Of a stretch of DNA of 64,000 bases, positions 1 through 64,000 are shown in pieces. The translations under genes were made by a program, and so were the position numbers. Numbering within the stretch: position 1 is the stretch's first letter; each line of letters opens with the position of its first letter. A model generated the notes under the pieces. The model ran no database searches. It saw nothing but the letters and a program-made list of their open reading frames with translations, and had not been told where the DNA came from. The stretch is from a virus. Lineage: Duplodnaviria > Caudoviricetes. The stretch is from the IMG/VR virus record IMGVR_UViG_2773857666_000003, positions 7,870-71,869 of that record. One strand, given 5' to 3'.

Positions 1-1
1 G

Positions 2-190
2 GCGTATTGCGTCGCTTTCCTGAACCACCCTGCGATCAAGATCGACCGCATCAATTGGGAGAGTCCTCCGGCGTGGGCGACAGAGTGGTCGCAGAATGAC
101 CACGTGCGTTCCGCCGATGGCGTTCCGATCATCCCATCACCTGCAGAAGGGCGACGGGCGCTTTCCGATCTGGGTGGGTCACTGGCATGA
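2..190 (+). CDS. Large terminase subunit (lambda GpA-like), 3' end only
   Basis: Frame 2 is open from the window start (AYCVAFLNHPAIKIDRINWESPPAWATEWSQND...) to TGA at 188-190; lies directly upstream of gpW and portal. Confidence 0.65.
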   Translation, partial: AYCVAFLNHPAIKIDRINWESPPAWATEWSQNDHVRSADGVPIIPSPAEGRRALSDLGGSLA

Positions 191-984
191 GGGATGACGA
201 ATACCCTCGTAGCAGGCAGGCGGCTCGCGAAGCCGGGTTGGAGTTCTACTACACCGGATATGTTTGCTCACATGGCCATCAAACCAAGCGGACTTTGAGC
301 GGTGCATGTTACGGGTGCATCCATGATCCTGACATGATGGCGGCGAAGAACGCACGAAGGCGGGAGCGTATCGCTACAGATCCCGAACACCGCGAGCGCG
401 AAAACCAGAGGAACCGTGACAGGTGGCAGTCACCTGCTTATCGCGAGCAATGCGCTAGACGGACCAGGGAGCGTTACAACAACGATCCAGAATACCGCAC
501 TGCTGTGCGATCTTACCACCAGGCATATCTGGACAAGAACCCTGAAAAACGGGAAGCGTTAAACGCGCGCCAGCGTGAAGCATACGCGAAAAATCCCGAA
601 CCGGTCCTGGCTCGCACCTCACAATGGGCAAAGGAAAACCGTGAACGCAAGAATGCGGCGTGGAAAAGATACGTTGGCAAAAAGAATGATGCGTCCCCAC
701 AATGGTTGACCGATCGACAGTGGGAGGAAATCGATCGGTTGTACGACCTAGCGGTTGATATGAGCACCTTTTCCGGTGAACTTCACACCGTCGATCACAT
801 TATCCCACTCCGGGGTCGAACTGTTTGCGGTCTTCATGTACCTTGGAATCTTCGCATCCTGAGTCAGTCGGAAAACTCGAAGAAGAGTAACAAGCTGCCG
901 CCACCCGAAGACTGGTTAGCACCGACTGAGGCGAACGGTCAGCGCAGCGGCGCGGATGACTTCGATCTACTCCTGGCAGCCTGA
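187..984 (+). CDS. HNH endonuclease with N-terminal Cys/His zinc-binding motif
   Basis: HTVDHIIPLRGRTVCGLHVPWNLRILSQSENSKKSN HNH motif; N-terminal YYTGYVCSHGH..R....CYGC. Confidence 0.9.
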   Translation: MRDDEYPRSRQAAREAGLEFYYTGYVCSHGHQTKRTLSGACYGCIHDPDMMAAKNARRRERIATDPEHRERENQRNRDRWQSPAYREQCARRTRERYNNDPEYRTAVRSYHQAYLDKNPEKREALNARQREAYAKNPEPVLARTSQWAKENRERKNAAWKRYVGKKNDASPQWLTDRQWEEIDRLYDLAVDMSTFSGELHTVDHIIPLRGRTVCGLHVPWNLRILSQSENSKKSNKLPPPEDWLAPTEANGQRSGADDFDLLLAA

Positions 985-991
985 AATAATT

Positions 992-1067
992 TCAACCCGC
1001 TGTTGACAAACCCTCAACCGACCTGCTACAGAATCACGCACTAGTTGCATATCCACGTGTTACGTGA
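992..1067 (+). promoter_or_regulatory. Promoter for head genes with array of 15-bp operator-like boxes
   Basis: TTGACA at 1003-1008 and GCTACAG at 1025-1031; boxes at 992 (TCAACCCGCTGTTGA), 1034 (TCACGCACTAGTTGC), 1053 (CCACGTGTTACGTGA). Confidence 0.6.
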
Positions 1068-1080
1068 TAACTCACGTGGC

Positions 1081-1305
1081 ATGGCAACCCTTGCTGAACG
1101 TCTCGTAGAGGCTGAAAACGCGTATCACGATCTTCAGATCGGGAAATCCGCGCGCGTCTATGTCGACAGTAACGGGGAGCGCATTGAGTACACGGCAGCC
1201 AACCGCGCCGAACTCCAGAAATATATTCAGTCACTGAAAGCTGAGATCGCAGCAGAAGCCGGCACCCCGCTGCCGAGCGGCCCGATGAGGCCGTTCCTGC
1301 TGTGA
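1081..1305 (+). CDS. Head-tail joining protein (lambda gpW-like)
   Basis: AENAYHDLQIGKSARVYVDSNGERIEYTAANRAELQKYI is gpW-like; directly upstream of portal. Confidence 0.85.
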   Translation: MATLAERLVEAENAYHDLQIGKSARVYVDSNGERIEYTAANRAELQKYIQSLKAEIAAEAGTPLPSGPMRPFLL

Positions 1306-3023
1306 CGGATGACTTCGACGCCCTGCTGAGCGATGGTCTCCCCCTGCCGTCGCGCACCGCAGCGCCCGGCGGTTCGGTGACGGTCCCCGCCGCGCCGTCG
1401 GGCGATATGGCGATGGGTGCCTTCGAAGGCGCTGATCGGCTGAACAGCCAGATCGCGCTGTGGTCGCCGCCGGTCCAGTCGGTAGATGCCGACATCCTTC
1501 CGGAAAAGCAGACGGTGGACGCGCGCTCGCGCGACATGATGCGGAACGACGCCTTCGTGCAAGGCGGCGGCAATCTGCACAAAGACAATATCGTCGGTGC
1601 CCATTACCTGCTCAACGCGCGTCCGGCGTCGAAGACGATCTTCGGCAAGCAGGACGATAAGTGGGAAGAGGAGTTTCAGGAGGAAGTCGAGGAGAAGTGG
1701 GAACTCTACTCCGACTCCCCTGACTGCTGGGTCGACGCGGCCCGGATGAACAATTTCACGGCGCACGTCCGCATGGCGGTCGGCATCCACCTGATGGCAG
1801 GCGAGATGCTGGCAACCGTTGAGTGGGTGCGCGACGACGGGGCACCGTTCAACACGGCCATCCAGATGATCGAACTCGATCGTCTCAGCACCCGGCTCGA
1901 TGATCCGTCGTCGATGATGGACCCGAATGTCCGCGGCGGCGTGCGTTTCAACGCTCGCGGTGCGCCGACGGCTTACCAGATCCGCACCTACCAGTTGAAC
2001 GACTACGGCCCCCTACCCTTCCAGATGCCAACCTGGAAGGAAGTGGAAGCCCGTAAGCCGTGGGGCCGGCAGCAGGTCATTCACTTGTTCGAGAGCATTC
2101 GCCCCGAGCAGACGCGCGGCATCACTGAGATGGCCGCCGCGCTGAAGGCGATGAAGATCACGCACACCTGGCGCGACATCAATGTGCAGCACGCGCTGAC
2201 GCAGGCGATGTATGCCGCGGCGATCACCTCCGACCTGCCGAGCGAACAGGTTTTCGCACAGCTTGGCGGTGGCGCAGCAACACCCGATGCCGTGTCGGCA
2301 GCCATCACCAACTATGCGGAAGGTTACCTGTCGAGCATCGCCAGTTACGTCGGTAACGCGCGCGGCCTGCAGATCGATAACGTTAAAATCCCGCATCTTT
2401 TCCCGGGCACCAAGCTGGATCTGCTGTCGCCGGGCAAAGGTGGTCCGCTCGGCACGGAGTTCGAGCAGTCGCTGCTGCGGTACATCGCTTCGGCGATGGG
2501 CGTGTCCTACGAACAGCTCAGCCGCGACTACACCAAGACGAACTACTCGTCGGCCCGCGCAGCGATGAACGAAACCTGGAAGTTCATGCAGTCGCGCAAG
2601 AAGATGATCGCCGATCGCTTCGCGTCGATCGTTTACAGGCTCTGGCTGGAAGAGGCTATCAACAAGGGTGAAATCACGTCGCTGCCGCGCGGAGCTGCCG
2701 GGCTGCTGTACACCAGTGGGCGGCTGAACCTGAAGTTCGATGCGATCAGCCGCTGTGACTGGATCGGCGCCTCGCGCGGGCAGATCGACGAGTACAAGGA
2801 AACGCAGGCCGCGGTGCTGCGCATCAACTCGGGGCTGTCCACCGCTGAGGACGAACTGGCCCGTCTGGGTAAGGACTGGCGCTCCGTCTACCGCCAGCTT
2901 CGCCGTGAAGCCGAGATGCGCAAGGCGCTCGGTCTCATCTTCACGCCGTCGGAACTCACCGAGCAAGAAGCCGCACTCATGGCCTCCGACAACGACTCCA
3001 ACCAACAGGATGAGGCCGCATGA
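1302..3023 (+). CDS. Portal protein, lambda family
   Basis: RSRDMMRND, RPEQTRG, YEQLSRDYTKTNYSSARA and IDEYKE motifs of lambda-type portals. Confidence 0.95.
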   Translation: MTDDFDALLSDGLPLPSRTAAPGGSVTVPAAPSGDMAMGAFEGADRLNSQIALWSPPVQSVDADILPEKQTVDARSRDMMRNDAFVQGGGNLHKDNIVGAHYLLNARPASKTIFGKQDDKWEEEFQEEVEEKWELYSDSPDCWVDAARMNNFTAHVRMAVGIHLMAGEMLATVEWVRDDGAPFNTAIQMIELDRLSTRLDDPSSMMDPNVRGGVRFNARGAPTAYQIRTYQLNDYGPLPFQMPTWKEVEARKPWGRQQVIHLFESIRPEQTRGITEMAAALKAMKITHTWRDINVQHALTQAMYAAAITSDLPSEQVFAQLGGGAATPDAVSAAITNYAEGYLSSIASYVGNARGLQIDNVKIPHLFPGTKLDLLSPGKGGPLGTEFEQSLLRYIASAMGVSYEQLSRDYTKTNYSSARAAMNETWKFMQSRKKMIADRFASIVYRLWLEEAINKGEITSLPRGAAGLLYTSGRLNLKFDAISRCDWIGASRGQIDEYKETQAAVLRINSGLSTAEDELARLGKDWRSVYRQLRREAEMRKALGLIFTPSELTEQEAALMASDNDSNQQDEAA

Positions 3024-4342
3024 GCAACCCGCTGATCGCACGATTTGCCGGGGAGCCGGCGCTGATCGCGGAGTCGATGTCCGAGCGGTTCGAGTCTTGC
3101 CTGGCGCAGGCTGTCGCGCATCCGAACTTCGCCGAAGCGATGGCGGAACGCGCGGACACCACCGATGACTTCTGGTCGGCGCCACAGGGAACGTGGCGCG
3201 CAAGCCTGCGCCCGTACAATGTGCAAAACGGCATCCTGCAGATCCCGGTCAAGGGAGTCCTGCTGCATGACTTCCCGTATGCCTTCGGTGATTGGGCGAC
3301 CGGCTACGATTACATTTGGCGCGCATTCCAGCGTGGCTGCGGCGACTTCGCGACCGGCGCCATCAAGGGCATCGCGTTCATCTGCGACACCCCTGGCGGC
3401 ATGGTCGCTGGCTGCTTCGACGCCGTGGACAAGATGGTGGCGCTGAAGGAGGATGTCGGCGTTCCGGTTCGCGCCTTCGCGCACGAGTCAGCTTATTCTG
3501 CCGGTTACGCGATTGCGACCGTGGCCGACCACATCGTCGTCAGCCGCACCGGCGGCGTCGGTTCGGTCGGTGTCGTCACCACGCATACCGATGTGTCCGG
3601 TGCGATGGAGCAGCGCGGCGTCAAGGTCACCTTCATCGCCAGCGATCCGTCGAAGGTCGAAGGTAACCCCTACGAGCCGCTGTCGGCCGACGCCAAGGCG
3701 CGCATCCAGGCTCGCATCGACGAACTTTACGAGATCTTCGTGTCCGCCGTGACGCGGAGTCGTCCTGTGTCAGCAGAAGACCTGCGGGAAACCCTGAAGG
3801 CTCACTGTTTCACCGCGACGCAAGCAACGTCCAACGGCCTCGCCGACAGCGTCGGTAGCCCGGAAGACGCCATGTCCGCTTTCGCGGGCTTCCTGGACGA
3901 CCAGTCCGACAACAATGGAGATGACGATATGGCGGAAGCCAACACGTCGGCGGTCGATCAGGCCGCCCTTGATGCTGCACGCGCCGAGGGCCGTGCAGAA
4001 GGTGAGCAGGCGGCTACCGCTGCTGCCACCGCCATGCAGGAGCGCATCGGCGCCATCCTGTCGAGCGACGAGGCGAACGGCCGCGAAGATCTCGCGAAGC
4101 ACTTCGCGTTCAAGACCGGCATGTCGGCTGACGACGCGATTGCCGCGCTGGCCGCTGCCCCCAAGACTGTCGCCGCACCCGCTGCCGAGCAGACCGGTGG
4201 CCAGTCGTTCGAGCAGGCGATGTCGGTGGGCAACCCCGAAGTCGGCGGCGGTGATCGTGCCGAAGCGGGCGATGAGGCTGCCGGCGGCGAACAAGCCGAC
4301 ATCCTGGCTTCGCTGAAGTCCCTTGGCGTCATTGGCGCCTAA
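3020..4342 (+). CDS. Prohead maturation protease (S49/SppA) with C-terminal scaffold
   Basis: DTPGG, AYSAGYAIA, GGVGSVGV S49 motifs; Ala-rich scaffold-like C-terminus. Confidence 0.92.
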   Translation: MSNPLIARFAGEPALIAESMSERFESCLAQAVAHPNFAEAMAERADTTDDFWSAPQGTWRASLRPYNVQNGILQIPVKGVLLHDFPYAFGDWATGYDYIWRAFQRGCGDFATGAIKGIAFICDTPGGMVAGCFDAVDKMVALKEDVGVPVRAFAHESAYSAGYAIATVADHIVVSRTGGVGSVGVVTTHTDVSGAMEQRGVKVTFIASDPSKVEGNPYEPLSADAKARIQARIDELYEIFVSAVTRSRPVSAEDLRETLKAHCFTATQATSNGLADSVGSPEDAMSAFAGFLDDQSDNNGDDDMAEANTSAVDQAALDAARAEGRAEGEQAATAAATAMQERIGAILSSDEANGREDLAKHFAFKTGMSADDAIAALAAAPKTVAAPAAEQTGGQSFEQAMSVGNPEVGGGDRAEAGDEAAGGEQADILASLKSLGVIGA

Positions 4343-4357
4343 GCCGGAGAACCGAAC

Positions 4358-4822
4358 ATGGCAAACGTTCCCACGAGCTACAAGAACGCCGGCGCCTACG
4401 GGCTTCCCGCGTTCGAGACGCTGGACACCTATACCCAGCAGAACCTGATGGCAGGCGCCGAACCGGCGCTGCGCCCGGCGACCCGCTTCCTTCTGGCTGA
4501 CAGCCTCACGCTGGCGCAGTTCACCGTGGTCGGCCTCGACTCCAGCGGCAAGCTGGTCAAGGCGGCGTACAACGCCACCCTCGGCAGCGCCGTAAAGCCG
4601 ATCGGCGTCCTGGTTCACGCGGCGACCTCGGGTTCGTCCAACACCACGATCTACGGCGAAGTGTGGCTCACCGGCTGCTTCAACGCCGATGCCGACAGCC
4701 CGCTGGTCTGGGACTCGACCTTCGACACGCTCGCCAAGAAGACGACCTGGGTCGGTCTTCCGGTGTCGCAGGGCAACCCGAACCTGGTGTTCCGCAGCCG
4801 CGCCGGCGGCAACGCCTCCTAA
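4358..4822 (+). CDS. Head decoration protein (lambda gpD-like)
   Basis: Between protease and capsid; IGVLVH...GCFNADA..LVW pattern. Confidence 0.75.
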   Translation: MANVPTSYKNAGAYGLPAFETLDTYTQQNLMAGAEPALRPATRFLLADSLTLAQFTVVGLDSSGKLVKAAYNATLGSAVKPIGVLVHAATSGSSNTTIYGEVWLTGCFNADADSPLVWDSTFDTLAKKTTWVGLPVSQGNPNLVFRSRAGGNAS

Positions 4823-4850
4823 CCCGCAGCCATAGACAAGGAGTCAAGAG

Positions 4851-5936
4851 ATGGCGAATCCGTATGAGCTGTGGCAGACCCACACGCTTCTGGCATCTTC
4901 GCGGCCGAAGAAGCCCGAGAACTGGTACTTCAGCCAGTTCTACGCCCCTGACAACACGCTGCTGATCGACGACGAGTGGATCGACCTGGAAGATCTGCCG
5001 CTGGAAGGTCGCGAACTGGCCCCCTTCGTTCAGCCGCTCGGTCGAGGCCACTCGATCTATGTCGACAGCGCGACCCACTCGCGCTTCAAGCCGGCATACT
5101 CGATTGTCCAAGAGGACATCGGCCCGCTCGATGGCCTCAGCGTCACCGCCGGCATTGACCCGTCGGTCATCGATTCCGGTCGCCGCCTGACGATCCTGGA
5201 TCGCCGTCGCGCGCTGAAGGCGAAGAAGGCACAGGCCGCCCGCAAGTCGGTCGAGCGCACCTGGGAATGGCTCCGCGCCAAGTCGATCATCGACGGCAAG
5301 GTGACCATCGTCTACAAGGACGGCACCTCCGTCCTGGTCGACTTCCAGCGCAACAGCAACCACACCGAAACGCTGACCGGCGCCAACTGCTGGGGTCAGA
5401 GCGGCGTGTCGATCATGGATCATATCCAGGAAATCTGCGACTCCATGAACGATGCCGACTTCGGTGGTCTGCCGACGCGCATGACCATGGGCGGAAACGT
5501 CTGGTCAGTGCTGCGCAAGGACGCCGAGTTGAAGGAGCACATGGATATCAACATCCGTGGTGCGGCTGCGACGATCGAACGCGGCATCGTCGCCGGCGCT
5601 GACGGTTCCAAGGTCTACAAGGTTGGCGAACTGTCGATCGGCGGCGGCAGCGGTGCCACCATCGAGATGTGGGTCAACAACGAAACCTACTCGTCGGGCA
5701 CCCGCTACCTCGGTGCCAAGGAAGTGGTGTTCACCAGCACTGCCGACGCGATCCGCGGCTTCTCCTGCTTCGGTCGCATCATCGACGGTGACGCCGACTA
5801 CCAGGCCATGCCGATCTTCCCGAAGAACTTCGTCTCCGGCGACGACGTGAAGACGGAGCACATGTCCTTCAAGTCGGCCCCGCTGTTCCCGGTGCTCTCG
5901 CCGGACGCCACCTACAAGGTGACCCCGCTCGACTAA
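4851..5936 (+). CDS. Major capsid protein (lambda gpE family)
   Basis: LAPFVQP, FKPAY, VDFQR, KSAPL motifs; 361 aa; followed by a hairpin. Confidence 0.92.
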   Translation: MANPYELWQTHTLLASSRPKKPENWYFSQFYAPDNTLLIDDEWIDLEDLPLEGRELAPFVQPLGRGHSIYVDSATHSRFKPAYSIVQEDIGPLDGLSVTAGIDPSVIDSGRRLTILDRRRALKAKKAQAARKSVERTWEWLRAKSIIDGKVTIVYKDGTSVLVDFQRNSNHTETLTGANCWGQSGVSIMDHIQEICDSMNDADFGGLPTRMTMGGNVWSVLRKDAELKEHMDINIRGAAATIERGIVAGADGSKVYKVGELSIGGGSGATIEMWVNNETYSSGTRYLGAKEVVFTSTADAIRGFSCFGRIIDGDADYQAMPIFPKNFVSGDDVKTEHMSFKSAPLFPVLSPDATYKVTPLD

Positions 5937-5943
5937 GCCCTCG

Positions 5944-5971
5944 TTGGCGGGGCCGAACTGCGCCCCGCCAA
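5944..5971 (+). terminator. Stem-loop after major capsid gene
   Basis: TTGGCGGGGC-N8-GCCCCGCCAA perfect 10-bp stem; no clear U tract. Confidence 0.6.
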
Positions 5972-5989
5972 TCAACTAATAGGTGACCA

Positions 5990-6280
5990 ATGACCGAGAA
6001 AGTTGAATCTGCGAAGCCCGCCAAGGCTGCTGCCCCCAAGGCCGAATCTCCTGCGGCAAAGCCGGTGACGATCAAGCCGCTCTACGCGATCCATCGCATT
6101 GTCTACGGCGACAAGAAGGTTGCTGCTGGCGACACGATCTTCGCCCCGACGACCGAGAAGGAACGCGAAGACATCCTGCGCCTGGGTGCGGGTCGCGAAC
6201 TGAACGAAGTCGAGGAAATCGTGGCCTCGCAGATGAAGTTTGACGCCCCGGCTCCGGCCGCCGGCGAGGACTTCGCCTGA
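5990..6280 (+). CDS. Hypothetical virion morphogenesis protein
   Basis: ORF with RBS in the head-tail region. Confidence 0.7.
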   Translation: MTEKVESAKPAKAAAPKAESPAAKPVTIKPLYAIHRIVYGDKKVAAGDTIFAPTTEKEREDILRLGAGRELNEVEEIVASQMKFDAPAPAAGEDFA

Positions 6281-6283
6281 GTC

Positions 6284-6658
6284 ATGAGCCGCTTGCGCGA
6301 CATCAAGCGGCATATGCGCGGGAGCCTGCATCAGGAGATGTCGGTTCCCGCGCTCTATATTCCCGCGCTCTCTGCGACCCCGGTGGAAGTCACCGTGCGG
6401 GTCTGGCGGAAGCGCGAAGACCCGGTCACGGGTGAACTGCAGTCGATGCCCGGCGCGGCACAGATGGTAGCCAGCGAAGACCGGCTGCGGTTCGACCTCA
6501 GCGAGATTCCCACAATCCGCCGCAACGCCATCGTCTCCGTGGAAGCGGGTGAGGCGTACCGGATCGACCACGTCTATCCTGCCGATCTTGGGTATCAGAC
6601 GGCGCGGGTTGTCCCGCTGCCCGAAGCCGAGACGTCCGGCCTCCCGGTGCCAGCGTGA
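6284..6658 (+). CDS. Head-tail connector (gpFII-like position)
   Basis: Gene order; beta-rich 124 aa with YRIDHV motif. Confidence 0.65.
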   Translation: MSRLRDIKRHMRGSLHQEMSVPALYIPALSATPVEVTVRVWRKREDPVTGELQSMPGAAQMVASEDRLRFDLSEIPTIRRNAIVSVEAGEAYRIDHVYPADLGYQTARVVPLPEAETSGLPVPA

Positions 6659-7275
6659 GCGGCGACACCTACATCGTCGCCATGGAAGGGGTAGCTGCCA
6701 CGGCTACCCTGGACACAATGGCCGGTGACGTGAAGCGCGCTGCGATGCGCGCCGTCAACTATGCTGCTGGCAAGGCGCAGACCCGCGGCCGGAAGAAGAT
6801 CGCCGCGCAGGTGAACCTGCCCTATTCGTACCTCGCCGGCATGGACAGCAGCGGTCGCGCGCGTCTCGGCATCACGAAGAAGGCCACGGTCGAAGATCCG
6901 GAAGCGGTCATCACCGGTCGCCACCGCCCAACCAGTCTGGCGCGGTTCATCACGTCGAACACCAAGCAAGGAGTCACCGTCCAGGTGAAGCCCGGTGTCG
7001 CCACGCGCAGCAAGCGGATGTTCGTCATCCGGCTGCCGCAGGGGCGCACGCTGACGGAGACCAAGGCGAACCTGGGACTGGCTATCCGGCTGCGCCCTGG
7101 CGAGCAGGTTGAGAACAAGAAGCAGATGGTTCAAATGGCGAGGGGGTTGTACCTCCTCTACGGAGTCAGTGTCGACCAAGTCTATTCCGACGTTGCTGCG
7201 GATGACACGGTCGACGCCTCAGTTGATCTGGAGCGCGAGTTCTTGCGCCTGATAAAGCTGGGGGACGCAATATGA
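6655..7275 (+). CDS. Tail completion/neck protein (lambda gpZ-like)
   Basis: Basic; AMRAVN, RPTSLARF, LYLLYGVSVDQV; gene order. Confidence 0.7.
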   Translation: MSGDTYIVAMEGVAATATLDTMAGDVKRAAMRAVNYAAGKAQTRGRKKIAAQVNLPYSYLAGMDSSGRARLGITKKATVEDPEAVITGRHRPTSLARFITSNTKQGVTVQVKPGVATRSKRMFVIRLPQGRTLTETKANLGLAIRLRPGEQVENKKQMVQMARGLYLLYGVSVDQVYSDVAADDTVDASVDLEREFLRLIKLGDAI

Positions 7276-7871
7276 GCGACTTCAGCAACGCAGTACAGCG
7301 CTGCCGTCCTCACCGTGAACTGGCTCGCCGTGCAGGTGAACCCTACTACTTCACCGGTCGGCCCTGCAAGCACGGCCACATTGCGAAGCGTCACACGGTT
7401 GATGCGTCTTGCGTCGAATGCCGCTGGGTATTCAAGGAAGGCTACCGCGAAGAGGCTGCGCAGTACGCCCGCGATCGCCGCGCATCAATGACGCCTGATG
7501 AAAAGGCTGAGTACGATGCTCGCCAGGCTGAGTATCGTCGCAACGAACGGTTACGCAATCCAGAAGGGGTTCGTGCCCGTGAGCGCGTCCATGGGCGCCT
7601 AAAGCGTCAAAGATATCCGGAACGCAAACTGGCGGAAGTTCGCGCCCGCCAGGCGGCGAAGATGCAGCGCACTCCCCCGTGGGCCGACCTGCAGGTGATT
7701 CGCGACTTCTACGAGAATTGCCCGGAAGGTCACGAAGTTGACCACATCGTCCCTCTGCGCGGAAAGACAGTGTCCGGGCTGCATGTCATCGACAACCTTC
7801 AGTACCTGCCGAAGCAGGACAATCGCCTGAAGGGTAATCGGTTTGACGATAATTGGCAGGAGGCCGCCTGA
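7272..7871 (+). CDS. HNH endonuclease with N-terminal Cys/His zinc-binding motif
   Basis: HEVDHIVPLRGKTVSGLHVIDNLQYLPKQDNRLKGN; YFTGRPCKHGH..R....CVEC. Confidence 0.9.
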   Translation: MSDFSNAVQRCRPHRELARRAGEPYYFTGRPCKHGHIAKRHTVDASCVECRWVFKEGYREEAAQYARDRRASMTPDEKAEYDARQAEYRRNERLRNPEGVRARERVHGRLKRQRYPERKLAEVRARQAAKMQRTPPWADLQVIRDFYENCPEGHEVDHIVPLRGKTVSGLHVIDNLQYLPKQDNRLKGNRFDDNWQEAA

Positions 7872-8038
7872 TGCCCCGCAACATCGACTCCGGCTTCGTG
7901 CAGCTTGGTTGGTTCGACCTCACGGCTGAGGACGCGATCGATCATGGTGTGCGCCAGGCAGACCGCCACCTCTACGAGGTTTTCGTGGTCGGGTTCTTCG
8001 GCGTCGGCACCACTCTCTGCGTGAGGGTCAAACCGTGA
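7871..8038 (+). CDS. Small hypothetical protein
   Basis: 55-aa ORF overlapping both neighbours at stop/start codons. Confidence 0.45.
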   Translation: MPRNIDSGFVQLGWFDLTAEDAIDHGVRQADRHLYEVFVVGFFGVGTTLCVRVKP

Positions 8039-8595
8039 CCACCTATCCCGACACCCTCCCATTCAAGCTGCGCGCCCTGCGTGCGCTGACCGGCGTCCTG
8101 AAGGAAATCACCCCGGCGAACGGCTACGTCTGCGACCTGTCGGACTTCGACCCCGGAGACGGTGCGATGATGGAACGGGTCTACCGCGGCCGCGACACAT
8201 TCGGACCCGGCGACCCGGAAACTATGGTGTCGGTGCTCGAAGGCGTCGAACCCGGTGACGAGGCGGCCGAGCCTCCGGTCAACACGCCGATCGCCACTTA
8301 CTGGTGGTCGATCCTGGTCCAAGGCTGGGTGCCCGACGACCGGGAACATCCGACCGATCCTGCGTACCTGCTGCTGGCTGACGTGCGGCGCCGGCTGATC
8401 GCCGAGAAGTCGCGCAAGCTGCCCGGTAGCCATCAACCTGATCCCCTCGGCCTCGGGCCGGGTAAAAATCGCGTGGAGGACTTGCGGGTTGGCCCCGGCG
8501 TCGTCCGCCCACCCGATACGTTGTCCGACAAGGCGTGGTTCTGGCTCCGACTGGAACTGCAAATCGTCGACAATGCCGCCGACCCCTACGCCTAA
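8035..8595 (+). CDS. Tail terminator protein
   Basis: LKEITPANGY..DLS...VYRGR; directly upstream of the tail tube gene. Confidence 0.75.
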   Translation: MTTYPDTLPFKLRALRALTGVLKEITPANGYVCDLSDFDPGDGAMMERVYRGRDTFGPGDPETMVSVLEGVEPGDEAAEPPVNTPIATYWWSILVQGWVPDDREHPTDPAYLLLADVRRRLIAEKSRKLPGSHQPDPLGLGPGKNRVEDLRVGPGVVRPPDTLSDKAWFWLRLELQIVDNAADPYA

Positions 8596-8649
8596 TTGCT
8601 TTGGGCGCAGAGTCACGTTATACGTGCTTTCACAAGTAAGGAGTGAAAC

Positions 8650-9429
8650 TTGGCACTCAATCTCGGCAATCAGACGCTGGGGCGCGGGGAACTGCACTTC
8701 AGCCTTTTCGCTTCCGGCAGCCACACCCCCGCCGGCTGGCGTTACCTGGGCAACAGCCCTTCCTTCAGCCTCACGATCGACCAGGAAAAGCTGGATCACT
8801 TCAACAGTGATCGCGGCGTCCGCGTCAAGGACAAGTCGGTCATCCTGCAGGTCGACTACAGCGGCTCGCTGACGCTGGACGACATCAACGTCCAGAACCT
8901 GGCGCTGTTCTTCTTCGGCTCGCAGAGCGCGCTGGCACAGACCTCGGCGACGTCGCAGTCGCAGTCGTTCACCAGCGTCGTCCAGGGCTACGGCTACCAG
9001 CTTGGCATCGGCAGCAGCAACCCAACCGGCGTGCGCAGCATCTCCAACGTGGTCGTCACCGTGTCGGCCTCGGCCAAGACGCTCGGCACGGACTACACGA
9101 TCGACGCTGCTCGCGGCATCATCTACGTGGTTGAAGGCGGCGGCATCGCCGACGGCGCAACGATGGCGGTCACCTATGACCGTGCGGCCGTCAACCGCAA
9201 GCAGGTCATCTCGGGCACCACACAGCTCGAAGGCGCGCTGAAGTTCATCTCGTACAACCCGGATGGCGAGCAGAACGACTACTACTTCCCATACGTTCGG
9301 CTCGGCCCGAACGGCGACTTCGAACTGAAGTCGGACGAGTGGCAGCAGCTTCCGCTCACCGTCGAGATCCTGCGGGACACGGCGTACAGCAAGGAAGCGA
9401 TTTACATCGACGGGCAGCCGTACACCTAA
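8650..9429 (+). CDS. Major tail tube protein
   Basis: LGRGELHF, RYLGNSPSF, LDHFNSDRGVRVKD, GDFELKSDEWQQL. Confidence 0.88.
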   Translation: MALNLGNQTLGRGELHFSLFASGSHTPAGWRYLGNSPSFSLTIDQEKLDHFNSDRGVRVKDKSVILQVDYSGSLTLDDINVQNLALFFFGSQSALAQTSATSQSQSFTSVVQGYGYQLGIGSSNPTGVRSISNVVVTVSASAKTLGTDYTIDAARGIIYVVEGGGIADGATMAVTYDRAAVNRKQVISGTTQLEGALKFISYNPDGEQNDYYFPYVRLGPNGDFELKSDEWQQLPLTVEILRDTAYSKEAIYIDGQPYT

Positions 9430-9447
9430 GAAGGAGCCATAGGGACC

Positions 9448-9951
9448 ATGGCTACTGGCCTCCGACATATAGTAAAATCGCAGGCAGAAGTGACGCTCGC
9501 CGATGGACAGAAGTTCACGGTGAGCGCGCTTTCTCCCAACCACATCTTCGGCCTCTATCATCGCCATCGCGGCGAACTCGGCAGCCTCTACGACGCCATC
9601 ACCGGCGGCGCGAAGGACGCGGAGACGATCGCGGCGTTCAGCGTCCACCTGTTCAACAACGCCCCGATGCTGCTGGCCGAAATCATCGCCCTGGCAGCCG
9701 GCGCCAACCCATTCGACGAGTCACCCATCGACCCGGAGAACCCGGAAGGCGTGAACGCGTGGCAGGCTGAGATCGCCGTGGCCGCCGGATTGCCCTTCCC
9801 GGTGCAGACGGACGCGCTGAACAAGATCGGTGAACTGACCTTCACGTCGGAGATGCCGCCGGGAAAGTTTCTAAGCGTCCTGCTCGAAATGATGCGGGGC
9901 GCGCGAACGGTGGTGATGCAGCCGGCTTCGGAGATTTCTACCGAGGCATGA
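9448..9951 (+). CDS. Tail assembly chaperone (gpG-like)
   Basis: Between tail tube and tape measure; contains the slippery heptamer GGGAAAG. Confidence 0.85.
   Translation: MATGLRHIVKSQAEVTLADGQKFTVSALSPNHIFGLYHRHRGELGSLYDAITGGAKDAETIAAFSVHLFNNAPMLLAEIIALAAGANPFDESPIDPENPEGVNAWQAEIAVAAGLPFPVQTDALNKIGELTFTSEMPPGKFLSVLLEMMRGARTVVMQPASEISTEA
9861..9867 (+). other. Programmed -1 ribosomal frameshift site
   Basis: G GGA AAG in frame, the same heptamer as lambda G/T; -1 frame is open to 10178. Confidence 0.85.
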
Positions 9952-10178
9952 TGCGGCAGGTCAGCCTGCTGCTGGCAAACGGTCACCCTGATGCCGCTGA
10001 CTATCCCCTACCGAGGGTGTTCGATGAGGCTGAGTTCGTGGTGGAACGGAAGAACGGCGAATATGCGACGATGGCGATCGTCATCCAGCAGGCCACCGCC
10101 ACCACGGGCATGAACGCGACGCCGAAGGTCTTCACCGCCTTCAAGAAGTTCATCAAGGGGCTGACCGGAGACGAATAG
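9861..10178 (+). CDS. Tail assembly chaperone frameshift extension (gpT-like)
   Basis: The -1 frame from the slippery site runs without a stop into ORF 9948..10178. Confidence 0.8.
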   Translation, partial: GKVSKRPARNDAGRANGGDAAGFGDFYRGMMRQVSLLLANGHPDAADYPLPRVFDEAEFVVERKNGEYATMAIVIQQATATTGMNATPKVFTAFKKFIKGLTGDE

Positions 10179-10179
10179 C

Positions 10180-13100
10180 GTGTCGAGCCGTAACAGCGAC
10201 GTCAGCCTGATAATTAAAGCCCGCGACGAGGCTTCCAAGACACTCGATGCCGTCAACGGCGCGATGAATAAGCTGTTCGGCCTCCAGAGCAAGGTGGCTG
10301 ACAGCGCATCAGAAACCTCCGGCAACCTCGGCCAGTTGGCAGCCGTCCTCGGGACGCTGGACAAGGCTTACTCGTCGCTGACAGGCGGCGCCGAGCGAGC
10401 TGAGGCGTCATTCAACCGGCAGAAGGCATCCATCGCCGGGCAGCGGGAAGAACTCCGCGCGCTACAGGCACAGGCGACCTCGGCGCAGGCGGCACTGCAG
10501 CGGCTCAACGGGGCGGATGCCATCGTCAACGCCGGTCGCGATCAGTCGGGCCGCCTGGCGCAGATTAAGACGGTGCAGGCCGAATATGACCGGCTGAGCA
10601 CCCAGGTCGAAAAACTCGCCCGTTCGATCGCGACGCAGGAATCCGGGCTGAACAGCAGCACGTCGTCGCTGCAGAAGGTCGCCAGCACCGCCAATGCGGT
10701 CGAAGCCGCCGTGGCCGCCGCTCGCCGGGAAATCGAACTGCAGAGTAAGGCGCTGCGTGACCAGGCTGCTGCGGCACAGGTAGCCGCCAACGTGCAGAAG
10801 GTCACCGGCGTCGGGCGCACCGCCGCGACCGATAGCGGCGCGTCGTTTGAGGCGCTGGCCAATCGTGAGATCCAGCTTCAGGAACAGCGTGCCCGTGCCG
10901 CGCGCGAAGCGGCAGCCGCCGTTGCCGAGTCCGTGCGGAAGTCTGTCGGCCTCGGCAGTGGCCGGGCAACCGACAACGGCGCAACCTTCTCTGCGCTCGC
11001 CTCCCGTGAGGAGGCCGCGGCGCTGAAGGAAGCGGAGATCGCGCACAAGCAGTTCGAGGCCCGCGTTCGCCAGGGTACCGCGGCGATGGCGGAAGCGGAA
11101 CGCGAAGAACAGGCGATGGCAGCCGCCGCCGCGCAGTTGCGGGCACAGCTTGACCCGGTTGCGAATTTGGAAGCGCGCCTCGCTACCGAACAGGGCAAGC
11201 TGAACGCCCTCTTCAAGAGCGGGAAGATCTCGGCCGACGAACTGTCTGCCGGCATGAAACTGCTGCGGGCGCAGACCGACGGCGCCATCAGCGCGCTGAA
11301 TGGGAAGAACGGTCTTGATAGCCGCGGTCGCCCGTCGCTGTTCGGTCTGAAACCCTACGAACTGACCAACCTCGGCTACCAAGTCAACGACGTGGTGACG
11401 CAGCTCGCGTCCGGCACCTCGCTGACGCAGACGCTGGCGCAGCAGGGCGGTCAATTGCTGCAACTGTTCCCGCGTGTCGGGTCGGCCATCGTGGCGGCGC
11501 TTGGGAATCCGGTGATCTTGGCGGGGGCGGCAGCAATTGGCGCGATCGCTGCCGCGCTGAACGACGCCTATGATCGGGCAGAGCGTCTGCGCAAGCTGGG
11601 TGGTCTGCTCGACCTCGGCATGGGCAACGGGGGCAACACAGCGCAGGGATTGAACGCCGCCGCCGAGGCGCTGGATCATTACGGGCTGACGGCTGAAAAG
11701 GCTGTCGCGGTCGTCCGCATCCTGATGAAGGACGGCTTCGACGAAACCCAGATCGTCAAGTTCGGCAAAGCCGCGCAGGACATGGCCGACATACTCGGCA
11801 TCGAGGTTACCGACGCCGCCAAGCAGATGGCCGACGCGTTCGATGGCGGTTACGAGTCGATATTGAAGATCGGCAAGGCCACCGACGCGTTCACCCTCGC
11901 ACAGTACGCGCAGATCAAGGCGCTGTTCGACGCCGGTAAAGCGGACCAAGCGCGGCAGGTCGCCGCTGACATTCTGACGCGGAAACTCGACGAGGTTGCG
12001 CAGAAGGCTAACGGCCCGTGGTCGCGCGCTGCCCGCAACCTCAGCGAGGCGTGGGATACGACCCTTGCCAGTTTCGCCAACAGCGGGCCAATTCAGGCGC
12101 TTGCGGGCTTCTTTGAGGAAGCCTCGAAAGGCGCCGTCGCGCTGACGAACAATCTGAAGGAACTCGGCAACGTCAGCCTGGCACAGGCATGGTGGAGCAC
12201 GCTCACCGGGCAGCCGATTCCTCAAACCACGATGCCGAACAGCCTCACCGGGGGCAAGCCGACCGGCATTGATCCGGCGCTGTTCAAAAACCCTGCCGAC
12301 AACATCAATGCAGCAGCCACCGCGGCTGCTTCCAAGGCTGCCGACGAAGCGGAGCGTCAGGCCCGTGCCGAGGAGCAGGTCACCAACCAGAAGCAGATCC
12401 AGAAGCGCCTCGACGATCTGCGCATAAAGCTGCGCGAACAGGCGCTGGAGCAGTTCGGAAAAGGTGCGGACCCGAAAGAGGTTGACCGGTTCGTTGATGT
12501 CCAGGTCGACCGCGAACGTCTTAATCTGAACAAGCAACTCACAGCCTATCTCAATCAGCAGGCCGATGCCGCTGAACGTGCGCGGAAAGCTGCCATGGCA
12601 TTCCCGGCACAGGCTGCCGCGCTGCTGAAGCAGTTCGAGGGTTTCTCGTCGAAGGCGTACTGGGACAGGAACGCCTTCCGCGTCGGCTTCGGCTCCGACA
12701 CGATCACCCGCCCCGACGGAACCGTGCAGCGGGTTACCAGCAGCACGACGACCACGCGCGACGACGCGACCCGTGACCTGGAACGCCGGATCACCGAGTT
12801 CGCTAACGTCGTCAAGCAGCAGATCGGCAGCGAGCGTTTCGGCCAGTTCTCAACTTCGCAGCAGGCCGCACTGACGTCGATCGCCTACAACTACGGCAAG
12901 CTGCCTGACCGGATCATCGCTGCGGTGAAGACCGGCACCAGCGAGCAGATCGCCGCGGCCGTTCGCGGCCTCGCAGGCGATAACAAGGGTGTCAATGCGA
13001 AGCGCCGCGGCCTCGAAGCCGACCTATTGGGTGCGCCGAACCTGGCCGTCGAGCAAGGATCACAGCAAGCGGCGGCCGATCTGCAGGCGAAGCAGGAGAA

Positions 13101-14274
13101 GTTCAACCAGTCGCTGCGCGAAGAGGCGGCGATCCGGCAGACAAACATCGACAACGCCAATGCGATGCGGGGTCTCAGCGGCGAGGCGCTGATTGATGCG
13201 CAGCGTGAAGCCGAAGTGCAGAAGGCGATCACGGATGCCAAGGCGAAGGCTGCCCGTGACAACCTGACCTTCAGCAAGGATCAGGAAGAATCGCTGCGTC
13301 GCCAGGTGCAGTTGGAGTTCGAGGCGACCAAGGGCATCGAGGCTCGCGCGAAGGCCCGCCGCGACGCGATCGACAACCCAGTGGCGGATCTCCAGTCGCA
13401 GCGTGATGCCATCCAGTCGCAGATGGATTTCCTGCGCGGCCAGGGTGCCGGGTCGGAGGCGGACTCGCTGCAGCCGATGCTCGACGCGGTGAACGCCAAG
13501 CTGAAAGAGGCGATCGCGAACGCCATCGCGTTCTATCAGGCTCTGAAGCCCGGCGATGACCCACTGCTGGATACGCAGTCGAAGATCGATGCCATCATCA
13601 CGCGGCTGCAGACCGCGCAGGCCGCAACCACGTCATGGATCAACGTCCTCGGCGTTTCCGGTCAGCAGATCGCACAGGTGTTCGCGAGCCAGGCCACGAG
13701 CGCCCTGAATAAATTCGCCCAAGCCGTGGCCGAGGGGAAGAACGTCTTCAGTTCGCTGAAGGACGCGTTCCTGACGTTCGCCTCGCAGTTCCTGCAGCAG
13801 ATCGCGCAGATGATCATGCAGGCGATCATCTTCAACATCGTCGCCAGCTTCCTGCGTGCGGGTGGCGCGTCGGCCGGCGGCGGTGGAGGCGGCTTCGGGT
13901 CACCGAGTAGCCTTGCGCCTTCAGGAACCTACATCGCGCACACTGGCGGCATCATCGGCCGCACTGCGCTGCTGTCGAAACCGGTTGCCCCCACTTGGGC
14001 AGCGAACGCAACGCGCTACCACACCGGCGGCATCGCCGGGTTGCGGCCCGACGAGGTGCCGACAATCCTGCAACGAGGCGAAGAGGTGCTGACCTCCGAC
14101 GATCCCCGCCACCGGCTGAACGGTGGCGCCGCGCCGAACGTCGAGTTGAAGGTCATCAACACCCTGGATGCCAGCGACATGCTGTCGGAAGCGCTGTCGT
14201 CGCCCGGCGGGTCGCAGGCGCTGTTCAACCACATCCGCGCCAACAAGCGCGCCTTCCGTGAGGCGACCACCTGA
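10180..14274 (+). CDS. Tape measure protein with internal lysozyme-like domain
   Basis: 1364 aa Ala/Gln-rich; NLGYQVNDVVTQLASG..QQGGQ; LKQFEGFSSKAYWD; HTGG..RPDEVPTILQRGEEVL. Confidence 0.93.
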   Translation: MSSRNSDVSLIIKARDEASKTLDAVNGAMNKLFGLQSKVADSASETSGNLGQLAAVLGTLDKAYSSLTGGAERAEASFNRQKASIAGQREELRALQAQATSAQAALQRLNGADAIVNAGRDQSGRLAQIKTVQAEYDRLSTQVEKLARSIATQESGLNSSTSSLQKVASTANAVEAAVAAARREIELQSKALRDQAAAAQVAANVQKVTGVGRTAATDSGASFEALANREIQLQEQRARAAREAAAAVAESVRKSVGLGSGRATDNGATFSALASREEAAALKEAEIAHKQFEARVRQGTAAMAEAEREEQAMAAAAAQLRAQLDPVANLEARLATEQGKLNALFKSGKISADELSAGMKLLRAQTDGAISALNGKNGLDSRGRPSLFGLKPYELTNLGYQVNDVVTQLASGTSLTQTLAQQGGQLLQLFPRVGSAIVAALGNPVILAGAAAIGAIAAALNDAYDRAERLRKLGGLLDLGMGNGGNTAQGLNAAAEALDHYGLTAEKAVAVVRILMKDGFDETQIVKFGKAAQDMADILGIEVTDAAKQMADAFDGGYESILKIGKATDAFTLAQYAQIKALFDAGKADQARQVAADILTRKLDEVAQKANGPWSRAARNLSEAWDTTLASFANSGPIQALAGFFEEASKGAVALTNNLKELGNVSLAQAWWSTLTGQPIPQTTMPNSLTGGKPTGIDPALFKNPADNINAAATAAASKAADEAERQARAEEQVTNQKQIQKRLDDLRIKLREQALEQFGKGADPKEVDRFVDVQVDRERLNLNKQLTAYLNQQADAAERARKAAMAFPAQAAALLKQFEGFSSKAYWDRNAFRVGFGSDTITRPDGTVQRVTSSTTTTRDDATRDLERRITEFANVVKQQIGSERFGQFSTSQQAALTSIAYNYGKLPDRIIAAVKTGTSEQIAAAVRGLAGDNKGVNAKRRGLEADLLGAPNLAVEQGSQQAAADLQAKQEKFNQSLREEAAIRQTNIDNANAMRGLSGEALIDAQREAEVQKAITDAKAKAARDNLTFSKDQEESLRRQVQLEFEATKGIEARAKARRDAIDNPVADLQSQRDAIQSQMDFLRGQGAGSEADSLQPMLDAVNAKLKEAIANAIAFYQALKPGDDPLLDTQSKIDAIITRLQTAQAATTSWINVLGVSGQQIAQVFASQATSALNKFAQAVAEGKNVFSSLKDAFLTFASQFLQQIAQMIMQAIIFNIVASFLRAGGASAGGGGGGFGSPSSLAPSGTYIAHTGGIIGRTALLSKPVAPTWAANATRYHTGGIAGLRPDEVPTILQRGEEVLTSDDPRHRLNGGAAPNVELKVINTLDASDMLSEALSSPGGSQALFNHIRANKRAFREATT

Positions 14275-15482
14275 TGCTGCCCGATATCGCCGACGCGCGG
14301 GTCTGGACCTTTCCGCCGAACTGGTCGGCGCGACCGACCGAGCGTTACGAGTTCAAGACCGACATCTTCACGAGTCGTTCCGGTCGCGAGCAGCGCCGCG
14401 CCCTGCGCGATCAGCCGCGTAGGTCGCACAGCTACCAAGTGACGGCAGCCGGTGACGACTTCCGCGCGCTCAACCTGTTCCTGCGCACCGGGCAGAACCA
14501 GCCCGTCGCCGCGCCGGAGTGGACCCGCTACGCGAAGCTGTCGGCCGACGTAGCCGCGACGGCTACCACATTGACGTTCGCCGCGACCCCGGCATGGATG
14601 GTCGTCGGTCGCGCGGTCATGCTGCTGACGGACTCGACGTATCACGTTGCTGTCATCGAGGCGACGACGTCGACCACGGTCACGCTGGATACGCCGCTGA
14701 CGGATGCCTGGCTGACCGGCAGCCGGGTGTACGCGGCGCTCCTGGTCCTGCTCAACGAGACGATGCAGGGTGCGCACCTGACCAATGCGGTGACCCGCAA
14801 ATCGTTGATGTTGTCAGTGTTTCCCGGCTCGGAACCGGCGATCGACGACAGCAGCGCGGTAACGACGTTCAACGGCCGTGAGGTGTTCACGCAGACGCCG
14901 AACTGGTCGAGCGACGTGTCGATGGATCATAGCTGGGCGGTGGAAACGGTCGACTTCGGTCGCGGCCGCATCCAGGATTTCCGGCCTGTGGTGTTCCCGG
15001 CAAGTTTGAGGAAGGCAACCTATCTCCATCGAACCGCTTCCGATATTGAGGCGATTGTGCAGTTCTTCTGCCGGCAGCAGGGTAGGCGAGGGGCCTTTTA
15101 CGCGCCGACGGGTGACGATGACCTGAAGCTGGAAGCAACGGCGAGCGCCGGCGGCACCACGCTAACGGTGTCGGCAGGCCGGTCGACCTCGCTGCTAATC
15201 CCCGGCGCCGGTGGTTACGAAGATGCTGAGGAAGCCATCTGCGTCCGACTGGTCGACGGAACGCAATATTACAGGCTGATCACCGGCGTTAGCGGGTCAG
15301 GTGCAACGCGGGTGCTCACTTGCTCGGGCGGCACGTGGCCGGTCACCCTGTCCAGTGTGAACGTCAGCGGAATCTCGTGGATGCCGCTTTGCAGGTTTGC
15401 CGCCGACATCCTTGAAATCACATGGCTGAGCGATGCCGTTGGGCAGACGCAACTCGCCATCCAGAGCATCATGACGGAGTAA
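14274..15482 (+). CDS. Distal tail protein
   Basis: After tape measure; two PNWS..E/T-type repeats, GREQRRALR. Confidence 0.75.
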   Translation: MLPDIADARVWTFPPNWSARPTERYEFKTDIFTSRSGREQRRALRDQPRRSHSYQVTAAGDDFRALNLFLRTGQNQPVAAPEWTRYAKLSADVAATATTLTFAATPAWMVVGRAVMLLTDSTYHVAVIEATTSTTVTLDTPLTDAWLTGSRVYAALLVLLNETMQGAHLTNAVTRKSLMLSVFPGSEPAIDDSSAVTTFNGREVFTQTPNWSSDVSMDHSWAVETVDFGRGRIQDFRPVVFPASLRKATYLHRTASDIEAIVQFFCRQQGRRGAFYAPTGDDDLKLEATASAGGTTLTVSAGRSTSLLIPGAGGYEDAEEAICVRLVDGTQYYRLITGVSGSGATRVLTCSGGTWPVTLSSVNVSGISWMPLCRFAADILEITWLSDAVGQTQLAIQSIMTE

Positions 15483-15485
15483 CGG

Positions 15486-16334
15486 ATGACGTTCGCCAGC
15501 TACGAGACGAGCCGCGACCTCGGGAAACCCGTCGACCTCTACTATTTTCGGTACGGCAGCGACGCGTCAGCCTATTACGCCTACACCGACGCCGACTTCT
15601 CGATCACCGTCGACCATGGTGACGGGACGGTCACCTACGAGGCGGTGCCGATAAAGCGCGGCGAGATCAGTTCAACCGGGACGCTCGATAAATCCACCTT
15701 GGAAGTGATGACCGCGCGTGACGTGGCGCTCGCCGACCTGTTCCGCGTTTACCCTCCATCGCAGGTGGTCACGCTCATCATTCGACAGAGCCACCTCGAC
15801 GACCCGGATGAAGAGTTCCCGGTTGTCTGGACCGGTCGCATCGTGGCGTCGTCGCGCCGCAAAGACTCGTCGGTTTCCTATAGCTGTGAACCTGTATCGA
15901 CCTCGATGCGGCGACCTGGGTTGCGGCGCCACTACCAGTACGGCTGCCCGCATGCGCTCTATGGGACGCAGTGTGGCGCCAACAAGGCCGCTGCCACCGT
16001 CACGGCAACTGTGGATTCGATCAGCGGCACATCGGTCACACTGGAAACCGGATGGAATGCGCAATCGGTAACCAAATATCTCGGTGGCATGATCGAGTGG
16101 ACGAACGAAGACGGCGGCCAGGAAATGCGGACCATTCTGCGCGTGACCGGCGACACGCTGACCTGCAGCGGTATCCTGCGAGACCTGGCGCCGTCGGCGT
16201 CGATCAGCGTCATCCTCGGCTGCAGCCGGCAGATGAGCGACTGCGCGGACGTTCACAACAACATCGTTAATTATGGCGGGCAACCGTGGATTCCGCTGAA
16301 GAACCCGATCGGCTTCTACAACAATTATTACTGA
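15486..16334 (+). CDS. Tail hub protein (DUF2163/BR0599 family)
   Basis: YQYGCPHALYGTQCG and GC....DC..HNNIVNYGGQPWIP motifs. Confidence 0.85.
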   Translation: MTFASYETSRDLGKPVDLYYFRYGSDASAYYAYTDADFSITVDHGDGTVTYEAVPIKRGEISSTGTLDKSTLEVMTARDVALADLFRVYPPSQVVTLIIRQSHLDDPDEEFPVVWTGRIVASSRRKDSSVSYSCEPVSTSMRRPGLRRHYQYGCPHALYGTQCGANKAAATVTATVDSISGTSVTLETGWNAQSVTKYLGGMIEWTNEDGGQEMRTILRVTGDTLTCSGILRDLAPSASISVILGCSRQMSDCADVHNNIVNYGGQPWIPLKNPIGFYNNYY

Positions 16335-16849
16335 CGCAACTCGACCGCCAGGCGGCGGGCGACGGATCGGTTGACCCGTATCCGGTCGAACTGCGGCTGG
16401 ATGTTCATCTGCGCCAGTTCGCGATGCCGTTCCCCGTCAAACGGTAGACTATCGGTAAGGAACGACCACAGTGGCTCGGCGCGGTCGGTGTCGAACAGCT
16501 GGTCGAATGCGACGTGCATGCCGTCAACCCGGTCGAGTGCGGCCACCGCCCTGTGATCCGGCACAGGTAGCCCTTTGGCGCGCAGCGAGGCGCGAACGGC
16601 GGCGATGTCGCGGTGCAGGATCAGCTTGCGCGCCGGGTGACGGTTCAGGCAGTCCACCCACCGCCAGATGCCGGTACAGGCAATTCCGGGCATGCGGTTA
16701 CCGGCACGTGCTGGGATGACGGCATCCAGATCCTCGTAATGTGTCTCCCACAGTGGGTCATGCACGCACAACGTTGCGCCGGTGGACAGCCAGTTGGCCG
16801 CCCATGTTGTGCCGCTGCGCGGTAGCCCGATGACCATGAACTGAATCAC
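16328..16849 (-). CDS. Sulfotransferase-like P-loop protein
   Basis: N-terminal FMVIGLPRSGTTWAANWL...HDP resembles the 5'-PSB loop of sulfotransferases; fills a gap in the tail operon. Confidence 0.65.
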   Translation of the reverse strand: MIQFMVIGLPRSGTTWAANWLSTGATLCVHDPLWETHYEDLDAVIPARAGNRMPGIACTGIWRWVDCLNRHPARKLILHRDIAAVRASLRAKGLPVPDHRAVAALDRVDGMHVAFDQLFDTDRAEPLWSFLTDSLPFDGERHRELAQMNIQPQFDRIRVNRSVARRLAVELRQ

Positions 16850-16943
16850 GCGGCAAGCCTATCAGGAGGGGGCTTCTAAAATCAACTATTACGTGATACT
16901 GCGATTGCAGGGGACTGTTCGGATTGCTCGGAGATAGAGACCG

Positions 16944-17171
16944 ATGGCCTTCTTCGTCGCACTAGGCATCAGCCTTGCGATCAGCATCATCTCCTATCTC
17001 ATCATGCCGAAACCGAAGGCTCCCAAGCCGGAGGCGGCGAAGGATCTGGAAGACCCGACAGCGGAGGCCGGTCGCCCGATCCCTGTCGTGTTCGGCACCA
17101 TGACGGTCAAGGGTCTCAATGTCCTGTGGTTCGGGGACAAGTCGAAGCGCACCTACAAGGTGAAGGCATGA
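16944..17171 (+). CDS. Small tail assembly protein
   Basis: Hydrophobic N-terminus, PTAEAGRPIPVVFGT. Confidence 0.8.
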   Translation: MAFFVALGISLAISIISYLIMPKPKAPKPEAAKDLEDPTAEAGRPIPVVFGTMTVKGLNVLWFGDKSKRTYKVKA

Positions 17172-17410
17172 CGGTATCCACCGACGACATCATCGTGACA
17201 GTCGCTGATGTCAAGAAGGCTGGCATCTGCATCTACCCCGGCGCCAAAGGATGGTTTGCCGACAACGGCCTGGATTTCCGCGACTTCCTGAAGAACGGCA
17301 TCTCGGCAACAAAGATGCTGGCAGTCGGTGACGCGCATGGCGCGCTCGTGGTTGCGCGGAAGATTGAACGCGAAGGCATCATCTTAACGCCGCAGGTGCC
17401 CAATGGGTAA
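17168..17410 (+). CDS. Small tail-associated protein
   Basis: C..GAKGWF...GLDFRDFLKNGI pattern; precedes the tail tip gene. Confidence 0.7.
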   Translation: MTVSTDDIIVTVADVKKAGICIYPGAKGWFADNGLDFRDFLKNGISATKMLAVGDAHGALVVARKIEREGIILTPQVPNG

Positions 17411-20201
17411 ATCCAAGCCCAAAATGGAGGTGACGGAATATTACATGTCCGATCACCTTGGCGTGTGCAACGGCCCGGTCGACGCGCTGCTCGCACTCAT
17501 CGTTAAGGAGAAGGCTGCCTGGACCGGAAGCGTCACCGCACAGGGTGACTTCGCGATCAACAATCCTAACTTTTTCGGCGGCATCAAGAAGGAAGGTGGA
17601 CTCGGTGGAACTGTCACGTTCCTCCCCGGCCACAGCGACCAGGTGCTGCCGGACAACCTTGCCGTTAAGCTGGATCGGAGTTCCGGCGCAGATTGCCCCG
17701 GCTTCAGAGGCCTCGCGAGCCTGTTCTTCACCGGAGCAAACGGCGGTTTCTACTGGACGGCGAACAGCCCCTATCTACCGGGTGTCTGGGCGACGGTTCG
17801 CCGCATCCTGATGCGTGCCGACGGTTCGGAGCAGTGGTATCCGGAGAAGGCTGTAATAACTCCCGCAGACGTAGCACTCGCACTCGGTACGCCTGTCCCG
17901 CTCAACATCGCCGCCAATAGCTTCACGGCCGGTAATACTGCGTCGGGAGGCATCACCCTCACGATGACCTCGTCCGACTTCCTAGTCATCACAAAGCCTC
18001 GCGCTGCTGCGTCGGGCGGACTGCTGACCTGGGACGGCTGGAGCGCCTGGGCCAGCGATGGATCAACGTCTCCTAGCCCGCCGCCTGTTGTCGGGCAGAC
18101 GTGGGACAACCATTTCAGGGTCTATGGCTCCAACGGTGGCGCCGAGACGCTGCTTTGGAGCGGTTCGGGATTAAGTTCAAATCTCTATCTCACCGAGGAC
18201 GATGCGTGGGATGCGATCAACGCGCTGCTGCCGATGCAGTTCACCGGCTACACGCAATATCGAATCACCTGTCCGACCGATCCGCATCTGGGCGACAATC
18301 GCCACGGTTTGTCGCTGCTGGCGCAGAAAGGCAGCCCGACCGGCGGGGACATGAACCCCGCGCACATCGTCCACGAGTGCCTGACGGATACAAGCTGGGG
18401 CATGGGTGCGCCGCTTACCGCCGTCGACGATACCTCTTTCCGCGCCGCCGCGGACACCCTCTACGACGAAGGCTTCGGCCTCTCGATGATGTGGACACGA
18501 CAGGCCGCGATCGAGGATTTCATCAGCGAGATTCTGGATCACATCCAGGCTGTGCTCTACGTCGACCCGGCCACTGGGCTGCTGACGCTGAAGCTGATCC
18601 GCGACGACTACGACCCTGACACGCTGCCCGAACTGAACCCGGATAACTGCGACGTCACCAAGTTCGACCGGAAGCTGTGGGGCGAGATCATCAACGAGAT
18701 CATCGTCACCTGGACGAATCCGGAGAACGAGCAAGAGGAAACGGTCACCGCGCAGGATCTCGCGTCCATCGCGATGCAGGGCGGCAACGTGGTCTCGGCG
18801 AGCCGAAATTACTACGGCGTCCGCAGCGCGTCACTGGCGACACAGCTTGCCCGGCGCGACCTGCGCACCGTTGGCGCTCCGCTGGCATCCTGCGAAGTCG
18901 AGATCGACCGCAGCGCATACGCGATCCGCCCGGCAGCCTGCTACAAGATGGCCTGGCCGGAACACGGCCTCAACGGTGCCGTCATGCGCGTCATGTCCGT
19001 CGATTACGGGCGACCCGGCGACATGACCATCCGCGCCGTGTTGATGGAAGACGTGTTCAGCCTGGATGCCGGCGCCTACGTCGAACCGGAAGGCAGCGGC
19101 TGGGTCGATCCGTCCAGTGCCCCGGAGCCGATCACCGAGGCGCGCGTCATCACGCTGCCGACCTTCCTGGCAGCCGAGGCTGTCGCGCAGGTCGGCGGCA
19201 GTGAGCCGGTCTATCCGGAGGCGGTGGCAGGCATCCTGGCGACGACCGACAACACCGACACATTCGCCTATGACCTCTACACCCAGTTGCCGCTGCCCGA
19301 TGGCTCGCTGCAGTGGTCGTCGGTCGGCACCAACAACATCATCGGCCGCGGGGCACTGGCTGCCGACTTGGTGGCCGAGGCTGCGACCACCGGCGTCACG
19401 ATGACGGATTTCACCGGCCAGACGCTGCCGTCGCAGGGTGGCTTCGTGCTCATCGGCGCCGCGAGTGACGACGAAACCGCGATGGAAGTGGCGATGGTGA
19501 CCGCCGTCGATTCCGGAACCGGCGAAATCTCGCTGGCGCGCGGCGTCATGGATACGGTGCCGCGCGCATGGGCAACCGGGACGCACATCTGGTTCGTGGA
19601 CGGCGAGACGCTGTACGAGGATCGTCAGGTGCGGTCAGCCGGTGAGACAGTCGAGTATAAGCTGCTCAGCCAGACCTCGCAGGGCCAACTCGCTCTAGAG
19701 TCAGCCCCGACGCTCAGTGGCACGATGACCGAGCGACCGTGGTTGCCGCTGCGGCCGGCGAATGTGACCGCCCACGGGGGAGCCTGGTCGAGCGAAACGG
19801 CGTATATCGACGCCCGTGACCGCGTCGACCCATGGGTGACGGTGACGTGGTCGAACCGCAACCGGCTGACCGAAGACAGTCAGATCCTGCTCTGGACAGA
19901 CGCATCCGTGACGCCGGAAACTGGGCAGACCACGACCATCGAGGTGTGCGCATCAGATGGCACGCTGCTGGTGACCCATGACGGGCTTACCGGCAGCAGT
20001 TTCGACGTGCCCGATGCCGATTTCGGAGCCGAGGTTTTCGTCGAAGTTCGGGTTTATTCCGCGCGAACGGACGCCGACGGTGACTTCGTCAGCCTGCAAT
20101 ATTTCTCGCACTGGCTTTTGGTGAATGCGGATACCCGCTTCACCGAAGACGGTGCGGTTCGCTACACCGAAGACGGCGAAGTCCGTCTTATGGAGGACTA
20201 A
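17403..20201 (+). CDS. Tail tip / central tail fibre protein
   Basis: FGGIKKEGG, DMNPAHIVHECLTD..WGMG, LKLIRDDY, RGVMDT. Confidence 0.88.
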   Translation: MGKSKPKMEVTEYYMSDHLGVCNGPVDALLALIVKEKAAWTGSVTAQGDFAINNPNFFGGIKKEGGLGGTVTFLPGHSDQVLPDNLAVKLDRSSGADCPGFRGLASLFFTGANGGFYWTANSPYLPGVWATVRRILMRADGSEQWYPEKAVITPADVALALGTPVPLNIAANSFTAGNTASGGITLTMTSSDFLVITKPRAAASGGLLTWDGWSAWASDGSTSPSPPPVVGQTWDNHFRVYGSNGGAETLLWSGSGLSSNLYLTEDDAWDAINALLPMQFTGYTQYRITCPTDPHLGDNRHGLSLLAQKGSPTGGDMNPAHIVHECLTDTSWGMGAPLTAVDDTSFRAAADTLYDEGFGLSMMWTRQAAIEDFISEILDHIQAVLYVDPATGLLTLKLIRDDYDPDTLPELNPDNCDVTKFDRKLWGEIINEIIVTWTNPENEQEETVTAQDLASIAMQGGNVVSASRNYYGVRSASLATQLARRDLRTVGAPLASCEVEIDRSAYAIRPAACYKMAWPEHGLNGAVMRVMSVDYGRPGDMTIRAVLMEDVFSLDAGAYVEPEGSGWVDPSSAPEPITEARVITLPTFLAAEAVAQVGGSEPVYPEAVAGILATTDNTDTFAYDLYTQLPLPDGSLQWSSVGTNNIIGRGALAADLVAEAATTGVTMTDFTGQTLPSQGGFVLIGAASDDETAMEVAMVTAVDSGTGEISLARGVMDTVPRAWATGTHIWFVDGETLYEDRQVRSAGETVEYKLLSQTSQGQLALESAPTLSGTMTERPWLPLRPANVTAHGGAWSSETAYIDARDRVDPWVTVTWSNRNRLTEDSQILLWTDASVTPETGQTTTIEVCASDGTLLVTHDGLTGSSFDVPDADFGAEVFVEVRVYSARTDADGDFVSLQYFSHWLLVNADTRFTEDGAVRYTEDGEVRLMED

Positions 20202-21785
20202 ATGGCCGGTTACATCACTTCTCTTCTTGCGGTTGCGGCGCTGACCGGTGCCGAGTTGCTAGAGGTTTCACAGCTTTCCGCGACGGTTACGATTACGGCG
20301 TCGACCATTTCAGCAGCCGCCGTAGACAACAGCTACAACGACAGCGGCGGCGGCTTTCTGGCGGCAGGTTTTACGGTCGGCAACCGGGTGAAGGTGACAG
20401 GCTTCACTGGTGACATCGCGAACAACATCCTCGTCGGCGTCATCACCGCACTCACGACCACCAAGATGACGATCGGCGGGACCGATGGCGATGTCATCGT
20501 CGACAATGCCGCCGGCGAGAGCGTAACGATCACCAAATGGGTGTCGCGCCGGGCAACGGCTGCCGAGATCGCGCTGTGCGCGAAGGACACAGACGGGACA
20601 CTTGCCGCAAACAGCGACAGCAAGATCGCCACGCAGAAGGCAGTCAAAACCTATGTCGACGCGGCGGTCACTGGACTGCTCGACTTCAAGGGCGCGACAG
20701 ACTGTTCGGGCAATCCCAACTATCCGGCGGCATCGAAGGGCGATGTCTATATCGTCGCAGTGTCAGGCAAGATCGGCGGCGCTTCCGGTACCACCGTCGA
20801 TGTCGGCGACTGGTATGTGGCGACCGCCGACAATGCAGGTGGCACCGAGGCGAGTGTGGGAATGTCCTGGGGCCATATGGAACATAATCTCGTGTCAGCC
20901 CTGACCGGCGCTTACGCGGCCCCTACTGAGATTCTGGCCGGCACAGACAATGCCAAGATCGCCACCCCCGATGCTGTGGCAGCGTTATGGGAACAGGGTA
21001 GCGATGTTGCCAGCGCGGGCACTGTCTCGCTGGACGAAGGCGGCTATTTCAACATCACCGGCACCACCGCGATCACGGACATCGACTTCGCCACGGACAA
21101 GGCCGGGCGCAAGGCATGGGTTAAGTTCGCGGGTGCGCTGACACTGACTCACAACACCTCGACGCTGATCCTGCCGACCAGCGCAAACATCACCACTGCG
21201 GCGGGCGATACCGCCTGTTTCGTCTCCGAAGGATCGGACGTGGTTCGCTGCGTGGCGTATCAGCGGGCGAGTGGTGCCGCACTGGCAGGTGGAGGCTCTG
21301 GAAACGCGTGGAATTTGCAGTGGGGGCCGAAAGACAATGTGCCGCCGTCATCGAATTACGCGACATTAGACAGCCGCAACGGGCACCCCTGCCTTGACTT
21401 CGACACGACGACACAGGAATCGGCCGTCTTCGACGGTGTCTTGCCGAACGATTATGCCGGTAGCGGCATTACGGTTTATGTCTGGTGTTCTCTTACTTCG
21501 GCAACATCGGGCACGGTAGGCTGGTTGGTCTCGATTGAGCGCATGGACGCGAGTGGCCTGGATGTAGACAGCGACAGCTTCGCCTCTGCCGCAACCATAA
21601 CTGCCGCGACGGTCCCCGGAACAAGCGGGCAGCTTCTCAAGATGAGTGTGAATATCGCAAATGGGTCAGCGATGGACAGCCTAGCGGCCGGTGAAATGTT
21701 CCGGTTGAAGATCGCGCGGGACGTAGCGAATGACACCGCGACCGGCGACGCAGAACTTCTGCGCGTGATGATGGTGGCTCAGTAA
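20202..21785 (+). CDS. Tail fibre / receptor-binding protein
   Basis: Thr/Gly/Ala-rich; SDSKIATQKAVKTYVD; follows tail tip gene. Confidence 0.75.
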   Translation: MAGYITSLLAVAALTGAELLEVSQLSATVTITASTISAAAVDNSYNDSGGGFLAAGFTVGNRVKVTGFTGDIANNILVGVITALTTTKMTIGGTDGDVIVDNAAGESVTITKWVSRRATAAEIALCAKDTDGTLAANSDSKIATQKAVKTYVDAAVTGLLDFKGATDCSGNPNYPAASKGDVYIVAVSGKIGGASGTTVDVGDWYVATADNAGGTEASVGMSWGHMEHNLVSALTGAYAAPTEILAGTDNAKIATPDAVAALWEQGSDVASAGTVSLDEGGYFNITGTTAITDIDFATDKAGRKAWVKFAGALTLTHNTSTLILPTSANITTAAGDTACFVSEGSDVVRCVAYQRASGAALAGGGSGNAWNLQWGPKDNVPPSSNYATLDSRNGHPCLDFDTTTQESAVFDGVLPNDYAGSGITVYVWCSLTSATSGTVGWLVSIERMDASGLDVDSDSFASAATITAATVPGTSGQLLKMSVNIANGSAMDSLAAGEMFRLKIARDVANDTATGDAELLRVMMVAQ

Positions 21786-22438
21786 TGGCCAGGAACTTCG
21801 TCAACTCGACCGATCGAATCCACTACAACGTCGAAGTCCCTTCTATCGGGGATAGCCTCGGCGCCGTGGCATTTTGGTTCAGAGGGACGGACACCACGGC
21901 CCACGCGATGACGGCGTCACATTGGACAAGCGGAAGTCGCCAAGGCTGGGCGTTTTTGTTCGAGGCGACCGGAACCAAGATGCGATTTTTGGCGTATCCA
22001 AACAGCAGCACGCCAGCGGTGGATATAACAGCGACTTCGTCCATAAAAGACGGAGCGTGGCATCATGTTGCGGTCAATTACAACAGGCTGTCAGGTCAAT
22101 CGAACCAGATATATATCGACGGCGTTCAAGAGGCGTCGGGTAATTCGAATGCCGACTGGACAATCGGCACTGCTCAATTTTTCACGCTAGGTGACCCTTT
22201 CGATGCATTTTGGACGACTGCCAAAGGTGATCTAGCGGAGGTCGGCCACTGGACTGGTGGGCAACTGGACGCCGCAGAGATTGCGGCGTTGGCAAAGGGC
22301 TTCAGTCCGAAACTGATCCACCCCAGCCTTCAGAATTTCTATTCCCATCTAGATCGAGACCCATATAGCGAACGAACGACATTCATCGGAAGCGTGACCG
22401 GAACAACTGCTGTCGATCATCCGCGCATCATCGAATGA
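21785..22438 (+). CDS. LamG/concanavalin A-like lectin domain protein
   Basis: AFWF, DGAWHHVAV, IYIDG, GDLAEV...LDAAEI. Confidence 0.85.
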   Translation: MARNFVNSTDRIHYNVEVPSIGDSLGAVAFWFRGTDTTAHAMTASHWTSGSRQGWAFLFEATGTKMRFLAYPNSSTPAVDITATSSIKDGAWHHVAVNYNRLSGQSNQIYIDGVQEASGNSNADWTIGTAQFFTLGDPFDAFWTTAKGDLAEVGHWTGGQLDAAEIAALAKGFSPKLIHPSLQNFYSHLDRDPYSERTTFIGSVTGTTAVDHPRIIE

Positions 22439-22656
22439 AACGGAGAAACCTCCGGTTTCGGAACACCAGCACATCGATGGTGGGCACATTTGTTTCTGCT
22501 TCGGACACTACCGCCGCATCGTGTAGTTAACGCTGTTGCATTACATTGCTAATGTGAAATACCCTGCCTTTGAAAGTGCACGGGCTTGATGCGCTTCGGG
22601 GTGCCGCCACATAAAAGGCGGTCGATGCTTTGGGTTGAACTGATTGCGGGGGTGGT

Positions 22657-23403
22657 ATGGACAGCCGACAGAAAGAAATTTTCGAGGGTATCCACGACGA
22701 ATATTACGCGTCCACCGCTGACAGGTATGCTCATGCATACAAGGAGCAATACGTATTCAAACGGGTCGCCAGATACTTACACGGCGCGAACTCGGTGATG
22801 GAAATCGCTTGCGGTCAAGGGGAAGCCGTTGGTTGGCTGCGAGAGAGGAATCCTCAGTTATCAATCGCGGGATGCGATATATCAGAGAAGGCCGTTTTAG
22901 ATTTCGAAGCCGCCCACCGTAGTCCGGCCTTCGTCGCTGACATGACAAAGCCGTTCCACCACGGCCAAAAATATGACGCCGTGATCGTCATGGGCGGCAT
23001 CCATCACCTGATTGAAGATCTGGACACAGCCTTCGCGAATATCAGCGGTCTACTGAAACCCGGCGGGCGTTTGGTCATGTCAGAACCGAACGCGGACTAT
23101 TTCCTGAATCCGGTCCGGCGCCTCTGGTACAAATGGGATAAGTCGAATTTCGACGCGGCCTCGGAAGAGGCACTGTCGCACGATCGGCTGCTAGCAGAGC
23201 ATGGTGCCGATTTCAGAAAAATAGGCGTGCGCTACTTTGGTGGCCCGGCCTATTTTCTACTGGCACTTAATATGTTCCTGCGAATACCCAACGCGTCGAA
23301 GCGGTTCATGGCACCGATTGTCATGGGTGCCGAGCGCATATTTGACCTGCTGCCAGGTAAGCTACCGTTCGCATCGTTCATCGCCTGCTGGGAACGCCGG
23401 TAA
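22657..23403 (+). CDS. Class I SAM-dependent methyltransferase (small-molecule type)
   Basis: VMEIACGQG, GCDISE, YDAVI...HH, LKPGGRLVMSEPN. Confidence 0.85.
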   Translation: MDSRQKEIFEGIHDEYYASTADRYAHAYKEQYVFKRVARYLHGANSVMEIACGQGEAVGWLRERNPQLSIAGCDISEKAVLDFEAAHRSPAFVADMTKPFHHGQKYDAVIVMGGIHHLIEDLDTAFANISGLLKPGGRLVMSEPNADYFLNPVRRLWYKWDKSNFDAASEEALSHDRLLAEHGADFRKIGVRYFGGPAYFLLALNMFLRIPNASKRFMAPIVMGAERIFDLLPGKLPFASFIACWERR

Positions 23404-23544
23404 GCGCGCATACCGCAGCCTTCAGTCAGGTAAAGGGGTGCCACGCTGACAGGATTCCGGCGACCACTACGAGGCCGCGAATCTCGTTGAGGATCAGCAG
23501 CGCGATGGCCAGTTTGCCCCATTTCTTCACGGTAGCTTCTCCTG

Positions 23545-23814
23545 CTACTGATTAGCCGCGTCGAGCATGGCCTGCCATGTGTCGACCGCAAGCGTATCCG
23601 CTTGAGTCCGCGACCCAGCAAACAGCCTAGAGCCGCCGGCTTCAGTCATCGCGGTAGTTGGTTCACGGATCGCGTGAAAGACGGCGCGAACCTTCGGAAC
23701 GTAAAACATCCAAAACGGATCACCGCAGGAGGATGCGTTTGCCCCGTCAGGATCGTGCCCGTCGGACGCACAGAGCGCGCGTGCGGCACGTTCGACCATA
23801 GACTCAGTAGCCAT
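23545..23814 (-). CDS. Hypothetical protein
   Basis: MVERAARAL...AIREPTTAM...WQAMLDAA, a pattern seen in alphaproteobacterial phage proteins. Confidence 0.7.
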   Translation of the reverse strand: MATESMVERAARALCASDGHDPDGANASSCGDPFWMFYVPKVRAVFHAIREPTTAMTEAGGSRLFAGSRTQADTLAVDTWQAMLDAANQ

Positions 23815-24070
23815 CGCTGCCTCCATGTGGTTGCAAGTTTCCATGGTATTGCATCAGGCGGATTTCGGGCACGCCGCTCACGGTAGAAACCTTCATCCAA
23901 CCCCAATCCGGAGCAAGATCGCTCATGGTCTGATCGAGCATCTGGCCAACCGCATATCGAGACCACGTGGGAAACCGTCGGGCGATTTCATCGTTGCAGC
24001 GCTTCTGCAGCTCCGGTCCCAAGCGATCCAGTTCTTCGTGTGTCATACCTTCGGCTCCCACATGAAACAC
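23804..24070 (-). CDS. Hypothetical protein
   Basis: Part of tightly packed leftward ORF chain. Confidence 0.55.
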   Translation of the reverse strand: MFHVGAEGMTHEELDRLGPELQKRCNDEIARRFPTWSRYAVGQMLDQTMSDLAPDWGWMKVSTVSGVPEIRLMQYHGNLQPHGGSDGY

Positions 24071-24426
24071 TCGCGACCGTCTTCCGGACTCAGCGCCTCA
24101 TCGTCGGCGCCTTCCGGCGTCTTACCGCTCAGTAGCATCTGGAGCAGTCCCTTCTGATGATATTTACGGATCGCCCATATAGGGTTCTTGGTTGGGTCTT
24201 CGTCCTGCAACGCCTCGTCATCAACACCACAGCCACAGGCGACCGTGTGAGGATCGCGACCGGTGTAAGACCTGGCGCAGTTGCCGCAGCTCGGAATGTC
24301 GGCATCGCAAACGACACATTTCAAGCCGTGGCGGAAGTGCGACATGCCTGCGGGGCACGCGTTGCGTTCGCGGATCACCTGCTTGAACAACGCCCGGTTG
24401 GAGGCCAGTTCGGTCACATCGGTCAT
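24043..24426 (-). CDS. Hypothetical Cys-rich protein
   Basis: CVVC, CGNC, CGC; RBS upstream. Confidence 0.65.
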   Translation of the reverse strand: MTDVTELASNRALFKQVIRERNACPAGMSHFRHGLKCVVCDADIPSCGNCARSYTGRDPHTVACGCGVDDEALQDEDPTKNPIWAIRKYHQKGLLQMLLSGKTPEGADDEALSPEDGRECFMWEPKV

Positions 24427-24458
24427 CGAAACCTCCCTCTATTCAGTAGCGACCTCGG

Positions 24459-24728
24459 CTACCTATTTTTCTCTGGACCTTCGGCAACGATGGCCATGTT
24501 GCTGTGCTGAACGATTTTCCACCAATCATATTGGTCAGCCTCAAATCGCCTGGAAACCTCTTCGCGAAGTTCCTCAACCGTGTCAGCGGAACATTTCAGA
24601 TCCTCGGTCGCCTCACCCGGATAATAGGTGTTGCCTTCATAGAGCAGAAACGCCTTAACCGGCGGCCGATTTCGTTCATCCTCGCCAAGGTCGTACTCGT
24701 AAGGATCGTACTCAACGATTGCCATCAC
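24459..24728 (-). CDS. Hypothetical protein
   Basis: FLLY...YYP...DWWKIV. Confidence 0.65.
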   Translation of the reverse strand: MMAIVEYDPYEYDLGEDERNRPPVKAFLLYEGNTYYPGEATEDLKCSADTVEELREEVSRRFEADQYDWWKIVQHSNMAIVAEGPEKNR

Positions 24729-24952
24729 TCAACCTCCACCGTTGCCACCCGCGCCGCGTGAACGTGGGTGACGGCCACGCTACCAAATAGCGGATCATCC
24801 GGATGCCGCTGACCACCCCACGATGATACAGCATCCTCCGCGAATTTCCTCAACTCAGGCATCGTCACGCCTTGCTCGACCGTGCCGACGATCGTCAGGA
24901 CAACCATGGTTCGGCTCATGAGCCGCGATCCTCCAAGCGGAGTATCGCCCAT
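24725..24952 (-). CDS. Hypothetical protein
   Basis: WGGQRHPDDPLF; start may be internal. Confidence 0.6.
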   Translation of the reverse strand: MGDTPLGGSRLMSRTMVVLTIVGTVEQGVTMPELRKFAEDAVSSWGGQRHPDDPLFGSVAVTHVHAARVATVEVE

Positions 24953-25104
24953 TCATCGACACCCCACTGGTGGATGCGAATTTTTCCGCTGACCCCCTGC
25001 TTCTTGTAGCGAAATGCCTCGCCTTCGACGATCACGTCATACCCGGCCTCGGCGAGGCGGCGGCGCGCTACATCCGTACCAATCCAAGAATCTTTTATCA
25101 TCAT
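24916..25104 (-). CDS. Hypothetical protein
   Basis: Coupled ORF chain. Confidence 0.55.
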   Translation of the reverse strand: MMIKDSWIGTDVARRRLAEAGYDVIVEGEAFRYKKQGVSGKIRIHQWGVDEWAILRLEDRGS

Positions 25105-25298
25105 GACCTCCCGTTCATCTCGATTTGGTTCAGCAGGCTGAGCAGATTCATGTTACCGGCCCAGGCGTTGTCGCCGAGATTGGTATCCAGGACATCGGCG
25201 ATGCGCTTCAGGGAAACCGCGATGGACGTGGCTGCCGCCGACAGCGGGTCACGGCAGTCGCGGGCTTCCGGCTCGAACTTACCTTCGAGGACGCTCAT
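25101..25298 (-). CDS. Hypothetical protein
   Basis: SIAVSLKRIAD; coupled ORF chain. Confidence 0.6.
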   Translation of the reverse strand: MSVLEGKFEPEARDCRDPLSAAATSIAVSLKRIADVLDTNLGDNAWAGNMNLLSLLNQIEMNGRS

Positions 25299-25642
25299 GC
25301 CGTCCTCCGCTCAATCGCCGCAACCGCATCGCGAGCATTCTGCCAAGCCTCGGCCAAGCTGCGCCCACGGCCGCGGGCCAGGCGGCCGCCGGTCGGATAG
25401 CGCTGAAACTCAACCCACCATGCCCCATCGACATGTGGAAGCGGGTCGTGTGTATCGCCCAAACAATGGACGCCAGTATGTTGATGCTGTGCCGAATGCA
25501 GGAACCATCCTTCCGGCTCTCGAAGCGTCTCGTGTCGCAGGCACCGGAGCAAATCCATATACATGGTCGAAAGGTCATGCTTGGACTTGTTCATGAGGTA
25601 GCGATGCGTGATCGGCCCGCCGTTGAACTCGACAATACTCAT
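25295..25642 (-). CDS. Hypothetical protein
   Basis: ATGA overlaps at both ends. Confidence 0.6.
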   Translation of the reverse strand: MSIVEFNGGPITHRYLMNKSKHDLSTMYMDLLRCLRHETLREPEGWFLHSAQHQHTGVHCLGDTHDPLPHVDGAWWVEFQRYPTGGRLARGRGRSLAEAWQNARDAVAAIERRTA

Positions 25643-26088
25643 GCTGCCACCCCACCGCTAAACAGCTTTGCCACCGGGGAGTCGATGAACTCCGACGCGG
25701 CAACCTTCGCCATCTCATCAGCCTGCGACCAGCGAAACTTGTCGAGCTGCACCAACACCGGTTCGCGGGCGGCGCACTCAGGCGTTTCCTGTCGCACCCA
25801 ACCGCTGAACGTGAGCACCTGGTACGCCGCCGCCTTGGTGGCCGTCGACACGTCACGCATCAGGACATGCGTCTCGTTGACCGACAGCACTTCCCAGAGC
25901 GTGGTAGCGTAGGCAACTCCGCAATCCATGCCGCCGTCGACCGGCAGCACGGTGTAATAGTGATTGGCTTCGGGTTTGTTGGTCATGAACCTGAACCTTC
26001 TGATTCGTTGCCGCTTAGGACGGTGTGCCCGCTCCTGCGCGATGTAGAACGCTGCGGCGATCGCCAGCGCTACCAGGATGGCAATCAC
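25639..26088 (-). CDS. Hypothetical protein with N-terminal membrane anchor
   Basis: Hydrophobic N-terminus; coupled ORF chain. Confidence 0.6.
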   Translation of the reverse strand: MIAILVALAIAAAFYIAQERAHRPKRQRIRRFRFMTNKPEANHYYTVLPVDGGMDCGVAYATTLWEVLSVNETHVLMRDVSTATKAAAYQVLTFSGWVRQETPECAAREPVLVQLDKFRWSQADEMAKVAASEFIDSPVAKLFSGGVAA

Positions 26089-26624
26089 ACCCGCTCCCGC
26101 AACCGGCGATACGCCTCGATGACACCCATGGCCTGCGCCTTCGCATCGTCCAGCGCGTTGTGCGCGACCCCGTATTCCGGGATGCCCGTCTTCGGGTCCA
26201 TGCCTGCAGCTTCGAGGATCGTCCGCACGTCACGCGGCGCCCGGTAGTGCCACGGCACCTTCTGGTCGGTCGCGCGGTACGCAGCTGCCAGCAGCACCTC
26301 GTCGAAGTGTGGCCCTTGCGCCCAGAAGCGGGCTGCCTGGTCGGGTGTCTCCTGCGAGTACCACCAGGTTGAGAACTGATGCAGTCCTTCGGCGATGTCG
26401 ACGCGGTCAACCAGGAGGCGCTGCTGCGCTTCTTCCGACTGCTCCATCCACCATGCAACCGTCTGCGGGTGATGGGTCAGATGATACGCGCCACCGCCCT
26501 TGACGTTGACATAGAACTCCTCCCCGAGTGTCCCGGCTACCGGATCGAACACGACTGCACCGATGCTGCGCAGGTCGCTGCCGGGCACGAGGCCCCAAGA
26601 CTCCAGGTCGACCATGATGTGCAT
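26085..26624 (-). CDS. DEDDh 3'-5' exonuclease (Rv2179c-like)
   Basis: IMVDLE, WAQGPHFD, RDVRT, HNALDDA. Confidence 0.88.
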   Translation of the reverse strand: MHIMVDLESWGLVPGSDLRSIGAVVFDPVAGTLGEEFYVNVKGGGAYHLTHHPQTVAWWMEQSEEAQQRLLVDRVDIAEGLHQFSTWWYSQETPDQAARFWAQGPHFDEVLLAAAYRATDQKVPWHYRAPRDVRTILEAAGMDPKTGIPEYGVAHNALDDAKAQAMGVIEAYRRLRERV

Positions 26625-26685
26625 GAGAATATCTCCCGCTGATTTCATCCTCGCCCCGGCTATTGGTAGCCGGGGTCCGGTGATG

Positions 26686-28290
26686 TCAGTCCCAACGGTC
26701 AATGCGGTAATCGTTCCAGGACCGTCCGTCGAAGACCTGGAGGTGACACTGCGCCTTCGACTTTCGCAGATCGTATCCGTTAGCTGACGCTTCCTCGCGA
26801 CCGTGCAGCCGCGCTGAGCGGGAGTAGGCTTCGATGGTCGACCGGATGCCGTGCAGTTCGGACTTCAGGCACTCTGGGAACAACGCATTGCTGACACCAG
26901 TGTTGGAGTCACGCGCGCCGTCCAGCACCAGGATAACGCCGTCCGCTAGTTCCGGCATCGGCCGGCTACCCGTGAGCGTCGGGAACGGGGTGATCGCCGT
27001 GACGTCGACGTAGCGACCGCCGCGCAGCCCCCAGGCCTCCGGTGAACTCCCGTTGTTGTAGCAATACCATGCGATCGGGTTGCGCTCATCCTCGCGATCC
27101 CACTTCAGGATCGGTGGTGCGTCGGCGTGAACGGCAGTCGTAACGCCGATGAAGCTGCCGCGACCGTGTGGCGTGAGTAACTGGATCTGCGCAGCCGTCG
27201 GCAGCACGGTGCGGGCGAACTTCTCCCATGTCATCGTTTGCGCCGGGATATTGAGTGAAGCCACCCGGTCGGCATTCTTGGGTTCCAGGTGGCCGAAGAT
27301 GCCAACTGGGACTTGCTTCTCCTCTACAGGGCACGGCTTCCACAGCAGCGTCTTCAGATCATCCAGTTGTGCATACCGGCGTTCGAGCGACGGAGCGATG
27401 CCAAGCCTGGCGACCAGTTCCTCGGCAGCCTTGATGTTGCCGATGGACGGGGCCGCCTGCGGCCTCTGATACTGGAGCGGGTGCATCTTCGCATTGAAGC
27501 GGCGCTCAACGTCAGGGAACGGCAGCCCGGCAGCAATGTCTTCGAGAAGCGAGCCGGTGACTGCGGAACGCGGATGGCAGAACCCTTCCGGAGCCTTGGT
27601 CACGGCAACCCACAGGAGATTGTCACCGGCTCGACCCTTGGGCCTGTCATGCAGGTCTCGCAGCCACTGGAGCGGTGCCACGAACTTCTCGCTGCGCGCC
27701 AGCGCGTTAGCCTTGAGGACGCGGAGCGCTTCGTCCAGCAGCGCCGGCTTGAAGTCGTGAAGGGCCTCGATAACGATGCGGCGGCGCTCCTTGTTGGCAG
27801 CCATCGCTCGGCCTGCGGTGAGCGCATAGTTACGATAGACCATGGCGCTTAACGGGTTCACCGCGAAGTGAGTCCAGGCGCCGGTAACGGGTGTGCCCCA
27901 GATATTCTCGCTGCTGAGGAACGCCGAAACGATCTTCGCCTTTTCGACCCGATCGCGCAGAGCGATGATTGCTGTGGCGTAATAGCCGTCGACTTGGCTG
28001 GCCCACATGACCGGGTTCAACGCACCGTCTTCACCAACAGTCACCAACCCGCCGAAATTCTCGATAAAACGTCGGCAGCAGTTACAGTTGTGGTACTGAC
28101 GTTCCTCGACATCACCGGTCGGCAGGCTGTTGAGATACAGGTCAAAGAGACCTGCGGCATCGGTGCGGAACAGCGGTTGACCGCCAGTGACCGCAGCATC
28201 GAAGCCGCGCTGCATTTCCTTGAGAACGGCACCATAGTCGCGGTCAGCGAAGTGCTGCTGCGCGGCCACGTGGTGATCGATGGTAATCAT
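26686..28290 (-). CDS. Large hypothetical protein (534 aa)
   Basis: Long ORF with RBS; RQYHNCNCCRRF; no function recognised. Confidence 0.85.
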   Translation of the reverse strand: MITIDHHVAAQQHFADRDYGAVLKEMQRGFDAAVTGGQPLFRTDAAGLFDLYLNSLPTGDVEERQYHNCNCCRRFIENFGGLVTVGEDGALNPVMWASQVDGYYATAIIALRDRVEKAKIVSAFLSSENIWGTPVTGAWTHFAVNPLSAMVYRNYALTAGRAMAANKERRRIVIEALHDFKPALLDEALRVLKANALARSEKFVAPLQWLRDLHDRPKGRAGDNLLWVAVTKAPEGFCHPRSAVTGSLLEDIAAGLPFPDVERRFNAKMHPLQYQRPQAAPSIGNIKAAEELVARLGIAPSLERRYAQLDDLKTLLWKPCPVEEKQVPVGIFGHLEPKNADRVASLNIPAQTMTWEKFARTVLPTAAQIQLLTPHGRGSFIGVTTAVHADAPPILKWDREDERNPIAWYCYNNGSSPEAWGLRGGRYVDVTAITPFPTLTGSRPMPELADGVILVLDGARDSNTGVSNALFPECLKSELHGIRSTIEAYSRSARLHGREEASANGYDLRKSKAQCHLQVFDGRSWNDYRIDRWD

Positions 28291-28316
28291 TTTCGAGTCT
28301 CCCGCAGTGATCAAAT

Positions 28317-28368
28317 TCACGAATCAAGTGATTATGGAATCGCCTCTTACAAGTCAACCGTTAGTTGA
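28317..28368. promoter_or_regulatory. Divergent promoter region with two 15-bp boxes
   Basis: TCACGAATCAAGTGA (28317) and TCAACCGTTAGTTGA (28354); minus-strand TTGACT-N17-TAATCA. Confidence 0.6.
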
Positions 28369-28458
28369 AACGACAGCCGATTCGTTGCTGTTCCGGCGAT
28401 TCGGTGGTAATGCGGAATCACTTATGCCGTGACTCGTGGCCCAAAGGAGCACCACCGA

Positions 28459-28818
28459 ATGGCTTTCACCACCAATCTTTCGCTGCCGCTGACCTTCCTC
28501 GGCATCATCCCTTTCCGCAAGGCGATCGCCGACGCGTTCAACATCATCGACGCAGCCGTCGGTGAAGTATTGACCGGCAGCAAGACCCACGACTTCGCGA
28601 GCGTTGCCGACGGTGCGCAGGCGACGACCACGGTTACCGTCACCGGTGCCGCGCTCGGCGACTTCTGCCAGGCCTCTGTCGGTGTCAGCCAAGCCGGCGT
28701 CATCCTGCACGCTTATGTATCAGCGGCCGATACGGTCACCGTCGTCCTGCAGAACGAAACCGGTGGCGCGGTCGATCTCGCGAGCACGACCCTTTCGGTA
28801 CTGGTCCGCAAGGCGTAA
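28459..28818 (+). CDS. Putative virion protein (beta-rich fibre/decoration-like domain)
   Basis: TVTVTGAALGDF...AYVSAADTVTVVLQNETGGAVDL; strong RBS. Confidence 0.6.
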   Translation: MAFTTNLSLPLTFLGIIPFRKAIADAFNIIDAAVGEVLTGSKTHDFASVADGAQATTTVTVTGAALGDFCQASVGVSQAGVILHAYVSAADTVTVVLQNETGGAVDLASTTLSVLVRKA

Positions 28819-28822
28819 GCCG

Positions 28823-29092
28823 GTGGCTCTGCTGAACATCAAGCTGTTCGACGACTGGAAGGCGACCTTCGTCAAATCCTGGTCGAACCGCATCAACGCG
28901 CTGAACGGGATCATCCTCACGCTGCTGGCCGCTTGGCCGACGGCGATGGTCGACATCTGGAACGTGCTGCCGGTCTTCCTGCAGTCGTTCCTCCCGAAGA
29001 ACTTCGCGCTGTTCATCCCGCTGGCGCTGACCGGCCTCTCGATGTGGGCGCGCGTGGTCATCCAGGAAAAGCTGGCCAATGGCGGTAAATAA
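28823..29092 (+). CDS. Putative holin
   Basis: 89 aa, two hydrophobic segments, directly upstream of the endolysin. Confidence 0.7.
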   Translation: MALLNIKLFDDWKATFVKSWSNRINALNGIILTLLAAWPTAMVDIWNVLPVFLQSFLPKNFALFIPLALTGLSMWARVVIQEKLANGGK

Positions 29093-29630
29093 CGCATCGT
29101 CGCAGAAGAACGGCGGTGTCCGCATCGCTGTTGCTGCACTGAGCCTGTCGGTCGCGGGTTTCGCGTCATGGCAGGCTCACGAAGGCTATACCGATCACGC
29201 CGTCATTCCTACGAAGGGCGACGTACCGACGATCGGCCATGGGTCGACCCGCTACGAAGACGGCAGCAAGGTGAAGATGGGTGACACGATCACCCGCAAA
29301 CGCGCTGCCGAACTCGCCCGCAACCTTGCTGCCGAAGATGAGCGGAAGTTCGCCGCCACGTTGCCCGGCGTCAGGCTGACGCAAGGCGAGTATGACGTCT
29401 ACATCAATTACGTCGGGCAGTTCGGGATCGGCAACTGGAACAAGTCGTCCATGCGTCGGAACCTGTTGGCAGGCAACTACGTCAAGGCCTGCGAGTCGCT
29501 GAAGCTCTACCGCTTCGCCGCCGGTTACGACTGCAGCACGACAATCAACGGCAAGCCGAACAGGCGGTGCTGGGGCGTCTGGACCCGCCAGTTGGGTCGC
29601 TACAACTCATGCATGGCGGCACAGCCATGA
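29079..29630 (+). CDS. Endolysin, GH24 lysozyme with SAR domain
   Basis: Weakly hydrophobic N-terminus, then HEGYTDHAVIPTKGDVPTIGHG (E-x8-D-x2-T catalytic pattern). Confidence 0.92.
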   Translation: MAVNNASSQKNGGVRIAVAALSLSVAGFASWQAHEGYTDHAVIPTKGDVPTIGHGSTRYEDGSKVKMGDTITRKRAAELARNLAAEDERKFAATLPGVRLTQGEYDVYINYVGQFGIGNWNKSSMRRNLLAGNYVKACESLKLYRFAAGYDCSTTINGKPNRRCWGVWTRQLGRYNSCMAAQP

Positions 29631-30040
29631 TCTCCCTGTCAGCGATCAAGTGGCAGATCGTCAGCGGAGTCGCAGGCGTAGCCCTGCTGACGGCAACCGG
29701 CGGGCTGATCTACAGCCGCATCGAGATTCGGTATCTGCGCAATGTGGTTGCCAAGCTGACTACCAAAATCAAGACAGTCGAAGCTGACCTGGCGACCGAA
29801 ACCACCAACCGCGCGAACCTGGAAACGGCCATCGCCCGGCAGAATGCCGAGTGGCAGCGTCAATCCGCAGTCGCCGCAACCCGTCTCGCCACCACGCAGC
29901 AGAAACTGGAAGCCGCGCAGGCTGCCGCCCGGAAGGCGCGTGCCCGCGCAACCGCGATGCTGAGCGTACCGCTGAATGGCGATACCGTCTGCGAGCGCGT
30001 CATGGATGCCGATCGCCGGGTACTGGAGTCCTTGAAATGA
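29627..30040 (+). CDS. Inner-membrane spanin (Rz-like)
   Basis: N-terminal TM helix then coiled coil, C-terminal Cys; follows endolysin. Confidence 0.7.
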   Translation: MISLSAIKWQIVSGVAGVALLTATGGLIYSRIEIRYLRNVVAKLTTKIKTVEADLATETTNRANLETAIARQNAEWQRQSAVAATRLATTQQKLEAAQAAARKARARATAMLSVPLNGDTVCERVMDADRRVLESLK

Positions 30041-30423
30041 CCGATACGTTTTTCTGTGGCCGCGGCCCTGGTGCCGATAGCCCGTTTCACGCTCCCTTCA
30101 ACGGTGAAGCGACATGGAGTGTCCGGCCGAACGGTGATCGCACCTGCTCGTATTGTGGTTCGCTCCATCCGGACGACTTCCTGGACATCATGCGCCGTTA
30201 CGCGGCCGATGAGGAAGGTTATTCGTTCGGCCTGACCGACAAGAGCTACAAGGTCTACGCAAATCGTGGCGGCGTGCAGAACGCTTCCGAAGGCGGCATC
30301 AAGTTTTACGGTGCCCACGCAGTCTCCGAGGATCATCCTGACCGCGCGGCACATGAAGCCGCGTGGACCGCCGCAGTAGCCAAGCATCGCGCTGAAATGC
30401 GTGAGCGGTTCGGCACGTCATGA
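30037..30423 (+). CDS. Hypothetical protein between spanin genes
   Basis: RTCSYCGSLHPDDF; coupled to both neighbours. Confidence 0.7.
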   Translation: MTDTFFCGRGPGADSPFHAPFNGEATWSVRPNGDRTCSYCGSLHPDDFLDIMRRYAADEEGYSFGLTDKSYKVYANRGGVQNASEGGIKFYGAHAVSEDHPDRAAHEAAWTAAVAKHRAEMRERFGTS

Positions 30424-30716
30424 GGTTTCTGGCCATCATGTTCGGTGCGATGTTTGCGATCGCCCTGCTCAGCGGCTGCGGTCACACGCCGCGCCCTGAA
30501 ATTCGGACGGTCACCGTCAACGTGCCGGTGCCGCAACCCTGTATCCCGGCGACGCTGGGGGACGAACCCGATTATCCCGACACCGATGCTGCACTTCGAG
30601 CCGCCGTCGATGCGGCCGAGCGCTACCTGCTGATCGCCGCCGGTCGCACGCTTCGCATCGCCCGCAACAACGAACTGGAAACCGCGGTGGCCGGTTGCCC
30701 GAAGGTAGGTCAGTGA
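30420..30716 (+). CDS. Outer-membrane spanin lipoprotein (Rz1-like)
   Basis: Lipobox LSGC, Pro-rich VNVPVPQPC, C-terminal Cys. Confidence 0.75.
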   Translation: MRFLAIMFGAMFAIALLSGCGHTPRPEIRTVTVNVPVPQPCIPATLGDEPDYPDTDAALRAAVDAAERYLLIAAGRTLRIARNNELETAVAGCPKVGQ

Positions 30717-31075
30717 GCATCGATCAAGTGGCATACGACGCCCTCAACCTCGGCAAGCAGAATGCTCGTGACATCGAAAACCACGAGAAAGTCTGTGCCG
30801 AGCGTTATGCCGGCATCCACACTGCCATCGGCGAACTGAAAATCTCCGTGGCCACGTCGAACAAGGAGTTCCGTGGCAACTTCTGGAAGGCCGGTAGTCT
30901 GGCCTTCACCATCATTCTTGGGATGCTCGGCTTCATGCTATCTCAGCAGTTTGCCGCCGGCAACCGCGTCAACGACGACCAACAGCGCAAGATCGAACGG
31001 CTGATGCAACAGCTCGCCGATGAACGCGCCAACCCGGCAAGGGGATCGTATGAGCGACCCGAAGCACATCGATGA
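30713..31075 (+). CDS. Hypothetical membrane protein
   Basis: HEKVCAERY coiled coil plus one TM helix. Confidence 0.7.
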   Translation: MSIDQVAYDALNLGKQNARDIENHEKVCAERYAGIHTAIGELKISVATSNKEFRGNFWKAGSLAFTIILGMLGFMLSQQFAAGNRVNDDQQRKIERLMQQLADERANPARGSYERPEAHR

Positions 31076-32354
31076 CCGACTAAGGCAATACGCTACCCCG
31101 CGTCAGATCGAATTTATCGACGCAATCCAGAAGCACGGTTCACAGAGCGCCGCCGATCGCGCGTTGGGGGTCAGCCAGGGTCTTATCTCTCGATCAATGC
31201 GCGCCCTCCAAAAGGCAGCCGATCGCGCCGCTGCCCTGAAGCCCCGCGGCACGCCAGGGTTCACCGAACGCGAACTGACCACCCACTATGATGAACATGG
31301 TAGCGTCACCGGCTCCTCATTAAAGGAAGCGCCGGCATCCGTTCACGATGAAGGCGGCGTCGGCGCTGGACCTGAACGCGACGGGCACGACGGCTACCTG
31401 ATCAAGGGTGTCTCGACCTATTTCGATGCTGCCGGCCAGCAACGCGGCCAGTGGGTTAAAACTGGCACTGATCCGGATGCACTCGACCAGGCTAAACGTG
31501 CCGCAATCGCCGCGCTCGCAGATGACCTCCGCGGTCTGGCTCCGATCACAGCCGCCCCCGTTACGACTTATGCTGATATCCTCGCAGTCTATCCGATGGG
31601 TGACCCGCACTTCGGGATGCACGCATGGGGTCGAGAGGCGGGTGAGGACTTCGACCTGCAAGAGGCTGAACGCCTAACGCTGGGCGCGATCAACCGCCTG
31701 GTGTCGGCTGCACCGCCGGCGGCAACCGCTATCATCCTGAACCTTGGGGACTACTTCCACAACGACGACCAGACGAATCAGACACCAGCGCATCGTCATC
31801 AGCTCGACGTCGACAGCCGGTTTCCGAAGATCTTGGAAGTCGGCATCCGGGCGATGCGTCACGCCATCATCCGCATGCTGGAGAAGCACGCGAAGGTCAT
31901 CGTTCGCATGGAGCCGGGCAACCATGATCCGCATGCGACGTGGGCGCTCACCATGGCGATATCCGCCTATTTCGAAAATGAGCCTCGTGTTGAGGTGAAC
32001 ACGTCACCCGCGAAATTCTGGTTCTATCGCTTCGGCCAGGTACTGATCGGATCGACACACGGCGACACGGTTAAACAGGATGCGCTGCTCGGCGTCATGG
32101 CGACCGATGCCTACCGGGAGTGGGGGCTTACACGCTTCCGCTACTGGTACACCGGACATGTGCATCATCAGGCGGTGAAGGAACTGGCCGGCGTGACATG
32201 TGAGTCGTTCCGGACACTGGCTGCCAAGGACGCATATGCCGCGTCACATGGCTACCGCGCCGGCCGTGACATGCGCCTGATCGTCCACCACAAGGATTAC
32301 GGTGAGATCGAACGACACCGCTGCGATGTCGCGATGCTGGGAGCCTCAGCATGA
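31050..32354 (+). CDS. Calcineurin-like metallophosphoesterase with N-terminal HTH-like region
   Basis: GDPHFG, LGDYFH, PGNHD, HGD, GHVHH; HGSQSAADRALGVSQGLIS. Confidence 0.85.
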   Translation: MSDPKHIDDRLRQYATPRQIEFIDAIQKHGSQSAADRALGVSQGLISRSMRALQKAADRAAALKPRGTPGFTERELTTHYDEHGSVTGSSLKEAPASVHDEGGVGAGPERDGHDGYLIKGVSTYFDAAGQQRGQWVKTGTDPDALDQAKRAAIAALADDLRGLAPITAAPVTTYADILAVYPMGDPHFGMHAWGREAGEDFDLQEAERLTLGAINRLVSAAPPAATAIILNLGDYFHNDDQTNQTPAHRHQLDVDSRFPKILEVGIRAMRHAIIRMLEKHAKVIVRMEPGNHDPHATWALTMAISAYFENEPRVEVNTSPAKFWFYRFGQVLIGSTHGDTVKQDALLGVMATDAYREWGLTRFRYWYTGHVHHQAVKELAGVTCESFRTLAAKDAYAASHGYRAGRDMRLIVHHKDYGEIERHRCDVAMLGASA

Positions 32355-32620
32355 TCCGCGACGGCGTCGACCAGCGGGTCAGCGCCATCCAGGGTTGGCT
32401 GCCAATACAGGAGGCGCCGTTAGCGCGCCGAACACTGGTCGACCGTGATTTCCCTGATAGCTTCCGGGCAATTCCACGTCGCATCTTCGGGCTAACCCGT
32501 GACGGACGTGCCGTGTATGCCTGGTATCGAGCGGATGGGGATTATGCGGACCGCTGGACTGACCGCAGCGGGACGGTAGTCTTCGACTTGACCCACTTCC
32601 GGCTAACTGCGAGTCGGTAA
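32351..32620 (+). CDS. Hypothetical protein
   Basis: WLPIQEAP...LTHF pattern. Confidence 0.55.
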   Translation: MIRDGVDQRVSAIQGWLPIQEAPLARRTLVDRDFPDSFRAIPRRIFGLTRDGRAVYAWYRADGDYADRWTDRSGTVVFDLTHFRLTASR

Positions 32621-32938
32621 TCCGATCAGCGTGATACCGATTCGGCTGAAGAAGCCGACTTCGGTGCCTGTGACCGCTCCTGAGTCGGTAATCGCCAGGC
32701 AGATGCTCTTGAAGATCATGTGGTCGCGGGCTTCTTCGAGATATTCCAGAAGCTCCTCGGCACATTTCGTTCCGATATCGCAATCCTGCGCATAATCTCC
32801 CGTTTTGCGAGGTGCCCAGAAGTCGGTCTTGCCGTCACACTTGACCTGCACGAACGAAAGTGGGTGCGACATTTCACCAGAAAAACCAAGCATAACGATC
32901 CCCCGTGGATTCGGTTCCATGAAAAATACTTTGGCCAT
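32603..32938 (-). CDS. Hypothetical protein downstream of CtrA/LexA-type control region
   Basis: FWAPRKTGDYAQDCDIG...GTEVGFF; start uncertain (32938 or 32893). Confidence 0.65.
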   Translation of the reverse strand: MAKVFFMEPNPRGIVMLGFSGEMSHPLSFVQVKCDGKTDFWAPRKTGDYAQDCDIGTKCAEELLEYLEEARDHMIFKSICLAITDSGAVTGTEVGFFSRIGITLIGLPTRS

Positions 32939-33023
32939 GTGGCCAAAGTTGCACAAGTGCTTTTCACGTTTTAGTTGAAGAAATGCGGCGAAGCGTAAGG
33001 CGCTCTGGTCACGCAGCACCTCT

Positions 33024-33038
33024 TTAACCATTTGTTAA
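33024..33038. promoter_or_regulatory. CtrA-type binding site
   Basis: TTAA-CCATTTG-TTAA, exact TTAA-N7-TTAA with TTAACCAT half-site, in AT-rich DNA. Confidence 0.7.
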
Positions 33039-33193
33039 TAGTGCCGATAACGTAAGGGAAAAGGCTTGTAGATGCGATGTTTAACGCTTCCTGCAAGCGG
33101 TTGATTGGACTCGTTTTAGTTGATTTTACATGAGCGCGACACGTGTAAATACAACTTAGATCAAACTGTTTCATACATCCTCCGCGAATCAAT

Positions 33194-33208
33194 GTTCTCT
33201 ATCTGTTC
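33194..33208. promoter_or_regulatory. Alphaproteobacterial LexA (SOS) box
   Basis: GTTC-TCTATCT-GTTC, exact GTTC-N7-GTTC. Confidence 0.7.
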
Positions 33209-33371
33209 TCACAGGTACGGGGCTGTAGGAAATCCCCTATTTAGCCCCATGGGGATCATTCAGCCCCTTGCTTTCCGAATCGGAAGTTGCCAAACTTGAG
33301 CCATGATTGCAAGATGTGTAAGTTCACTATTATATGTTGCATCACCGCAGGCGTTGCGGCATCAGGCAAAA

Positions 33372-33545
33372 ATGGAGAAAAAGGACGTGCGTATTCAGTT
33401 GGTCATCAGCCCGGCCGAAATGGCCGTGCTCGACGAATATCGCGCTAGGCTTCAAATCTGGTCGCGATCCGACGCGATTCGACGACTCATTGCTGAGGGC
33501 GTGAAACGCGACATTCTTAGTGATATGAAGACTGACAAAGCCTGA
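33372..33545 (+). CDS. Ribbon-helix-helix (CopG-like) DNA-binding protein
   Basis: VRIQLVIS strand, LDEYR, SRSDAIRRLI. Confidence 0.8.
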   Translation: MEKKDVRIQLVISPAEMAVLDEYRARLQIWSRSDAIRRLIAEGVKRDILSDMKTDKA

Positions 33546-33551
33546 ACAGCG

Positions 33552-34205
33552 TCACAACTCGTCGAAATCGTCCACCAGTAGCGAGTCGAAGTCGTCACCT
33601 GCGGCTCTAAACTTCTGCGTCTCGTTACCCCAGACCGACCAGCCCGGCCGTTCTGTGCGCGCAAACAGTTCAACATGAGGACCGGCCGCAAGCCGCTCTA
33701 GGCGTTCATAGCGCTCATCGGGCTTGCGGCTGTGCTCACGCTTCGGCGCATATATCACCTGCTCCTCGGCCTCGATGAGCTGGCGGACACCGGCATCCAG
33801 GCGGCTCGGCCACCCGCGGCTGAACAACAGGCCATATTCCACCTGCTTCCGCACCCACTTTCCCATGCCGATCGGTCGCACCGCTGAGTCGTTCTTGCCG
33901 GTCTTCACCCACACGAGACCGTCGGACTTGAACGTGAAGCCCCAAGTCCGTCCGAGTTCGATGGCCTGGTCGAGGTGGCTGCCAATCACCCACATATGCA
34001 GCAGGCAATCTTTCGCCGCGATATCGGCGACCGGCAGCGCCTTCATATCATCGAGCGTCATCACCGGGTAAGGTGCCTCGGCTGTCCGATGCGGTGCAGC
34101 GCCTTTCCCTGAGAAATTAACCCACGACCAAGCCGGATCAGCCTCTATGACGCCGAAGTGGTTGCGCGGAAGACCTGCGAACGGTCCAGCTTCGATGAGC
34201 GTCAC
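33552..34205 (-). CDS. MT-A70 family adenine methyltransferase
   Basis: ADPAW catalytic motif, LHMWV, WGF, HSRKP, ELFAR..RPGW..WGNE. Confidence 0.92.
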   Translation of the reverse strand: MTLIEAGPFAGLPRNHFGVIEADPAWSWVNFSGKGAAPHRTAEAPYPVMTLDDMKALPVADIAAKDCLLHMWVIGSHLDQAIELGRTWGFTFKSDGLVWVKTGKNDSAVRPIGMGKWVRKQVEYGLLFSRGWPSRLDAGVRQLIEAEEQVIYAPKREHSRKPDERYERLERLAAGPHVELFARTERPGWSVWGNETQKFRAAGDDFDSLLVDDFDEL

Positions 34206-34540
34206 AGGAAATCCTCAAAATCGTCAGCAGGGCGGGGGAGGGGTGTCGCAGCGATCGCCTCTTCAATGTCGACCTGGCGCGGGTCTGTGGTAGCCTCGGT
34301 CACTACCGCCGGCGCATCCTCGTCGAACAACACCGTGCGGCCGTTGGCGCCGGTTGCCCGGAGACGCAGCGCCACCGTGAGCGCTTCGATGGGGTCTGGA
34401 GCCGTGTGGCAGGTCCATGCGCCGCCGATTGCGTTCTCGCTGACGTTGGCCTGGAAGAACCCGCCTTTCGTCTGCCAGAGGTGGATGCGGACATTGTCCT
34501 GGTCAGCGAGCTGCCGGATGTAGGTTTCGAGGCTGCTCAC
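34202..34540 (-). CDS. Hypothetical protein with C-terminal DDFEDFL tail
   Basis: Coupled ORF chain. Confidence 0.7.
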   Translation of the reverse strand: MSSLETYIRQLADQDNVRIHLWQTKGGFFQANVSENAIGGAWTCHTAPDPIEALTVALRLRATGANGRTVLFDEDAPAVVTEATTDPRQVDIEEAIAATPLPRPADDFEDFL

Positions 34541-34542
34541 CG

Positions 34543-34803
34543 TCAGAGCATCCCGAGGGCCGCTTTGTAGGTGTCGAGCAGGGCTTCGGCTTCCTGCCGC
34601 GCGTGCATCTCCATCTTCCGCAACCGGACGATCGAGCGCATCGTCTTCACATCGTAGCCATTTGCCTTGGCTTCCAGGTAGACGTCCCTAATGTCGTCGC
34701 TGATCCCCTTCTTCTCTTCCTCCAAGCGCTCAATACGCTCCAGAAAGAGGCGCAACTGCTCAGCCGCAACGTTACCCTCAGAATTATGTCCAATACCGCT
34801 CAT
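34543..34803 (-). CDS. gapR: DUF2312 / GapR-like DNA-binding protein
   Basis: GHNS...[40 protein letters not shown]...[11 protein letters not shown]. Confidence 0.9.
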
Positions 34804-34818
34804 TGGTCCCTCCAATTA

Positions 34819-35340
34819 TCACGCGAAATTTGATTCGCCGGGCGCAATGCCCAACTTCTGGCAGAGCCGTTGCCGACCCAAACTGATGGCCGCGCTGGTG
34901 GCAGCGACGGTTCGACCGTGGCGCTCGGCCACTTCGCCAACCGTCAACCCGTCAGCCAGCCCGCTGAGTCCGTCCTGTTGCGCCGGTCCCAACCCCTCGA
35001 AGTGACGGCGAAGCTGCTCGACGTACAACGCGAGGCCCTGCTGCGGCGCCACCGCGCGGCCGTCCGCCTCGGCGTCGTAAGACTCCCGAACCAGGTCGGT
35101 CGCAGCATGCGGCCCGGCGTATTGGTTGATCCCTGTTCGCGTCACCGGCCGCCGGGCGCGCGCCGCCGCGAATCGAGTGAGACGCAACATTCCCAGCTTG
35201 TCTGTGATCCCGATCTCCCAGGCCGTAATCAGTGCTTCCTGGACCACGTCGTCCCCGTCGATGTCAGCCGGCGTTAGGTTGCGAGCGTATCGCAGCATCG
35301 CAGGCCGATAGCGTCGGGCGGCGGCTGCGAAATCGCTCAC
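34819..35340 (-). CDS. ECF-like sigma-70 family protein
   Basis: MLRYARNL..DDVVQEALI (region 2); GLTVGEVAERHG (region 4 HTH). Confidence 0.75.
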   Translation of the reverse strand: MSDFAAAARRYRPAMLRYARNLTPADIDGDDVVQEALITAWEIGITDKLGMLRLTRFAAARARRPVTRTGINQYAGPHAATDLVRESYDAEADGRAVAPQQGLALYVEQLRRHFEGLGPAQQDGLSGLADGLTVGEVAERHGRTVAATSAAISLGRQRLCQKLGIAPGESNFA

Positions 35341-35504
35341 TGTTCTGACTGTTCCAGCGCATCGCGGACAGCCAAGGCGCCGCGCATGAAGGGTCCGTCG
35401 TTCTGGCGGCCTTCGCGCACACTGAGGATGAAGTCGGTATTACCGTGGCCGGCTTCCTCTAGTGCGTCCGCGACGATGTCCTGAATCTGTTCTGTGGTCA
35501 GCAT
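35337..35504 (-). CDS. Small hypothetical protein
   Basis: 55-aa ORF read by hand (MLTTEQIQDIVADALEEAG...), overlaps both neighbours. Confidence 0.55.
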   Translation of the reverse strand: MLTTEQIQDIVADALEEAGHGNTDFILSVREGRQNDGPFMRGALAVRDALEQSEQ

Positions 35505-35719
35505 GATGTCACCCGCTTGAAAATGAAGCCGATCTTCTCGGCATCGGTCTGGCCGAAGATGGCCTTAAGCGCCCATCCGTCTTCGAGCATCGCATCGAGC
35601 GCGATCGGCAGATGGGTCGGATTTATGGTGAGGCCCCGCGCAAAAGCGTAGTGTTTCCCCTTGAACAGTTCCCCGAAGCGGTGATCCTGGAGAGGTGGTG
35701 GTTCGGCGATATCTACCAT
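35498..35719 (-). CDS. Hypothetical protein
   Basis: ORF with RBS in the leftward chain. Confidence 0.6.
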   Translation of the reverse strand: MVDIAEPPPLQDHRFGELFKGKHYAFARGLTINPTHLPIALDAMLEDGWALKAIFGQTDAEKIGFIFKRVTSC

Positions 35720-35734
35720 GGTGAAACTCTCTTA

Positions 35735-36301
35735 TTAATTGATTCCTAGAGTGCGATCAACGGCCGCATGTAGGTCAGCAACCGACCCGCCGTTGAAGAT
35801 CTCGGGCATGTGGATCAAGTCAAGCTGACCTTCCGACGCATGGGCAACCGTTACCCGCGCATCCGGTCTCACGATGCGCCAGGTGTCGCCACCGGCAGCA
35901 TGGATCGCGTCATGCTCATTTGGGAAGCGGAGATCGTCGACGACAACTGAGTGACCCAATGCCATCAGCCGCGCAGCTTGGTGCAGCGTGATGTCAACCC
36001 AGAGGCTATCCTTGATGCACTGACGTCCCCACTCGGTCCCCAATGACTGCATAATCCGCCGCGCACTCACACCGATCTCCGATATCACCTGCTCCTTGCG
36101 GGTGCCGCGCGTCCGGTCGGCGATCTCTAGCGCGCTCATGCCTAGCTGGTGCAGAAACGTCTCCGTCATCTTCTTCAACGTGGTCGCGAAGGACAGCTTC
36201 GTGAAGCCGTGTTGCATGCAGAGATAGTTAGCGGCTGTCGTCTTCCCGCTGAACATGGCGGGCGAACAGAGACCGATCAGCCGCGGCTGTGTGGTAGTCA
36301 T
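35735..36301 (-). CDS. Deoxynucleoside monophosphate kinase
   Basis: SGKTT, SFATTLK, RRIMQSLGTEWGR, VVVDDLRFPNE, HASE. Confidence 0.9.
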   Translation of the reverse strand: MTTTQPRLIGLCSPAMFSGKTTAANYLCMQHGFTKLSFATTLKKMTETFLHQLGMSALEIADRTRGTRKEQVISEIGVSARRIMQSLGTEWGRQCIKDSLWVDITLHQAARLMALGHSVVVDDLRFPNEHDAIHAAGGDTWRIVRPDARVTVAHASEGQLDLIHMPEIFNGGSVADLHAAVDRTLGIN

Positions 36302-36324
36302 AAGAACTCCTGAATGAAGATTGG

Positions 36325-36648
36325 TCAAAGGCCGAGCGCGCTTCGAATTTTCTGGCGGGCATCAGCAGCACCGTGGCTGAAGCCGATGGTGCGTTCAGAA
36401 TTGAGGTGGCGCAGGATTTCGTAAGCCGCTTGGGGCGACAGGATGCCGTCGAACACCTTCACACCGCCAGGTTTGCATTCCCATCGACCGTTCTGAAGCA
36501 CCGCTGGCGAAATGTGACTGCGCGGCCGCTCGTCGTTGCTCGTCATCAAGCGCCAGAACGAGTCGCGCTCCCCCGCCGCAGCGAAGAAATAACAGGTCCA
36601 GCCTTCATGCGGTCCCGGTTCACTGTGTAGAACGGTGACATCCATCAC
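36325..36648 (-). CDS. Hypothetical protein
   Basis: Coupled ORF chain. Confidence 0.6.
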   Translation of the reverse strand: MMDVTVLHSEPGPHEGWTCYFFAAAGERDSFWRLMTSNDERPRSHISPAVLQNGRWECKPGGVKVFDGILSPQAAYEILRHLNSERTIGFSHGAADARQKIRSALGL

Positions 36649-37049
36649 AGAAACTCCTCAAAATCGTCAGACATCAGCGTGTCGAAATCATCGTCAGCAG
36701 CCGGGGCAGGGGAGGGGTTAGCCGCCCCGAGCATCCGTGCGACGCACTGGTCGGCTTCCGGAAAGGTGCGATCACACTTGCGATAGGCGTCGATCACGGA
36801 ATCCAGTGGCGTCTTGCCCGTGCCTTCCGCTAACTTGAAGGTCAGCGACCCGCCTTGACGTGACGGCTTGACCTCGAACACGACGGTCGCATAGGGACCG
36901 CGCTTCCCCTGACGCTCTGTCCGGTCGAACGCGAATCCGCGCCGCCCGCAGAGCCTGTGGAAGTCACGCCACCCGTCCAGCTTGCGGATAGCCTCGACTT
37001 CGGGGTCGCTTCGCCAAAGCACTTCAGGTGACCGAATGTATGGTTGCAT
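36645..37049 (-). CDS. Hypothetical protein with double DDF tail
   Basis: Ends ADDDFDTLMSDDFEEFL. Confidence 0.7.
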   Translation of the reverse strand: MQPYIRSPEVLWRSDPEVEAIRKLDGWRDFHRLCGRRGFAFDRTERQGKRGPYATVVFEVKPSRQGGSLTFKLAEGTGKTPLDSVIDAYRKCDRTFPEADQCVARMLGAANPSPAPAADDDFDTLMSDDFEEFL

Positions 37050-37061
37050 GTTCTGCGCCGA

Positions 37062-37961
37062 TCATGCCGACACCTCAGCCTTGATGGCGGGGTGCGGGTC
37101 GTATGTAGCCTGCACGCTGATCTGATCAGGCGTCAGATCGAAGATGCTACACACCTCGGGATGGATCGCCGGATACTGCAGGATCGGAAACGCTCGCGGT
37201 TCACGCGACAACTGTTCGCGCGCCTGCTCAACATGGTTGGCGTAGAGGTGGACATCGCCGAAGGTGTGAACGAACTCACCCACTTCGAGTCCGACTTCCC
37301 GTGCCACCAGATGCACTAGCAGCGCGTAGCTGGCAATGTTGAACGGGACGCCGAGAAACACGTCAGCAGACCGCTGGTAGAGCTGGCAGGACAGCTTCCC
37401 GTTGGCGACGAAGAACTGAAACAGGCAGTGGCACGGCGGCAGGGCCATATCGTCAATCTCAGCCGGATTCCATGCGGTGACGATATGTCGTCGACCGTGC
37501 GGGTCGCGCTTCAGGCCGTCGATGACATTCGCAATTTGGTCAATGGACCGAGGAAATTCGAGATGGTAGCCGTTGCCGAGGGTGAGCGACGAACTGCCCT
37601 CTGGTACAGTGGTATGGCTGGCGTGAACAACCGACGGTGCCGGCCAATTCCGCCACTGCTTACCGTAAACCGGTCCGAGTTCGCCGTTCTCATCCGCCCA
37701 CTCATCCCAGATGGTCACGCCGTGATCGTGCAGGAATTTGACGTTCGTATCGCCGCGCAGAAACCACAGCAACTCGACGACGATCGACTTGAAATGGACT
37801 CGCTTGGTGGTCAGCAGCGGGAAGCCCTGCGACAGGTCGAACCGGATCTGGCGACCGAACAGCCCGTAGGTGCCACCGTTGCGACCCTCGCGATAGACGC
37901 CGTTCACCAGGCAATCGCGCAGCAGGTCGAGATATTGGTATTCCGGATGATCTTCGAGCAT
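37062..37961 (-). CDS. thyA: Thymidylate synthase
   Basis: [45 protein letters not shown]; start set at the ATG with RBS at 37961. Confidence 0.97.
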
Positions 37962-38138
37962 GACGAACTCCCAATAAAACTGTGCGACATTGTCACCATT
38001 CGCCGGTGCATATGAATACAGCCGTTCTCCGGCCGGCGTTGACGGGTTGCCCCGCCTGATGACCCTCACTCCCGCTGCCGTTGTCGAGAGGTGGAAGTAC
38101 CCGGAGGGGCTATTTAGTGTTACGCAGCAAGATGTTGC

Positions 38139-38504
38139 TCATGCTGCGGGACTTCCCAGGTTGTCCCGATGCCAGCCTCTAAAACGCTCAGTCTTTTCCT
38201 TGATGCGTTCGAACACAGCAGCGGAGTCAATTTGGGGGTTTAGTTCAAGAAACACATTTGCCGCTGCGACTACATCGGCGACTTCTTCGACCAACATCTT
38301 GCCCAAATCGCCCGACCAGTGGTCCAGTTTCCCGCCGCGCTGCATCAGCTTTCCGAGCACCTGAATGACCTCTCCACACTCTTCGATGAGTTTGGAGGTG
38401 CCGGGCCAGATGTGACTTCCGAATGCAAAATCACCGGAACCTATGGATAGGCACGAACATGGGCGCATGTCGCCGCAGTCATGACAGTTTCCTAATGCGT
38501 TCAT
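38139..38504 (-). CDS. MazG-like nucleotide pyrophosphohydrolase
   Basis: KLIEECGEV...LVEEVADV. Confidence 0.75.
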   Translation of the reverse strand: MNALGNCHDCGDMRPCSCLSIGSGDFAFGSHIWPGTSKLIEECGEVIQVLGKLMQRGGKLDHWSGDLGKMLVEEVADVVAAANVFLELNPQIDSAAVFERIKEKTERFRGWHRDNLGSPAA

Positions 38505-38971
38505 GACAGGATCGCCTTCACTATATGAATTGCCTCAGACAATGACTGCGTCCGAAAACCGATCGCTTGGTCGACCATGCAATGCTCGTGAACATTTGAC
38601 CCATCGTCTTCGATCACGGTGACGATGGGCGTCCTCTTCAGATCGGCCCACGCAATCTCCATGACCGTGCCGACCGAGACCTTTTTCGCTCCGAGCAAGT
38701 TTACCAGCAGCACGTCACAACGAGTTGCATCAAAGCGGTCCCTCGTCATGATCCCGCGTGGACCAGACAGAGGTGACAGATGCCCATACTCGTGGCAGGT
38801 GGAGGAAAACCCTACGTCAGACTGGACGGTTCTCAGATACTCTTTTGCCCGCATGGGGGAGAGACCCTTGATGCCAGATTCGCGTAGTGCGAGGATCGCA
38901 TCCTCTCGCCAGTCGACGGCATCGGAATAACCCAGGCCACTGATAGGCCCCGCCAAATATACTGTGTTCAT
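38501..38971 (-). CDS. Nucleoside 2-deoxyribosyltransferase-like protein
   Basis: VYLAGPI, RD....CDVLLVN, SVGTVMEIAWA. Confidence 0.8.
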   Translation of the reverse strand: MNTVYLAGPISGLGYSDAVDWREDAILALRESGIKGLSPMRAKEYLRTVQSDVGFSSTCHEYGHLSPLSGPRGIMTRDRFDATRCDVLLVNLLGAKKVSVGTVMEIAWADLKRTPIVTVIEDDGSNVHEHCMVDQAIGFRTQSLSEAIHIVKAILS

Positions 38972-39144
38972 CAGGAAAACCCTCCCGCCAACCAGATCAG
39001 CAACCCCTCAGCCAGTGCGACACCGGCGGCTACGTAACCGTTGAACGGCCGCCGTAGAATTTTCCCGTGGTTGAGACGCGCCATAATCAGCACCGAACTG
39101 AGTAGCAGCAGGAGCAACCCCCGCGCGATGTAGGTGACGATCAT
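38971..39144 (-). CDS. Small membrane protein
   Basis: Two hydrophobic segments; coupled to neighbours. Confidence 0.55.
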   Translation of the reverse strand: MIVTYIARGLLLLLLSSVLIMARLNHGKILRRPFNGYVAAGVALAEGLLIWLAGGFS

Positions 39145-39479
39145 GCTGCGATCCTCATCAGCGTGTCGTTGTGCCAAGTGTCGAAGCCGTCGAAACTCCA
39201 ACCTTCTCGACGCAGCCGGTCGGCAGTGTCACGACCGGAGACCGTCAGCCGGTAGTACCAGAGCCGATCGACCCGCATCTGGTGCTGCACGACCCAGCCA
39301 CGTGTGACCATTTCGTTGACGTCGGCCTGAAACCAGCGATCGCCGTCGGCGGGCTGGGTGATGCCGTTCGATCCGGCTGACAGCAGCGCTGCGACCACCC
39401 GTGGCCGGGCGACAGGGTCGAACAGCTTCGGGTAGGTGAGGACCAGCGGACACACCATCTCAGCGGCCTCCTGTGGCAT
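39141..39479 (-). CDS. Hypothetical protein, possible winged helix
   Basis: MVTRGWV...YYRLTVSGR resembles a wHTH wing. Confidence 0.55.
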   Translation of the reverse strand: MPQEAAEMVCPLVLTYPKLFDPVARPRVVAALLSAGSNGITQPADGDRWFQADVNEMVTRGWVVQHQMRVDRLWYYRLTVSGRDTADRLRREGWSFDGFDTWHNDTLMRIAA

Positions 39480-39684
39480 CGATGCTGGTGACGGGTTGCG
39501 GAGCGGGTTGTGCGAGAGGACTCGTGTGGGCGGTCACCATCAGCAAGGAAGCGACACCTGCGATCGTCCCCACGATGGAGAGCGGCGTCTGATGCCACTT
39601 CCACAGGTCACGAGCGAAACCGAAGCCGACGTAAGCGGCTGAGCCTATCGTGCTGAGCAGCACTAGGATGTCCCACGCGCCCAT
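39460..39684 (-). CDS. Small membrane protein
   Basis: Two hydrophobic segments. Confidence 0.55.
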   Translation of the reverse strand: MGAWDILVLLSTIGSAAYVGFGFARDLWKWHQTPLSIVGTIAGVASLLMVTAHTSPLAQPAPQPVTSIDATGGR

Positions 39685-39686
39685 GG

Positions 39687-40160
39687 TCAGGCGACCTTCT
39701 TCGAACGAGGCAGTTTGATATTGAGGAAGCGACGCTCGTCGGCGCCAGTGTCCTTGCGGTAAACCGGGTCGGCGTTCTTTGTAATCCGCACGCTGTTATC
39801 GACATGTCCCTGCGACCGGTTGCGCTTGAACTGCATCTTCGCTGCATGGAGCGCCTTGTGGAGTTCCTTGGATGCCGTAGCAGGCAGGCCGCGGCACAGC
39901 CGGTCACGATCCTCACCCTTGCGCGCGGTTCCGGGTGCGCTGACAATGGTCGAACGCTCCTTACGCTGCCAGGGCTTGCGGGCAGGTTTCTCGTACCCGA
40001 CAGGGCGACCGTCGTTGGCGCGAACGCCGACACCAGTCACGAGCGGATAGCGGTACTCGGTTTTCTCGCGACCGTCGTCATCGCGGACGATCGTCGGAAC
40101 CAGCTCGACGCCGGACTGCTTCATCAGGTGGCGCTGGAGGCGCCGCAGCTTGTTGCTCAT
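39687..40160 (-). CDS. Basic hypothetical protein
   Basis: RBS present; first gene after a box-flanked promoter. Confidence 0.7.
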   Translation of the reverse strand: MSNKLRRLQRHLMKQSGVELVPTIVRDDDGREKTEYRYPLVTGVGVRANDGRPVGYEKPARKPWQRKERSTIVSAPGTARKGEDRDRLCRGLPATASKELHKALHAAKMQFKRNRSQGHVDNSVRITKNADPVYRKDTGADERRFLNIKLPRSKKVA

Positions 40161-40212
40161 CAGAAAACCCCTTTCGATTGATCCGCCAGCGACTCAATCA
40201 CCGGCTACAGAA

Positions 40213-40266
40213 TCAACCGTAAGTGGATTCTAGAAACGCGTCAACGCAGAATCACGTGATACGTGA
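40213..40266 (-). promoter_or_regulatory. Leftward promoter flanked by two 15-bp boxes
   Basis: TTGACG-N17-TACGGT on minus strand; boxes at 40213 and 40252 (TCACGTGATACGTGA). Confidence 0.6.
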
Positions 40267-40269
40267 ATC

Positions 40270-40298
40270 AAAAAGGGCGACCCTGGTACAGGCCGCCC
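40270..40298 (-). terminator. Rho-independent terminator
   Basis: GGGCGGCCTG..CAGGGTCGCCC-TTTTT on minus strand. Confidence 0.65.
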
Positions 40299-40318
40299 CA
40301 ATGTGGTTGCTGCTACTG

Positions 40319-40462
40319 CTACGGTCGAGGCCGTTGGATACCCCGCACCCGGTCGATGATCTCCTGTCGACGGCGTTTCTGCCGCTGGTGGTACCACCCC
40401 AGAAACGTCACGATCGCACCCAGCGGCGTGAGCCAGGCAACCAGAAACCATATTGCTGTCAT
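40319..40462 (-). CDS. Small membrane protein
   Basis: MTAIWFLVAWLTPLG..., basic tail. Confidence 0.5.
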   Translation of the reverse strand: MTAIWFLVAWLTPLGAIVTFLGWYHQRQKRRRQEIIDRVRGIQRPRP

Positions 40463-40611
40463 GTCGTCGTCCTTGCTGCGATCGCCACCCCGAAACCCGT
40501 TGCCACGGCAAGCAGCGCCAGCGCGGTGAAGGTGTGGCCGGTGTCCATGACGATGCCGGCCGCCACGAGGGCACCGGCACCGAAGGCTGCGAGGTAGAGG
40601 GTGAGGTTCAA
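40459..40611 (-). CDS. Small membrane protein
   Basis: 50-aa hydrophobic ORF read by hand, overlapping both neighbours. Confidence 0.45.
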   Translation of the reverse strand: MNLTLYLAAFGAGALVAAGIVMDTGHTFTALALLAVATGFGVAIAARTTT

Positions 40612-41252
40612 AACTGTTTCCCACCGGCGGCGCGGCGGTTCTCAGGCTTATGATCTGCACGCTGGCGGTTGTAGGCCCGCTTCTGCTCGATGATGTCGAA
40701 CAGGTCGATGTTCCGGGATTGCGCGAACTCGAATATCGCGATCAGTACGCCTGTCAAATGCCCAAGATAGTCTTGCGTGCGACCCTTCCGGTAGCCTTCC
40801 ATGGCCGCGGAGACGCCATTAACGAGCACCATCAATGTCGCGTCAATCGATAATCTGAACAGGACCGTGTCATCAATTTCACGATCGTCATCCAGCGCGT
40901 CATGCGCAATACCGTCGGCACCGAGCACGTCCATCAGCCGAATGGCGGCATCGGCCAGTTCGACATCGAACATCCGTAGATGCGGCAGTTTATCATCCCG
41001 CAAGCCCTCTTGGGCACCTTCACTGGCTTCCGACAGCTCGGACACGATCAGCATCATGATCTCAGGCCGGTTGCGGGTTGCGAGGATCGATTCCCCGGTG
41101 TGCAGGTCAGTCCACCAACCGGCAGCGATGTTGTCGGCGTGGATCTCACCGCAGAGACGCAGTAGGCGGGCCTCCAGGCTTTCCTCGACAACCAGTTGCG
41201 ACGACACATCAGGAACGACCGTCACGAAGCCGTCTTCTTCGATTTCACTCAT
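40608..41252 (-). CDS. MazG-like NTP pyrophosphatase with duplicated domain
   Basis: MLIVSELSEASEG.....ELADAAIR; second degenerate copy; IEQKRAYN..RADH. Confidence 0.75.
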   Translation of the reverse strand: MSEIEEDGFVTVVPDVSSQLVVEESLEARLLRLCGEIHADNIAAGWWTDLHTGESILATRNRPEIMMLIVSELSEASEGAQEGLRDDKLPHLRMFDVELADAAIRLMDVLGADGIAHDALDDDREIDDTVLFRLSIDATLMVLVNGVSAAMEGYRKGRTQDYLGHLTGVLIAIFEFAQSRNIDLFDIIEQKRAYNRQRADHKPENRRAAGGKQF

Positions 41253-41272
41253 AAAATCTCCTATTACGTGAT

Positions 41273-41665
41273 TCAAGGTTCGACGTCGAGAATCGGGACG
41301 CCGTGACGCAGCGCCTGGCCGCGCATATGCTGCGTCCCCGTACCCCCGCTGAAGCAGACAACCAGGTGCGGGACGCCCTGCAGGATCATGCGGGTATTCC
41401 TCGTGAACCCTGCGAGCGCGTTGTACGGCTTCCGGTTACGGAATCTGATGCGACACGGCAGCGCGTCGATATCGTCCCACGCAGCAGGGTAGGGGTCATG
41501 CGGCACCCCGTTCTTGATCGCCCAGTCGCGCGCCAAGGTGTCGACGCCGCTCGCTGCCCCGTGAATAAGGACATCGAGCGGCGTCGCTGCGTGGATCTGG
41601 TTCAGGGTTTCCTCGACCCGTTTTCGATCGCTGTAGGTGCGACCACCTGTGACCGCGATTCTCAC
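41273..41665 (-). CDS. YspA/SLOG family protein (DUF2493)
   Basis: IAVTGGRTY, IHGAASGVD, AGFTRN..M, GGTGT. Confidence 0.85.
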   Translation of the reverse strand: MRIAVTGGRTYSDRKRVEETLNQIHAATPLDVLIHGAASGVDTLARDWAIKNGVPHDPYPAAWDDIDALPCRIRFRNRKPYNALAGFTRNTRMILQGVPHLVVCFSGGTGTQHMRGQALRHGVPILDVEP

Positions 41666-41904
41666 AGTGCCGCTACCCGGCTGAGCAGATCCATTGGCGT
41701 CAGCCAGATGCCGCGCAGTCCGGTTTCCAGCAGCCGCTCCTGCAGGGTTGACGCTCGCTGCATCGCGGTCACGAACTGGTCGGGTGACAGGGTTTCGGCC
41801 AGCCTATTGCGTAGCAGGAACAACTCCCACTGAATGGCTGCCCGTTCCAGGTAGACGAAGGGTGCTGCGAAATAGGCGGAGATGCTGCGGTTACCCACGC
41901 TCAT
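41662..41904 (-). CDS. Hypothetical protein
   Basis: Coupled ORF chain. Confidence 0.5.
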   Translation of the reverse strand: MSVGNRSISAYFAAPFVYLERAAIQWELFLLRNRLAETLSPDQFVTAMQRASTLQERLLETGLRGIWLTPMDLLSRVAAL

Positions 41905-42235
41905 CCCCCTTCCCTAGTCCTGCCTGATGGCGGGAGAGAGCTTCTTGGGCGCGCTCGATTCGCTTAAACGGGATGCTGTAGAACCCTGCATTGCCTTCTG
42001 GCTTTTTCGGTATCTCCAACTTAGCGAACTCGGCCAAAGCCTCGACCAGTTCAGCCACAGCAGCGCGGCGATTCCATGCGGCAATGCGCGTGGCCTTGTC
42101 GCCTGAGCAGATGACCGTTGCCCCGCACCCATTGGCGCAAGTCACCGTGCCGGGTTCGTCTGCATCGATGTAGGTTGGGCACCAGTGAGCATCACCGCCG
42201 CAAAAAGGGCAAGGCTCTAGCGTCTCACTCGCCAT
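41891..42235 (-). CDS. Lar-like restriction alleviation family protein
   Basis: LEPCPFCGG...C..GC....AAWNRR. Confidence 0.75.
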   Translation of the reverse strand: MASETLEPCPFCGGDAHWCPTYIDADEPGTVTCANGCGATVICSGDKATRIAAWNRRAAVAELVEALAEFAKLEIPKKPEGNAGFYSIPFKRIERAQEALSRHQAGLGKGDERG

Positions 42236-42434
42236 CGGTCGCCTCCTTCGGGCTGCATGGGGACGCTGAAATCCCGTCCTTTATCTGGCGCAGGAAGAAA
42301 GTCCGCCCGTTCAGATTGAAATGCCAGCCCCAGCCGACACCCCGGCAACTGCGCTTGAATGTGTCGATTTCGCGGACGATAAGCGCGGCGAGGGCAGGCG
42401 CTTCTTCCGGCTCGCAATGCATGATGATCTTCAT
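42225..42434 (-). CDS. Hypothetical protein
   Basis: Coupled ORF chain. Confidence 0.55.
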   Translation of the reverse strand: MKIIMHCEPEEAPALAALIVREIDTFKRSCRGVGWGWHFNLNGRTFFLRQIKDGISASPCSPKEATDGE

Positions 42435-42946
42435 GCCTGATCCTTCCCCTTGGCGGCCATATGCTCACCGCGTTCGATGGCGTCGGCGGCATGTTTCAGC
42501 GCCCATCGCGAACCATAGTCCTCGACCAGCCCGAACGGCCTTTCATGGTTCTCAGCAAGATCCCGCAGCCAAGCCACGATCTGCGCCCTCTCCCCCGCCT
42601 CGACGGACGCCGCTGCCGGGAGGGTGGAGAGGATGGCCTGTGCAACAGCTTCGGCGTGCTCCCATGTTTCGGGTGACATGTGCGGATCAGCTTCATCGCC
42701 TGCTATGGCGCGAAAAGCCGCTTCGGTCGCGGCCTCCCGCTGCGCCTCATGGGGAGGTTGGATGGCAGGGCACCAATCCGGCGTTCGCCAACTGGTATCG
42801 CCCACTTGCTTTCCATCGACATCGGGATGGTCGCAGTAAATGTCGTGACCGCTATCGCCCTGAACGCGATACGATTGCGATCGCTCATATTTGCAGCCGC
42901 AACAGCTACGCGAAACCGTCACGGACGGGCCGATGCGCTCGCTCAT
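42431..42946 (-). CDS. Hypothetical Cys-containing protein
   Basis: C.GC...C.H...TPDWCP; ERAQIVAWLR...ADAIERGEH. Confidence 0.65.
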   Translation of the reverse strand: MSERIGPSVTVSRSCCGCKYERSQSYRVQGDSGHDIYCDHPDVDGKQVGDTSWRTPDWCPAIQPPHEAQREAATEAAFRAIAGDEADPHMSPETWEHAEAVAQAILSTLPAAASVEAGERAQIVAWLRDLAENHERPFGLVEDYGSRWALKHAADAIERGEHMAAKGKDQA

Positions 42947-44961
42947 GCCTTCCCTCCATCTGTAAGGGGTGCGGCGGGGAGTGCTGCGAGTGCCAGTTCG
43001 ATGAACCTGTCGTGGAAAGCCTTAGGAACCGCATCGTCATAGTGGCAGTCGTCGCCCAGGCCGATCTCATCGAGGTGGTTGGTCAGGACTTGGGTTGCGT
43101 CATGGATGCTGGTGTAAAGTTCACGGTCCCGCCTTGCCCATTTTGGCGCGTAGACCCGCAAAAACGCCCCAGTCAGTTCCCGGTGGCGCAGCGCCTTCTC
43201 CGCGCCATCATGCCTCACGTTGGCGATTAGGTAGCGGTGAATGTCGAACTCCATGAGCGCGTAAGTCGCACGAGCCAACCGTTCCCCGCTCTCAATCCCC
43301 CGCCATGCTTCTGGCTGGGCCACCTCCTGCCCCTGCTGCGGGGTGGCGAGAGCTTCAAAGCGGCCATCGTGGAACTCTGTCACGCCACGCGCCCAAAGCA
43401 TGCCGTCCTCACCGCGATAGATAACGAGCGGCTGCTCATCGAGTGCAGGATTGGCGGCGCATTGCAGCGTGGCTTCCCCGACCACCTCATAGATCGTGCC
43501 GCGCTTCTTATGACGGTAGCTCGCCACCCCCTGCTGAACCTCTGCCGGGGCTTCGGGCTGGGGTGCGGCGTATAGGGCGTTCCTAAGCACAGCGGTTTTG
43601 GTCGGCATGATGATGTGAGTTACGCCATACCCCTCAGTCAGGCACTGTATCGTCTGGTCGCTTACCCAAGCCACCGCCTCCCCCGCCGCTTGCTGGGCTG
43701 ACACCCTTTCAGGGTGCGGTGGTATACGCCCTTGAACGGTTCGACAGTCCATTCCCGCTGGCGCACCGCAGACGGGGCAAGCTGGATAATCGTTGCCTTC
43801 TTCCCCACCCCCTTGCTGGGCTGACAGGGCTGCGAACGGAGCCATCGCCTTGTAAATCGCGGCGACGATCATGCCGTCATCCCAATCCGTATAGGCTTCT
43901 GGCTGGTCGCTTGCTTCACGATCCTGCATCTCGATGCGGGCTTTATCCCACGCACCACAGCCAGCCTCGATCATGGCATCCGGCAGGCCGTCGCAAATCC
44001 ACGCTTCCACTTCCTCACTCCCGTGCTGGGCTGTGGGTTCGGGTTGCGTGAGGGAGGCGCGCATGTTTTCGGTCGCCTCGTCCAGTTCCGCGCCCGCTGT
44101 TACCTGATGCTCTTCGGTGTGCGAATTGCGACAAGTGTCGATGGCGTCAAGAACGCGACAAGCAGCCTGCTCAATTGCTCTCAGCCTCGTTTCTGCTGCG
44201 GGTGGCTGGGATGTGGGGGTGGAGACATCATCGAGACGTGCAACCCGGCCATCTTCATCGTCATAGACGCGGCCAGCCTTCAACACGTTGTAGATCGTCC
44301 CCGCAACGTCGCCATCCCATGTTTCGCTGCCATCGGCCTGCTCGTAATCATCAACGCCAAGCGCTTTGGCGAGCGTTTCAATGCAGAACGTCGCCGCCTC
44401 GTCCATGCCTTCCGACTTCGCCTGCTCTAGCCCCTCCCCCTCGTCGGTCGCTGCTTGCTGGGGGAGAGTGGAATATTTGGCCCACGCTTCGGACATATTA
44501 TCGCCCGATGGAACGCCAAGGTAATCAACGCCCGCCGAGAACCCGGCTTCGAACGCATCCCGTAGCCCATGATCGTGAGGTACGGGGGGTGTGGGCAACG
44601 AAGCAAGAAGGTCGGACGCACAATCCTTGGCGGCCTCTTCGAACTCAGGGTCGCCGCGTGGAGCCTCGCCTGGGTTATTCTGCCAGTATTGGTGAACGTC
44701 CATTGCGCCAGCTTCGTAAGCAGCTTGCAGCGCCTCTCTGAGCGCAGGCTCTTGAAGCCCCTCGGGGGATGGGGTGGTCGCAGTAGCCTGTGCCACTACT
44801 GAATTGGCAGCAATCTGCGCCTCCAAAGCGTAGTGCTTGGCCTTAATTACATGCTCCTGGCGAAGCGTCCCGGAGACACTGAACCCGCGATCGATCATTT
44901 GAGCGCAGTGGTCGAAGCGGTGGGCGGCCTTTTCCAAGGCGGCTCGCAGTTCTTCGCTCAT
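42943..44961 (-). CDS. Large mosaic hypothetical protein with DUF1653-like module
   Basis: 672 aa of short modules and Q/P/A linkers; YRHKKRGTIYEV...VIYR....LWAR...F.DGRF. Confidence 0.75.
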   Translation of the reverse strand: MSEELRAALEKAAHRFDHCAQMIDRGFSVSGTLRQEHVIKAKHYALEAQIAANSVVAQATATTPSPEGLQEPALREALQAAYEAGAMDVHQYWQNNPGEAPRGDPEFEEAAKDCASDLLASLPTPPVPHDHGLRDAFEAGFSAGVDYLGVPSGDNMSEAWAKYSTLPQQAATDEGEGLEQAKSEGMDEAATFCIETLAKALGVDDYEQADGSETWDGDVAGTIYNVLKAGRVYDDEDGRVARLDDVSTPTSQPPAAETRLRAIEQAACRVLDAIDTCRNSHTEEHQVTAGAELDEATENMRASLTQPEPTAQHGSEEVEAWICDGLPDAMIEAGCGAWDKARIEMQDREASDQPEAYTDWDDGMIVAAIYKAMAPFAALSAQQGGGEEGNDYPACPVCGAPAGMDCRTVQGRIPPHPERVSAQQAAGEAVAWVSDQTIQCLTEGYGVTHIIMPTKTAVLRNALYAAPQPEAPAEVQQGVASYRHKKRGTIYEVVGEATLQCAANPALDEQPLVIYRGEDGMLWARGVTEFHDGRFEALATPQQGQEVAQPEAWRGIESGERLARATYALMEFDIHRYLIANVRHDGAEKALRHRELTGAFLRVYAPKWARRDRELYTSIHDATQVLTNHLDEIGLGDDCHYDDAVPKAFHDRFIELALAALPAAPLTDGGKA

Positions 44962-45110
44962 TTCCCCGACTCCCGCTTTTCGGTAGCGGCTCTGGCTACC
45001 ATCTCGTTGATCTGATCATCTTCAGCCCGATGCTTGGCGCAGAGCATCCCATGGTCGGCTTCAGCCGGATGCCGTTCGCACATTGCACACAGGTTTTCAC
45101 CGCGGCTCAT
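44958..45110 (-). CDS. Small zinc-finger-like protein
   Basis: 50-aa ORF read by hand: CAMC...LCAKH; ATGA overlaps. Confidence 0.55.
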   Translation of the reverse strand: MSRGENLCAMCERHPAEADHGMLCAKHRAEDDQINEMVARAATEKRESGK

Positions 45111-46447
45111 TCCGCTGCCTCAGCGCGCGGCACGAAATACACATCGACCTCAGCAACAACCGCAACAGGCCGAAACGCCACCACACTGGCGGTCAGCGAT
45201 TCCCACTCGAACTCATCGGCGCGGGCGGCAGGCTGGATATCGCCTGATCGGGTGCAGACCTGGACCTGCGTGTCGTCGGTGACGGGCATTTCTCCGGGGT
45301 GGTGCGGATGCCACTCGCCGATGCGGTATGCGGCACGGGTCATACAGTCGGACAAGCGGCCTTGGATGGAGTCTTCCTGCGGCTCGCTGATTTTCACCTG
45401 CGACACGGGGAAGGTTCTACAGAGGACCATATTCCGGATCTGGACGTATGAGCCTATAGGTCGGGCACACGGCGCCATCCACGGCCCGAAAACATATTCG
45501 GGTGCTTCCTCGGCTACCACATCGGGCGCAGGTGGCAGCGTTTCGGTGTCGATGACGCTGACCGGGTTGTCGCCAACAATATCCCTGATCTTCGATGGTC
45601 GTCTGCCGACGATTTCCTGCAGCAGGTTCGCCATGCGCGTCTTACCGCAACCCTGCGGCCCGGTAATCGTGATCGTCAGGTGGGTAGGAACCTCACGCAG
45701 CGGATTATCCCGATACAGGTCACGCTCAACCGTCACCGTCGCCAGGTCATCCTGCGACCGCTCGAACGCGCCACGCATCGACTCCAGCTCGGCAGCCAGG
45801 TCGCGGCGCTCCTGCACCAATCCGTTATTCGCGTTCAGCAGGTCAGTGACACGCTTCCGGAGACCGTCGCGTTCGGTGACCACCTGCGCGATGAACTCGG
45901 CTGTGATGCTGGGTTGCGGGGTAGGCGCAAACAGAATGCCACCTTCCAGTTTAGGCTTGATCGGATCTTTGAACCGGAAGCTGGAAAGGTCGACCTTCTT
46001 GGGGATTTCTCCGCGGAAGGATGCCGGGGCTGCCTGCTTCAGGGTTTCGACTGCGTCCGGTTCGGTGCGCTTACGGTAGCCGATGATCTCAAACTCATCG
46101 ATCGGCTCAAACCGCCGCCACATGACATCGGCGCATGGCAAATCCTCGCGGCCATCGCCCCACAACACCTCACCGCCACCCCAGTCATCCGGCGCAGCCT
46201 CGCCGCCCTGCCACGGCGTGAAACCCTTCTGGATTGCCGGGTAGGCCCAGTGGTCGACGGGTAGCCGGATGTGGGTGACGGTTTTAATCTGCCGCGAACT
46301 GTCGCCCTCGAACACATAATGGTGAGCAGGGCCGCCGACATCACACCAACCGGAGCCATCGTGGATCGGCGTGACAATCACGTCATCATCAGCTAACCAC
46401 GCAGGCCGCTGCCCGTCGACCGGTATCGGATCACCCCACTGCACCAT
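45107..46447 (-). CDS. Multi-module hypothetical protein with P-loop-like motif
   Basis: Trp/Pro-rich repeats, coiled coil, ITGPQGCGKT; strong RBS. Confidence 0.75.
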   Translation of the reverse strand: MVQWGDPIPVDGQRPAWLADDDVIVTPIHDGSGWCDVGGPAHHYVFEGDSSRQIKTVTHIRLPVDHWAYPAIQKGFTPWQGGEAAPDDWGGGEVLWGDGREDLPCADVMWRRFEPIDEFEIIGYRKRTEPDAVETLKQAAPASFRGEIPKKVDLSSFRFKDPIKPKLEGGILFAPTPQPSITAEFIAQVVTERDGLRKRVTDLLNANNGLVQERRDLAAELESMRGAFERSQDDLATVTVERDLYRDNPLREVPTHLTITITGPQGCGKTRMANLLQEIVGRRPSKIRDIVGDNPVSVIDTETLPPAPDVVAEEAPEYVFGPWMAPCARPIGSYVQIRNMVLCRTFPVSQVKISEPQEDSIQGRLSDCMTRAAYRIGEWHPHHPGEMPVTDDTQVQVCTRSGDIQPAARADEFEWESLTASVVAFRPVAVVAEVDVYFVPRAEAAE

Positions 46448-46468
46448 GACTCGGACTCCCTCACAGAT

Positions 46469-46523
46469 TCACGTTATGCGTGATTCGTAATCACGTGACC
46501 TGTTACAGTCAACTATTAGTTGA
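46469..46523 (-). promoter_or_regulatory. Leftward promoter with 15-bp boxes
   Basis: TCACGTTATGCGTGA (46469), TCAACTATTAGTTGA (46509); minus-strand TTGACT-N17-TACGAA. Confidence 0.65.
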
Positions 46524-46527
46524 TTTT

Positions 46528-46614
46528 GATTTCTCCGGGCGGTCGGTTGTGATTTCCCCGAGGGGTTTCCCTGTGGCGGTGGTCAGGGTTTCTCCGAGGC
46601 CCATTTCCCCGAAG
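46528..46614. repeat. Cluster of TTTC(C/T)CCG-type direct repeats
   Basis: Five copies near 46529, 46552, 46565, 46588, 46603. Confidence 0.55.
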
Positions 46615-46760
46615 GGTGTTCCGTGGTATCAGCGTCACCGCCTGGCAGGCTGGCGTGCGACCCCGCCACCGTGGCCGCCGCGTCGATCCGCCCACGGCGG
46701 AACCGGCTCGGGCAGCGCCTAAACCGCGCTGCCTGCTATCCATCAACCGGAGTCCATCTC

Positions 46761-46976
46761 ATGCCGCCCGATAGACGCGCCACGCGTACCCAGGCAGCAG
46801 CGGCCGCGCGTGGCGTGCTAGATCGATTGGTGACACAACCGGCCGCCCTTGGCTGCCCATACTGTGAAGCGGCGCCCATCGTGGCGGATTGCCCCACATG
46901 CCGTGGAACGGGTCTCCATCCCTATCCGCTGCCTGTCGACGCCATAGCGGCCGCAACGCAACCTGGCGCCGAGTGA
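46761..46976 (+). CDS. Small zinc-finger protein
   Basis: GGAG RBS; CPYC...CPTCRGTG. Confidence 0.6.
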   Translation: MPPDRRATRTQAAAAARGVLDRLVTQPAALGCPYCEAAPIVADCPTCRGTGLHPYPLPVDAIAAATQPGAE

Positions 46977-47035
46977 CACGGAAACGGCCGCCACGGTTTC
47001 CCGCGCGGCCGTAGTTCCCTGCCCAGCTACCACAC

Positions 47036-47070
47036 AAAGAAAAACCCGCCGGCGGTTTCGCGCGGCGGGT
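47036..47070 (-). terminator. Rho-independent terminator of the leftward early arm
   Basis: ACCCGCCG-loop-CGGCGGGT-TTTTCTTT on minus strand. Confidence 0.7.
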
Positions 47071-47228
47071 CTCTTATCTGGCAATAATCCCGGATATCAG
47101 GATTGCCCATATCAGGATAACCGGCGGCCATAGCGGCCGCGTGACTCGTCGGAGTCGTTCCCTGGCTTCAGCGCGATCGGCTGGTGTGGAGCTGGCCACG
47201 CATATCACGATTAGGGCGCCGAGTAGCA

Positions 47229-47450
47229 TTAGCATGGCTGCAGCCTGTTTAGTTTATCCGCTGCACGTTGCGCCGCTTCGCGCGACTTGAAAAGCCGCAA
47301 TTTGCCCGATGGGCCGGTTGCCTGTTGAAAATTAGGCGTTCCTTCCGGCGGCCGCATAGGCGGGAAAAATTGCCGCGTTACTCGCCACCCGCCGGGATGA
47401 CCTGAAGCCGCGCGCCATGTTGCGTGAAACTGCAAATCGGACTCTGTCAT
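47229..47450 (-). CDS. Hypothetical protein
   Basis: RBS GGGAG; RLFKSREAAQRAADKLN. Confidence 0.65.
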   Translation of the reverse strand: MTESDLQFHATWRAASGHPGGWRVTRQFFPPMRPPEGTPNFQQATGPSGKLRLFKSREAAQRAADKLNRLQPC

Positions 47451-47593
47451 ATCGTCGACTCCCGTTTCCCGTAAACTGGCCGCAAGATGCGACGGCGGAT
47501 TGTGTCGCGTGCCTGCAGGTGACGGATTGCCTGCATCCTGGCCATGCCGGTTTGATCCATCAGGCGGCGCGTTTCTGTTTCGTCTGGAATCAT
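47447..47593 (-). CDS. Small hypothetical protein
   Basis: MIPDETETRRLMDQTGMARMQAIRH; ATGA overlaps. Confidence 0.55.
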   Translation of the reverse strand: MIPDETETRRLMDQTGMARMQAIRHLQARDTIRRRILRPVYGKRESTI

Positions 47594-48501
47594 TGGCTGG
47601 ACTCCGTTTCCGGACGCGGGAAAGGCAGTTCCAACGTAAATGGGCAGCGATAGCGGGACTCCGCCTGAATCGCGTTGCTGCGTTCCCATTGCGCGCGTTC
47701 ATCGGAGTCCAGTTCATCCAACGCCAGCGGCAGGATTTCCAGCGCTTCGCGCGCCGTGGCAACATACTGGCCAGCGGCCGTTGGATCATCCTTGATCCAA
47801 TCTGCTAGTTTCTCCGCTCGCCTTTCACGCGCCAGCCGTTCAAATTTTTGCCAGTCGCAATGTTTATCGACATACTCATAATCGGTTTCGCAGATGGACT
47901 CACAAAGCGACCAGTTAAAATCTGACTCGTTGTCCATATGCGGCACCATGGCAGCGCAAAGCAGCGTACCCAGCTCGTTATGGTCCCATTCGTCTAGCGG
48001 CTTTTCCAGCCAAGACTCCAAGTCAGTGCTATAGAATGAGATGAAACCGTCATAGCTGGTAAACCGCTGCTTTATGACGGACTCCAACGTTTCCGGTTTG
48101 ATCGATCGCCGCATCTTTTCCAGCGTCACGAGCGGCACAGTCACATAAACGCGGTCTGTGGTGAAATTATATTCACGCGGCGAGTCCATCGACTCAAACG
48201 TGAAACTGCCTGGCGCCGTTTCCAGGTTATCGGCCGCCCATTGATCAAATGCGGCTGCGTAGTCGCTCGCCATGGCGTTATGGGCGGCGCGGTAGTCCAT
48301 ACAATCCATAAGGATATCGGAATAATCGCGCTCGCTCAGTCGCAGTTGCTCGGGCTGGTAGGTCTCGGGATAATATTCAGATGATTCCCGTTCCGCGTCA
48401 TTTTCGGCCTGTTGTATTTCCGCGTTGTCTAACGTTTGCGACAACATGGACTCATAAAAACCGGGAAAGAATGGCAGGTTTACGATTGCGCTCTGTGACA
48501 T
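47590..48501 (-). CDS. Acidic hypothetical protein
   Basis: PFFPGFYES, FESMDSPREYNFTTDR, FTSYDGFISFY; RBS. Confidence 0.8.
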   Translation of the reverse strand: MSQSAIVNLPFFPGFYESMLSQTLDNAEIQQAENDAERESSEYYPETYQPEQLRLSERDYSDILMDCMDYRAAHNAMASDYAAAFDQWAADNLETAPGSFTFESMDSPREYNFTTDRVYVTVPLVTLEKMRRSIKPETLESVIKQRFTSYDGFISFYSTDLESWLEKPLDEWDHNELGTLLCAAMVPHMDNESDFNWSLCESICETDYEYVDKHCDWQKFERLARERRAEKLADWIKDDPTAAGQYVATAREALEILPLALDELDSDERAQWERSNAIQAESRYRCPFTLELPFPRPETESSQ

Positions 48502-48535
48502 GATACGGACTCCCCAAATACTCGTTAAACGTGAC

Positions 48536-49270
48536 TCAGCGAACCCAATAGGTTTCGCCTTTCCATTCAATCGACGTATAATCTTGTTTCAGCGCATCGG
48601 CTGCCGCTTCCCAGTCGATAAACGTATTGGGCCAGCTTGAGTCTTTATCAATGGCGCCGATGTCGCTTGCCAATTCTTGCGCATATTCCGTGAAATAGGA
48701 GTCGGCTATCAATGTGGCGCCGTAAAGCCAATCGCCACCATAGGACTCGCCGTCACTATTCAATTCTCGCAACGCGACATACTCAGAAACAATATCGTTT
48801 TTCTCCGCCTCCCATTCATCGGAACCTTCAGGCATGCCGCGATTAAAATCCGCGTCTACAGCAACGGGATCGACTCCCATGGCGACAACGGCCGCGCGGT
48901 AAATCTCACACGCGGCGATAACATCCCGCGAGTCTATGATGTCGCCGCCGATGTCCGGCGCATCCGAGACGTCTGGCGCTTCGCCTAAAGCCGCGCCATC
49001 CAATCGGTCTAGGATTGCCTCCAGCTCCGCCACGATATCAGCGGGAACCGGCTGCAGGTGGAATTCATCCCAGATGTCGCAAAGCCGTTCAACATCGGAT
49101 TCCCCTTCGCCTGCCTGGCGAACGGAGTCGACAACCTGGCCCGTTCCTCCGTCTATCGTTCCGCAGATAGACAGTTGCGGCGCTTCCCCTTCGCGCCGCA
49201 ACCGACGCGGCGTTTCCGCTTCAATGTCGACGCGGATTCCGTTGACGGTAAACCTGATTTTCCGTTCCAT
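48536..49270 (-). CDS. Acidic protein, possible ArdA-like antirestriction factor
   Basis: D/E-rich; C-terminal FTEYAQELASDIG...FIDWEAAADALKQDY resembles the ArdA C-terminal domain. Confidence 0.6.
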   Translation of the reverse strand: MERKIRFTVNGIRVDIEAETPRRLRREGEAPQLSICGTIDGGTGQVVDSVRQAGEGESDVERLCDIWDEFHLQPVPADIVAELEAILDRLDGAALGEAPDVSDAPDIGGDIIDSRDVIAACEIYRAAVVAMGVDPVAVDADFNRGMPEGSDEWEAEKNDIVSEYVALRELNSDGESYGGDWLYGATLIADSYFTEYAQELASDIGAIDKDSSWPNTFIDWEAAADALKQDYTSIEWKGETYWVR

Positions 49271-49306
49271 CTCAATTACTCCCCATAATCTCGTATAACG
49301 TGACTG

Positions 49307-49444
49307 TTAACCCAGTGGATTGACCGCCAGATGCATGACTTCGATTGCCTGCAGCACGGCCGGAACGATAATCTCCAGCGTGCCAATGGCCACGATTGCA
49401 GCCCAGCAATAGGCCAGCGTGGCGCCGTTAAACCATTTTTCCAT
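49307..49444 (-). CDS. Small membrane peptide
   Basis: 45-aa hydrophobic ORF read by hand, with RBS and its own promoter. Confidence 0.55.
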   Translation of the reverse strand: MEKWFNGATLAYCWAAIVAIGTLEIIVPAVLQAIEVMHLAVNPLG

Positions 49445-49464
49445 TTCGACTCGCTCCTCTGTTT

Positions 49465-49519
49465 TCAACTGTTAGTTGAATAAGCGAAACCGGCCGCTGA
49501 GTCACGTGTTAGTTGATTC
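49465..49519 (-). promoter_or_regulatory. Leftward promoter flanked by two 15-bp boxes
   Basis: TCAACTGTTAGTTGA (49465), TCACGTGTTAGTTGA (49502); GTGACT-N17-TATTCA. Confidence 0.65.
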
Positions 49520-49532
49520 TACTGGTGCGATT

Positions 49533-49850
49533 TTATGGTCGCAAGGTCGCTTTTCGAATGGCCGCGTCAATCTGCCGTAGCAACGCGCCGTCCGGTTGCG
49601 AGATGATTGCCACAACGTCGCGGGCTACCTGTAACGCGGCAAGCATTTCCGGGCCAGCCGTCATTAGAAGCCTATCCGATTCCGTATCAGAGCCACCCAT
49701 AGCGGACCAAAGCGACACAACGGAAATAGGCATAATTTCATCTTCACCGCCCATTGTGACGGGATCTGTGGTGGCGCCTTGCACGTATGCGCGGCTGATG
49801 ATGGCAACGCGGTCTGCATCGTATTCCCATGGTCCTGGCGTGTGTGACAT
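49533..49850 (-). CDS. Hypothetical protein
   Basis: HTPGPW...AGPEMLAAL...AAIRKA pattern common in phage early proteins. Confidence 0.75.
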   Translation of the reverse strand: MSHTPGPWEYDADRVAIISRAYVQGATTDPVTMGGEDEIMPISVVSLWSAMGGSDTESDRLLMTAGPEMLAALQVARDVVAIISQPDGALLRQIDAAIRKATLRP

Positions 49851-49862
49851 CTCACCATCTCC

Positions 49863-50066
49863 TCACAAACTATCAAAATCATCCACCAACGCGGCAACCG
49901 GTTTCCCGCCACGCCATGACCGCGTCAACACGGTCTGACAGTCGCAGCAGCCGCCGGTTGACGTATATCGTTCGCCGGCATGGCCGCGGCGGCATGGTTC
50001 GCCTATGTATCGCCGGCTTTCGGTTTCGATTGCCTGGCGTCGCGCTGGATGCATCTGGCGCGGCAT
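49863..50066 (-). CDS. Stand-alone Cys/His zinc-binding protein related to the HNH N-termini
   Basis: YIGEPCRRGHAGERYTSTGGCCDC; ends LVDDFDSL. Confidence 0.7.
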   Translation of the reverse strand: MPRQMHPARRQAIETESRRYIGEPCRRGHAGERYTSTGGCCDCQTVLTRSWRGGKPVAALVDDFDSL

Positions 50067-50242
50067 TAGAAACCGCATTCCCGCATAAATTCGCCATGAT
50101 CGAATTGGCACGTTGCCGCGATATCGGTTGCGGCTAGGCGCAAGGCTGCCAACGCGGCGGCACGTTCCTTTTCAGTGCGGCGGCCGATAGCCGTTGCCAT
50201 GCGCGAACGGTTGAACGCTGCTGCGATCGATTCCCGGTTCAT
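50066..50242 (-). CDS. Small hypothetical protein
   Basis: 58-aa ORF read by hand ending FDHGEFMRECGF. Confidence 0.55.
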   Translation of the reverse strand: MNRESIAAAFNRSRMATAIGRRTEKERAAALAALRLAATDIAATCQFDHGEFMRECGF

Positions 50243-50607
50243 GCTGCCTGCTCCACAGTCAGGTTATCGGCTGCGGCGGTCATGGGATGATCTGGACCAA
50301 AGCAATAATTCAATGCGCTGGCCAGATCATCGCGGCGATATGTGGGTGCATCTGCGGCAATCCCCTGCCCATATCCGGACATATGGTAAAACAGCGTCTG
50401 CGTTAGCGTGAACGGCTTTTCAGATCCGTATTGCATGACCGCGTCGTCATAGTTGGAACGCGGGAAACGCTGTATCACCGCAACCGTTTTTCCGGTTTCG
50501 TCCTTCACCAGAAATGACGGCTTGCGGATTGTGTAGGGGCGCGGATGATCACCAAACCTTCCGGCCGATAGGAAACCGCGCGTAGGGGTGAACTGCTGCA
50601 ATTCCAT
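50239..50607 (-). CDS. Hypothetical protein
   Basis: RBS GGGAG; leftward chain. Confidence 0.65.
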   Translation of the reverse strand: MELQQFTPTRGFLSAGRFGDHPRPYTIRKPSFLVKDETGKTVAVIQRFPRSNYDDAVMQYGSEKPFTLTQTLFYHMSGYGQGIAADAPTYRRDDLASALNYCFGPDHPMTAAADNLTVEQAA

Positions 50608-50634
50608 GACTCAGACTCCCGTATTACGTGACTG

Positions 50635-50871
50635 TTAGGCCGGCCAGTTGGCAGCCGTTTCACCATAGGCGCGCTGCCCATATGCAACGGCTTCATAGCG
50701 CCGCTTGAATAGACGCGCGCTGCATTCCCCCTCCGCATAGCAGTAGGAGTCCGCGCCTGGCGTCATCCATGCCAATCGCCATAGATCTGTCATCATGTCG
50801 CGTTTGACGTACAAACGGGCGGACATGTCAGGGACTAGGGCGCCGCGGTCATTGGCTACATGTGGGCGCAT
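50635..50871 (-). CDS. Hypothetical protein
   Basis: Leftward chain. Confidence 0.55.
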   Translation of the reverse strand: MRPHVANDRGALVPDMSARLYVKRDMMTDLWRLAWMTPGADSYCYAEGECSARLFKRRYEAVAYGQRAYGETAANWPA

Positions 50872-50873
50872 GC

Positions 50874-51113
50874 TTATGCCTCCTCGAAATACTGCCGCAG
50901 GGTTTCCGGGCGGAATGCATAGCCATGCGAGATGTGGCCACGCCCTTCACGGTCGATTGTGACATGGCCCGATCGCTGCTGATCAGTGCTGCAGTTGGTT
51001 ACCCAAAAGAGCTGGCCCGGCTTCACTGTGACCGCGCAGCCGCGGCTGCCTGGCGCCTTAAACTGGAAAGCCGCTTTAGCCTTCAGCGTGGCGCCTTGCT
51101 TGTAATGGGTCAT
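50874..51113 (-). CDS. Hypothetical protein
   Basis: First ORF after promoter at 51146-51188. Confidence 0.6.
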   Translation of the reverse strand: MTHYKQGATLKAKAAFQFKAPGSRGCAVTVKPGQLFWVTNCSTDQQRSGHVTIDREGRGHISHGYAFRPETLRQYFEEA

Positions 51114-51145
51114 CCGACTCACTCCCGTTCGTTCCTATGCATTCT

Positions 51146-51188
51146 GAATAAGGGAAACGGGCGGCTGAATCAACTGTTACGTGCATTC
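51146..51188 (-). promoter_or_regulatory. Leftward promoter, near-copy of the one at 49478-49519
   Basis: TTGATT-N17-TATTCA; box TCAACTGTTACGTGC at 51170. Confidence 0.65.
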
Positions 51189-51256
51189 ATTTCACTTATT
51201 CATTGAGAATATCCCTTATTCATGTTGCGAGCTGTCCAGCGGCTGGGCTGCAGGTG

Positions 51257-51289
51257 GCCTATGCTGCGGCTGCCTATGCTGCGGCTGCC
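51257..51289. repeat. 15-bp tandem duplication at HNH stop codon
   Basis: GCCTATGCTGCGGCT x2 followed by GCC. Confidence 0.85.
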
Positions 51290-52041
51290 AGCCCTAACCA
51301 TAGCAGGCGCCCGATATGCCCGTCCCATGGGGTGACCATTGGCACGCCTATGCGCTGCCTGTAGTCTCCATCTGGGATTGCACCTTTCCGGCTGTTGTCC
51401 GGCTTGCATAGCCATTGGATATTGCCGATGTCATTTGATCCGCCTAGCGCCAACGGATACTTATGATCTTTGGTTGGCTTGTACTCAGACCCACAATAGG
51501 CGCATCGGCCACCTTGGCTTAGCAACAGATCGCGCGCGTCCTCATCGGTGTGGCTGCCTGGTGCGGTGCGTTCCCTTTCTCGTCGCAATGCCTTCTTAGC
51601 GGCGATCGATGACAGGCAGCGGGATAGCTTAGCCAATCGCTTTTCTTCCTTCAGTCTCGCTCGCTCGGCTTCGCGCGCCATGTGCCGGGCGGCCCTATCG
51701 CGATCTCGCTGCAGCGCTTGTTGCCGGCGTCGCTCGATGGCTTCAGGCATGGCGGCAGCCTTCGCCCTGACAGATCTTTCACGCGCCGCTTTCTTAACCG
51801 GATCTTCCCGTACCCATAGGCCGGCCCGCTTGGCTTCACGTTTCCGGATGCGCTCGCGTTCCCGCTTTTCCTCGTCTGCGTTGGCGCGCTTCTGTCTCTC
51901 ATACTCCAGGCCGCATTGGTGGCACTGCTTATTGCTGGTGCGCTTCACGTTGCCATGGCCCGGCTTAGGGCATGCGTTGGCGCCGTAGTAGTGAGGCAGG
52001 TCGAATAGCCGCGCGTCTTCTCTGTCTGATCCGATGGTCAT
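51274..52041 (-). CDS. HNH endonuclease with N-terminal Cys/His zinc-binding motif
   Basis: CAYCG...DHKYPLALGGSNDIGNIQWLCKPDNSRKG; YYGANACPKPGH...CHQC. Confidence 0.9.
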   Translation of the reverse strand: MTIGSDREDARLFDLPHYYGANACPKPGHGNVKRTSNKQCHQCGLEYERQKRANADEEKRERERIRKREAKRAGLWVREDPVKKAARERSVRAKAAAMPEAIERRRQQALQRDRDRAARHMAREAERARLKEEKRLAKLSRCLSSIAAKKALRRERERTAPGSHTDEDARDLLLSQGGRCAYCGSEYKPTKDHKYPLALGGSNDIGNIQWLCKPDNSRKGAIPDGDYRQRIGVPMVTPWDGHIGRLLWLGLAAAA

Positions 52042-52166
52042 ACGTGGCCAGTATCACTCGTTACGTGACTTCTCAACAGGAGGCGCGTGGCGCTGAGCCT
52101 GCAATCCCTTATTCAATTAGCTTATTCACGTTGCAGGGCTGCCGAGATGCATGGTCGCGTTGTTGT

Positions 52167-52234
52167 TAAGTCATTGATTTCGTTGGGTCCCTGGTAGCGA
52201 AAAACGGGGTCGGGTGCGTGGCGCTGAGCCGCGG
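52167..52234 (+). other. Candidate cos packaging site
   Basis: IHF consensus (AATCAATGACTTA, minus strand, 52167-52179), cosQ-like GGGTCCC (52185-52191), 12-mer GTGGCGCTGAGC (52218-52229) followed by CGCGG as in lambda cos. Confidence 0.55.
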
Positions 52235-52307
52235 AAAAACAGACATGTCAAATCACGCTAGGGGCCTGACGCAAGTTTTCCGGAATAAGGGTTATGGGGC
52301 TGACGCC

Positions 52308-52620
52308 GTGAACAGGTGAACAGCCGCCTTTTTGACCCTGTTCGCGCTGTAACCCGCAGAAAACCGTGAGTTTGAACAGGTGAACAGGTGAACAGGATTT
52401 ATATATAAGTTGTCGAAATGAAGCCGGTCAGAAAGCCCGTGAGGGCGACCCCGTGGAAGGTGTCCGGAGAGGGTGCCAGACGAGAAGTCTTCTAGAAAAC
52501 CTGTGATTCCTGTGATCCTGTTCACTTTGCCCCAAAACCCTAGGATTTCTGCGGGGTTGCGGGTGAACAGCTTTTTGAACAGGGTGGTGAACAGGTTCCG
52601 TACAGGGGTTAAAAAGGCAC
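52308..52620. repeat. Candidate replication origin with TGAACAG iterons
   Basis: At least 8 direct copies of (G/T)TGAACAG plus an inverted copy, AT-rich ATTTATATATAAGTT, flanking inverted repeats; just downstream of the primase-helicase. Confidence 0.65.
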
Positions 52621-52664
52621 AAAAAAGGGGTCTTTCGACCCCGATTTCGCCGCAACTCGTTTCA

Positions 52665-55121
52665 TTAAGTGCGAGAAATATGACCCCGATATCCGCCTCG
52701 ATCGTATGCTCGCTGGCGACCATATTGCGGGAAGTTGGTCAGTCGACCGTCCGCCGCCCAACCCTCAATCTTGCTCATCGCGCGACCGAGCATCTGAGCG
52801 ACCTGCTGGTTGTAGTGACCGCGATCCTTGCGCAGGCACTCGACCCAAATTTCCAGCAGGCAGGTCTCGTTGCGATAGACCGGCTGCCCGTCTGCGCTGA
52901 AGTCGTCATCGAGGTCACCGCTGATGATCGGCTTTTCGAGCCATGCGGCAATCTCACCGGCAAGAGCGTCATCGGCGCTCTCGACGCGAGCGGACTCCTG
53001 TAGCCGTGCGGCAATACCCTGGGCGTCCTCGTCAGTCAGATAGAGCGGAAGCATGCCGTGTGGCTTGGCTTTGCGCATCTGCTTGTAGAGAACCAGCGCC
53101 TCAGCCCACAACTGGTCAACCTCTTCGCCGAGCAGATCAGTGTCGATGGAATCCACCGTGCAGCGGATTGGCCAGAACCGCCGGTTACCGGTGTCGTCCT
53201 TCAGGAACTTGTCGTCATTGGTCGAGCCGATGAAGATGCACTGGCGATGGTATTCCTGCGCCCGTTTCGCGTAGGCGAGGCGAACCTTGTCCGACCGGCG
53301 GCTGACAAACGCTTTGATGTGGCGGACGTCGGCACGCACAAAGCCGCCCAACTCCGGCATTTCCAAAATCCAGGCACCCTGCATGGCCTCAACCATGGCA
53401 CGGGCATCCTCGAAGTCGCCTTCCAGTTCGGCAAACCAGTTTTTGGCCAACACCTGGATGAAGGTCGATTTGCGTTTACCCTGTAGACCCTGGAGGATCA
53501 CGGCGAAATCGAACTTGCAGCCCGGCTCCATGACGCGAGCCACCCCGGCCGTCATCATGACGCGGGCCACGGAACGCGTGTAGGCGTCATCCGGGGCACC
53601 AAGGTAGTCGATGAACAGTCGCTCGACGCGCGGCTTCCCATCCCATGTCAGTTCGGAGAGGTATGACCGGACGGGATGGAAGCCGTTGAGCCTACCGACG
53701 ATGTCGATGGCTGCCCGCAGGTCGCGATCGGGAACCTTGAACCCGTAGCCGCCCTGCGTCTTAGGCGCCTCGATGACGGCGCGGATGGCGTTGTCCTTGT
53801 CCTCGGTCCAGAAGTCACCGTTGATTGGATCGTAGAGGTTCCACGACGGACCTTTGAGCTGACAGAATGGCTTGGCCTGACCCTTGCGCTTTGGATCTTT
53901 GATGCCTGGCTTCCCGTACTGGACGACTTCCTGCTTGAACTCGTTAAAGGCAGGCACGCCACGGGTGCGGATGTCGTTCTCAACAATTAATCTGAGATTG
54001 TGGAGCGTCGGGCGGTAGCCGCCGTCCTCTGTATAGTCGATCAGCGACTTCCAGGGCAGCACCCCATCATCGTCATCCGGCCCGCCGTCCCAATCGTTGT
54101 CGTTTGCCGACGACTCGGCAGCGATGTCATCGAAATCGTCGTGCCCTGCGTCGATATCGTCATCCTCGAGGTCGTCAAACTCATCGGCGAGGCTGGCACG
54201 CTTCACGTCATTGGCAGCCGCCTTCAGCGTAGCCATGCGAATCGGTCGCTTGGTCTTTCCCTTGAACGATTTCCAGACAGCCCGCTGGTCTTTGCCGTCG
54301 AACTTGGTCGACTGCTTGGAAAACTCCTCCCATAGATCGTAACCAGCATCCCCGAACTCGTGCTTCAGCGCCATGCCGACTTCGCGCCACCCGTCACGGT
54401 CTTCGCACCAGTAGTCGAGCGGGAGCAGCGCAAGAATGTCGCGGGCTTCGTCCTCGGTCAGTTCTAGGCGGTTATCGTTCGCCTCGAAATCGTCATCCGG
54501 GTCGGTGGCGGCACCAGCAGCGTCCAGCGCGTCGGCCGGGATCTCCGGAACATCGCCGAACTCGATGGCATCGAAGTCGAACGGACGCTCCCAGCGGTAC
54601 GGCTTGCCGGTGTCCGGATGGATCGACGGCGGCATGGCGACCTGTTTCGGGGCACCGAACAGCTCGATTTCCCAGTCGTGCTTGCGCACCTCGCGACCCT
54701 TCTTCGGGTCGAACACCATCGACCAGCCCTCGCTGCGGGCCAGCTTTTTCGACCGAAACGGGCGATCGGTGACGAAATAGATGTGCCGCGACTCGCCGCC
54801 TGACCCCGAAATGACCGACGGCAGCGCGTCGAACCGGACGTCGGGCAGCAGGCAGCGCAGCGTCTTCCAGGCGGCGGCTGCCTGCTCAGGTTTCCGGATA
54901 TCGAGGTCGAGAACGTGGAGGTAGCCGCCCGCAACTCGCGAAAACTCTCCGAGTCGCACGCCGACGTTGTTGTCAGCCTGAAACCGGCGCTTCAGCGAAT
55001 CGAAGGATGCGACAGGACGTTCCTGCCAGTTGTCGCCAATGGGTCGCTTGTCGCGCGGATGCAGCCAATGAATGGCAAATCCGCCGTCGACGAACGGCTT
55101 TATCGTTTCGAGAAGGCTCAT
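52665..55121 (-). CDS. Primase-helicase (Prim-Pol, PriCT-2, VapE/VirE helicase)
   Basis: NVGVRLG..VLDLD..SGSGG..HIYF..PPSIHPDTG; WREVGMALK; GLQGKRKST, FIGSTN...DDTGNRRFWP. Confidence 0.92.
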   Translation of the reverse strand: MSLLETIKPFVDGGFAIHWLHPRDKRPIGDNWQERPVASFDSLKRRFQADNNVGVRLGEFSRVAGGYLHVLDLDIRKPEQAAAAWKTLRCLLPDVRFDALPSVISGSGGESRHIYFVTDRPFRSKKLARSEGWSMVFDPKKGREVRKHDWEIELFGAPKQVAMPPSIHPDTGKPYRWERPFDFDAIEFGDVPEIPADALDAAGAATDPDDDFEANDNRLELTEDEARDILALLPLDYWCEDRDGWREVGMALKHEFGDAGYDLWEEFSKQSTKFDGKDQRAVWKSFKGKTKRPIRMATLKAAANDVKRASLADEFDDLEDDDIDAGHDDFDDIAAESSANDNDWDGGPDDDDGVLPWKSLIDYTEDGGYRPTLHNLRLIVENDIRTRGVPAFNEFKQEVVQYGKPGIKDPKRKGQAKPFCQLKGPSWNLYDPINGDFWTEDKDNAIRAVIEAPKTQGGYGFKVPDRDLRAAIDIVGRLNGFHPVRSYLSELTWDGKPRVERLFIDYLGAPDDAYTRSVARVMMTAGVARVMEPGCKFDFAVILQGLQGKRKSTFIQVLAKNWFAELEGDFEDARAMVEAMQGAWILEMPELGGFVRADVRHIKAFVSRRSDKVRLAYAKRAQEYHRQCIFIGSTNDDKFLKDDTGNRRFWPIRCTVDSIDTDLLGEEVDQLWAEALVLYKQMRKAKPHGMLPLYLTDEDAQGIAARLQESARVESADDALAGEIAAWLEKPIISGDLDDDFSADGQPVYRNETCLLEIWVECLRKDRGHYNQQVAQMLGRAMSKIEGWAADGRLTNFPQYGRQRAYDRGGYRGHISRT

Positions 55122-55147
55122 ACACCCGCCTGCAGGTTAGAGTGCGA

Positions 55148-55468
55148 TCAGGCGGCGTTGGTGTAGACGAACTTATCGAAGTCCCTGCGTTCGGGCAGCG
55201 GGCGACCCGCGGCAATCAAAAGGGAAGCGTTCGGCTCGGAGCAGGCCAGCTTGCGAATCGCGTCGGCGTTATGGGGGGCCAGCTTCGATTTGCGCAGGAA
55301 CGCGTAGACGCGCTCGTGGCTGAGTTCGAGGTCATTGGCGAGCCGTTTCACATCGAGAAACTGGCAGAGCGTCCGGTGTTCCGGGAACAGGTCGAGCAGA
55401 TACTGATAGAGCGGCAGTTCCTTCCAGGGCTGGTTGCCGAGGCGGGATTTCGCGGGCGAATTTGTCAT
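55148..55468 (-). CDS. Putative HTH DNA-binding protein (Cro-like position)
   Basis: VKRLANDLELSHERVYAFL; next to a box-bearing divergent promoter. Confidence 0.6.
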   Translation of the reverse strand: MTNSPAKSRLGNQPWKELPLYQYLLDLFPEHRTLCQFLDVKRLANDLELSHERVYAFLRKSKLAPHNADAIRKLACSEPNASLLIAAGRPLPERRDFDKFVYTNAA

Positions 55469-55539
55469 CAGGGTCTCCGTGATTTCGGTGTCACCGTAGC
55501 CGAGGGCCGTGCCAAATTCAATATACGCGTGTTTTTAAA

Positions 55540-55554
55540 TCACGTAGTAGTTGA
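55540..55554. promoter_or_regulatory. 15-bp box in divergent promoter of the replication module
   Basis: TCACGTAGTAGTTGA. Confidence 0.6.
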
Positions 55555-55637
55555 TTATTGAACGGTGACGTGTCTATATGAGTGCGACTCGCCGGTGACC
55601 GGTGAGGGGACACATCCAGATTAGGGACCACCGACAC

Positions 55638-56225
55638 ATGAGCATCGAAACGCTGCTGCAGGAGAACACTGCCGCTGTTCTGACCCTCGCTGAAGCCATC
55701 AAGGCGCAGACCGCAATCACGGAACGCGTGGTTTTGGGTCAGCAGGCTGCCATCGAGAAGCTGGAAGGCGCCAAGGCTGCCGCGACCGGCACCCGCACTC
55801 GCCGCAAGGCCGGTGACGATGCCCCGTCGACGCCCGCCGCTGAGGATGCGGGAAACGCCGCACCTGCCGACACGGCGTCTGGGGCGGCCGTTGCAAGCAA
55901 TGCATCTGAGCCGAAGACCAATGCGGTTCTCGACGCAGACGGCATGAAGGCGCTGTGTGGCGCGTTCACCAAGGCTGCCGCTGACGATGCCGACCGTGCC
56001 GCGCGCGTTGCTTGGCTCAAGTCCCTGGCGGGCTACTTCTTTCCGAACGGCGATGTCGTCGGCACCGCGGCACTGGTCGCCACGCCCGACAACGCGAAGA
56101 AGGCAGAGTTCTTCATCGAGCGCAAGAAGGCCGGTCTCGATGTCGATTTCGGTGCGGAATACGACTTCGACGGCGACCCGAAGCAGGAAGTGGCTTCGAC
56201 CGGTGGCGGTGACGATTTCGACTGA
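55638..56225 (+). CDS. Ala-rich hypothetical protein of the replication module
   Basis: MSIETLLQENTAAV start; ends GGGDDFD. Confidence 0.75.
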   Translation: MSIETLLQENTAAVLTLAEAIKAQTAITERVVLGQQAAIEKLEGAKAAATGTRTRRKAGDDAPSTPAAEDAGNAAPADTASGAAVASNASEPKTNAVLDADGMKALCGAFTKAAADDADRAARVAWLKSLAGYFFPNGDVVGTAALVATPDNAKKAEFFIERKKAGLDVDFGAEYDFDGDPKQEVASTGGGDDFD

Positions 56226-56231
56226 TCGGGC

Positions 56232-56260
56232 GCGGGGCAGCCTGGAAGCTGCCCCGTTTC
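56232..56260 (+). terminator. Rho-independent terminator
   Basis: GCGGGGCAGC-CTGGAA-GCTGCCCCGT-TTC. Confidence 0.65.
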
Positions 56261-56354
56261 CGGTGAGGGATGGTAACGGGACGTTCCGCGTGTTCCGGTC
56301 CGGGTTTCGATAGCCCACGGTTGCCGCCCCTCTCCAGAAACGACGGAGAATGTC

Positions 56355-56594
56355 ATGACCGATCAGATTCACCCAGATCCGGCTGAGTTCACGGAAGACG
56401 AACTGACTGCGGATCACATTCTCCGCTATTTCCACTATCGGCATCTGCCGGATGTGCTCCAGGCTGCGTCGAAGCCGTTTTGCGACCTGGCGGCGCACAT
56501 CGTTCGCACCTTGCCCCGTAATCCGGAGCGCACTGTGGCGTTGCGGAAGTTGCTCGAAGCGAAAGACGCGGCAGTTCGCGCCAACGTGCGCTGA
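56355..56594 (+). CDS. Small helical-hairpin protein, possible Acb2/Tad1-like fold
   Basis: FHYRHLP...SKPFCDLA...LPRNPERTVALRKLLEAKDAAVRA. Confidence 0.55.
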   Translation: MTDQIHPDPAEFTEDELTADHILRYFHYRHLPDVLQAASKPFCDLAAHIVRTLPRNPERTVALRKLLEAKDAAVRANVR

Positions 56595-56599
56595 CCCCG

Positions 56600-56782
56600 A
56601 TGCCGGACGAACCCAGCGATGAAGAACTCGACCGGCGACGCAGCGAGATGCGTAACCTGTCGCCCGCTGAACGTCAGATGCTGATCGCATTGGGCATCCT
56701 CGCCGGAAAGGTCATCGACGGCCGACCACATTTTGCACGTGGTCGGATCACCGTCACCACCAGTTACGAGGATATGGCGTGA
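56600..56782 (+). CDS. Hypothetical protein
   Basis: Fits rightward ORF chain. Confidence 0.5.
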   Translation: MPDEPSDEELDRRRSEMRNLSPAERQMLIALGILAGKVIDGRPHFARGRITVTTSYEDMA

Positions 56783-57030
56783 CGGAAACGATCGATTCCC
56801 AAAGCTGGACTGGTCGCGCTCCGTGGGCCGGTAACCCGCTACAGGTCGCGCGCAGGAGGCTGTGCAATCTGCTGTATCCCTCATACGAATGCCAGCAGTG
56901 CGTTGGCCAGGAAGCCCATTGGGGTTGCTACTGCGGCTACCACCTTTGCGTGTCGCCGTGCGTCGGTCCAGGTGCCATCCACCACTGGCTGCGCGGCTTC
57001 GCTGAACGTCATCTCGGGGTTACGCCGTGA
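56779..57030 (+). CDS. Hypothetical Cys-rich protein
   Basis: CQQCVG...GCYC; GTGA overlaps. Confidence 0.55.
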   Translation: MTETIDSQSWTGRAPWAGNPLQVARRRLCNLLYPSYECQQCVGQEAHWGCYCGYHLCVSPCVGPGAIHHWLRGFAERHLGVTP

Positions 57031-58229
57031 CGGCCACCCCAGACCAGCTACCCGCCCACTCAGAATACAGCCCCTCGTCATCCGAAGGCTGGTCGACCTG
57101 TGCCGACTACATCAACGCCAATCGCGGGTTGCCGGACACGACGTCATGGGAAGCTGCGGAAGGCACGGCTGCGCACTGGATTCGCAACGAGTGTCTGATG
57201 AACGGCGAGGATGCCGTCAATTACATCGGCCACATCCAGAAGGTCGAGGAGTGGGAGTTCGAGTGGACGGCTGATGACGCCCGTCTCCTGCAGCCTGGCA
57301 TCGACCGCATCCGGTCATATGATGGCCTGTTCTACGGCGAGCACTGGGTCAATCTGACGACATGGCTCGGAACCGATTCACAGGGTCGCCCGCAAGGTGG
57401 CACCCTGGACGGCGGCATCATCACCGACGACCTAATTTGCGTCGACGACGAAAAATGGGGTCGCGGCGTTCCCGTCAGCCCGATCCGCAACAAGCAGCTT
57501 ATGCTGTATGCACTCGGCTTCTGGGAATCGATCGCCCGTCACAAGACGCAGGCAACTCGTTTCCTGCTGCGGATCGACCAGCCGCGACACCTGGCAGGCG
57601 GCGGCGAGTGGGAAACCAACCTCGACGAACTGCTGGCATTCGGTGAGTGGATCAAGGAGCGCGTCGCCGCCACGAAACAGCCGAACCCGCCGCGCACCGC
57701 CAGCCTCAAAGGCTGCATGTGGTGTCGACGCAAGGAGGCAACCGGCGGCTGCGATACCTACGACGCCTACATGGTGGAAACGCTCGGTCTGGAGTTCGAC
57801 GACTTGGACAACCCGCCACTGCAAATCGAGAAGCCCCTGACCCCGGAGCGCCGCCGCGTGCTGCTCGACCACAGCAGCGCCATCGAGAAGTGGCTGGAAC
57901 GCCTCAGCGACGAGTGCCTGGAAGACTATATGGCGGGGCGCCCAACCGGCGGCCTGAAGGCGATCGACGGCCGCAAGTCGCCGGATGCCTGGATCGACGA
58001 GAAGACGGTTGCTACGCCGATCCTCCAAGGGCTTCTTGGCGACCGCAGTTTCACGTCTAAATTGATTACACCGACGCAAGCGTGTAAGAACTTCAACCTT
58101 GATGATTTCGACCTTCTCCTCCTCGCACCGCACATCAAACGTGGCCAGCGAAAGCCGACCCTGGTGCCAGAGGAAGTAGACCGGCCCGCACTGACGCGCG
58201 CCAACGAGTTCGACGATCTCGATTCTTAA
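57027..58229 (+). CDS. DUF2800 Cas4-like/PD-(D/E)xK exonuclease
   Basis: HSEYSPSS..W..C, AAEGTAAH, GTLD, DEKWGRG, NKQLMLYALG, CMWC. Confidence 0.85.
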   Translation: MTATPDQLPAHSEYSPSSSEGWSTCADYINANRGLPDTTSWEAAEGTAAHWIRNECLMNGEDAVNYIGHIQKVEEWEFEWTADDARLLQPGIDRIRSYDGLFYGEHWVNLTTWLGTDSQGRPQGGTLDGGIITDDLICVDDEKWGRGVPVSPIRNKQLMLYALGFWESIARHKTQATRFLLRIDQPRHLAGGGEWETNLDELLAFGEWIKERVAATKQPNPPRTASLKGCMWCRRKEATGGCDTYDAYMVETLGLEFDDLDNPPLQIEKPLTPERRRVLLDHSSAIEKWLERLSDECLEDYMAGRPTGGLKAIDGRKSPDAWIDEKTVATPILQGLLGDRSFTSKLITPTQACKNFNLDDFDLLLLAPHIKRGQRKPTLVPEEVDRPALTRANEFDDLDS

Positions 58230-58260
58230 AACCGTCACCTGCAACCGAGGAAACCCGTAA

Positions 58261-58965
58261 ATGGCTACCAATAACAAGTTCGTTCGGACTTACGATGACG
58301 ATGCCCGTGTCGTCATGCTGAAAGGCGTCCGGCTGTCGTTCTCCGAGTCCCTGAAGGACAAGAAGGCGACCGTGGAAGACGGTGAACCGAAGCACAGCAG
58401 CAACATCATCATCGAAGCCGATCAGCCAGGCTTCGAGGAGAAGAAGCAGGCCATCGTCGCCGCGATGAAGGCTGCCTGTGAAAAGGCGAAGAAGCCTGCC
58501 GATTACTTCAAGGTGATCGCTGAAGATGCCCCGAAACGCGTCTCTTACCGCAAGGGTGAGCGCTTCAAGAACAAGGATGGCGTCGTCTATGAAGGCTACG
58601 CGGGCAATATGGCGATATCGGCTTCCGGGCCGAAGCGCGGCCAGCAGCGTCCTACCCTGTTCTCTCGCAACAAGCGCAAACTGGGTGCACCCGGCCAGGA
58701 AGGCTGCTTCACGGTCGATGATATCCCTGAGATCTTCTACGGCGGCACCTACAGCGACGTGAAGGTGTCGTTTTACTACACCGATAAGGGTGGCGACGGC
58801 CTCTTCGCTACCATCGAGAGCATCCGGTCGCTGGAGACCGGCGAACGCATGGCCGGCGGCGGCATCACGACCACGGCTGACGAGTACGACGATGCCGATG
58901 ACGACGATGGCTTCGACGGCGGTGCCGGTGGCTCGTCTTCGTCGAAGGGCGACGACTTCGACTGA
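58261..58965 (+). CDS. DUF2815 single-stranded DNA-binding protein (T7 gp2.5-like)
   Basis: VRLSF, FYGG, GERMAGG, acidic tail ending DDFD; between DUF2800 and polymerase. Confidence 0.85.
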   Translation: MATNNKFVRTYDDDARVVMLKGVRLSFSESLKDKKATVEDGEPKHSSNIIIEADQPGFEEKKQAIVAAMKAACEKAKKPADYFKVIAEDAPKRVSYRKGERFKNKDGVVYEGYAGNMAISASGPKRGQQRPTLFSRNKRKLGAPGQEGCFTVDDIPEIFYGGTYSDVKVSFYYTDKGGDGLFATIESIRSLETGERMAGGGITTTADEYDDADDDDGFDGGAGGSSSSKGDDFD

Positions 58966-58976
58966 GTGAACTGTGG

Positions 58977-59005
58977 CGCCGGGTGGATGATTCTGCCCGG
59001 CGTTT
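58977..59005 (+). terminator. Terminator-like hairpin followed by 15-bp box
   Basis: CGCCGGGTGGA-loop-TCTGCCCGGCG-TTT; box TCACGTAGTGCGTGA at 59005. Confidence 0.6.
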
Positions 59006-59033
59006 CACGTAGTGCGTGATTATGGGGTGAATT

Positions 59034-60953
59034 GTGTCAGATCAGAAGCCAGACGTGCTCGCGGACATCGAAATCTATCACGACTTCGCCTATTTCGCGT
59101 TCGAGCGCGTATCCGATGGCAAGAAGATCGGCATCGAGGTTTCTCGTCGCACGGATCGCGCCGAAGACGACGCCAAGCGTGACAAGGTTCGCGGCATCCT
59201 GCTGCGCAACAGGATCATCACCTTCAACGGCCAGTCCTACGACGCCCCGCTGCTCTGGTACTTCGTCTTCGGCGCCACCAATGCGCAGCTAAAGAAGGCC
59301 AGTGACCGCATCATCCTGGGGAACGTCCGTTACTGGGAAGTCGAGGATCTGCTGCAAATCCAAATCCCGCGCAGCTTCACTCATATCGATATGATCGAGC
59401 CGCAACCAAACGCCTTCGCGTCGCTGAAGACGCTGAACGGCCGTTTACACGGCAAGCGGATGCAGGATCTGCCGGTGGAGCCTGATGCCAGGCTCACCGA
59501 CGGGGAAATGGACGGTCTGATCGACTACTGCGCGAACAGCGACATACCGGCATCGCGTCGGCTGCTGGATGCCTTGGTCGAACCTCTCGCGATGCGGGAA
59601 GCGCTGTCGAAGGAGTACGGCGTCAACTTCATGTCGAAGTCGGACAGCCAGATCGGCGAAGGCATCATCAAGAAGCGCGTCGAGCAGGCAACTGGTTCCA
59701 GAGTCACCCGGATCGACACACCCGCGGGCACGTCGTTCCCTTACAAGATGCCCGATTGGCTGCGTTTCGAGACGCCACAGTTGCAGGCGATCCTCGACCG
59801 GCTGCGGGATACCGAGTTCTACGTCAAATCTGACGGCAAGGTGGAGATGCCGAAGTGGCTGTCCGACGCTAACCTGACGATCGGCGACACAACTTACGCG
59901 ATGGGCATCGGCGGGCTACACTCCACCGAGTCGAACCGGGCCGTCCACAGCGATGAGGACCACCAGCTTCGAGATTTTGACGTCGCGAGCTACTACCCGG
60001 CCATCATTCTCGGCTCCGGCTTGTATCCGAAGTCGCTTGGCCCGTCATTCCTCGACGTTTACCGGAAGATCCGTGAAGACCGCATCGTCGCCAAGCGCGC
60101 CGGCAACAAGGTCGTCGATATGGGCCTCAAGATTGCGCTCAACGGCGTATTCGGGAAGCTCGGCAGCCGCTATTCCATCCTCTACGCCCCACACCTGCTG
60201 ATCACGGTCACCCTCACCGGGCAGCTCGCCCTGCTGATGCTGATCGAGCGCGCCGAGCAAGCCGGCATCCCGGTTGTGTCGGGCAACACCGACGGCGTCG
60301 TCTTCCGTTTCCAGCGCGACCGCGAAGACGAGCTGCTGGCGATCACGAAGCAGTGGGAGGCTGAGACCGGTTTCGAGTTGGAGGCAACCGATTACGAGTC
60401 GCTCTACAACCTGTCGGTCAACACCTACATCGCCGTGAAGCCAGACGGAAAGGTCAAGCGCAAGGGCACCCTCAGCAACCCGTGGCGGGAAAAAGACATC
60501 CGCGGCATGCTGATGAAGAACCCAAACGCGGTCATCTGCTCCGATGCCGTGGTCGAGTTGATCGTCAACGGGACACCGATCGAAGAAACGATACGCGGCT
60601 GCACGGATATCCGCGACTTCGTGACCGTGGTGAACGTCAAGGGTGGCGGCACCTGGCGCGACGGGTATCTCGGGAAGGTAGTCAGATATTACTGGGCACG
60701 CGGCGGCGAGGAAATCTTCTACAAGACGCCGCACGAGCGCACCGGCAACTTCAAGAAAGTGCCGCGGACGGACGGCTGCCGGCCACTGATGGACCTGCCT
60801 GACGAGTTGCCGGCTAACATCGACTACGACCGGTATATCGCCGAGGCCAACGAGATCCTGATGGATATCGGCTACACGGAGCGGCCGCCAGTGGTGAAGC
60901 CCATCCGGCTGTTTAAGTATAACGCCGTGGCGTATTTCGCGCTGGCGGTATGA
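59034..60953 (+). CDS. DNA polymerase, family B
   Basis: DIE and FNG..YD exonuclease motifs; DVASYYP, KIALNGVFGK, NTDG. Confidence 0.92.
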   Translation: MSDQKPDVLADIEIYHDFAYFAFERVSDGKKIGIEVSRRTDRAEDDAKRDKVRGILLRNRIITFNGQSYDAPLLWYFVFGATNAQLKKASDRIILGNVRYWEVEDLLQIQIPRSFTHIDMIEPQPNAFASLKTLNGRLHGKRMQDLPVEPDARLTDGEMDGLIDYCANSDIPASRRLLDALVEPLAMREALSKEYGVNFMSKSDSQIGEGIIKKRVEQATGSRVTRIDTPAGTSFPYKMPDWLRFETPQLQAILDRLRDTEFYVKSDGKVEMPKWLSDANLTIGDTTYAMGIGGLHSTESNRAVHSDEDHQLRDFDVASYYPAIILGSGLYPKSLGPSFLDVYRKIREDRIVAKRAGNKVVDMGLKIALNGVFGKLGSRYSILYAPHLLITVTLTGQLALLMLIERAEQAGIPVVSGNTDGVVFRFQRDREDELLAITKQWEAETGFELEATDYESLYNLSVNTYIAVKPDGKVKRKGTLSNPWREKDIRGMLMKNPNAVICSDAVVELIVNGTPIEETIRGCTDIRDFVTVVNVKGGGTWRDGYLGKVVRYYWARGGEEIFYKTPHERTGNFKKVPRTDGCRPLMDLPDELPANIDYDRYIAEANEILMDIGYTERPPVVKPIRLFKYNAVAYFALAV

Positions 60954-61225
60954 AAACGACGGTCGTCCATAAACGGAACCGACATGATGTTTATATCGGT
61001 CGACCGAGCAAATGGGGAAATCCGTTTGCGATCGGGCGTGATGGCGATCGTGACGAGGTGATTGCGAAGTATCGCTTGTGGATTGTCCGCCAACCGGCCC
61101 TACTGGCGGCACTACCTGAATTGCGCGGACTGAGGCTCGGTTGCTTCTGCGCACCCTTGGCCTGCCACGGTCACGTTCTAGCCGAACTCGCAGACGCTGT
61201 GGACGATTTCGAGCATCTTCTGTGA
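60950..61225 (+). CDS. DUF4326 family protein
   Basis: DVYIGRPSKWGNPF...LGCFCAPLACHGHVL. Confidence 0.88.
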   Translation: MKTTVVHKRNRHDVYIGRPSKWGNPFAIGRDGDRDEVIAKYRLWIVRQPALLAALPELRGLRLGCFCAPLACHGHVLAELADAVDDFEHLL

Positions 61226-62823
61226 TCCTGCCACCACGCGACGCGCTATACGCCAGCATCGCGGCGGGAACCTGGCCGAACATCGCCCCGTTCACCCCGG
61301 TCCCACTCGACCCGGATCTGTTCGACCCCGGCCTGCACTGGTGGCAGTATGACCTGCTATGCGACGTCGCCGCGCTGTTCCGCGCCGGGTATCGCCGCGT
61401 CCTGCTGCAGTGTCCCACCGGCGGCGGAAAGACGGTCATGGCGCTATCGGCGCTCATGTCAGCCCGTCGCCAAGGGTTGAATGCTCAGTTCCTCGTCCAC
61501 CGTAAGGAGCTGCTGAAGCAGACCAGCAAGACATTCACATCAGCCGCACTCGACCACAGCTTCGTCGCGGCTGACTTCCCGTTCGATCCTGGAGCCGGGC
61601 TGCTACTGTCCGGTGTCCAGACGCTAATCAAGCGCACCCGGTTGATCCTGCCGCCGGTGCTCGTCATCATCGACGAGGCGCATCATGCCGTGTCGAACAC
61701 CTACGCGCAGATCCTCGAACAGTGGCCGGATGCCTTCCTCCTTCTGCTGACCGCCACCCCGGAGCGATTGGACGGCCGCGGGTTGGAGGAACATGCTGAC
61801 GCGATGGTGCACGGCCCGCAGCCGCGGTGGCTGATCGACAACGGTTACCTGTCTGACTTCGATCTGTACGCACCCGACATTCCGGATTTCACCGGCGTCC
61901 CGTCCACCGGCGGCGAGTACCAGCCTGACGCGGCGGCTGCGGTCATGAACAAGCCGAAGCTCGTCGGCAACGTGGTCGAGCACTACCTGGAATTGGCCAA
62001 CGGCGTCCAGGGCATCGTGTTCGGCCAGAATGTCGAGCACAGCCGGAAGCTGGCCGAGGCGTTCAACGCCTATGGCATCCCCGCGATGCATGTCGACGGC
62101 AAGACCGGTACCAAGGAGCGAGACTATTTCGATGACGCGTTTCGGGCCGGCGACATTCGAATCGGGTGCAACTGTGATCTCTTCGCCGAAGGCTACGACG
62201 TACCGAACATCGGCTATCTCGGCGACGCCGGTCGATCGAAGTCGCGCATCAAGGTCAAGCAGCGACACGGCCGCCCGATACGGTACGTGCCAGGCAAGCG
62301 GGCGGTCATCTGCGACCATGCGGGCAACGCGCTGCCGCCTTGGCTCGGTGGCCAGGGTCACGGCTTGCCAGATGAGGACTACATCTATTCCCTGACCGGT
62401 CGTTCGAAGAAGGCGACCACGAACGCAGGTCAGGACGCCACATCGATCACGCAATGCCTGTCCTGCTTCCGCGTCTACCCGTCTTCAGCATCGCAGTGCC
62501 CCGGTTGCGCCGCCGATCGCCCGCTGCAACCCCGCGTCGTGCGCGAGGTCGCTGGCAAGCTGTCGAAGGTCGAGCGCGAGGCGATGCAGCGCGCGAAGAC
62601 GGCAACGCGGAAGGCCGAGGAATCTGCCTGCGAGACCTACGACGAGTTCGTCTCGCTCGGGAAGGCGCGCGGCTACGAGTTCCCGGCGCAGTGGGCGAAA
62701 CGGCAGTGCAAGTTCCGCCGCATCCCCATCACCTCCGACGGTGACTGGTATCGCGAGTACGACGGCGCCAGCGACTACGACGATGTCGACACCCCTACCC
62801 CGCGAGTGAGTGACTATGACTGA
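61222..62823 (+). CDS. Superfamily 2 DEAH helicase with zinc finger
   Basis: PTGGGKT, DEAHH, TATP, EGYDVP, C..C/C..C. Confidence 0.92.
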   Translation: MILPPRDALYASIAAGTWPNIAPFTPVPLDPDLFDPGLHWWQYDLLCDVAALFRAGYRRVLLQCPTGGGKTVMALSALMSARRQGLNAQFLVHRKELLKQTSKTFTSAALDHSFVAADFPFDPGAGLLLSGVQTLIKRTRLILPPVLVIIDEAHHAVSNTYAQILEQWPDAFLLLLTATPERLDGRGLEEHADAMVHGPQPRWLIDNGYLSDFDLYAPDIPDFTGVPSTGGEYQPDAAAAVMNKPKLVGNVVEHYLELANGVQGIVFGQNVEHSRKLAEAFNAYGIPAMHVDGKTGTKERDYFDDAFRAGDIRIGCNCDLFAEGYDVPNIGYLGDAGRSKSRIKVKQRHGRPIRYVPGKRAVICDHAGNALPPWLGGQGHGLPDEDYIYSLTGRSKKATTNAGQDATSITQCLSCFRVYPSSASQCPGCAADRPLQPRVVREVAGKLSKVEREAMQRAKTATRKAEESACETYDEFVSLGKARGYEFPAQWAKRQCKFRRIPITSDGDWYREYDGASDYDDVDTPTPRVSDYD

Positions 62824-63226
62824 CGATTTCGACAGCCTGCTACCGGCGCCATCTTCCGAGAAGAAAATTCTGAACGATATATTGATCGAGGTTTCCGCGC
62901 TGCCTAGAACAATGGTGTACCGTCAAAATACGGGCCAGGCGTGGCAGGGGCGGCCCTGTGATGTGCCGGTGGGGGAATATATCAAAGTGTTACCGGGAAT
63001 GAAGATCCTCGCTGAGGCGCGTCCTATATCGTTTGGGCTACTCGGCGCAGGTGACGCAGTCGGATCAACTAACGGTAGACCGTTACAAATTGAGACAAAA
63101 ACACTTACTGGTAGACAGCGTGAGGTCCAGGTGGCGTTCGGGAGAGCGTGGGAAAAGGCCGGGGGTATCTATCTTTTGGCACGGTCAGTTGACGAATGCC
63201 TATCCAAAATAGCAGTCAGTCAGTAA
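62816..63226 (+). CDS. VRR-NUC domain nuclease
   Basis: GAGD....IETKT..GRQREVQ..F....GG.Y..ARS. Confidence 0.8.
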   Translation: MTDDFDSLLPAPSSEKKILNDILIEVSALPRTMVYRQNTGQAWQGRPCDVPVGEYIKVLPGMKILAEARPISFGLLGAGDAVGSTNGRPLQIETKTLTGRQREVQVAFGRAWEKAGGIYLLARSVDECLSKIAVSQ

Positions 63227-63227
63227 T

Positions 63228-63282
63228 TCAACTCTTACTTGACCTTCTCGTGAAACCCGTGCATCTTTCAACTCACAGTTGA
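63228..63282 (+). promoter_or_regulatory. Promoter of HTH regulator flanked by two 15-bp boxes
   Basis: TCAACTCTTACTTGA (63228), TCAACTCACAGTTGA (63268); TTGACC-N17-CATCTT. Confidence 0.65.
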
Positions 63283-63301
63283 ATTAGAAAGGGACGCGAA
63301 G

Positions 63302-64000
63302 ATGGCCACGATGACAAAAGAAAGGATGCCGGAGACAGTGAGTACCACCCGTCTTGTACGGCGCCCCAACGCCGCCAGAGACCGCGAGGCGTTTGCCCGT
63401 CGGTTGAACTCTGCTGCAGACGGTCACCCGCACTGCCCGCCGCTCCACCACGGGCGGCTGACGTGGCTGCGCGACGAGCTGCAAAAGCGGATGAAGATGG
63501 ATGTCACTGTCGAAAGCGTTCGCAAATGGTTGGCCGGTGAGACGAAACCCCATCAGGACAAGATCCTGGCGCTGGCTGAAATCCTCCGCGTCACTCCGGG
63601 ATTCCTTGCGATCGGCGAAGAAGGCACACCTCGCGAACAGAAGGCCCGTGGCAAACTGGTCGACGGAGCCGTCAACATCGTAGCCGGTTTGATCCAAATG
63701 GACGGCGGCAGCGTTGCGTTTCCGGACAAGGATGGTCCCGTCGATCTCCACGCCATCATCAAGGCCGGCCACTACAGCTTCAACGTCGCGGCGCAGGACG
63801 CGACAGGTAAGTTCCAGGTGCCGCTCGATTACGAAGAGTTGATCGTTCTCGGCGTCGTGAAGAAGGGCTTCTCGTTTCGCTTATTCGAGATCACTGCCGA
63901 CACGATCGCCGAGAACGGCAAGCGCAAAGGCTCGACCATTGACGTCGAAGTCGATGTCGAGACGCTGCGTGAGATATCGAGCTTCGAGCAACGCATCTAA
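63302..64000 (+). CDS. XRE-type HTH transcriptional regulator, candidate repressor
   Basis: FARRL...VTVESVRKWLAGETKP..DKILALAEILRVTPGFL. Confidence 0.8.
   Translation: MATMTKERMPETVSTTRLVRRPNAARDREAFARRLNSAADGHPHCPPLHHGRLTWLRDELQKRMKMDVTVESVRKWLAGETKPHQDKILALAEILRVTPGFLAIGEEGTPREQKARGKLVDGAVNIVAGLIQMDGGSVAFPDKDGPVDLHAIIKAGHYSFNVAAQDATGKFQVPLDYEELIVLGVVKKGFSFRLFEITADTIAENGKRKGSTIDVEVDVETLREISSFEQRI

Follow-up and report, generated by a model that had tools for sequence, protein, structure and literature searches.

[quoted passage not shown] The beta-clamp motif and the PIP box likewise bring many DNA enzymes to a single hub by means of one short motif, and clamp-binding motifs are located in C-terminal tails, N-termini or loops (PMC11139829). 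The tip of bacterial SSB is also an acidic-hydrophobic peptide on a disordered tail that recruits proteins in DNA metabolism. The N-terminus of FliM and the C-terminus of CheZ bind CheY, and an N-terminal peptide of ParB stimulates ParA; these peptides combine acidic or small residues with Leu-Leu, and are amphipathic, terminal and directed at one partner surface.

Here, a single short acidic-hydrophobic peptide recurs on 17 proteins of one phage. The window, the 64,000-nucleotide stretch that we analysed, spans bases 7870-71869 of a virus record of 71,869 bp and leaves 7,869 bases ahead of it. Across the six frames of the whole genome the pattern DDF[DE] occurs 21 times, against 0.41 ± 0.62 expected from 100 dinucleotide shuffles (maximum 3). 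Fifteen of these matches are in the window, all within gene-like ORFs. Eleven window matches lie no more than 12 residues from a stop, two come straight after a start codon (portal gene at 1302 and VRR-NUC-like gene at 62810), two are in the primase-helicase linker and one is in the DUF2800 protein, 38 residues before its end. Genome-wide, 18 of the 21 fall in the terminal 15 residues, on 17 of 109 proteins. This corresponds to 18 matches in 3,270 terminal residues versus 3 in 19,054 interior ones (Fisher odds ratio 35, p = 7.9e-13), while shuffling the residues within each protein 1,000 times yielded 0.54 matches in total on average and never more than 4. A control sample of 116 IMG/VR stretches chosen for a DDFDxLL DNA pattern contained 131 DDF[DE] matches, mostly one per stretch, with 11 of them no more than 12 residues from a stop. 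Every instance listed in the original prediction was recovered in its place, and the enrichment, strong at the termini as had been proposed, exceeds the earlier description. Its figure of about ten carriers was too low: the window has 12 and the whole genome 17 (Table 1). The 109 genes and their start codons come from a simple custom caller, the N-terminal tag positions rest in part on the agreement of relatives, and two of the 17 carriers are ORFs added by hand to the gene calls.

Table 1. Tagged proteins of the window and two untagged neighbours (coordinates in the window)
Protein	Position	Strand	Tag	Family match
Endonuclease VII / HNH-like protein	187..984	+	C-terminal, DDFDLLLAA before stop, 955-981	phrog_1035 endonuclease VII, 5.4e-15; no Pfam match
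Lambda-family portal protein	1302..3023	+	N-terminal, MTDDFDALL, 1302-1328	PF05136, 2.5e-81
MT-A70 DNA methyltransferase	33552..34205	-	C-terminal, DDFDSLL, 33576-33596, and DDFDEL before stop, 33555-33572	PF05063
p112 (112 aa)	34202..34540	-	C-terminal, DDFEDFL before stop, 34205-34225	no Pfam or PHROGs match
GapR-like DNA-binding protein (directly upstream of p112 and MT-A70)	34543..34803	-	untagged	PF10073, 2.6e-34
134-aa protein	36645..37049	-	C-terminal, DDFDTLM, 36672-36692, and DDFEEFL before stop, 36648-36668	no Pfam or PHROGs match
Small Cys/His-rich protein (67-82 aa)	49863..50111	-	C-terminal, DDFDSL before stop, 49866-49883	phrog_23777, phrog_1081 (unknown function)
Prim-Pol/PriCT-2/VapE primase-helicase	52665..55121	-	internal, weaker: DDDFE, 54483-54494 (about residue 210, just before PriCT-2); HDDFDDI, 54129-54140 (about residue 328, PriCT-2-VapE linker)	PF09250, PF08707, PF05272
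p195 (conserved replication-module member)	55638..56225	+	C-terminal, GDDFD before stop, 56211-56222	no Pfam or PHROGs match
DUF2800 (Cas4-like) nuclease	57027..58229	+	C-terminal, EFDDLDS before stop, 58206-58226; extra tag-like DDFDLLL, 58101-58121, in a loop variable across the family	PF10926
T7-type SSB (DUF2815/Enc34 ORF6 family)	58261..58965	+	acidic tail end, GDDFD before stop, 58951-58962	PF10991
DNA polymerase	59034..60953	+	untagged	phrog_1252, 3.7e-183
DUF4326 protein	60950..61225	+	C-terminal, DDFEHLL before stop, 61202-61222	PF14216
VRR-NUC-like endonuclease	62810..63226	+	N-terminal, MTDDFDSLL, 62816-62842	phrog_93, phrog_5702

Five more tagged proteins are encoded in the 7,869 bases ahead of the window: the integrase, a C5 methyltransferase with two tag copies, an ORF overprinted inside the C5 methyltransferase gene, the terminase small subunit (tagged at its N-terminus) and a 264-aa protein. 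By Pfam and PHROGs assignments, every identifiable carrier acts on DNA. The motif is absent from all 44 head, tail and lysis gene calls and present in 15 of the 63 others. Two names had to be revised: the regions 187-984 and 62810-63226, predicted to encode HNH and VRR-NUC proteins, matched neither family in Pfam, while PHROGs assigns them to endonuclease VII and to endonuclease/Holliday-junction resolvase.

The motif is read in the coding frame in every case, on both strands, with mixed codons: over the 21 instances the first Asp is GAC 14 times and GAT 7, the second GAT 15 times and GAC 6, and Phe TTC 18 times and TTT 3, so the constraint acts on the peptide. A DNA-level element, or chance composition at the gene boundaries of a GC-rich genome in which GAC and TTC codons are common, is refuted by the shuffle counts and the codon variation; with the peptide conserved where the DNA differs, down to many third-position differences between the copies of the two double tags, its probability is negligible. 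The peptide-level signal at protein termini that had been predicted is thus borne out by the codons, and also by location. The tags lie outside the Pfam domains of MT-A70 (domain 17-195 of 217), DUF4326 (7-79 of 91), the portal (domain from residue 50) and the integrase (domains end at 366 of 405), and on low-confidence or disordered tails in the SSB and MT-A70 models. From its sequence, the motif here is DDF[D/E]x[L/F]L, within a general form of acidic-acidic-hydrophobic-x-acidic/small-L-L/I, often followed by Gly; a broad regular expression gave 11 terminal matches in this genome, all of the DDF type. It has the properties of a short linear motif, being 3-10 residues long, disordered, outside domains, recurrent in unrelated proteins and conserved in orthologues.

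The tag had been described in this phage, but is no peculiarity of it. The phage belongs to a large group of temperate phages of alphaproteobacteria in which orthologous proteins are tagged at matching termini, in a version that differs by genome and is homogeneous within each. As to whether homologues from other phages are without the tail, 94 out of 120 homologues of MT-A70 have the motif at their C-terminal end; among 65 MT-A70 tails with a final Gly, the first hydrophobic position is occupied by F only 27 times, by L 11 times, by V 7 times and by I 5 times. RcGingersnap has DLSDILG in its integrase, MTTDLTDLF in its terminase small subunit and DLSDLLG in its portal; L139-L142, L153 and L157 use DLSDL[IM]G, L146 ends five proteins in LIG, and G007 and G008 are tag-rich as well. 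The cores of the CheY-binding and ParB peptides presumably resemble these versions; the biology is different, the ParB peptide is basic whereas the tag is acidic, and no receiver-domain or ParA-like protein was identified among the phage proteins scanned (part of the proteome). The N-terminal portal tag is kept in every relative checked, the VRR-NUC-like orthologues are tagged at the N-terminus in L124 and G007 and at the C-terminus in L123 and L146, and the primase-helicases of relatives bear complete tags, either within the linker or C-terminally. By BLAST, p112 has a homologue in G007 only; in both G007 and G008 the gene after GapR likewise has an acidic-hydrophobic tail.

A smaller set of tails reaches further. 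The T7-type SSB, DUF2800 nuclease, p195 family and primase-helicase have acidic-aromatic tails even in distant relatives with other hosts and other packaging genes, with ends such as -DDYDLF, -ADDLF and -EEFDPLA, the last at the position of p195. Such tails are kept in 27 DUF2800 homologues and, by tail alignment, in 20 SSB homologues. In G011-G015, acidic-hydrophobic ends are largely limited to two or three replication-module proteins, with a few further ones in G012. The question of whether the tails are independent of the phage lineage thus divides: those of DUF2800, DUF2815 and p195 are family-wide, while tags on integrase, terminase small subunit, portal, methyltransferases and nucleases are, on sequence comparison, confined to the alphaproteobacterial temperate group. 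The predicted kinship with the tails of SSB and gp2.5 is well founded, in that the SSB here is an OB-fold variant of the Enc34 ORF6/gp2.5 type (PF10991 Enc34_ssDNA-bd, E = 6.8e-17). Its AF2 model (mean pLDDT 78.3) matches 5odj (E = 1.8e-10) and 5odl (E = 2.7e-10) in Foldseek, and residues 200-234 form a disordered C-terminal segment (pLDDT below 50).

Compared with the described systems, this one resembles T7 in that at least two replication proteins share an acidic aromatic disordered tail, which in T7 docks on a replisome protein, and in that the SSB is of the same type. T7 however has two tailed carriers, whereas here there are 17, including integrase, terminase small subunit, portal and methyltransferases, and the tag has fixed hydrophobic spacing and also occupies N-termini and linkers, so it would not depend on a free C-terminal carboxylate. 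Bacterial SSB differs in that one peptide meets many pockets; here the many carriers imply one or few. The SSB tip combines an acidic run with a C-terminal aromatic or hydrophobic residue and a free carboxylate, which among the phages compared is seen only in the distant relatives ending in -ADDLF or -DDYDLF, and in a similar form in the phage NP1 helicase (-DLDDDIPF). In this genome SSB and p195 end in -DDFD, in no tail is the acidic run followed immediately by a final Phe, and three carriers are N-terminally tagged.

The peptide looks like an address label, and that it is a docking tag for a common partner is probable. Most likely the motif would form a short amphipathic helix once bound, and all carriers would be docked in trans to the same partner. 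We infer that the system derives from the T7-type arrangement, with SSB and helicase-primase tails binding basic patches of the polymerase. In the wider module family such tails would be confined to SSB, DUF2800 nuclease and p195 family, with the primase-helicase added in some cases. Among the temperate phages of alphaproteobacteria the tail would have been sharpened into a more defined motif, copies of which were later acquired by integrase, terminase small subunit, portal and HNH nuclease, as well as by VRR-NUC, DUF4326, three methyltransferase-region proteins and small proteins. If true, enzymes of replication, modification, recombination and packaging would be gathered at one place on the phage DNA. 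As a whole, this account of in-trans docking, T7-style origin and a co-evolving partner is the best explanation we have, with an even chance of being right.

The tag could instead bind the host beta sliding clamp, with phage DNA enzymes riding host clamps like PIP-box clients. The carriers (nucleases, methyltransferases, primase-helicase, recombinase) resemble clamp and PCNA clients, as does the placement of the tags at disordered termini or loops of DNA-metabolism proteins, and in three genomes that host related prophages MutS has DDLPLF, with an acidic start in place of Gln. The canonical motif, however, is Q-phi-x-[L/M]-[F/L] or Q-phi-x-[L/M]-x-[F/L] (PMC11139829), to which none of the 21 tags conforms with Gln; with D/E for Q and F as phi, two do (DDFDLLL, once in the HNH protein and once in the DUF2800 loop), and in the other 19 two residues separate the hydrophobic positions. 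The polymerase, most in need of a clamp, is untagged, a conserved host pocket would not be expected to select genome-specific versions, and acidic tails occur in module relatives whose hosts span 29-64% GC. No clamp gene was recognised by Pfam/PHROGs on about 40 of the 109 phage proteins. We consider this reading unlikely. A signal for a host AAA+ protease (ClpXP, ClpAP, Lon, FtsH) or its adaptor, keeping the enzymes short-lived, is improbable as well. Tags at either terminus, hydrophobic last residues and flexible exposed tails would suit a degron, and temperate phages have unstable regulators and recombination proteins; but the ssrA-type -LAA ending occurs once in 21 tags (-LLLAA of the HNH-like protein), SSB and portal are needed in quantity and make poor degradation targets, the same motif stands at N-termini and in internal linkers, and the ancestral tails are those of the T7-type SSB system, which uses its tail for binding.

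Each tail might also act within its own protein as a DNA mimic that folds on the DNA-binding surface and sharpens specificity, with no common receptor. Work by Marintcheva et al. reportedly speaks for such a role, and every identifiable carrier binds DNA. Enc34 ORF6 without its acidic tail gained dsDNA binding; in the crystal the tail was placed on a neighbouring molecule's beta-sheet (PMC5686142). In the MT-A70 model the tail has an intermediate pLDDT of 61-66, with a short helix at 206-213 over the tag, which may be compatible with weak folding back onto its own domain. We give this reading little chance: there would be no need for unrelated folds to share one seven-residue sequence and its fixed hydrophobic spacing, or to have a uniform genome-specific version, and the SSB tail is modelled as fully disordered, without docking. 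The phage GapR-like protein, as a DNA-bound landing pad for tagged enzymes, has features in its favour beyond the adjacency seen in Table 1. The order GapR, small tagged protein, larger tagged protein is conserved in G007, where the larger protein is a methyltransferase, and in G008; GapR-like is the only small non-structural protein common to this phage, G007, G008, RcGingersnap and RHph_X2_30; and its homologues are present in 109 phage records whose hosts are almost all alphaproteobacteria, in agreement with the distribution of the expanded tag. Gene order is however no evidence of binding, GapR-positive phages of other types are without terminal enrichment (2 terminal matches in 56 genes of the Caulobacter phage Jess A, 1 in 78 of the Bradyrhizobium phage ppBjS10J-1), and no partner motif of GapR was found reported in a limited survey of the literature, which makes this receptor a decidedly improbable one. 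Targeting to the procapsid (scaffold, protease or portal), for packaging and injection with the DNA, is very improbable: short terminal capsid-targeting signals exist in other phages and the portal tag is universal among the relatives checked, but capsids are not expected to contain terminase small subunit, SSB or primase-helicase, most of the tags are at C-termini, and the ancestral tails sit in the replication module.

For a docking tag with a common partner, the genome-specific versions suggest a receptor that co-evolves with the tags and is therefore probably phage-encoded, although homogeneity within genomes could also reflect recent within-genome spread. The C-terminal pattern gave 12 matches in five host genomes versus 17 in the control and is thus not a host-proteome motif; searches for a candidate receptor in host genomes and by GapR co-occurrence found none. 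By analogy with T7 gp5, the first candidate is the DNA polymerase, which has no tag at either end in any of the 42 relative loci with a polymerase match. That the partner is the polymerase or the replisome is nevertheless doubtful. There is no obvious reason for integrase, terminase small subunit, portal or methyltransferases to bind a polymerase, and provirus G008 is tag-rich with no polymerase module found in its 50.6 kb, in a record that is about 75% complete and ends where the module would lie. Two separate receptors are possible, since in RcGingersnap the replication tails (-DDFDDLD and -SLLDF) are unlike the DLSDLL tags of its integrase, terminase and portal.

Six-frame translation of the whole genome yields 21 DDF[DE] matches, against 0.41 ± 0.62 (maximum 3) in 100 dinucleotide shuffles, and all 21 are in frame with gene-like ORFs, which lie on both strands. 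Every tag instance listed in the original prediction was present in this search. Within our set of 109 proteins (107 own gene calls and two ORFs added by hand), 18 matches fall in the terminal 15 residues (3,270 residues) and 3 in the interior (19,054 residues; Fisher odds ratio 35, p = 7.9e-13), and 1,000 within-protein shuffles gave a mean of 0.54 matches with a maximum of 4, which bears out the terminal enrichment that the prediction had anticipated. It had counted about ten carriers; the sharing of the tag among unrelated proteins holds, but the carriers number 17, of which 12 are in the window and five upstream of it (the integrase, a C5 methyltransferase, an ORF overprinted within that gene, the terminase small subunit and a 264-aa protein). 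Each motif position is encoded by a mixture of synonymous codons, and the double tags of the C5 methyltransferase and of MT-A70 are near-identical as peptides and differ at third positions; the constraint therefore acts on the peptide, as had been proposed. As a control, 116 IMG/VR stretches chosen solely for a DDFDxLL-coding DNA pattern contained 131 DDF[DE] matches, 11 of them within 12 residues of a stop and mostly one per stretch. This search, which mostly returned a single interior match each, also led to two tag-rich relatives, G007 and the provirus G008.

The carriers with a recognisable family all act on DNA: the integrase, two methyltransferases, the terminase small subunit, the portal, an endonuclease VII / HNH-like protein, the primase-helicase, the DUF2800 nuclease, the T7-type SSB, DUF4326 and the VRR-NUC-like nuclease. 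The motif was not found in the 44 gene calls of the block of head, tail, lysis and neighbouring genes (9,733 residues) and occurs in 15 of the remaining 63. In every checkable case the tag lies outside the limits of the Pfam domain, often preceded by a linker rich in Pro, Ala, Gly or Ser. The SSB tail (residues 200-234) is modelled as disordered by AlphaFold2 (pLDDT below 50), and residues 206-213 of MT-A70, which cover its first tag, as a short helix.

Several other termini deserve mention. Only the terminase-adjacent copy of the two phrog_1035 genes is tagged. The ResIII/SNF2-type helicase, which is outside the 17, has an acidic Tyr-containing tail, SDYDDVDTPTPRVSDYD, that may be a degenerate form of the tag. 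The large terminase lacks a DDF-type tag; its C-terminus and those of its homologues in L003, L006, L128 and L139-L142 (among these ends, GLDSLGELLA in L128 and GLNALAELAKKLA) resemble the tag versions of other lineages, and TerL itself may carry a related peptide.

The virus record is 71,869 bp long; the window is its bases 7870-71869 and has a GC content of about 61%. The genome opens with genes for a P4-type tyrosine integrase and an AlpA-like protein. The C5 methyltransferase comes next, ahead of the terminase small subunit (DUF1441 / phrog_141), a large terminase of GpA type and a lambda-family portal. After these are head and tail genes, an early operon that runs leftward, and a replication module (Prim-Pol/VapE primase-helicase, the small protein p195, DUF2800, DUF2815 SSB, DNA polymerase, DUF4326, helicase and VRR-NUC-like nuclease). 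No near-identical phage was found in the phage collection: megablast gave no match for window 1-20000, and the matches for window 42000-64000 were about 85 nt long and confined to the primase gene. By polymerase, the named relatives closest to this phage are the RcGingersnap-type phages of Rhodobacter capsulatus (about 52% identity) and Rhizobium phage RHph_X2_30 (44.5%), together with prophages of Sphingomonas (70%), Sphingopyxis, Gemmobacter, Mesorhizobium, Bosea and others. The MT-A70 homologues that bear source names are from Novosphingobium, and the host is therefore likely a sphingomonad. In a Plastorhodobacter prophage (L133) the polymerase match is 2.7 kb long, compared with about 1.9-2.0 kb elsewhere, and the tblastn match ends at residue 368, which suggests an interruption by an insertion such as an intein or homing gene.

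The key result comes from these relatives. Orthologues keep the tag at the same terminus, in a sequence that varies by lineage and is uniform within a genome. In RcGingersnap, DLSDILG is found on the integrase, MTTDLTDLF on the terminase small subunit, DLSDLLG on the portal, DLSDLF on a methylase and DLSDLFQ at the end of a small protein. Six further loci (L139-L142, L153, L157) have DLSDL[IM]G on the terminase small subunit and portal, and an integrase ending in LLEGLL (LLDGLL in L139). In L146, LIG ends the integrase, C5 methyltransferase, overprinted ORF, primase-helicase and VRR-NUC; in L124 the primase-helicase ends in MLIG and the SSB in DDFDIG. In the complete 73-kb genome G007, VRR-NUC, the terminase small subunit, the portal (GDSFDELLGG), a methylase and others bear tags of DDFDxLLG type; in G008 (50.6 kb, about 75% complete) the integrase, the terminase small subunit, the portal and three of the early proteins bear tags of D[DA]F[AS]DLL type. 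A broad regular expression gave 11 terminal matches in the present genome, all DDF-type. Among 120 MT-A70 homologues (57-98% identity), the last nine residues contain a hydrophobic-x-x-hydrophobic-hydrophobic pattern in 94, and 48 have at least two copies of the pattern in the tail. The 65 that end in Gly have the consensus D-[D/P/E]-[F/L]-x-[D/E/A]-[L/M]-[L/I]-G, with Phe at the first hydrophobic position in only 27. The tag thus characterises a large group of phages, and the suggestion that it is particular to this phage is not supported.

Part of the system seems older still. Five distant relatives (IMG/VR records G011-G015; 92-100% complete, GC 29% to 64%) combine the same polymerase module with different packaging genes, and a GpA-type terminase was not found in them. 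Their acidic-hydrophobic ends are largely confined to replication-module proteins: DUF2800 (DDYDLF, SDFEKLI), SSB (ADDLF, EDWI), the protein at the p195 position (EEFDPLA) and, once, the primase-helicase; G012 has a few more. The C-terminal EFDDLD of DUF2800 is family-wide. An atlas search with p195 gave unnamed clusters only, below 0.9. Pseudomonas phage NP1 was tried as an outgroup and replaced by these five genomes; the module order of NP1 differs (first 50 kb scanned). Its DNA helicase ends in DLDDDIPF, which we take to be the canonical bacterial SSB tip, and appears to carry an SSB-tail look-alike. DUF2815 belongs to the T7-type SSBs and has a tail that is acidic and unstructured; the tail of T7 gp2.5 is implicated in binding polymerase and primase-helicase (PMC5686142). 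The T7 polymerase gp5 carries two basic patches bound by the acidic tails of the helicase-primase gp4 (PMC12593628). We read the replication-module tails as an ancestral T7-like tail system. The alphaproteobacterial temperate lineage would have extended it, the motif gaining a Leu-Leu(-Gly) part and spreading to the integrase, to packaging proteins and to methyltransferases and nucleases, at N-termini as well.

What the tag might bind was approached from both the phage and the host. The DNA polymerase carries no tag, either in this phage or in the 42 relative loci with a polymerase match. In five host genomes of related prophages, D-phi-x-D-phi-phi-G gave 54 matches against 11 in the control; the 30 places read were mainly interior or alternative-frame matches or prophage genes, including a terminase small subunit and primase-helicase linkers. 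N-terminal host matches were two, a beta-carbonic anhydrase and an HlyD-family protein, and one YccV-like protein matched near its C-terminus. With a stop codon required after a C-terminal pattern, the same genomes gave 12 matches against 17 in the control, and no set of host proteins with a terminal tag emerged from them. Binding to the host clamp is one alternative: host MutS, with DDLPLF, and one DinB ending in QATLPL both fit the canonical clamp-binding forms given in PMC11139829; only 2 of 21 phage instances match these forms, even with a relaxed rule.

The tag could also act as a protease signal, as a capsid-targeting signal or through intramolecular DNA mimicry; AlphaFold2 models bearing on intramolecular docking have low confidence in the SSB tail and intermediate confidence in that of MT-A70 (pLDDT 61-66, 109 sequences). 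A GapR-like protein is another candidate for the receptor or hub. Its gene lies directly upstream of the tagged p112 (a small protein without a Pfam or PHROG match) and MT-A70, a suggestive order also seen in G007 and G008, and its product is the only small non-structural protein common to all five compared genomes; two GapR-positive phages of other types, however, have no tag enrichment. The gene next to the GapR-like one encodes a protein that weakly matches sigma-70 region 2 and may be a sigma-like factor of the phage.

The address-tag reading of the original prediction is the best available, with the qualification that the tag belongs to a wide phage group and is in part an old family-wide feature of the replication module. 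The tag is probably a docking motif that works in trans, its carriers sharing one partner. That this partner is phage-encoded is possible, at a little under even confidence, and that it is the polymerase or replisome we consider doubtful. More speculative, and on balance unlikely, is a full scheme in which a family of temperate alphaproteobacterial phages tags its proteome for one DNA-bound phage hub (polymerase/replisome or GapR-like). A zip-code peptide at one terminus would mark about one protein in six, among them the integrase, the terminase small subunit, the portal, methyltransferases, nucleases, the SSB and the primase-helicase, and tag and hub would have co-evolved per lineage, leaving co-resident phages without cross-talk. 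Such a system would amount to a viral counterpart of the PCNA / PIP-box network, and would extend the two-protein paradigm of T7 tails to a whole proteome, if one peptide addresses all. Replication, modification, recombination, integration and packaging enzymes would then meet at a single factory through a simple portable tag, which could serve as a handle for finding the hub by peptide pull-down and for bringing cargo to phage DNA. A DNA-related function could be predicted from the tag alone for uncharacterised small phage proteins such as p112, p134, p195 and p264, and the genome-specific versions offer a natural experiment on motif-receptor co-evolution. Our literature search, at title and abstract level, found no published description of a proteome-wide phage tag, in line with what had been stated at the outset.

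Coordinates of the features discussed (L001, whole-genome record; L133, Plastorhodobacter prophage; L222, phage NP1)
Feature	Location	Strand	Remarks
C5 methyltransferase gene	L001:2217-4190		upstream of window
Overprinted ORF	L001:2530-3036	+	168 aa; outside window; ends in EDDFDCLL
Large terminase	L001:5855-8059		last codons at window 1-190; ends in ALSDLGGSLA
Endonuclease VII / HNH-like (phrog_1035)	window 187-984	+	tagged
Block of 44 gene calls	window 3020-33031		0 motifs
Rv2179c-like 3'-5' exoribonuclease domain protein	window 26085-26624	-	E 1.6e-41
MT-A70	window 33552-34205	-	tagged
p112	window 34202-34540	-	tagged
GapR-like gene (PF10073)	window 34543-34803	-	E 2.6e-34
Putative sigma-like protein	window 34819-35340	-	173 aa; E 6.3e-06
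YspA/SLOG-family protein	window 41273-41665	-	E 4.6e-21
Endonuclease VII / HNH-like (phrog_1035)	window 51274-52041	-	ends in LGLAAAA
ResIII/SNF2-type helicase	window 61222-62823	+	
Polymerase match	L133:9673-12386		
NP1 DNA helicase	L222:36601-38376	-	

Two further proteins with family matches, the Rv2179c-like and the YspA/SLOG-family protein, lie among the early genes. An ncRNA associated with DUF2815 has been reported upstream of such SSB genes (2026 preprint); no Rfam family reached the gathering score in the window, 58230-58260 included, and this RNA was therefore not detected.

The ORF overprinted in the C5 methyltransferase gene lies wholly within it, in another frame, and has its own terminal tag. 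In each of four relatives (L126, L133, L146, L155) the same stretch of DNA yields protein matches in both frames, at 38-61% identity for the methyltransferase and 47-66% for the overprinted ORF, which looks like a conserved overprinted gene and ends in the genome's own tag version in three of the four (L126, L133, L146).
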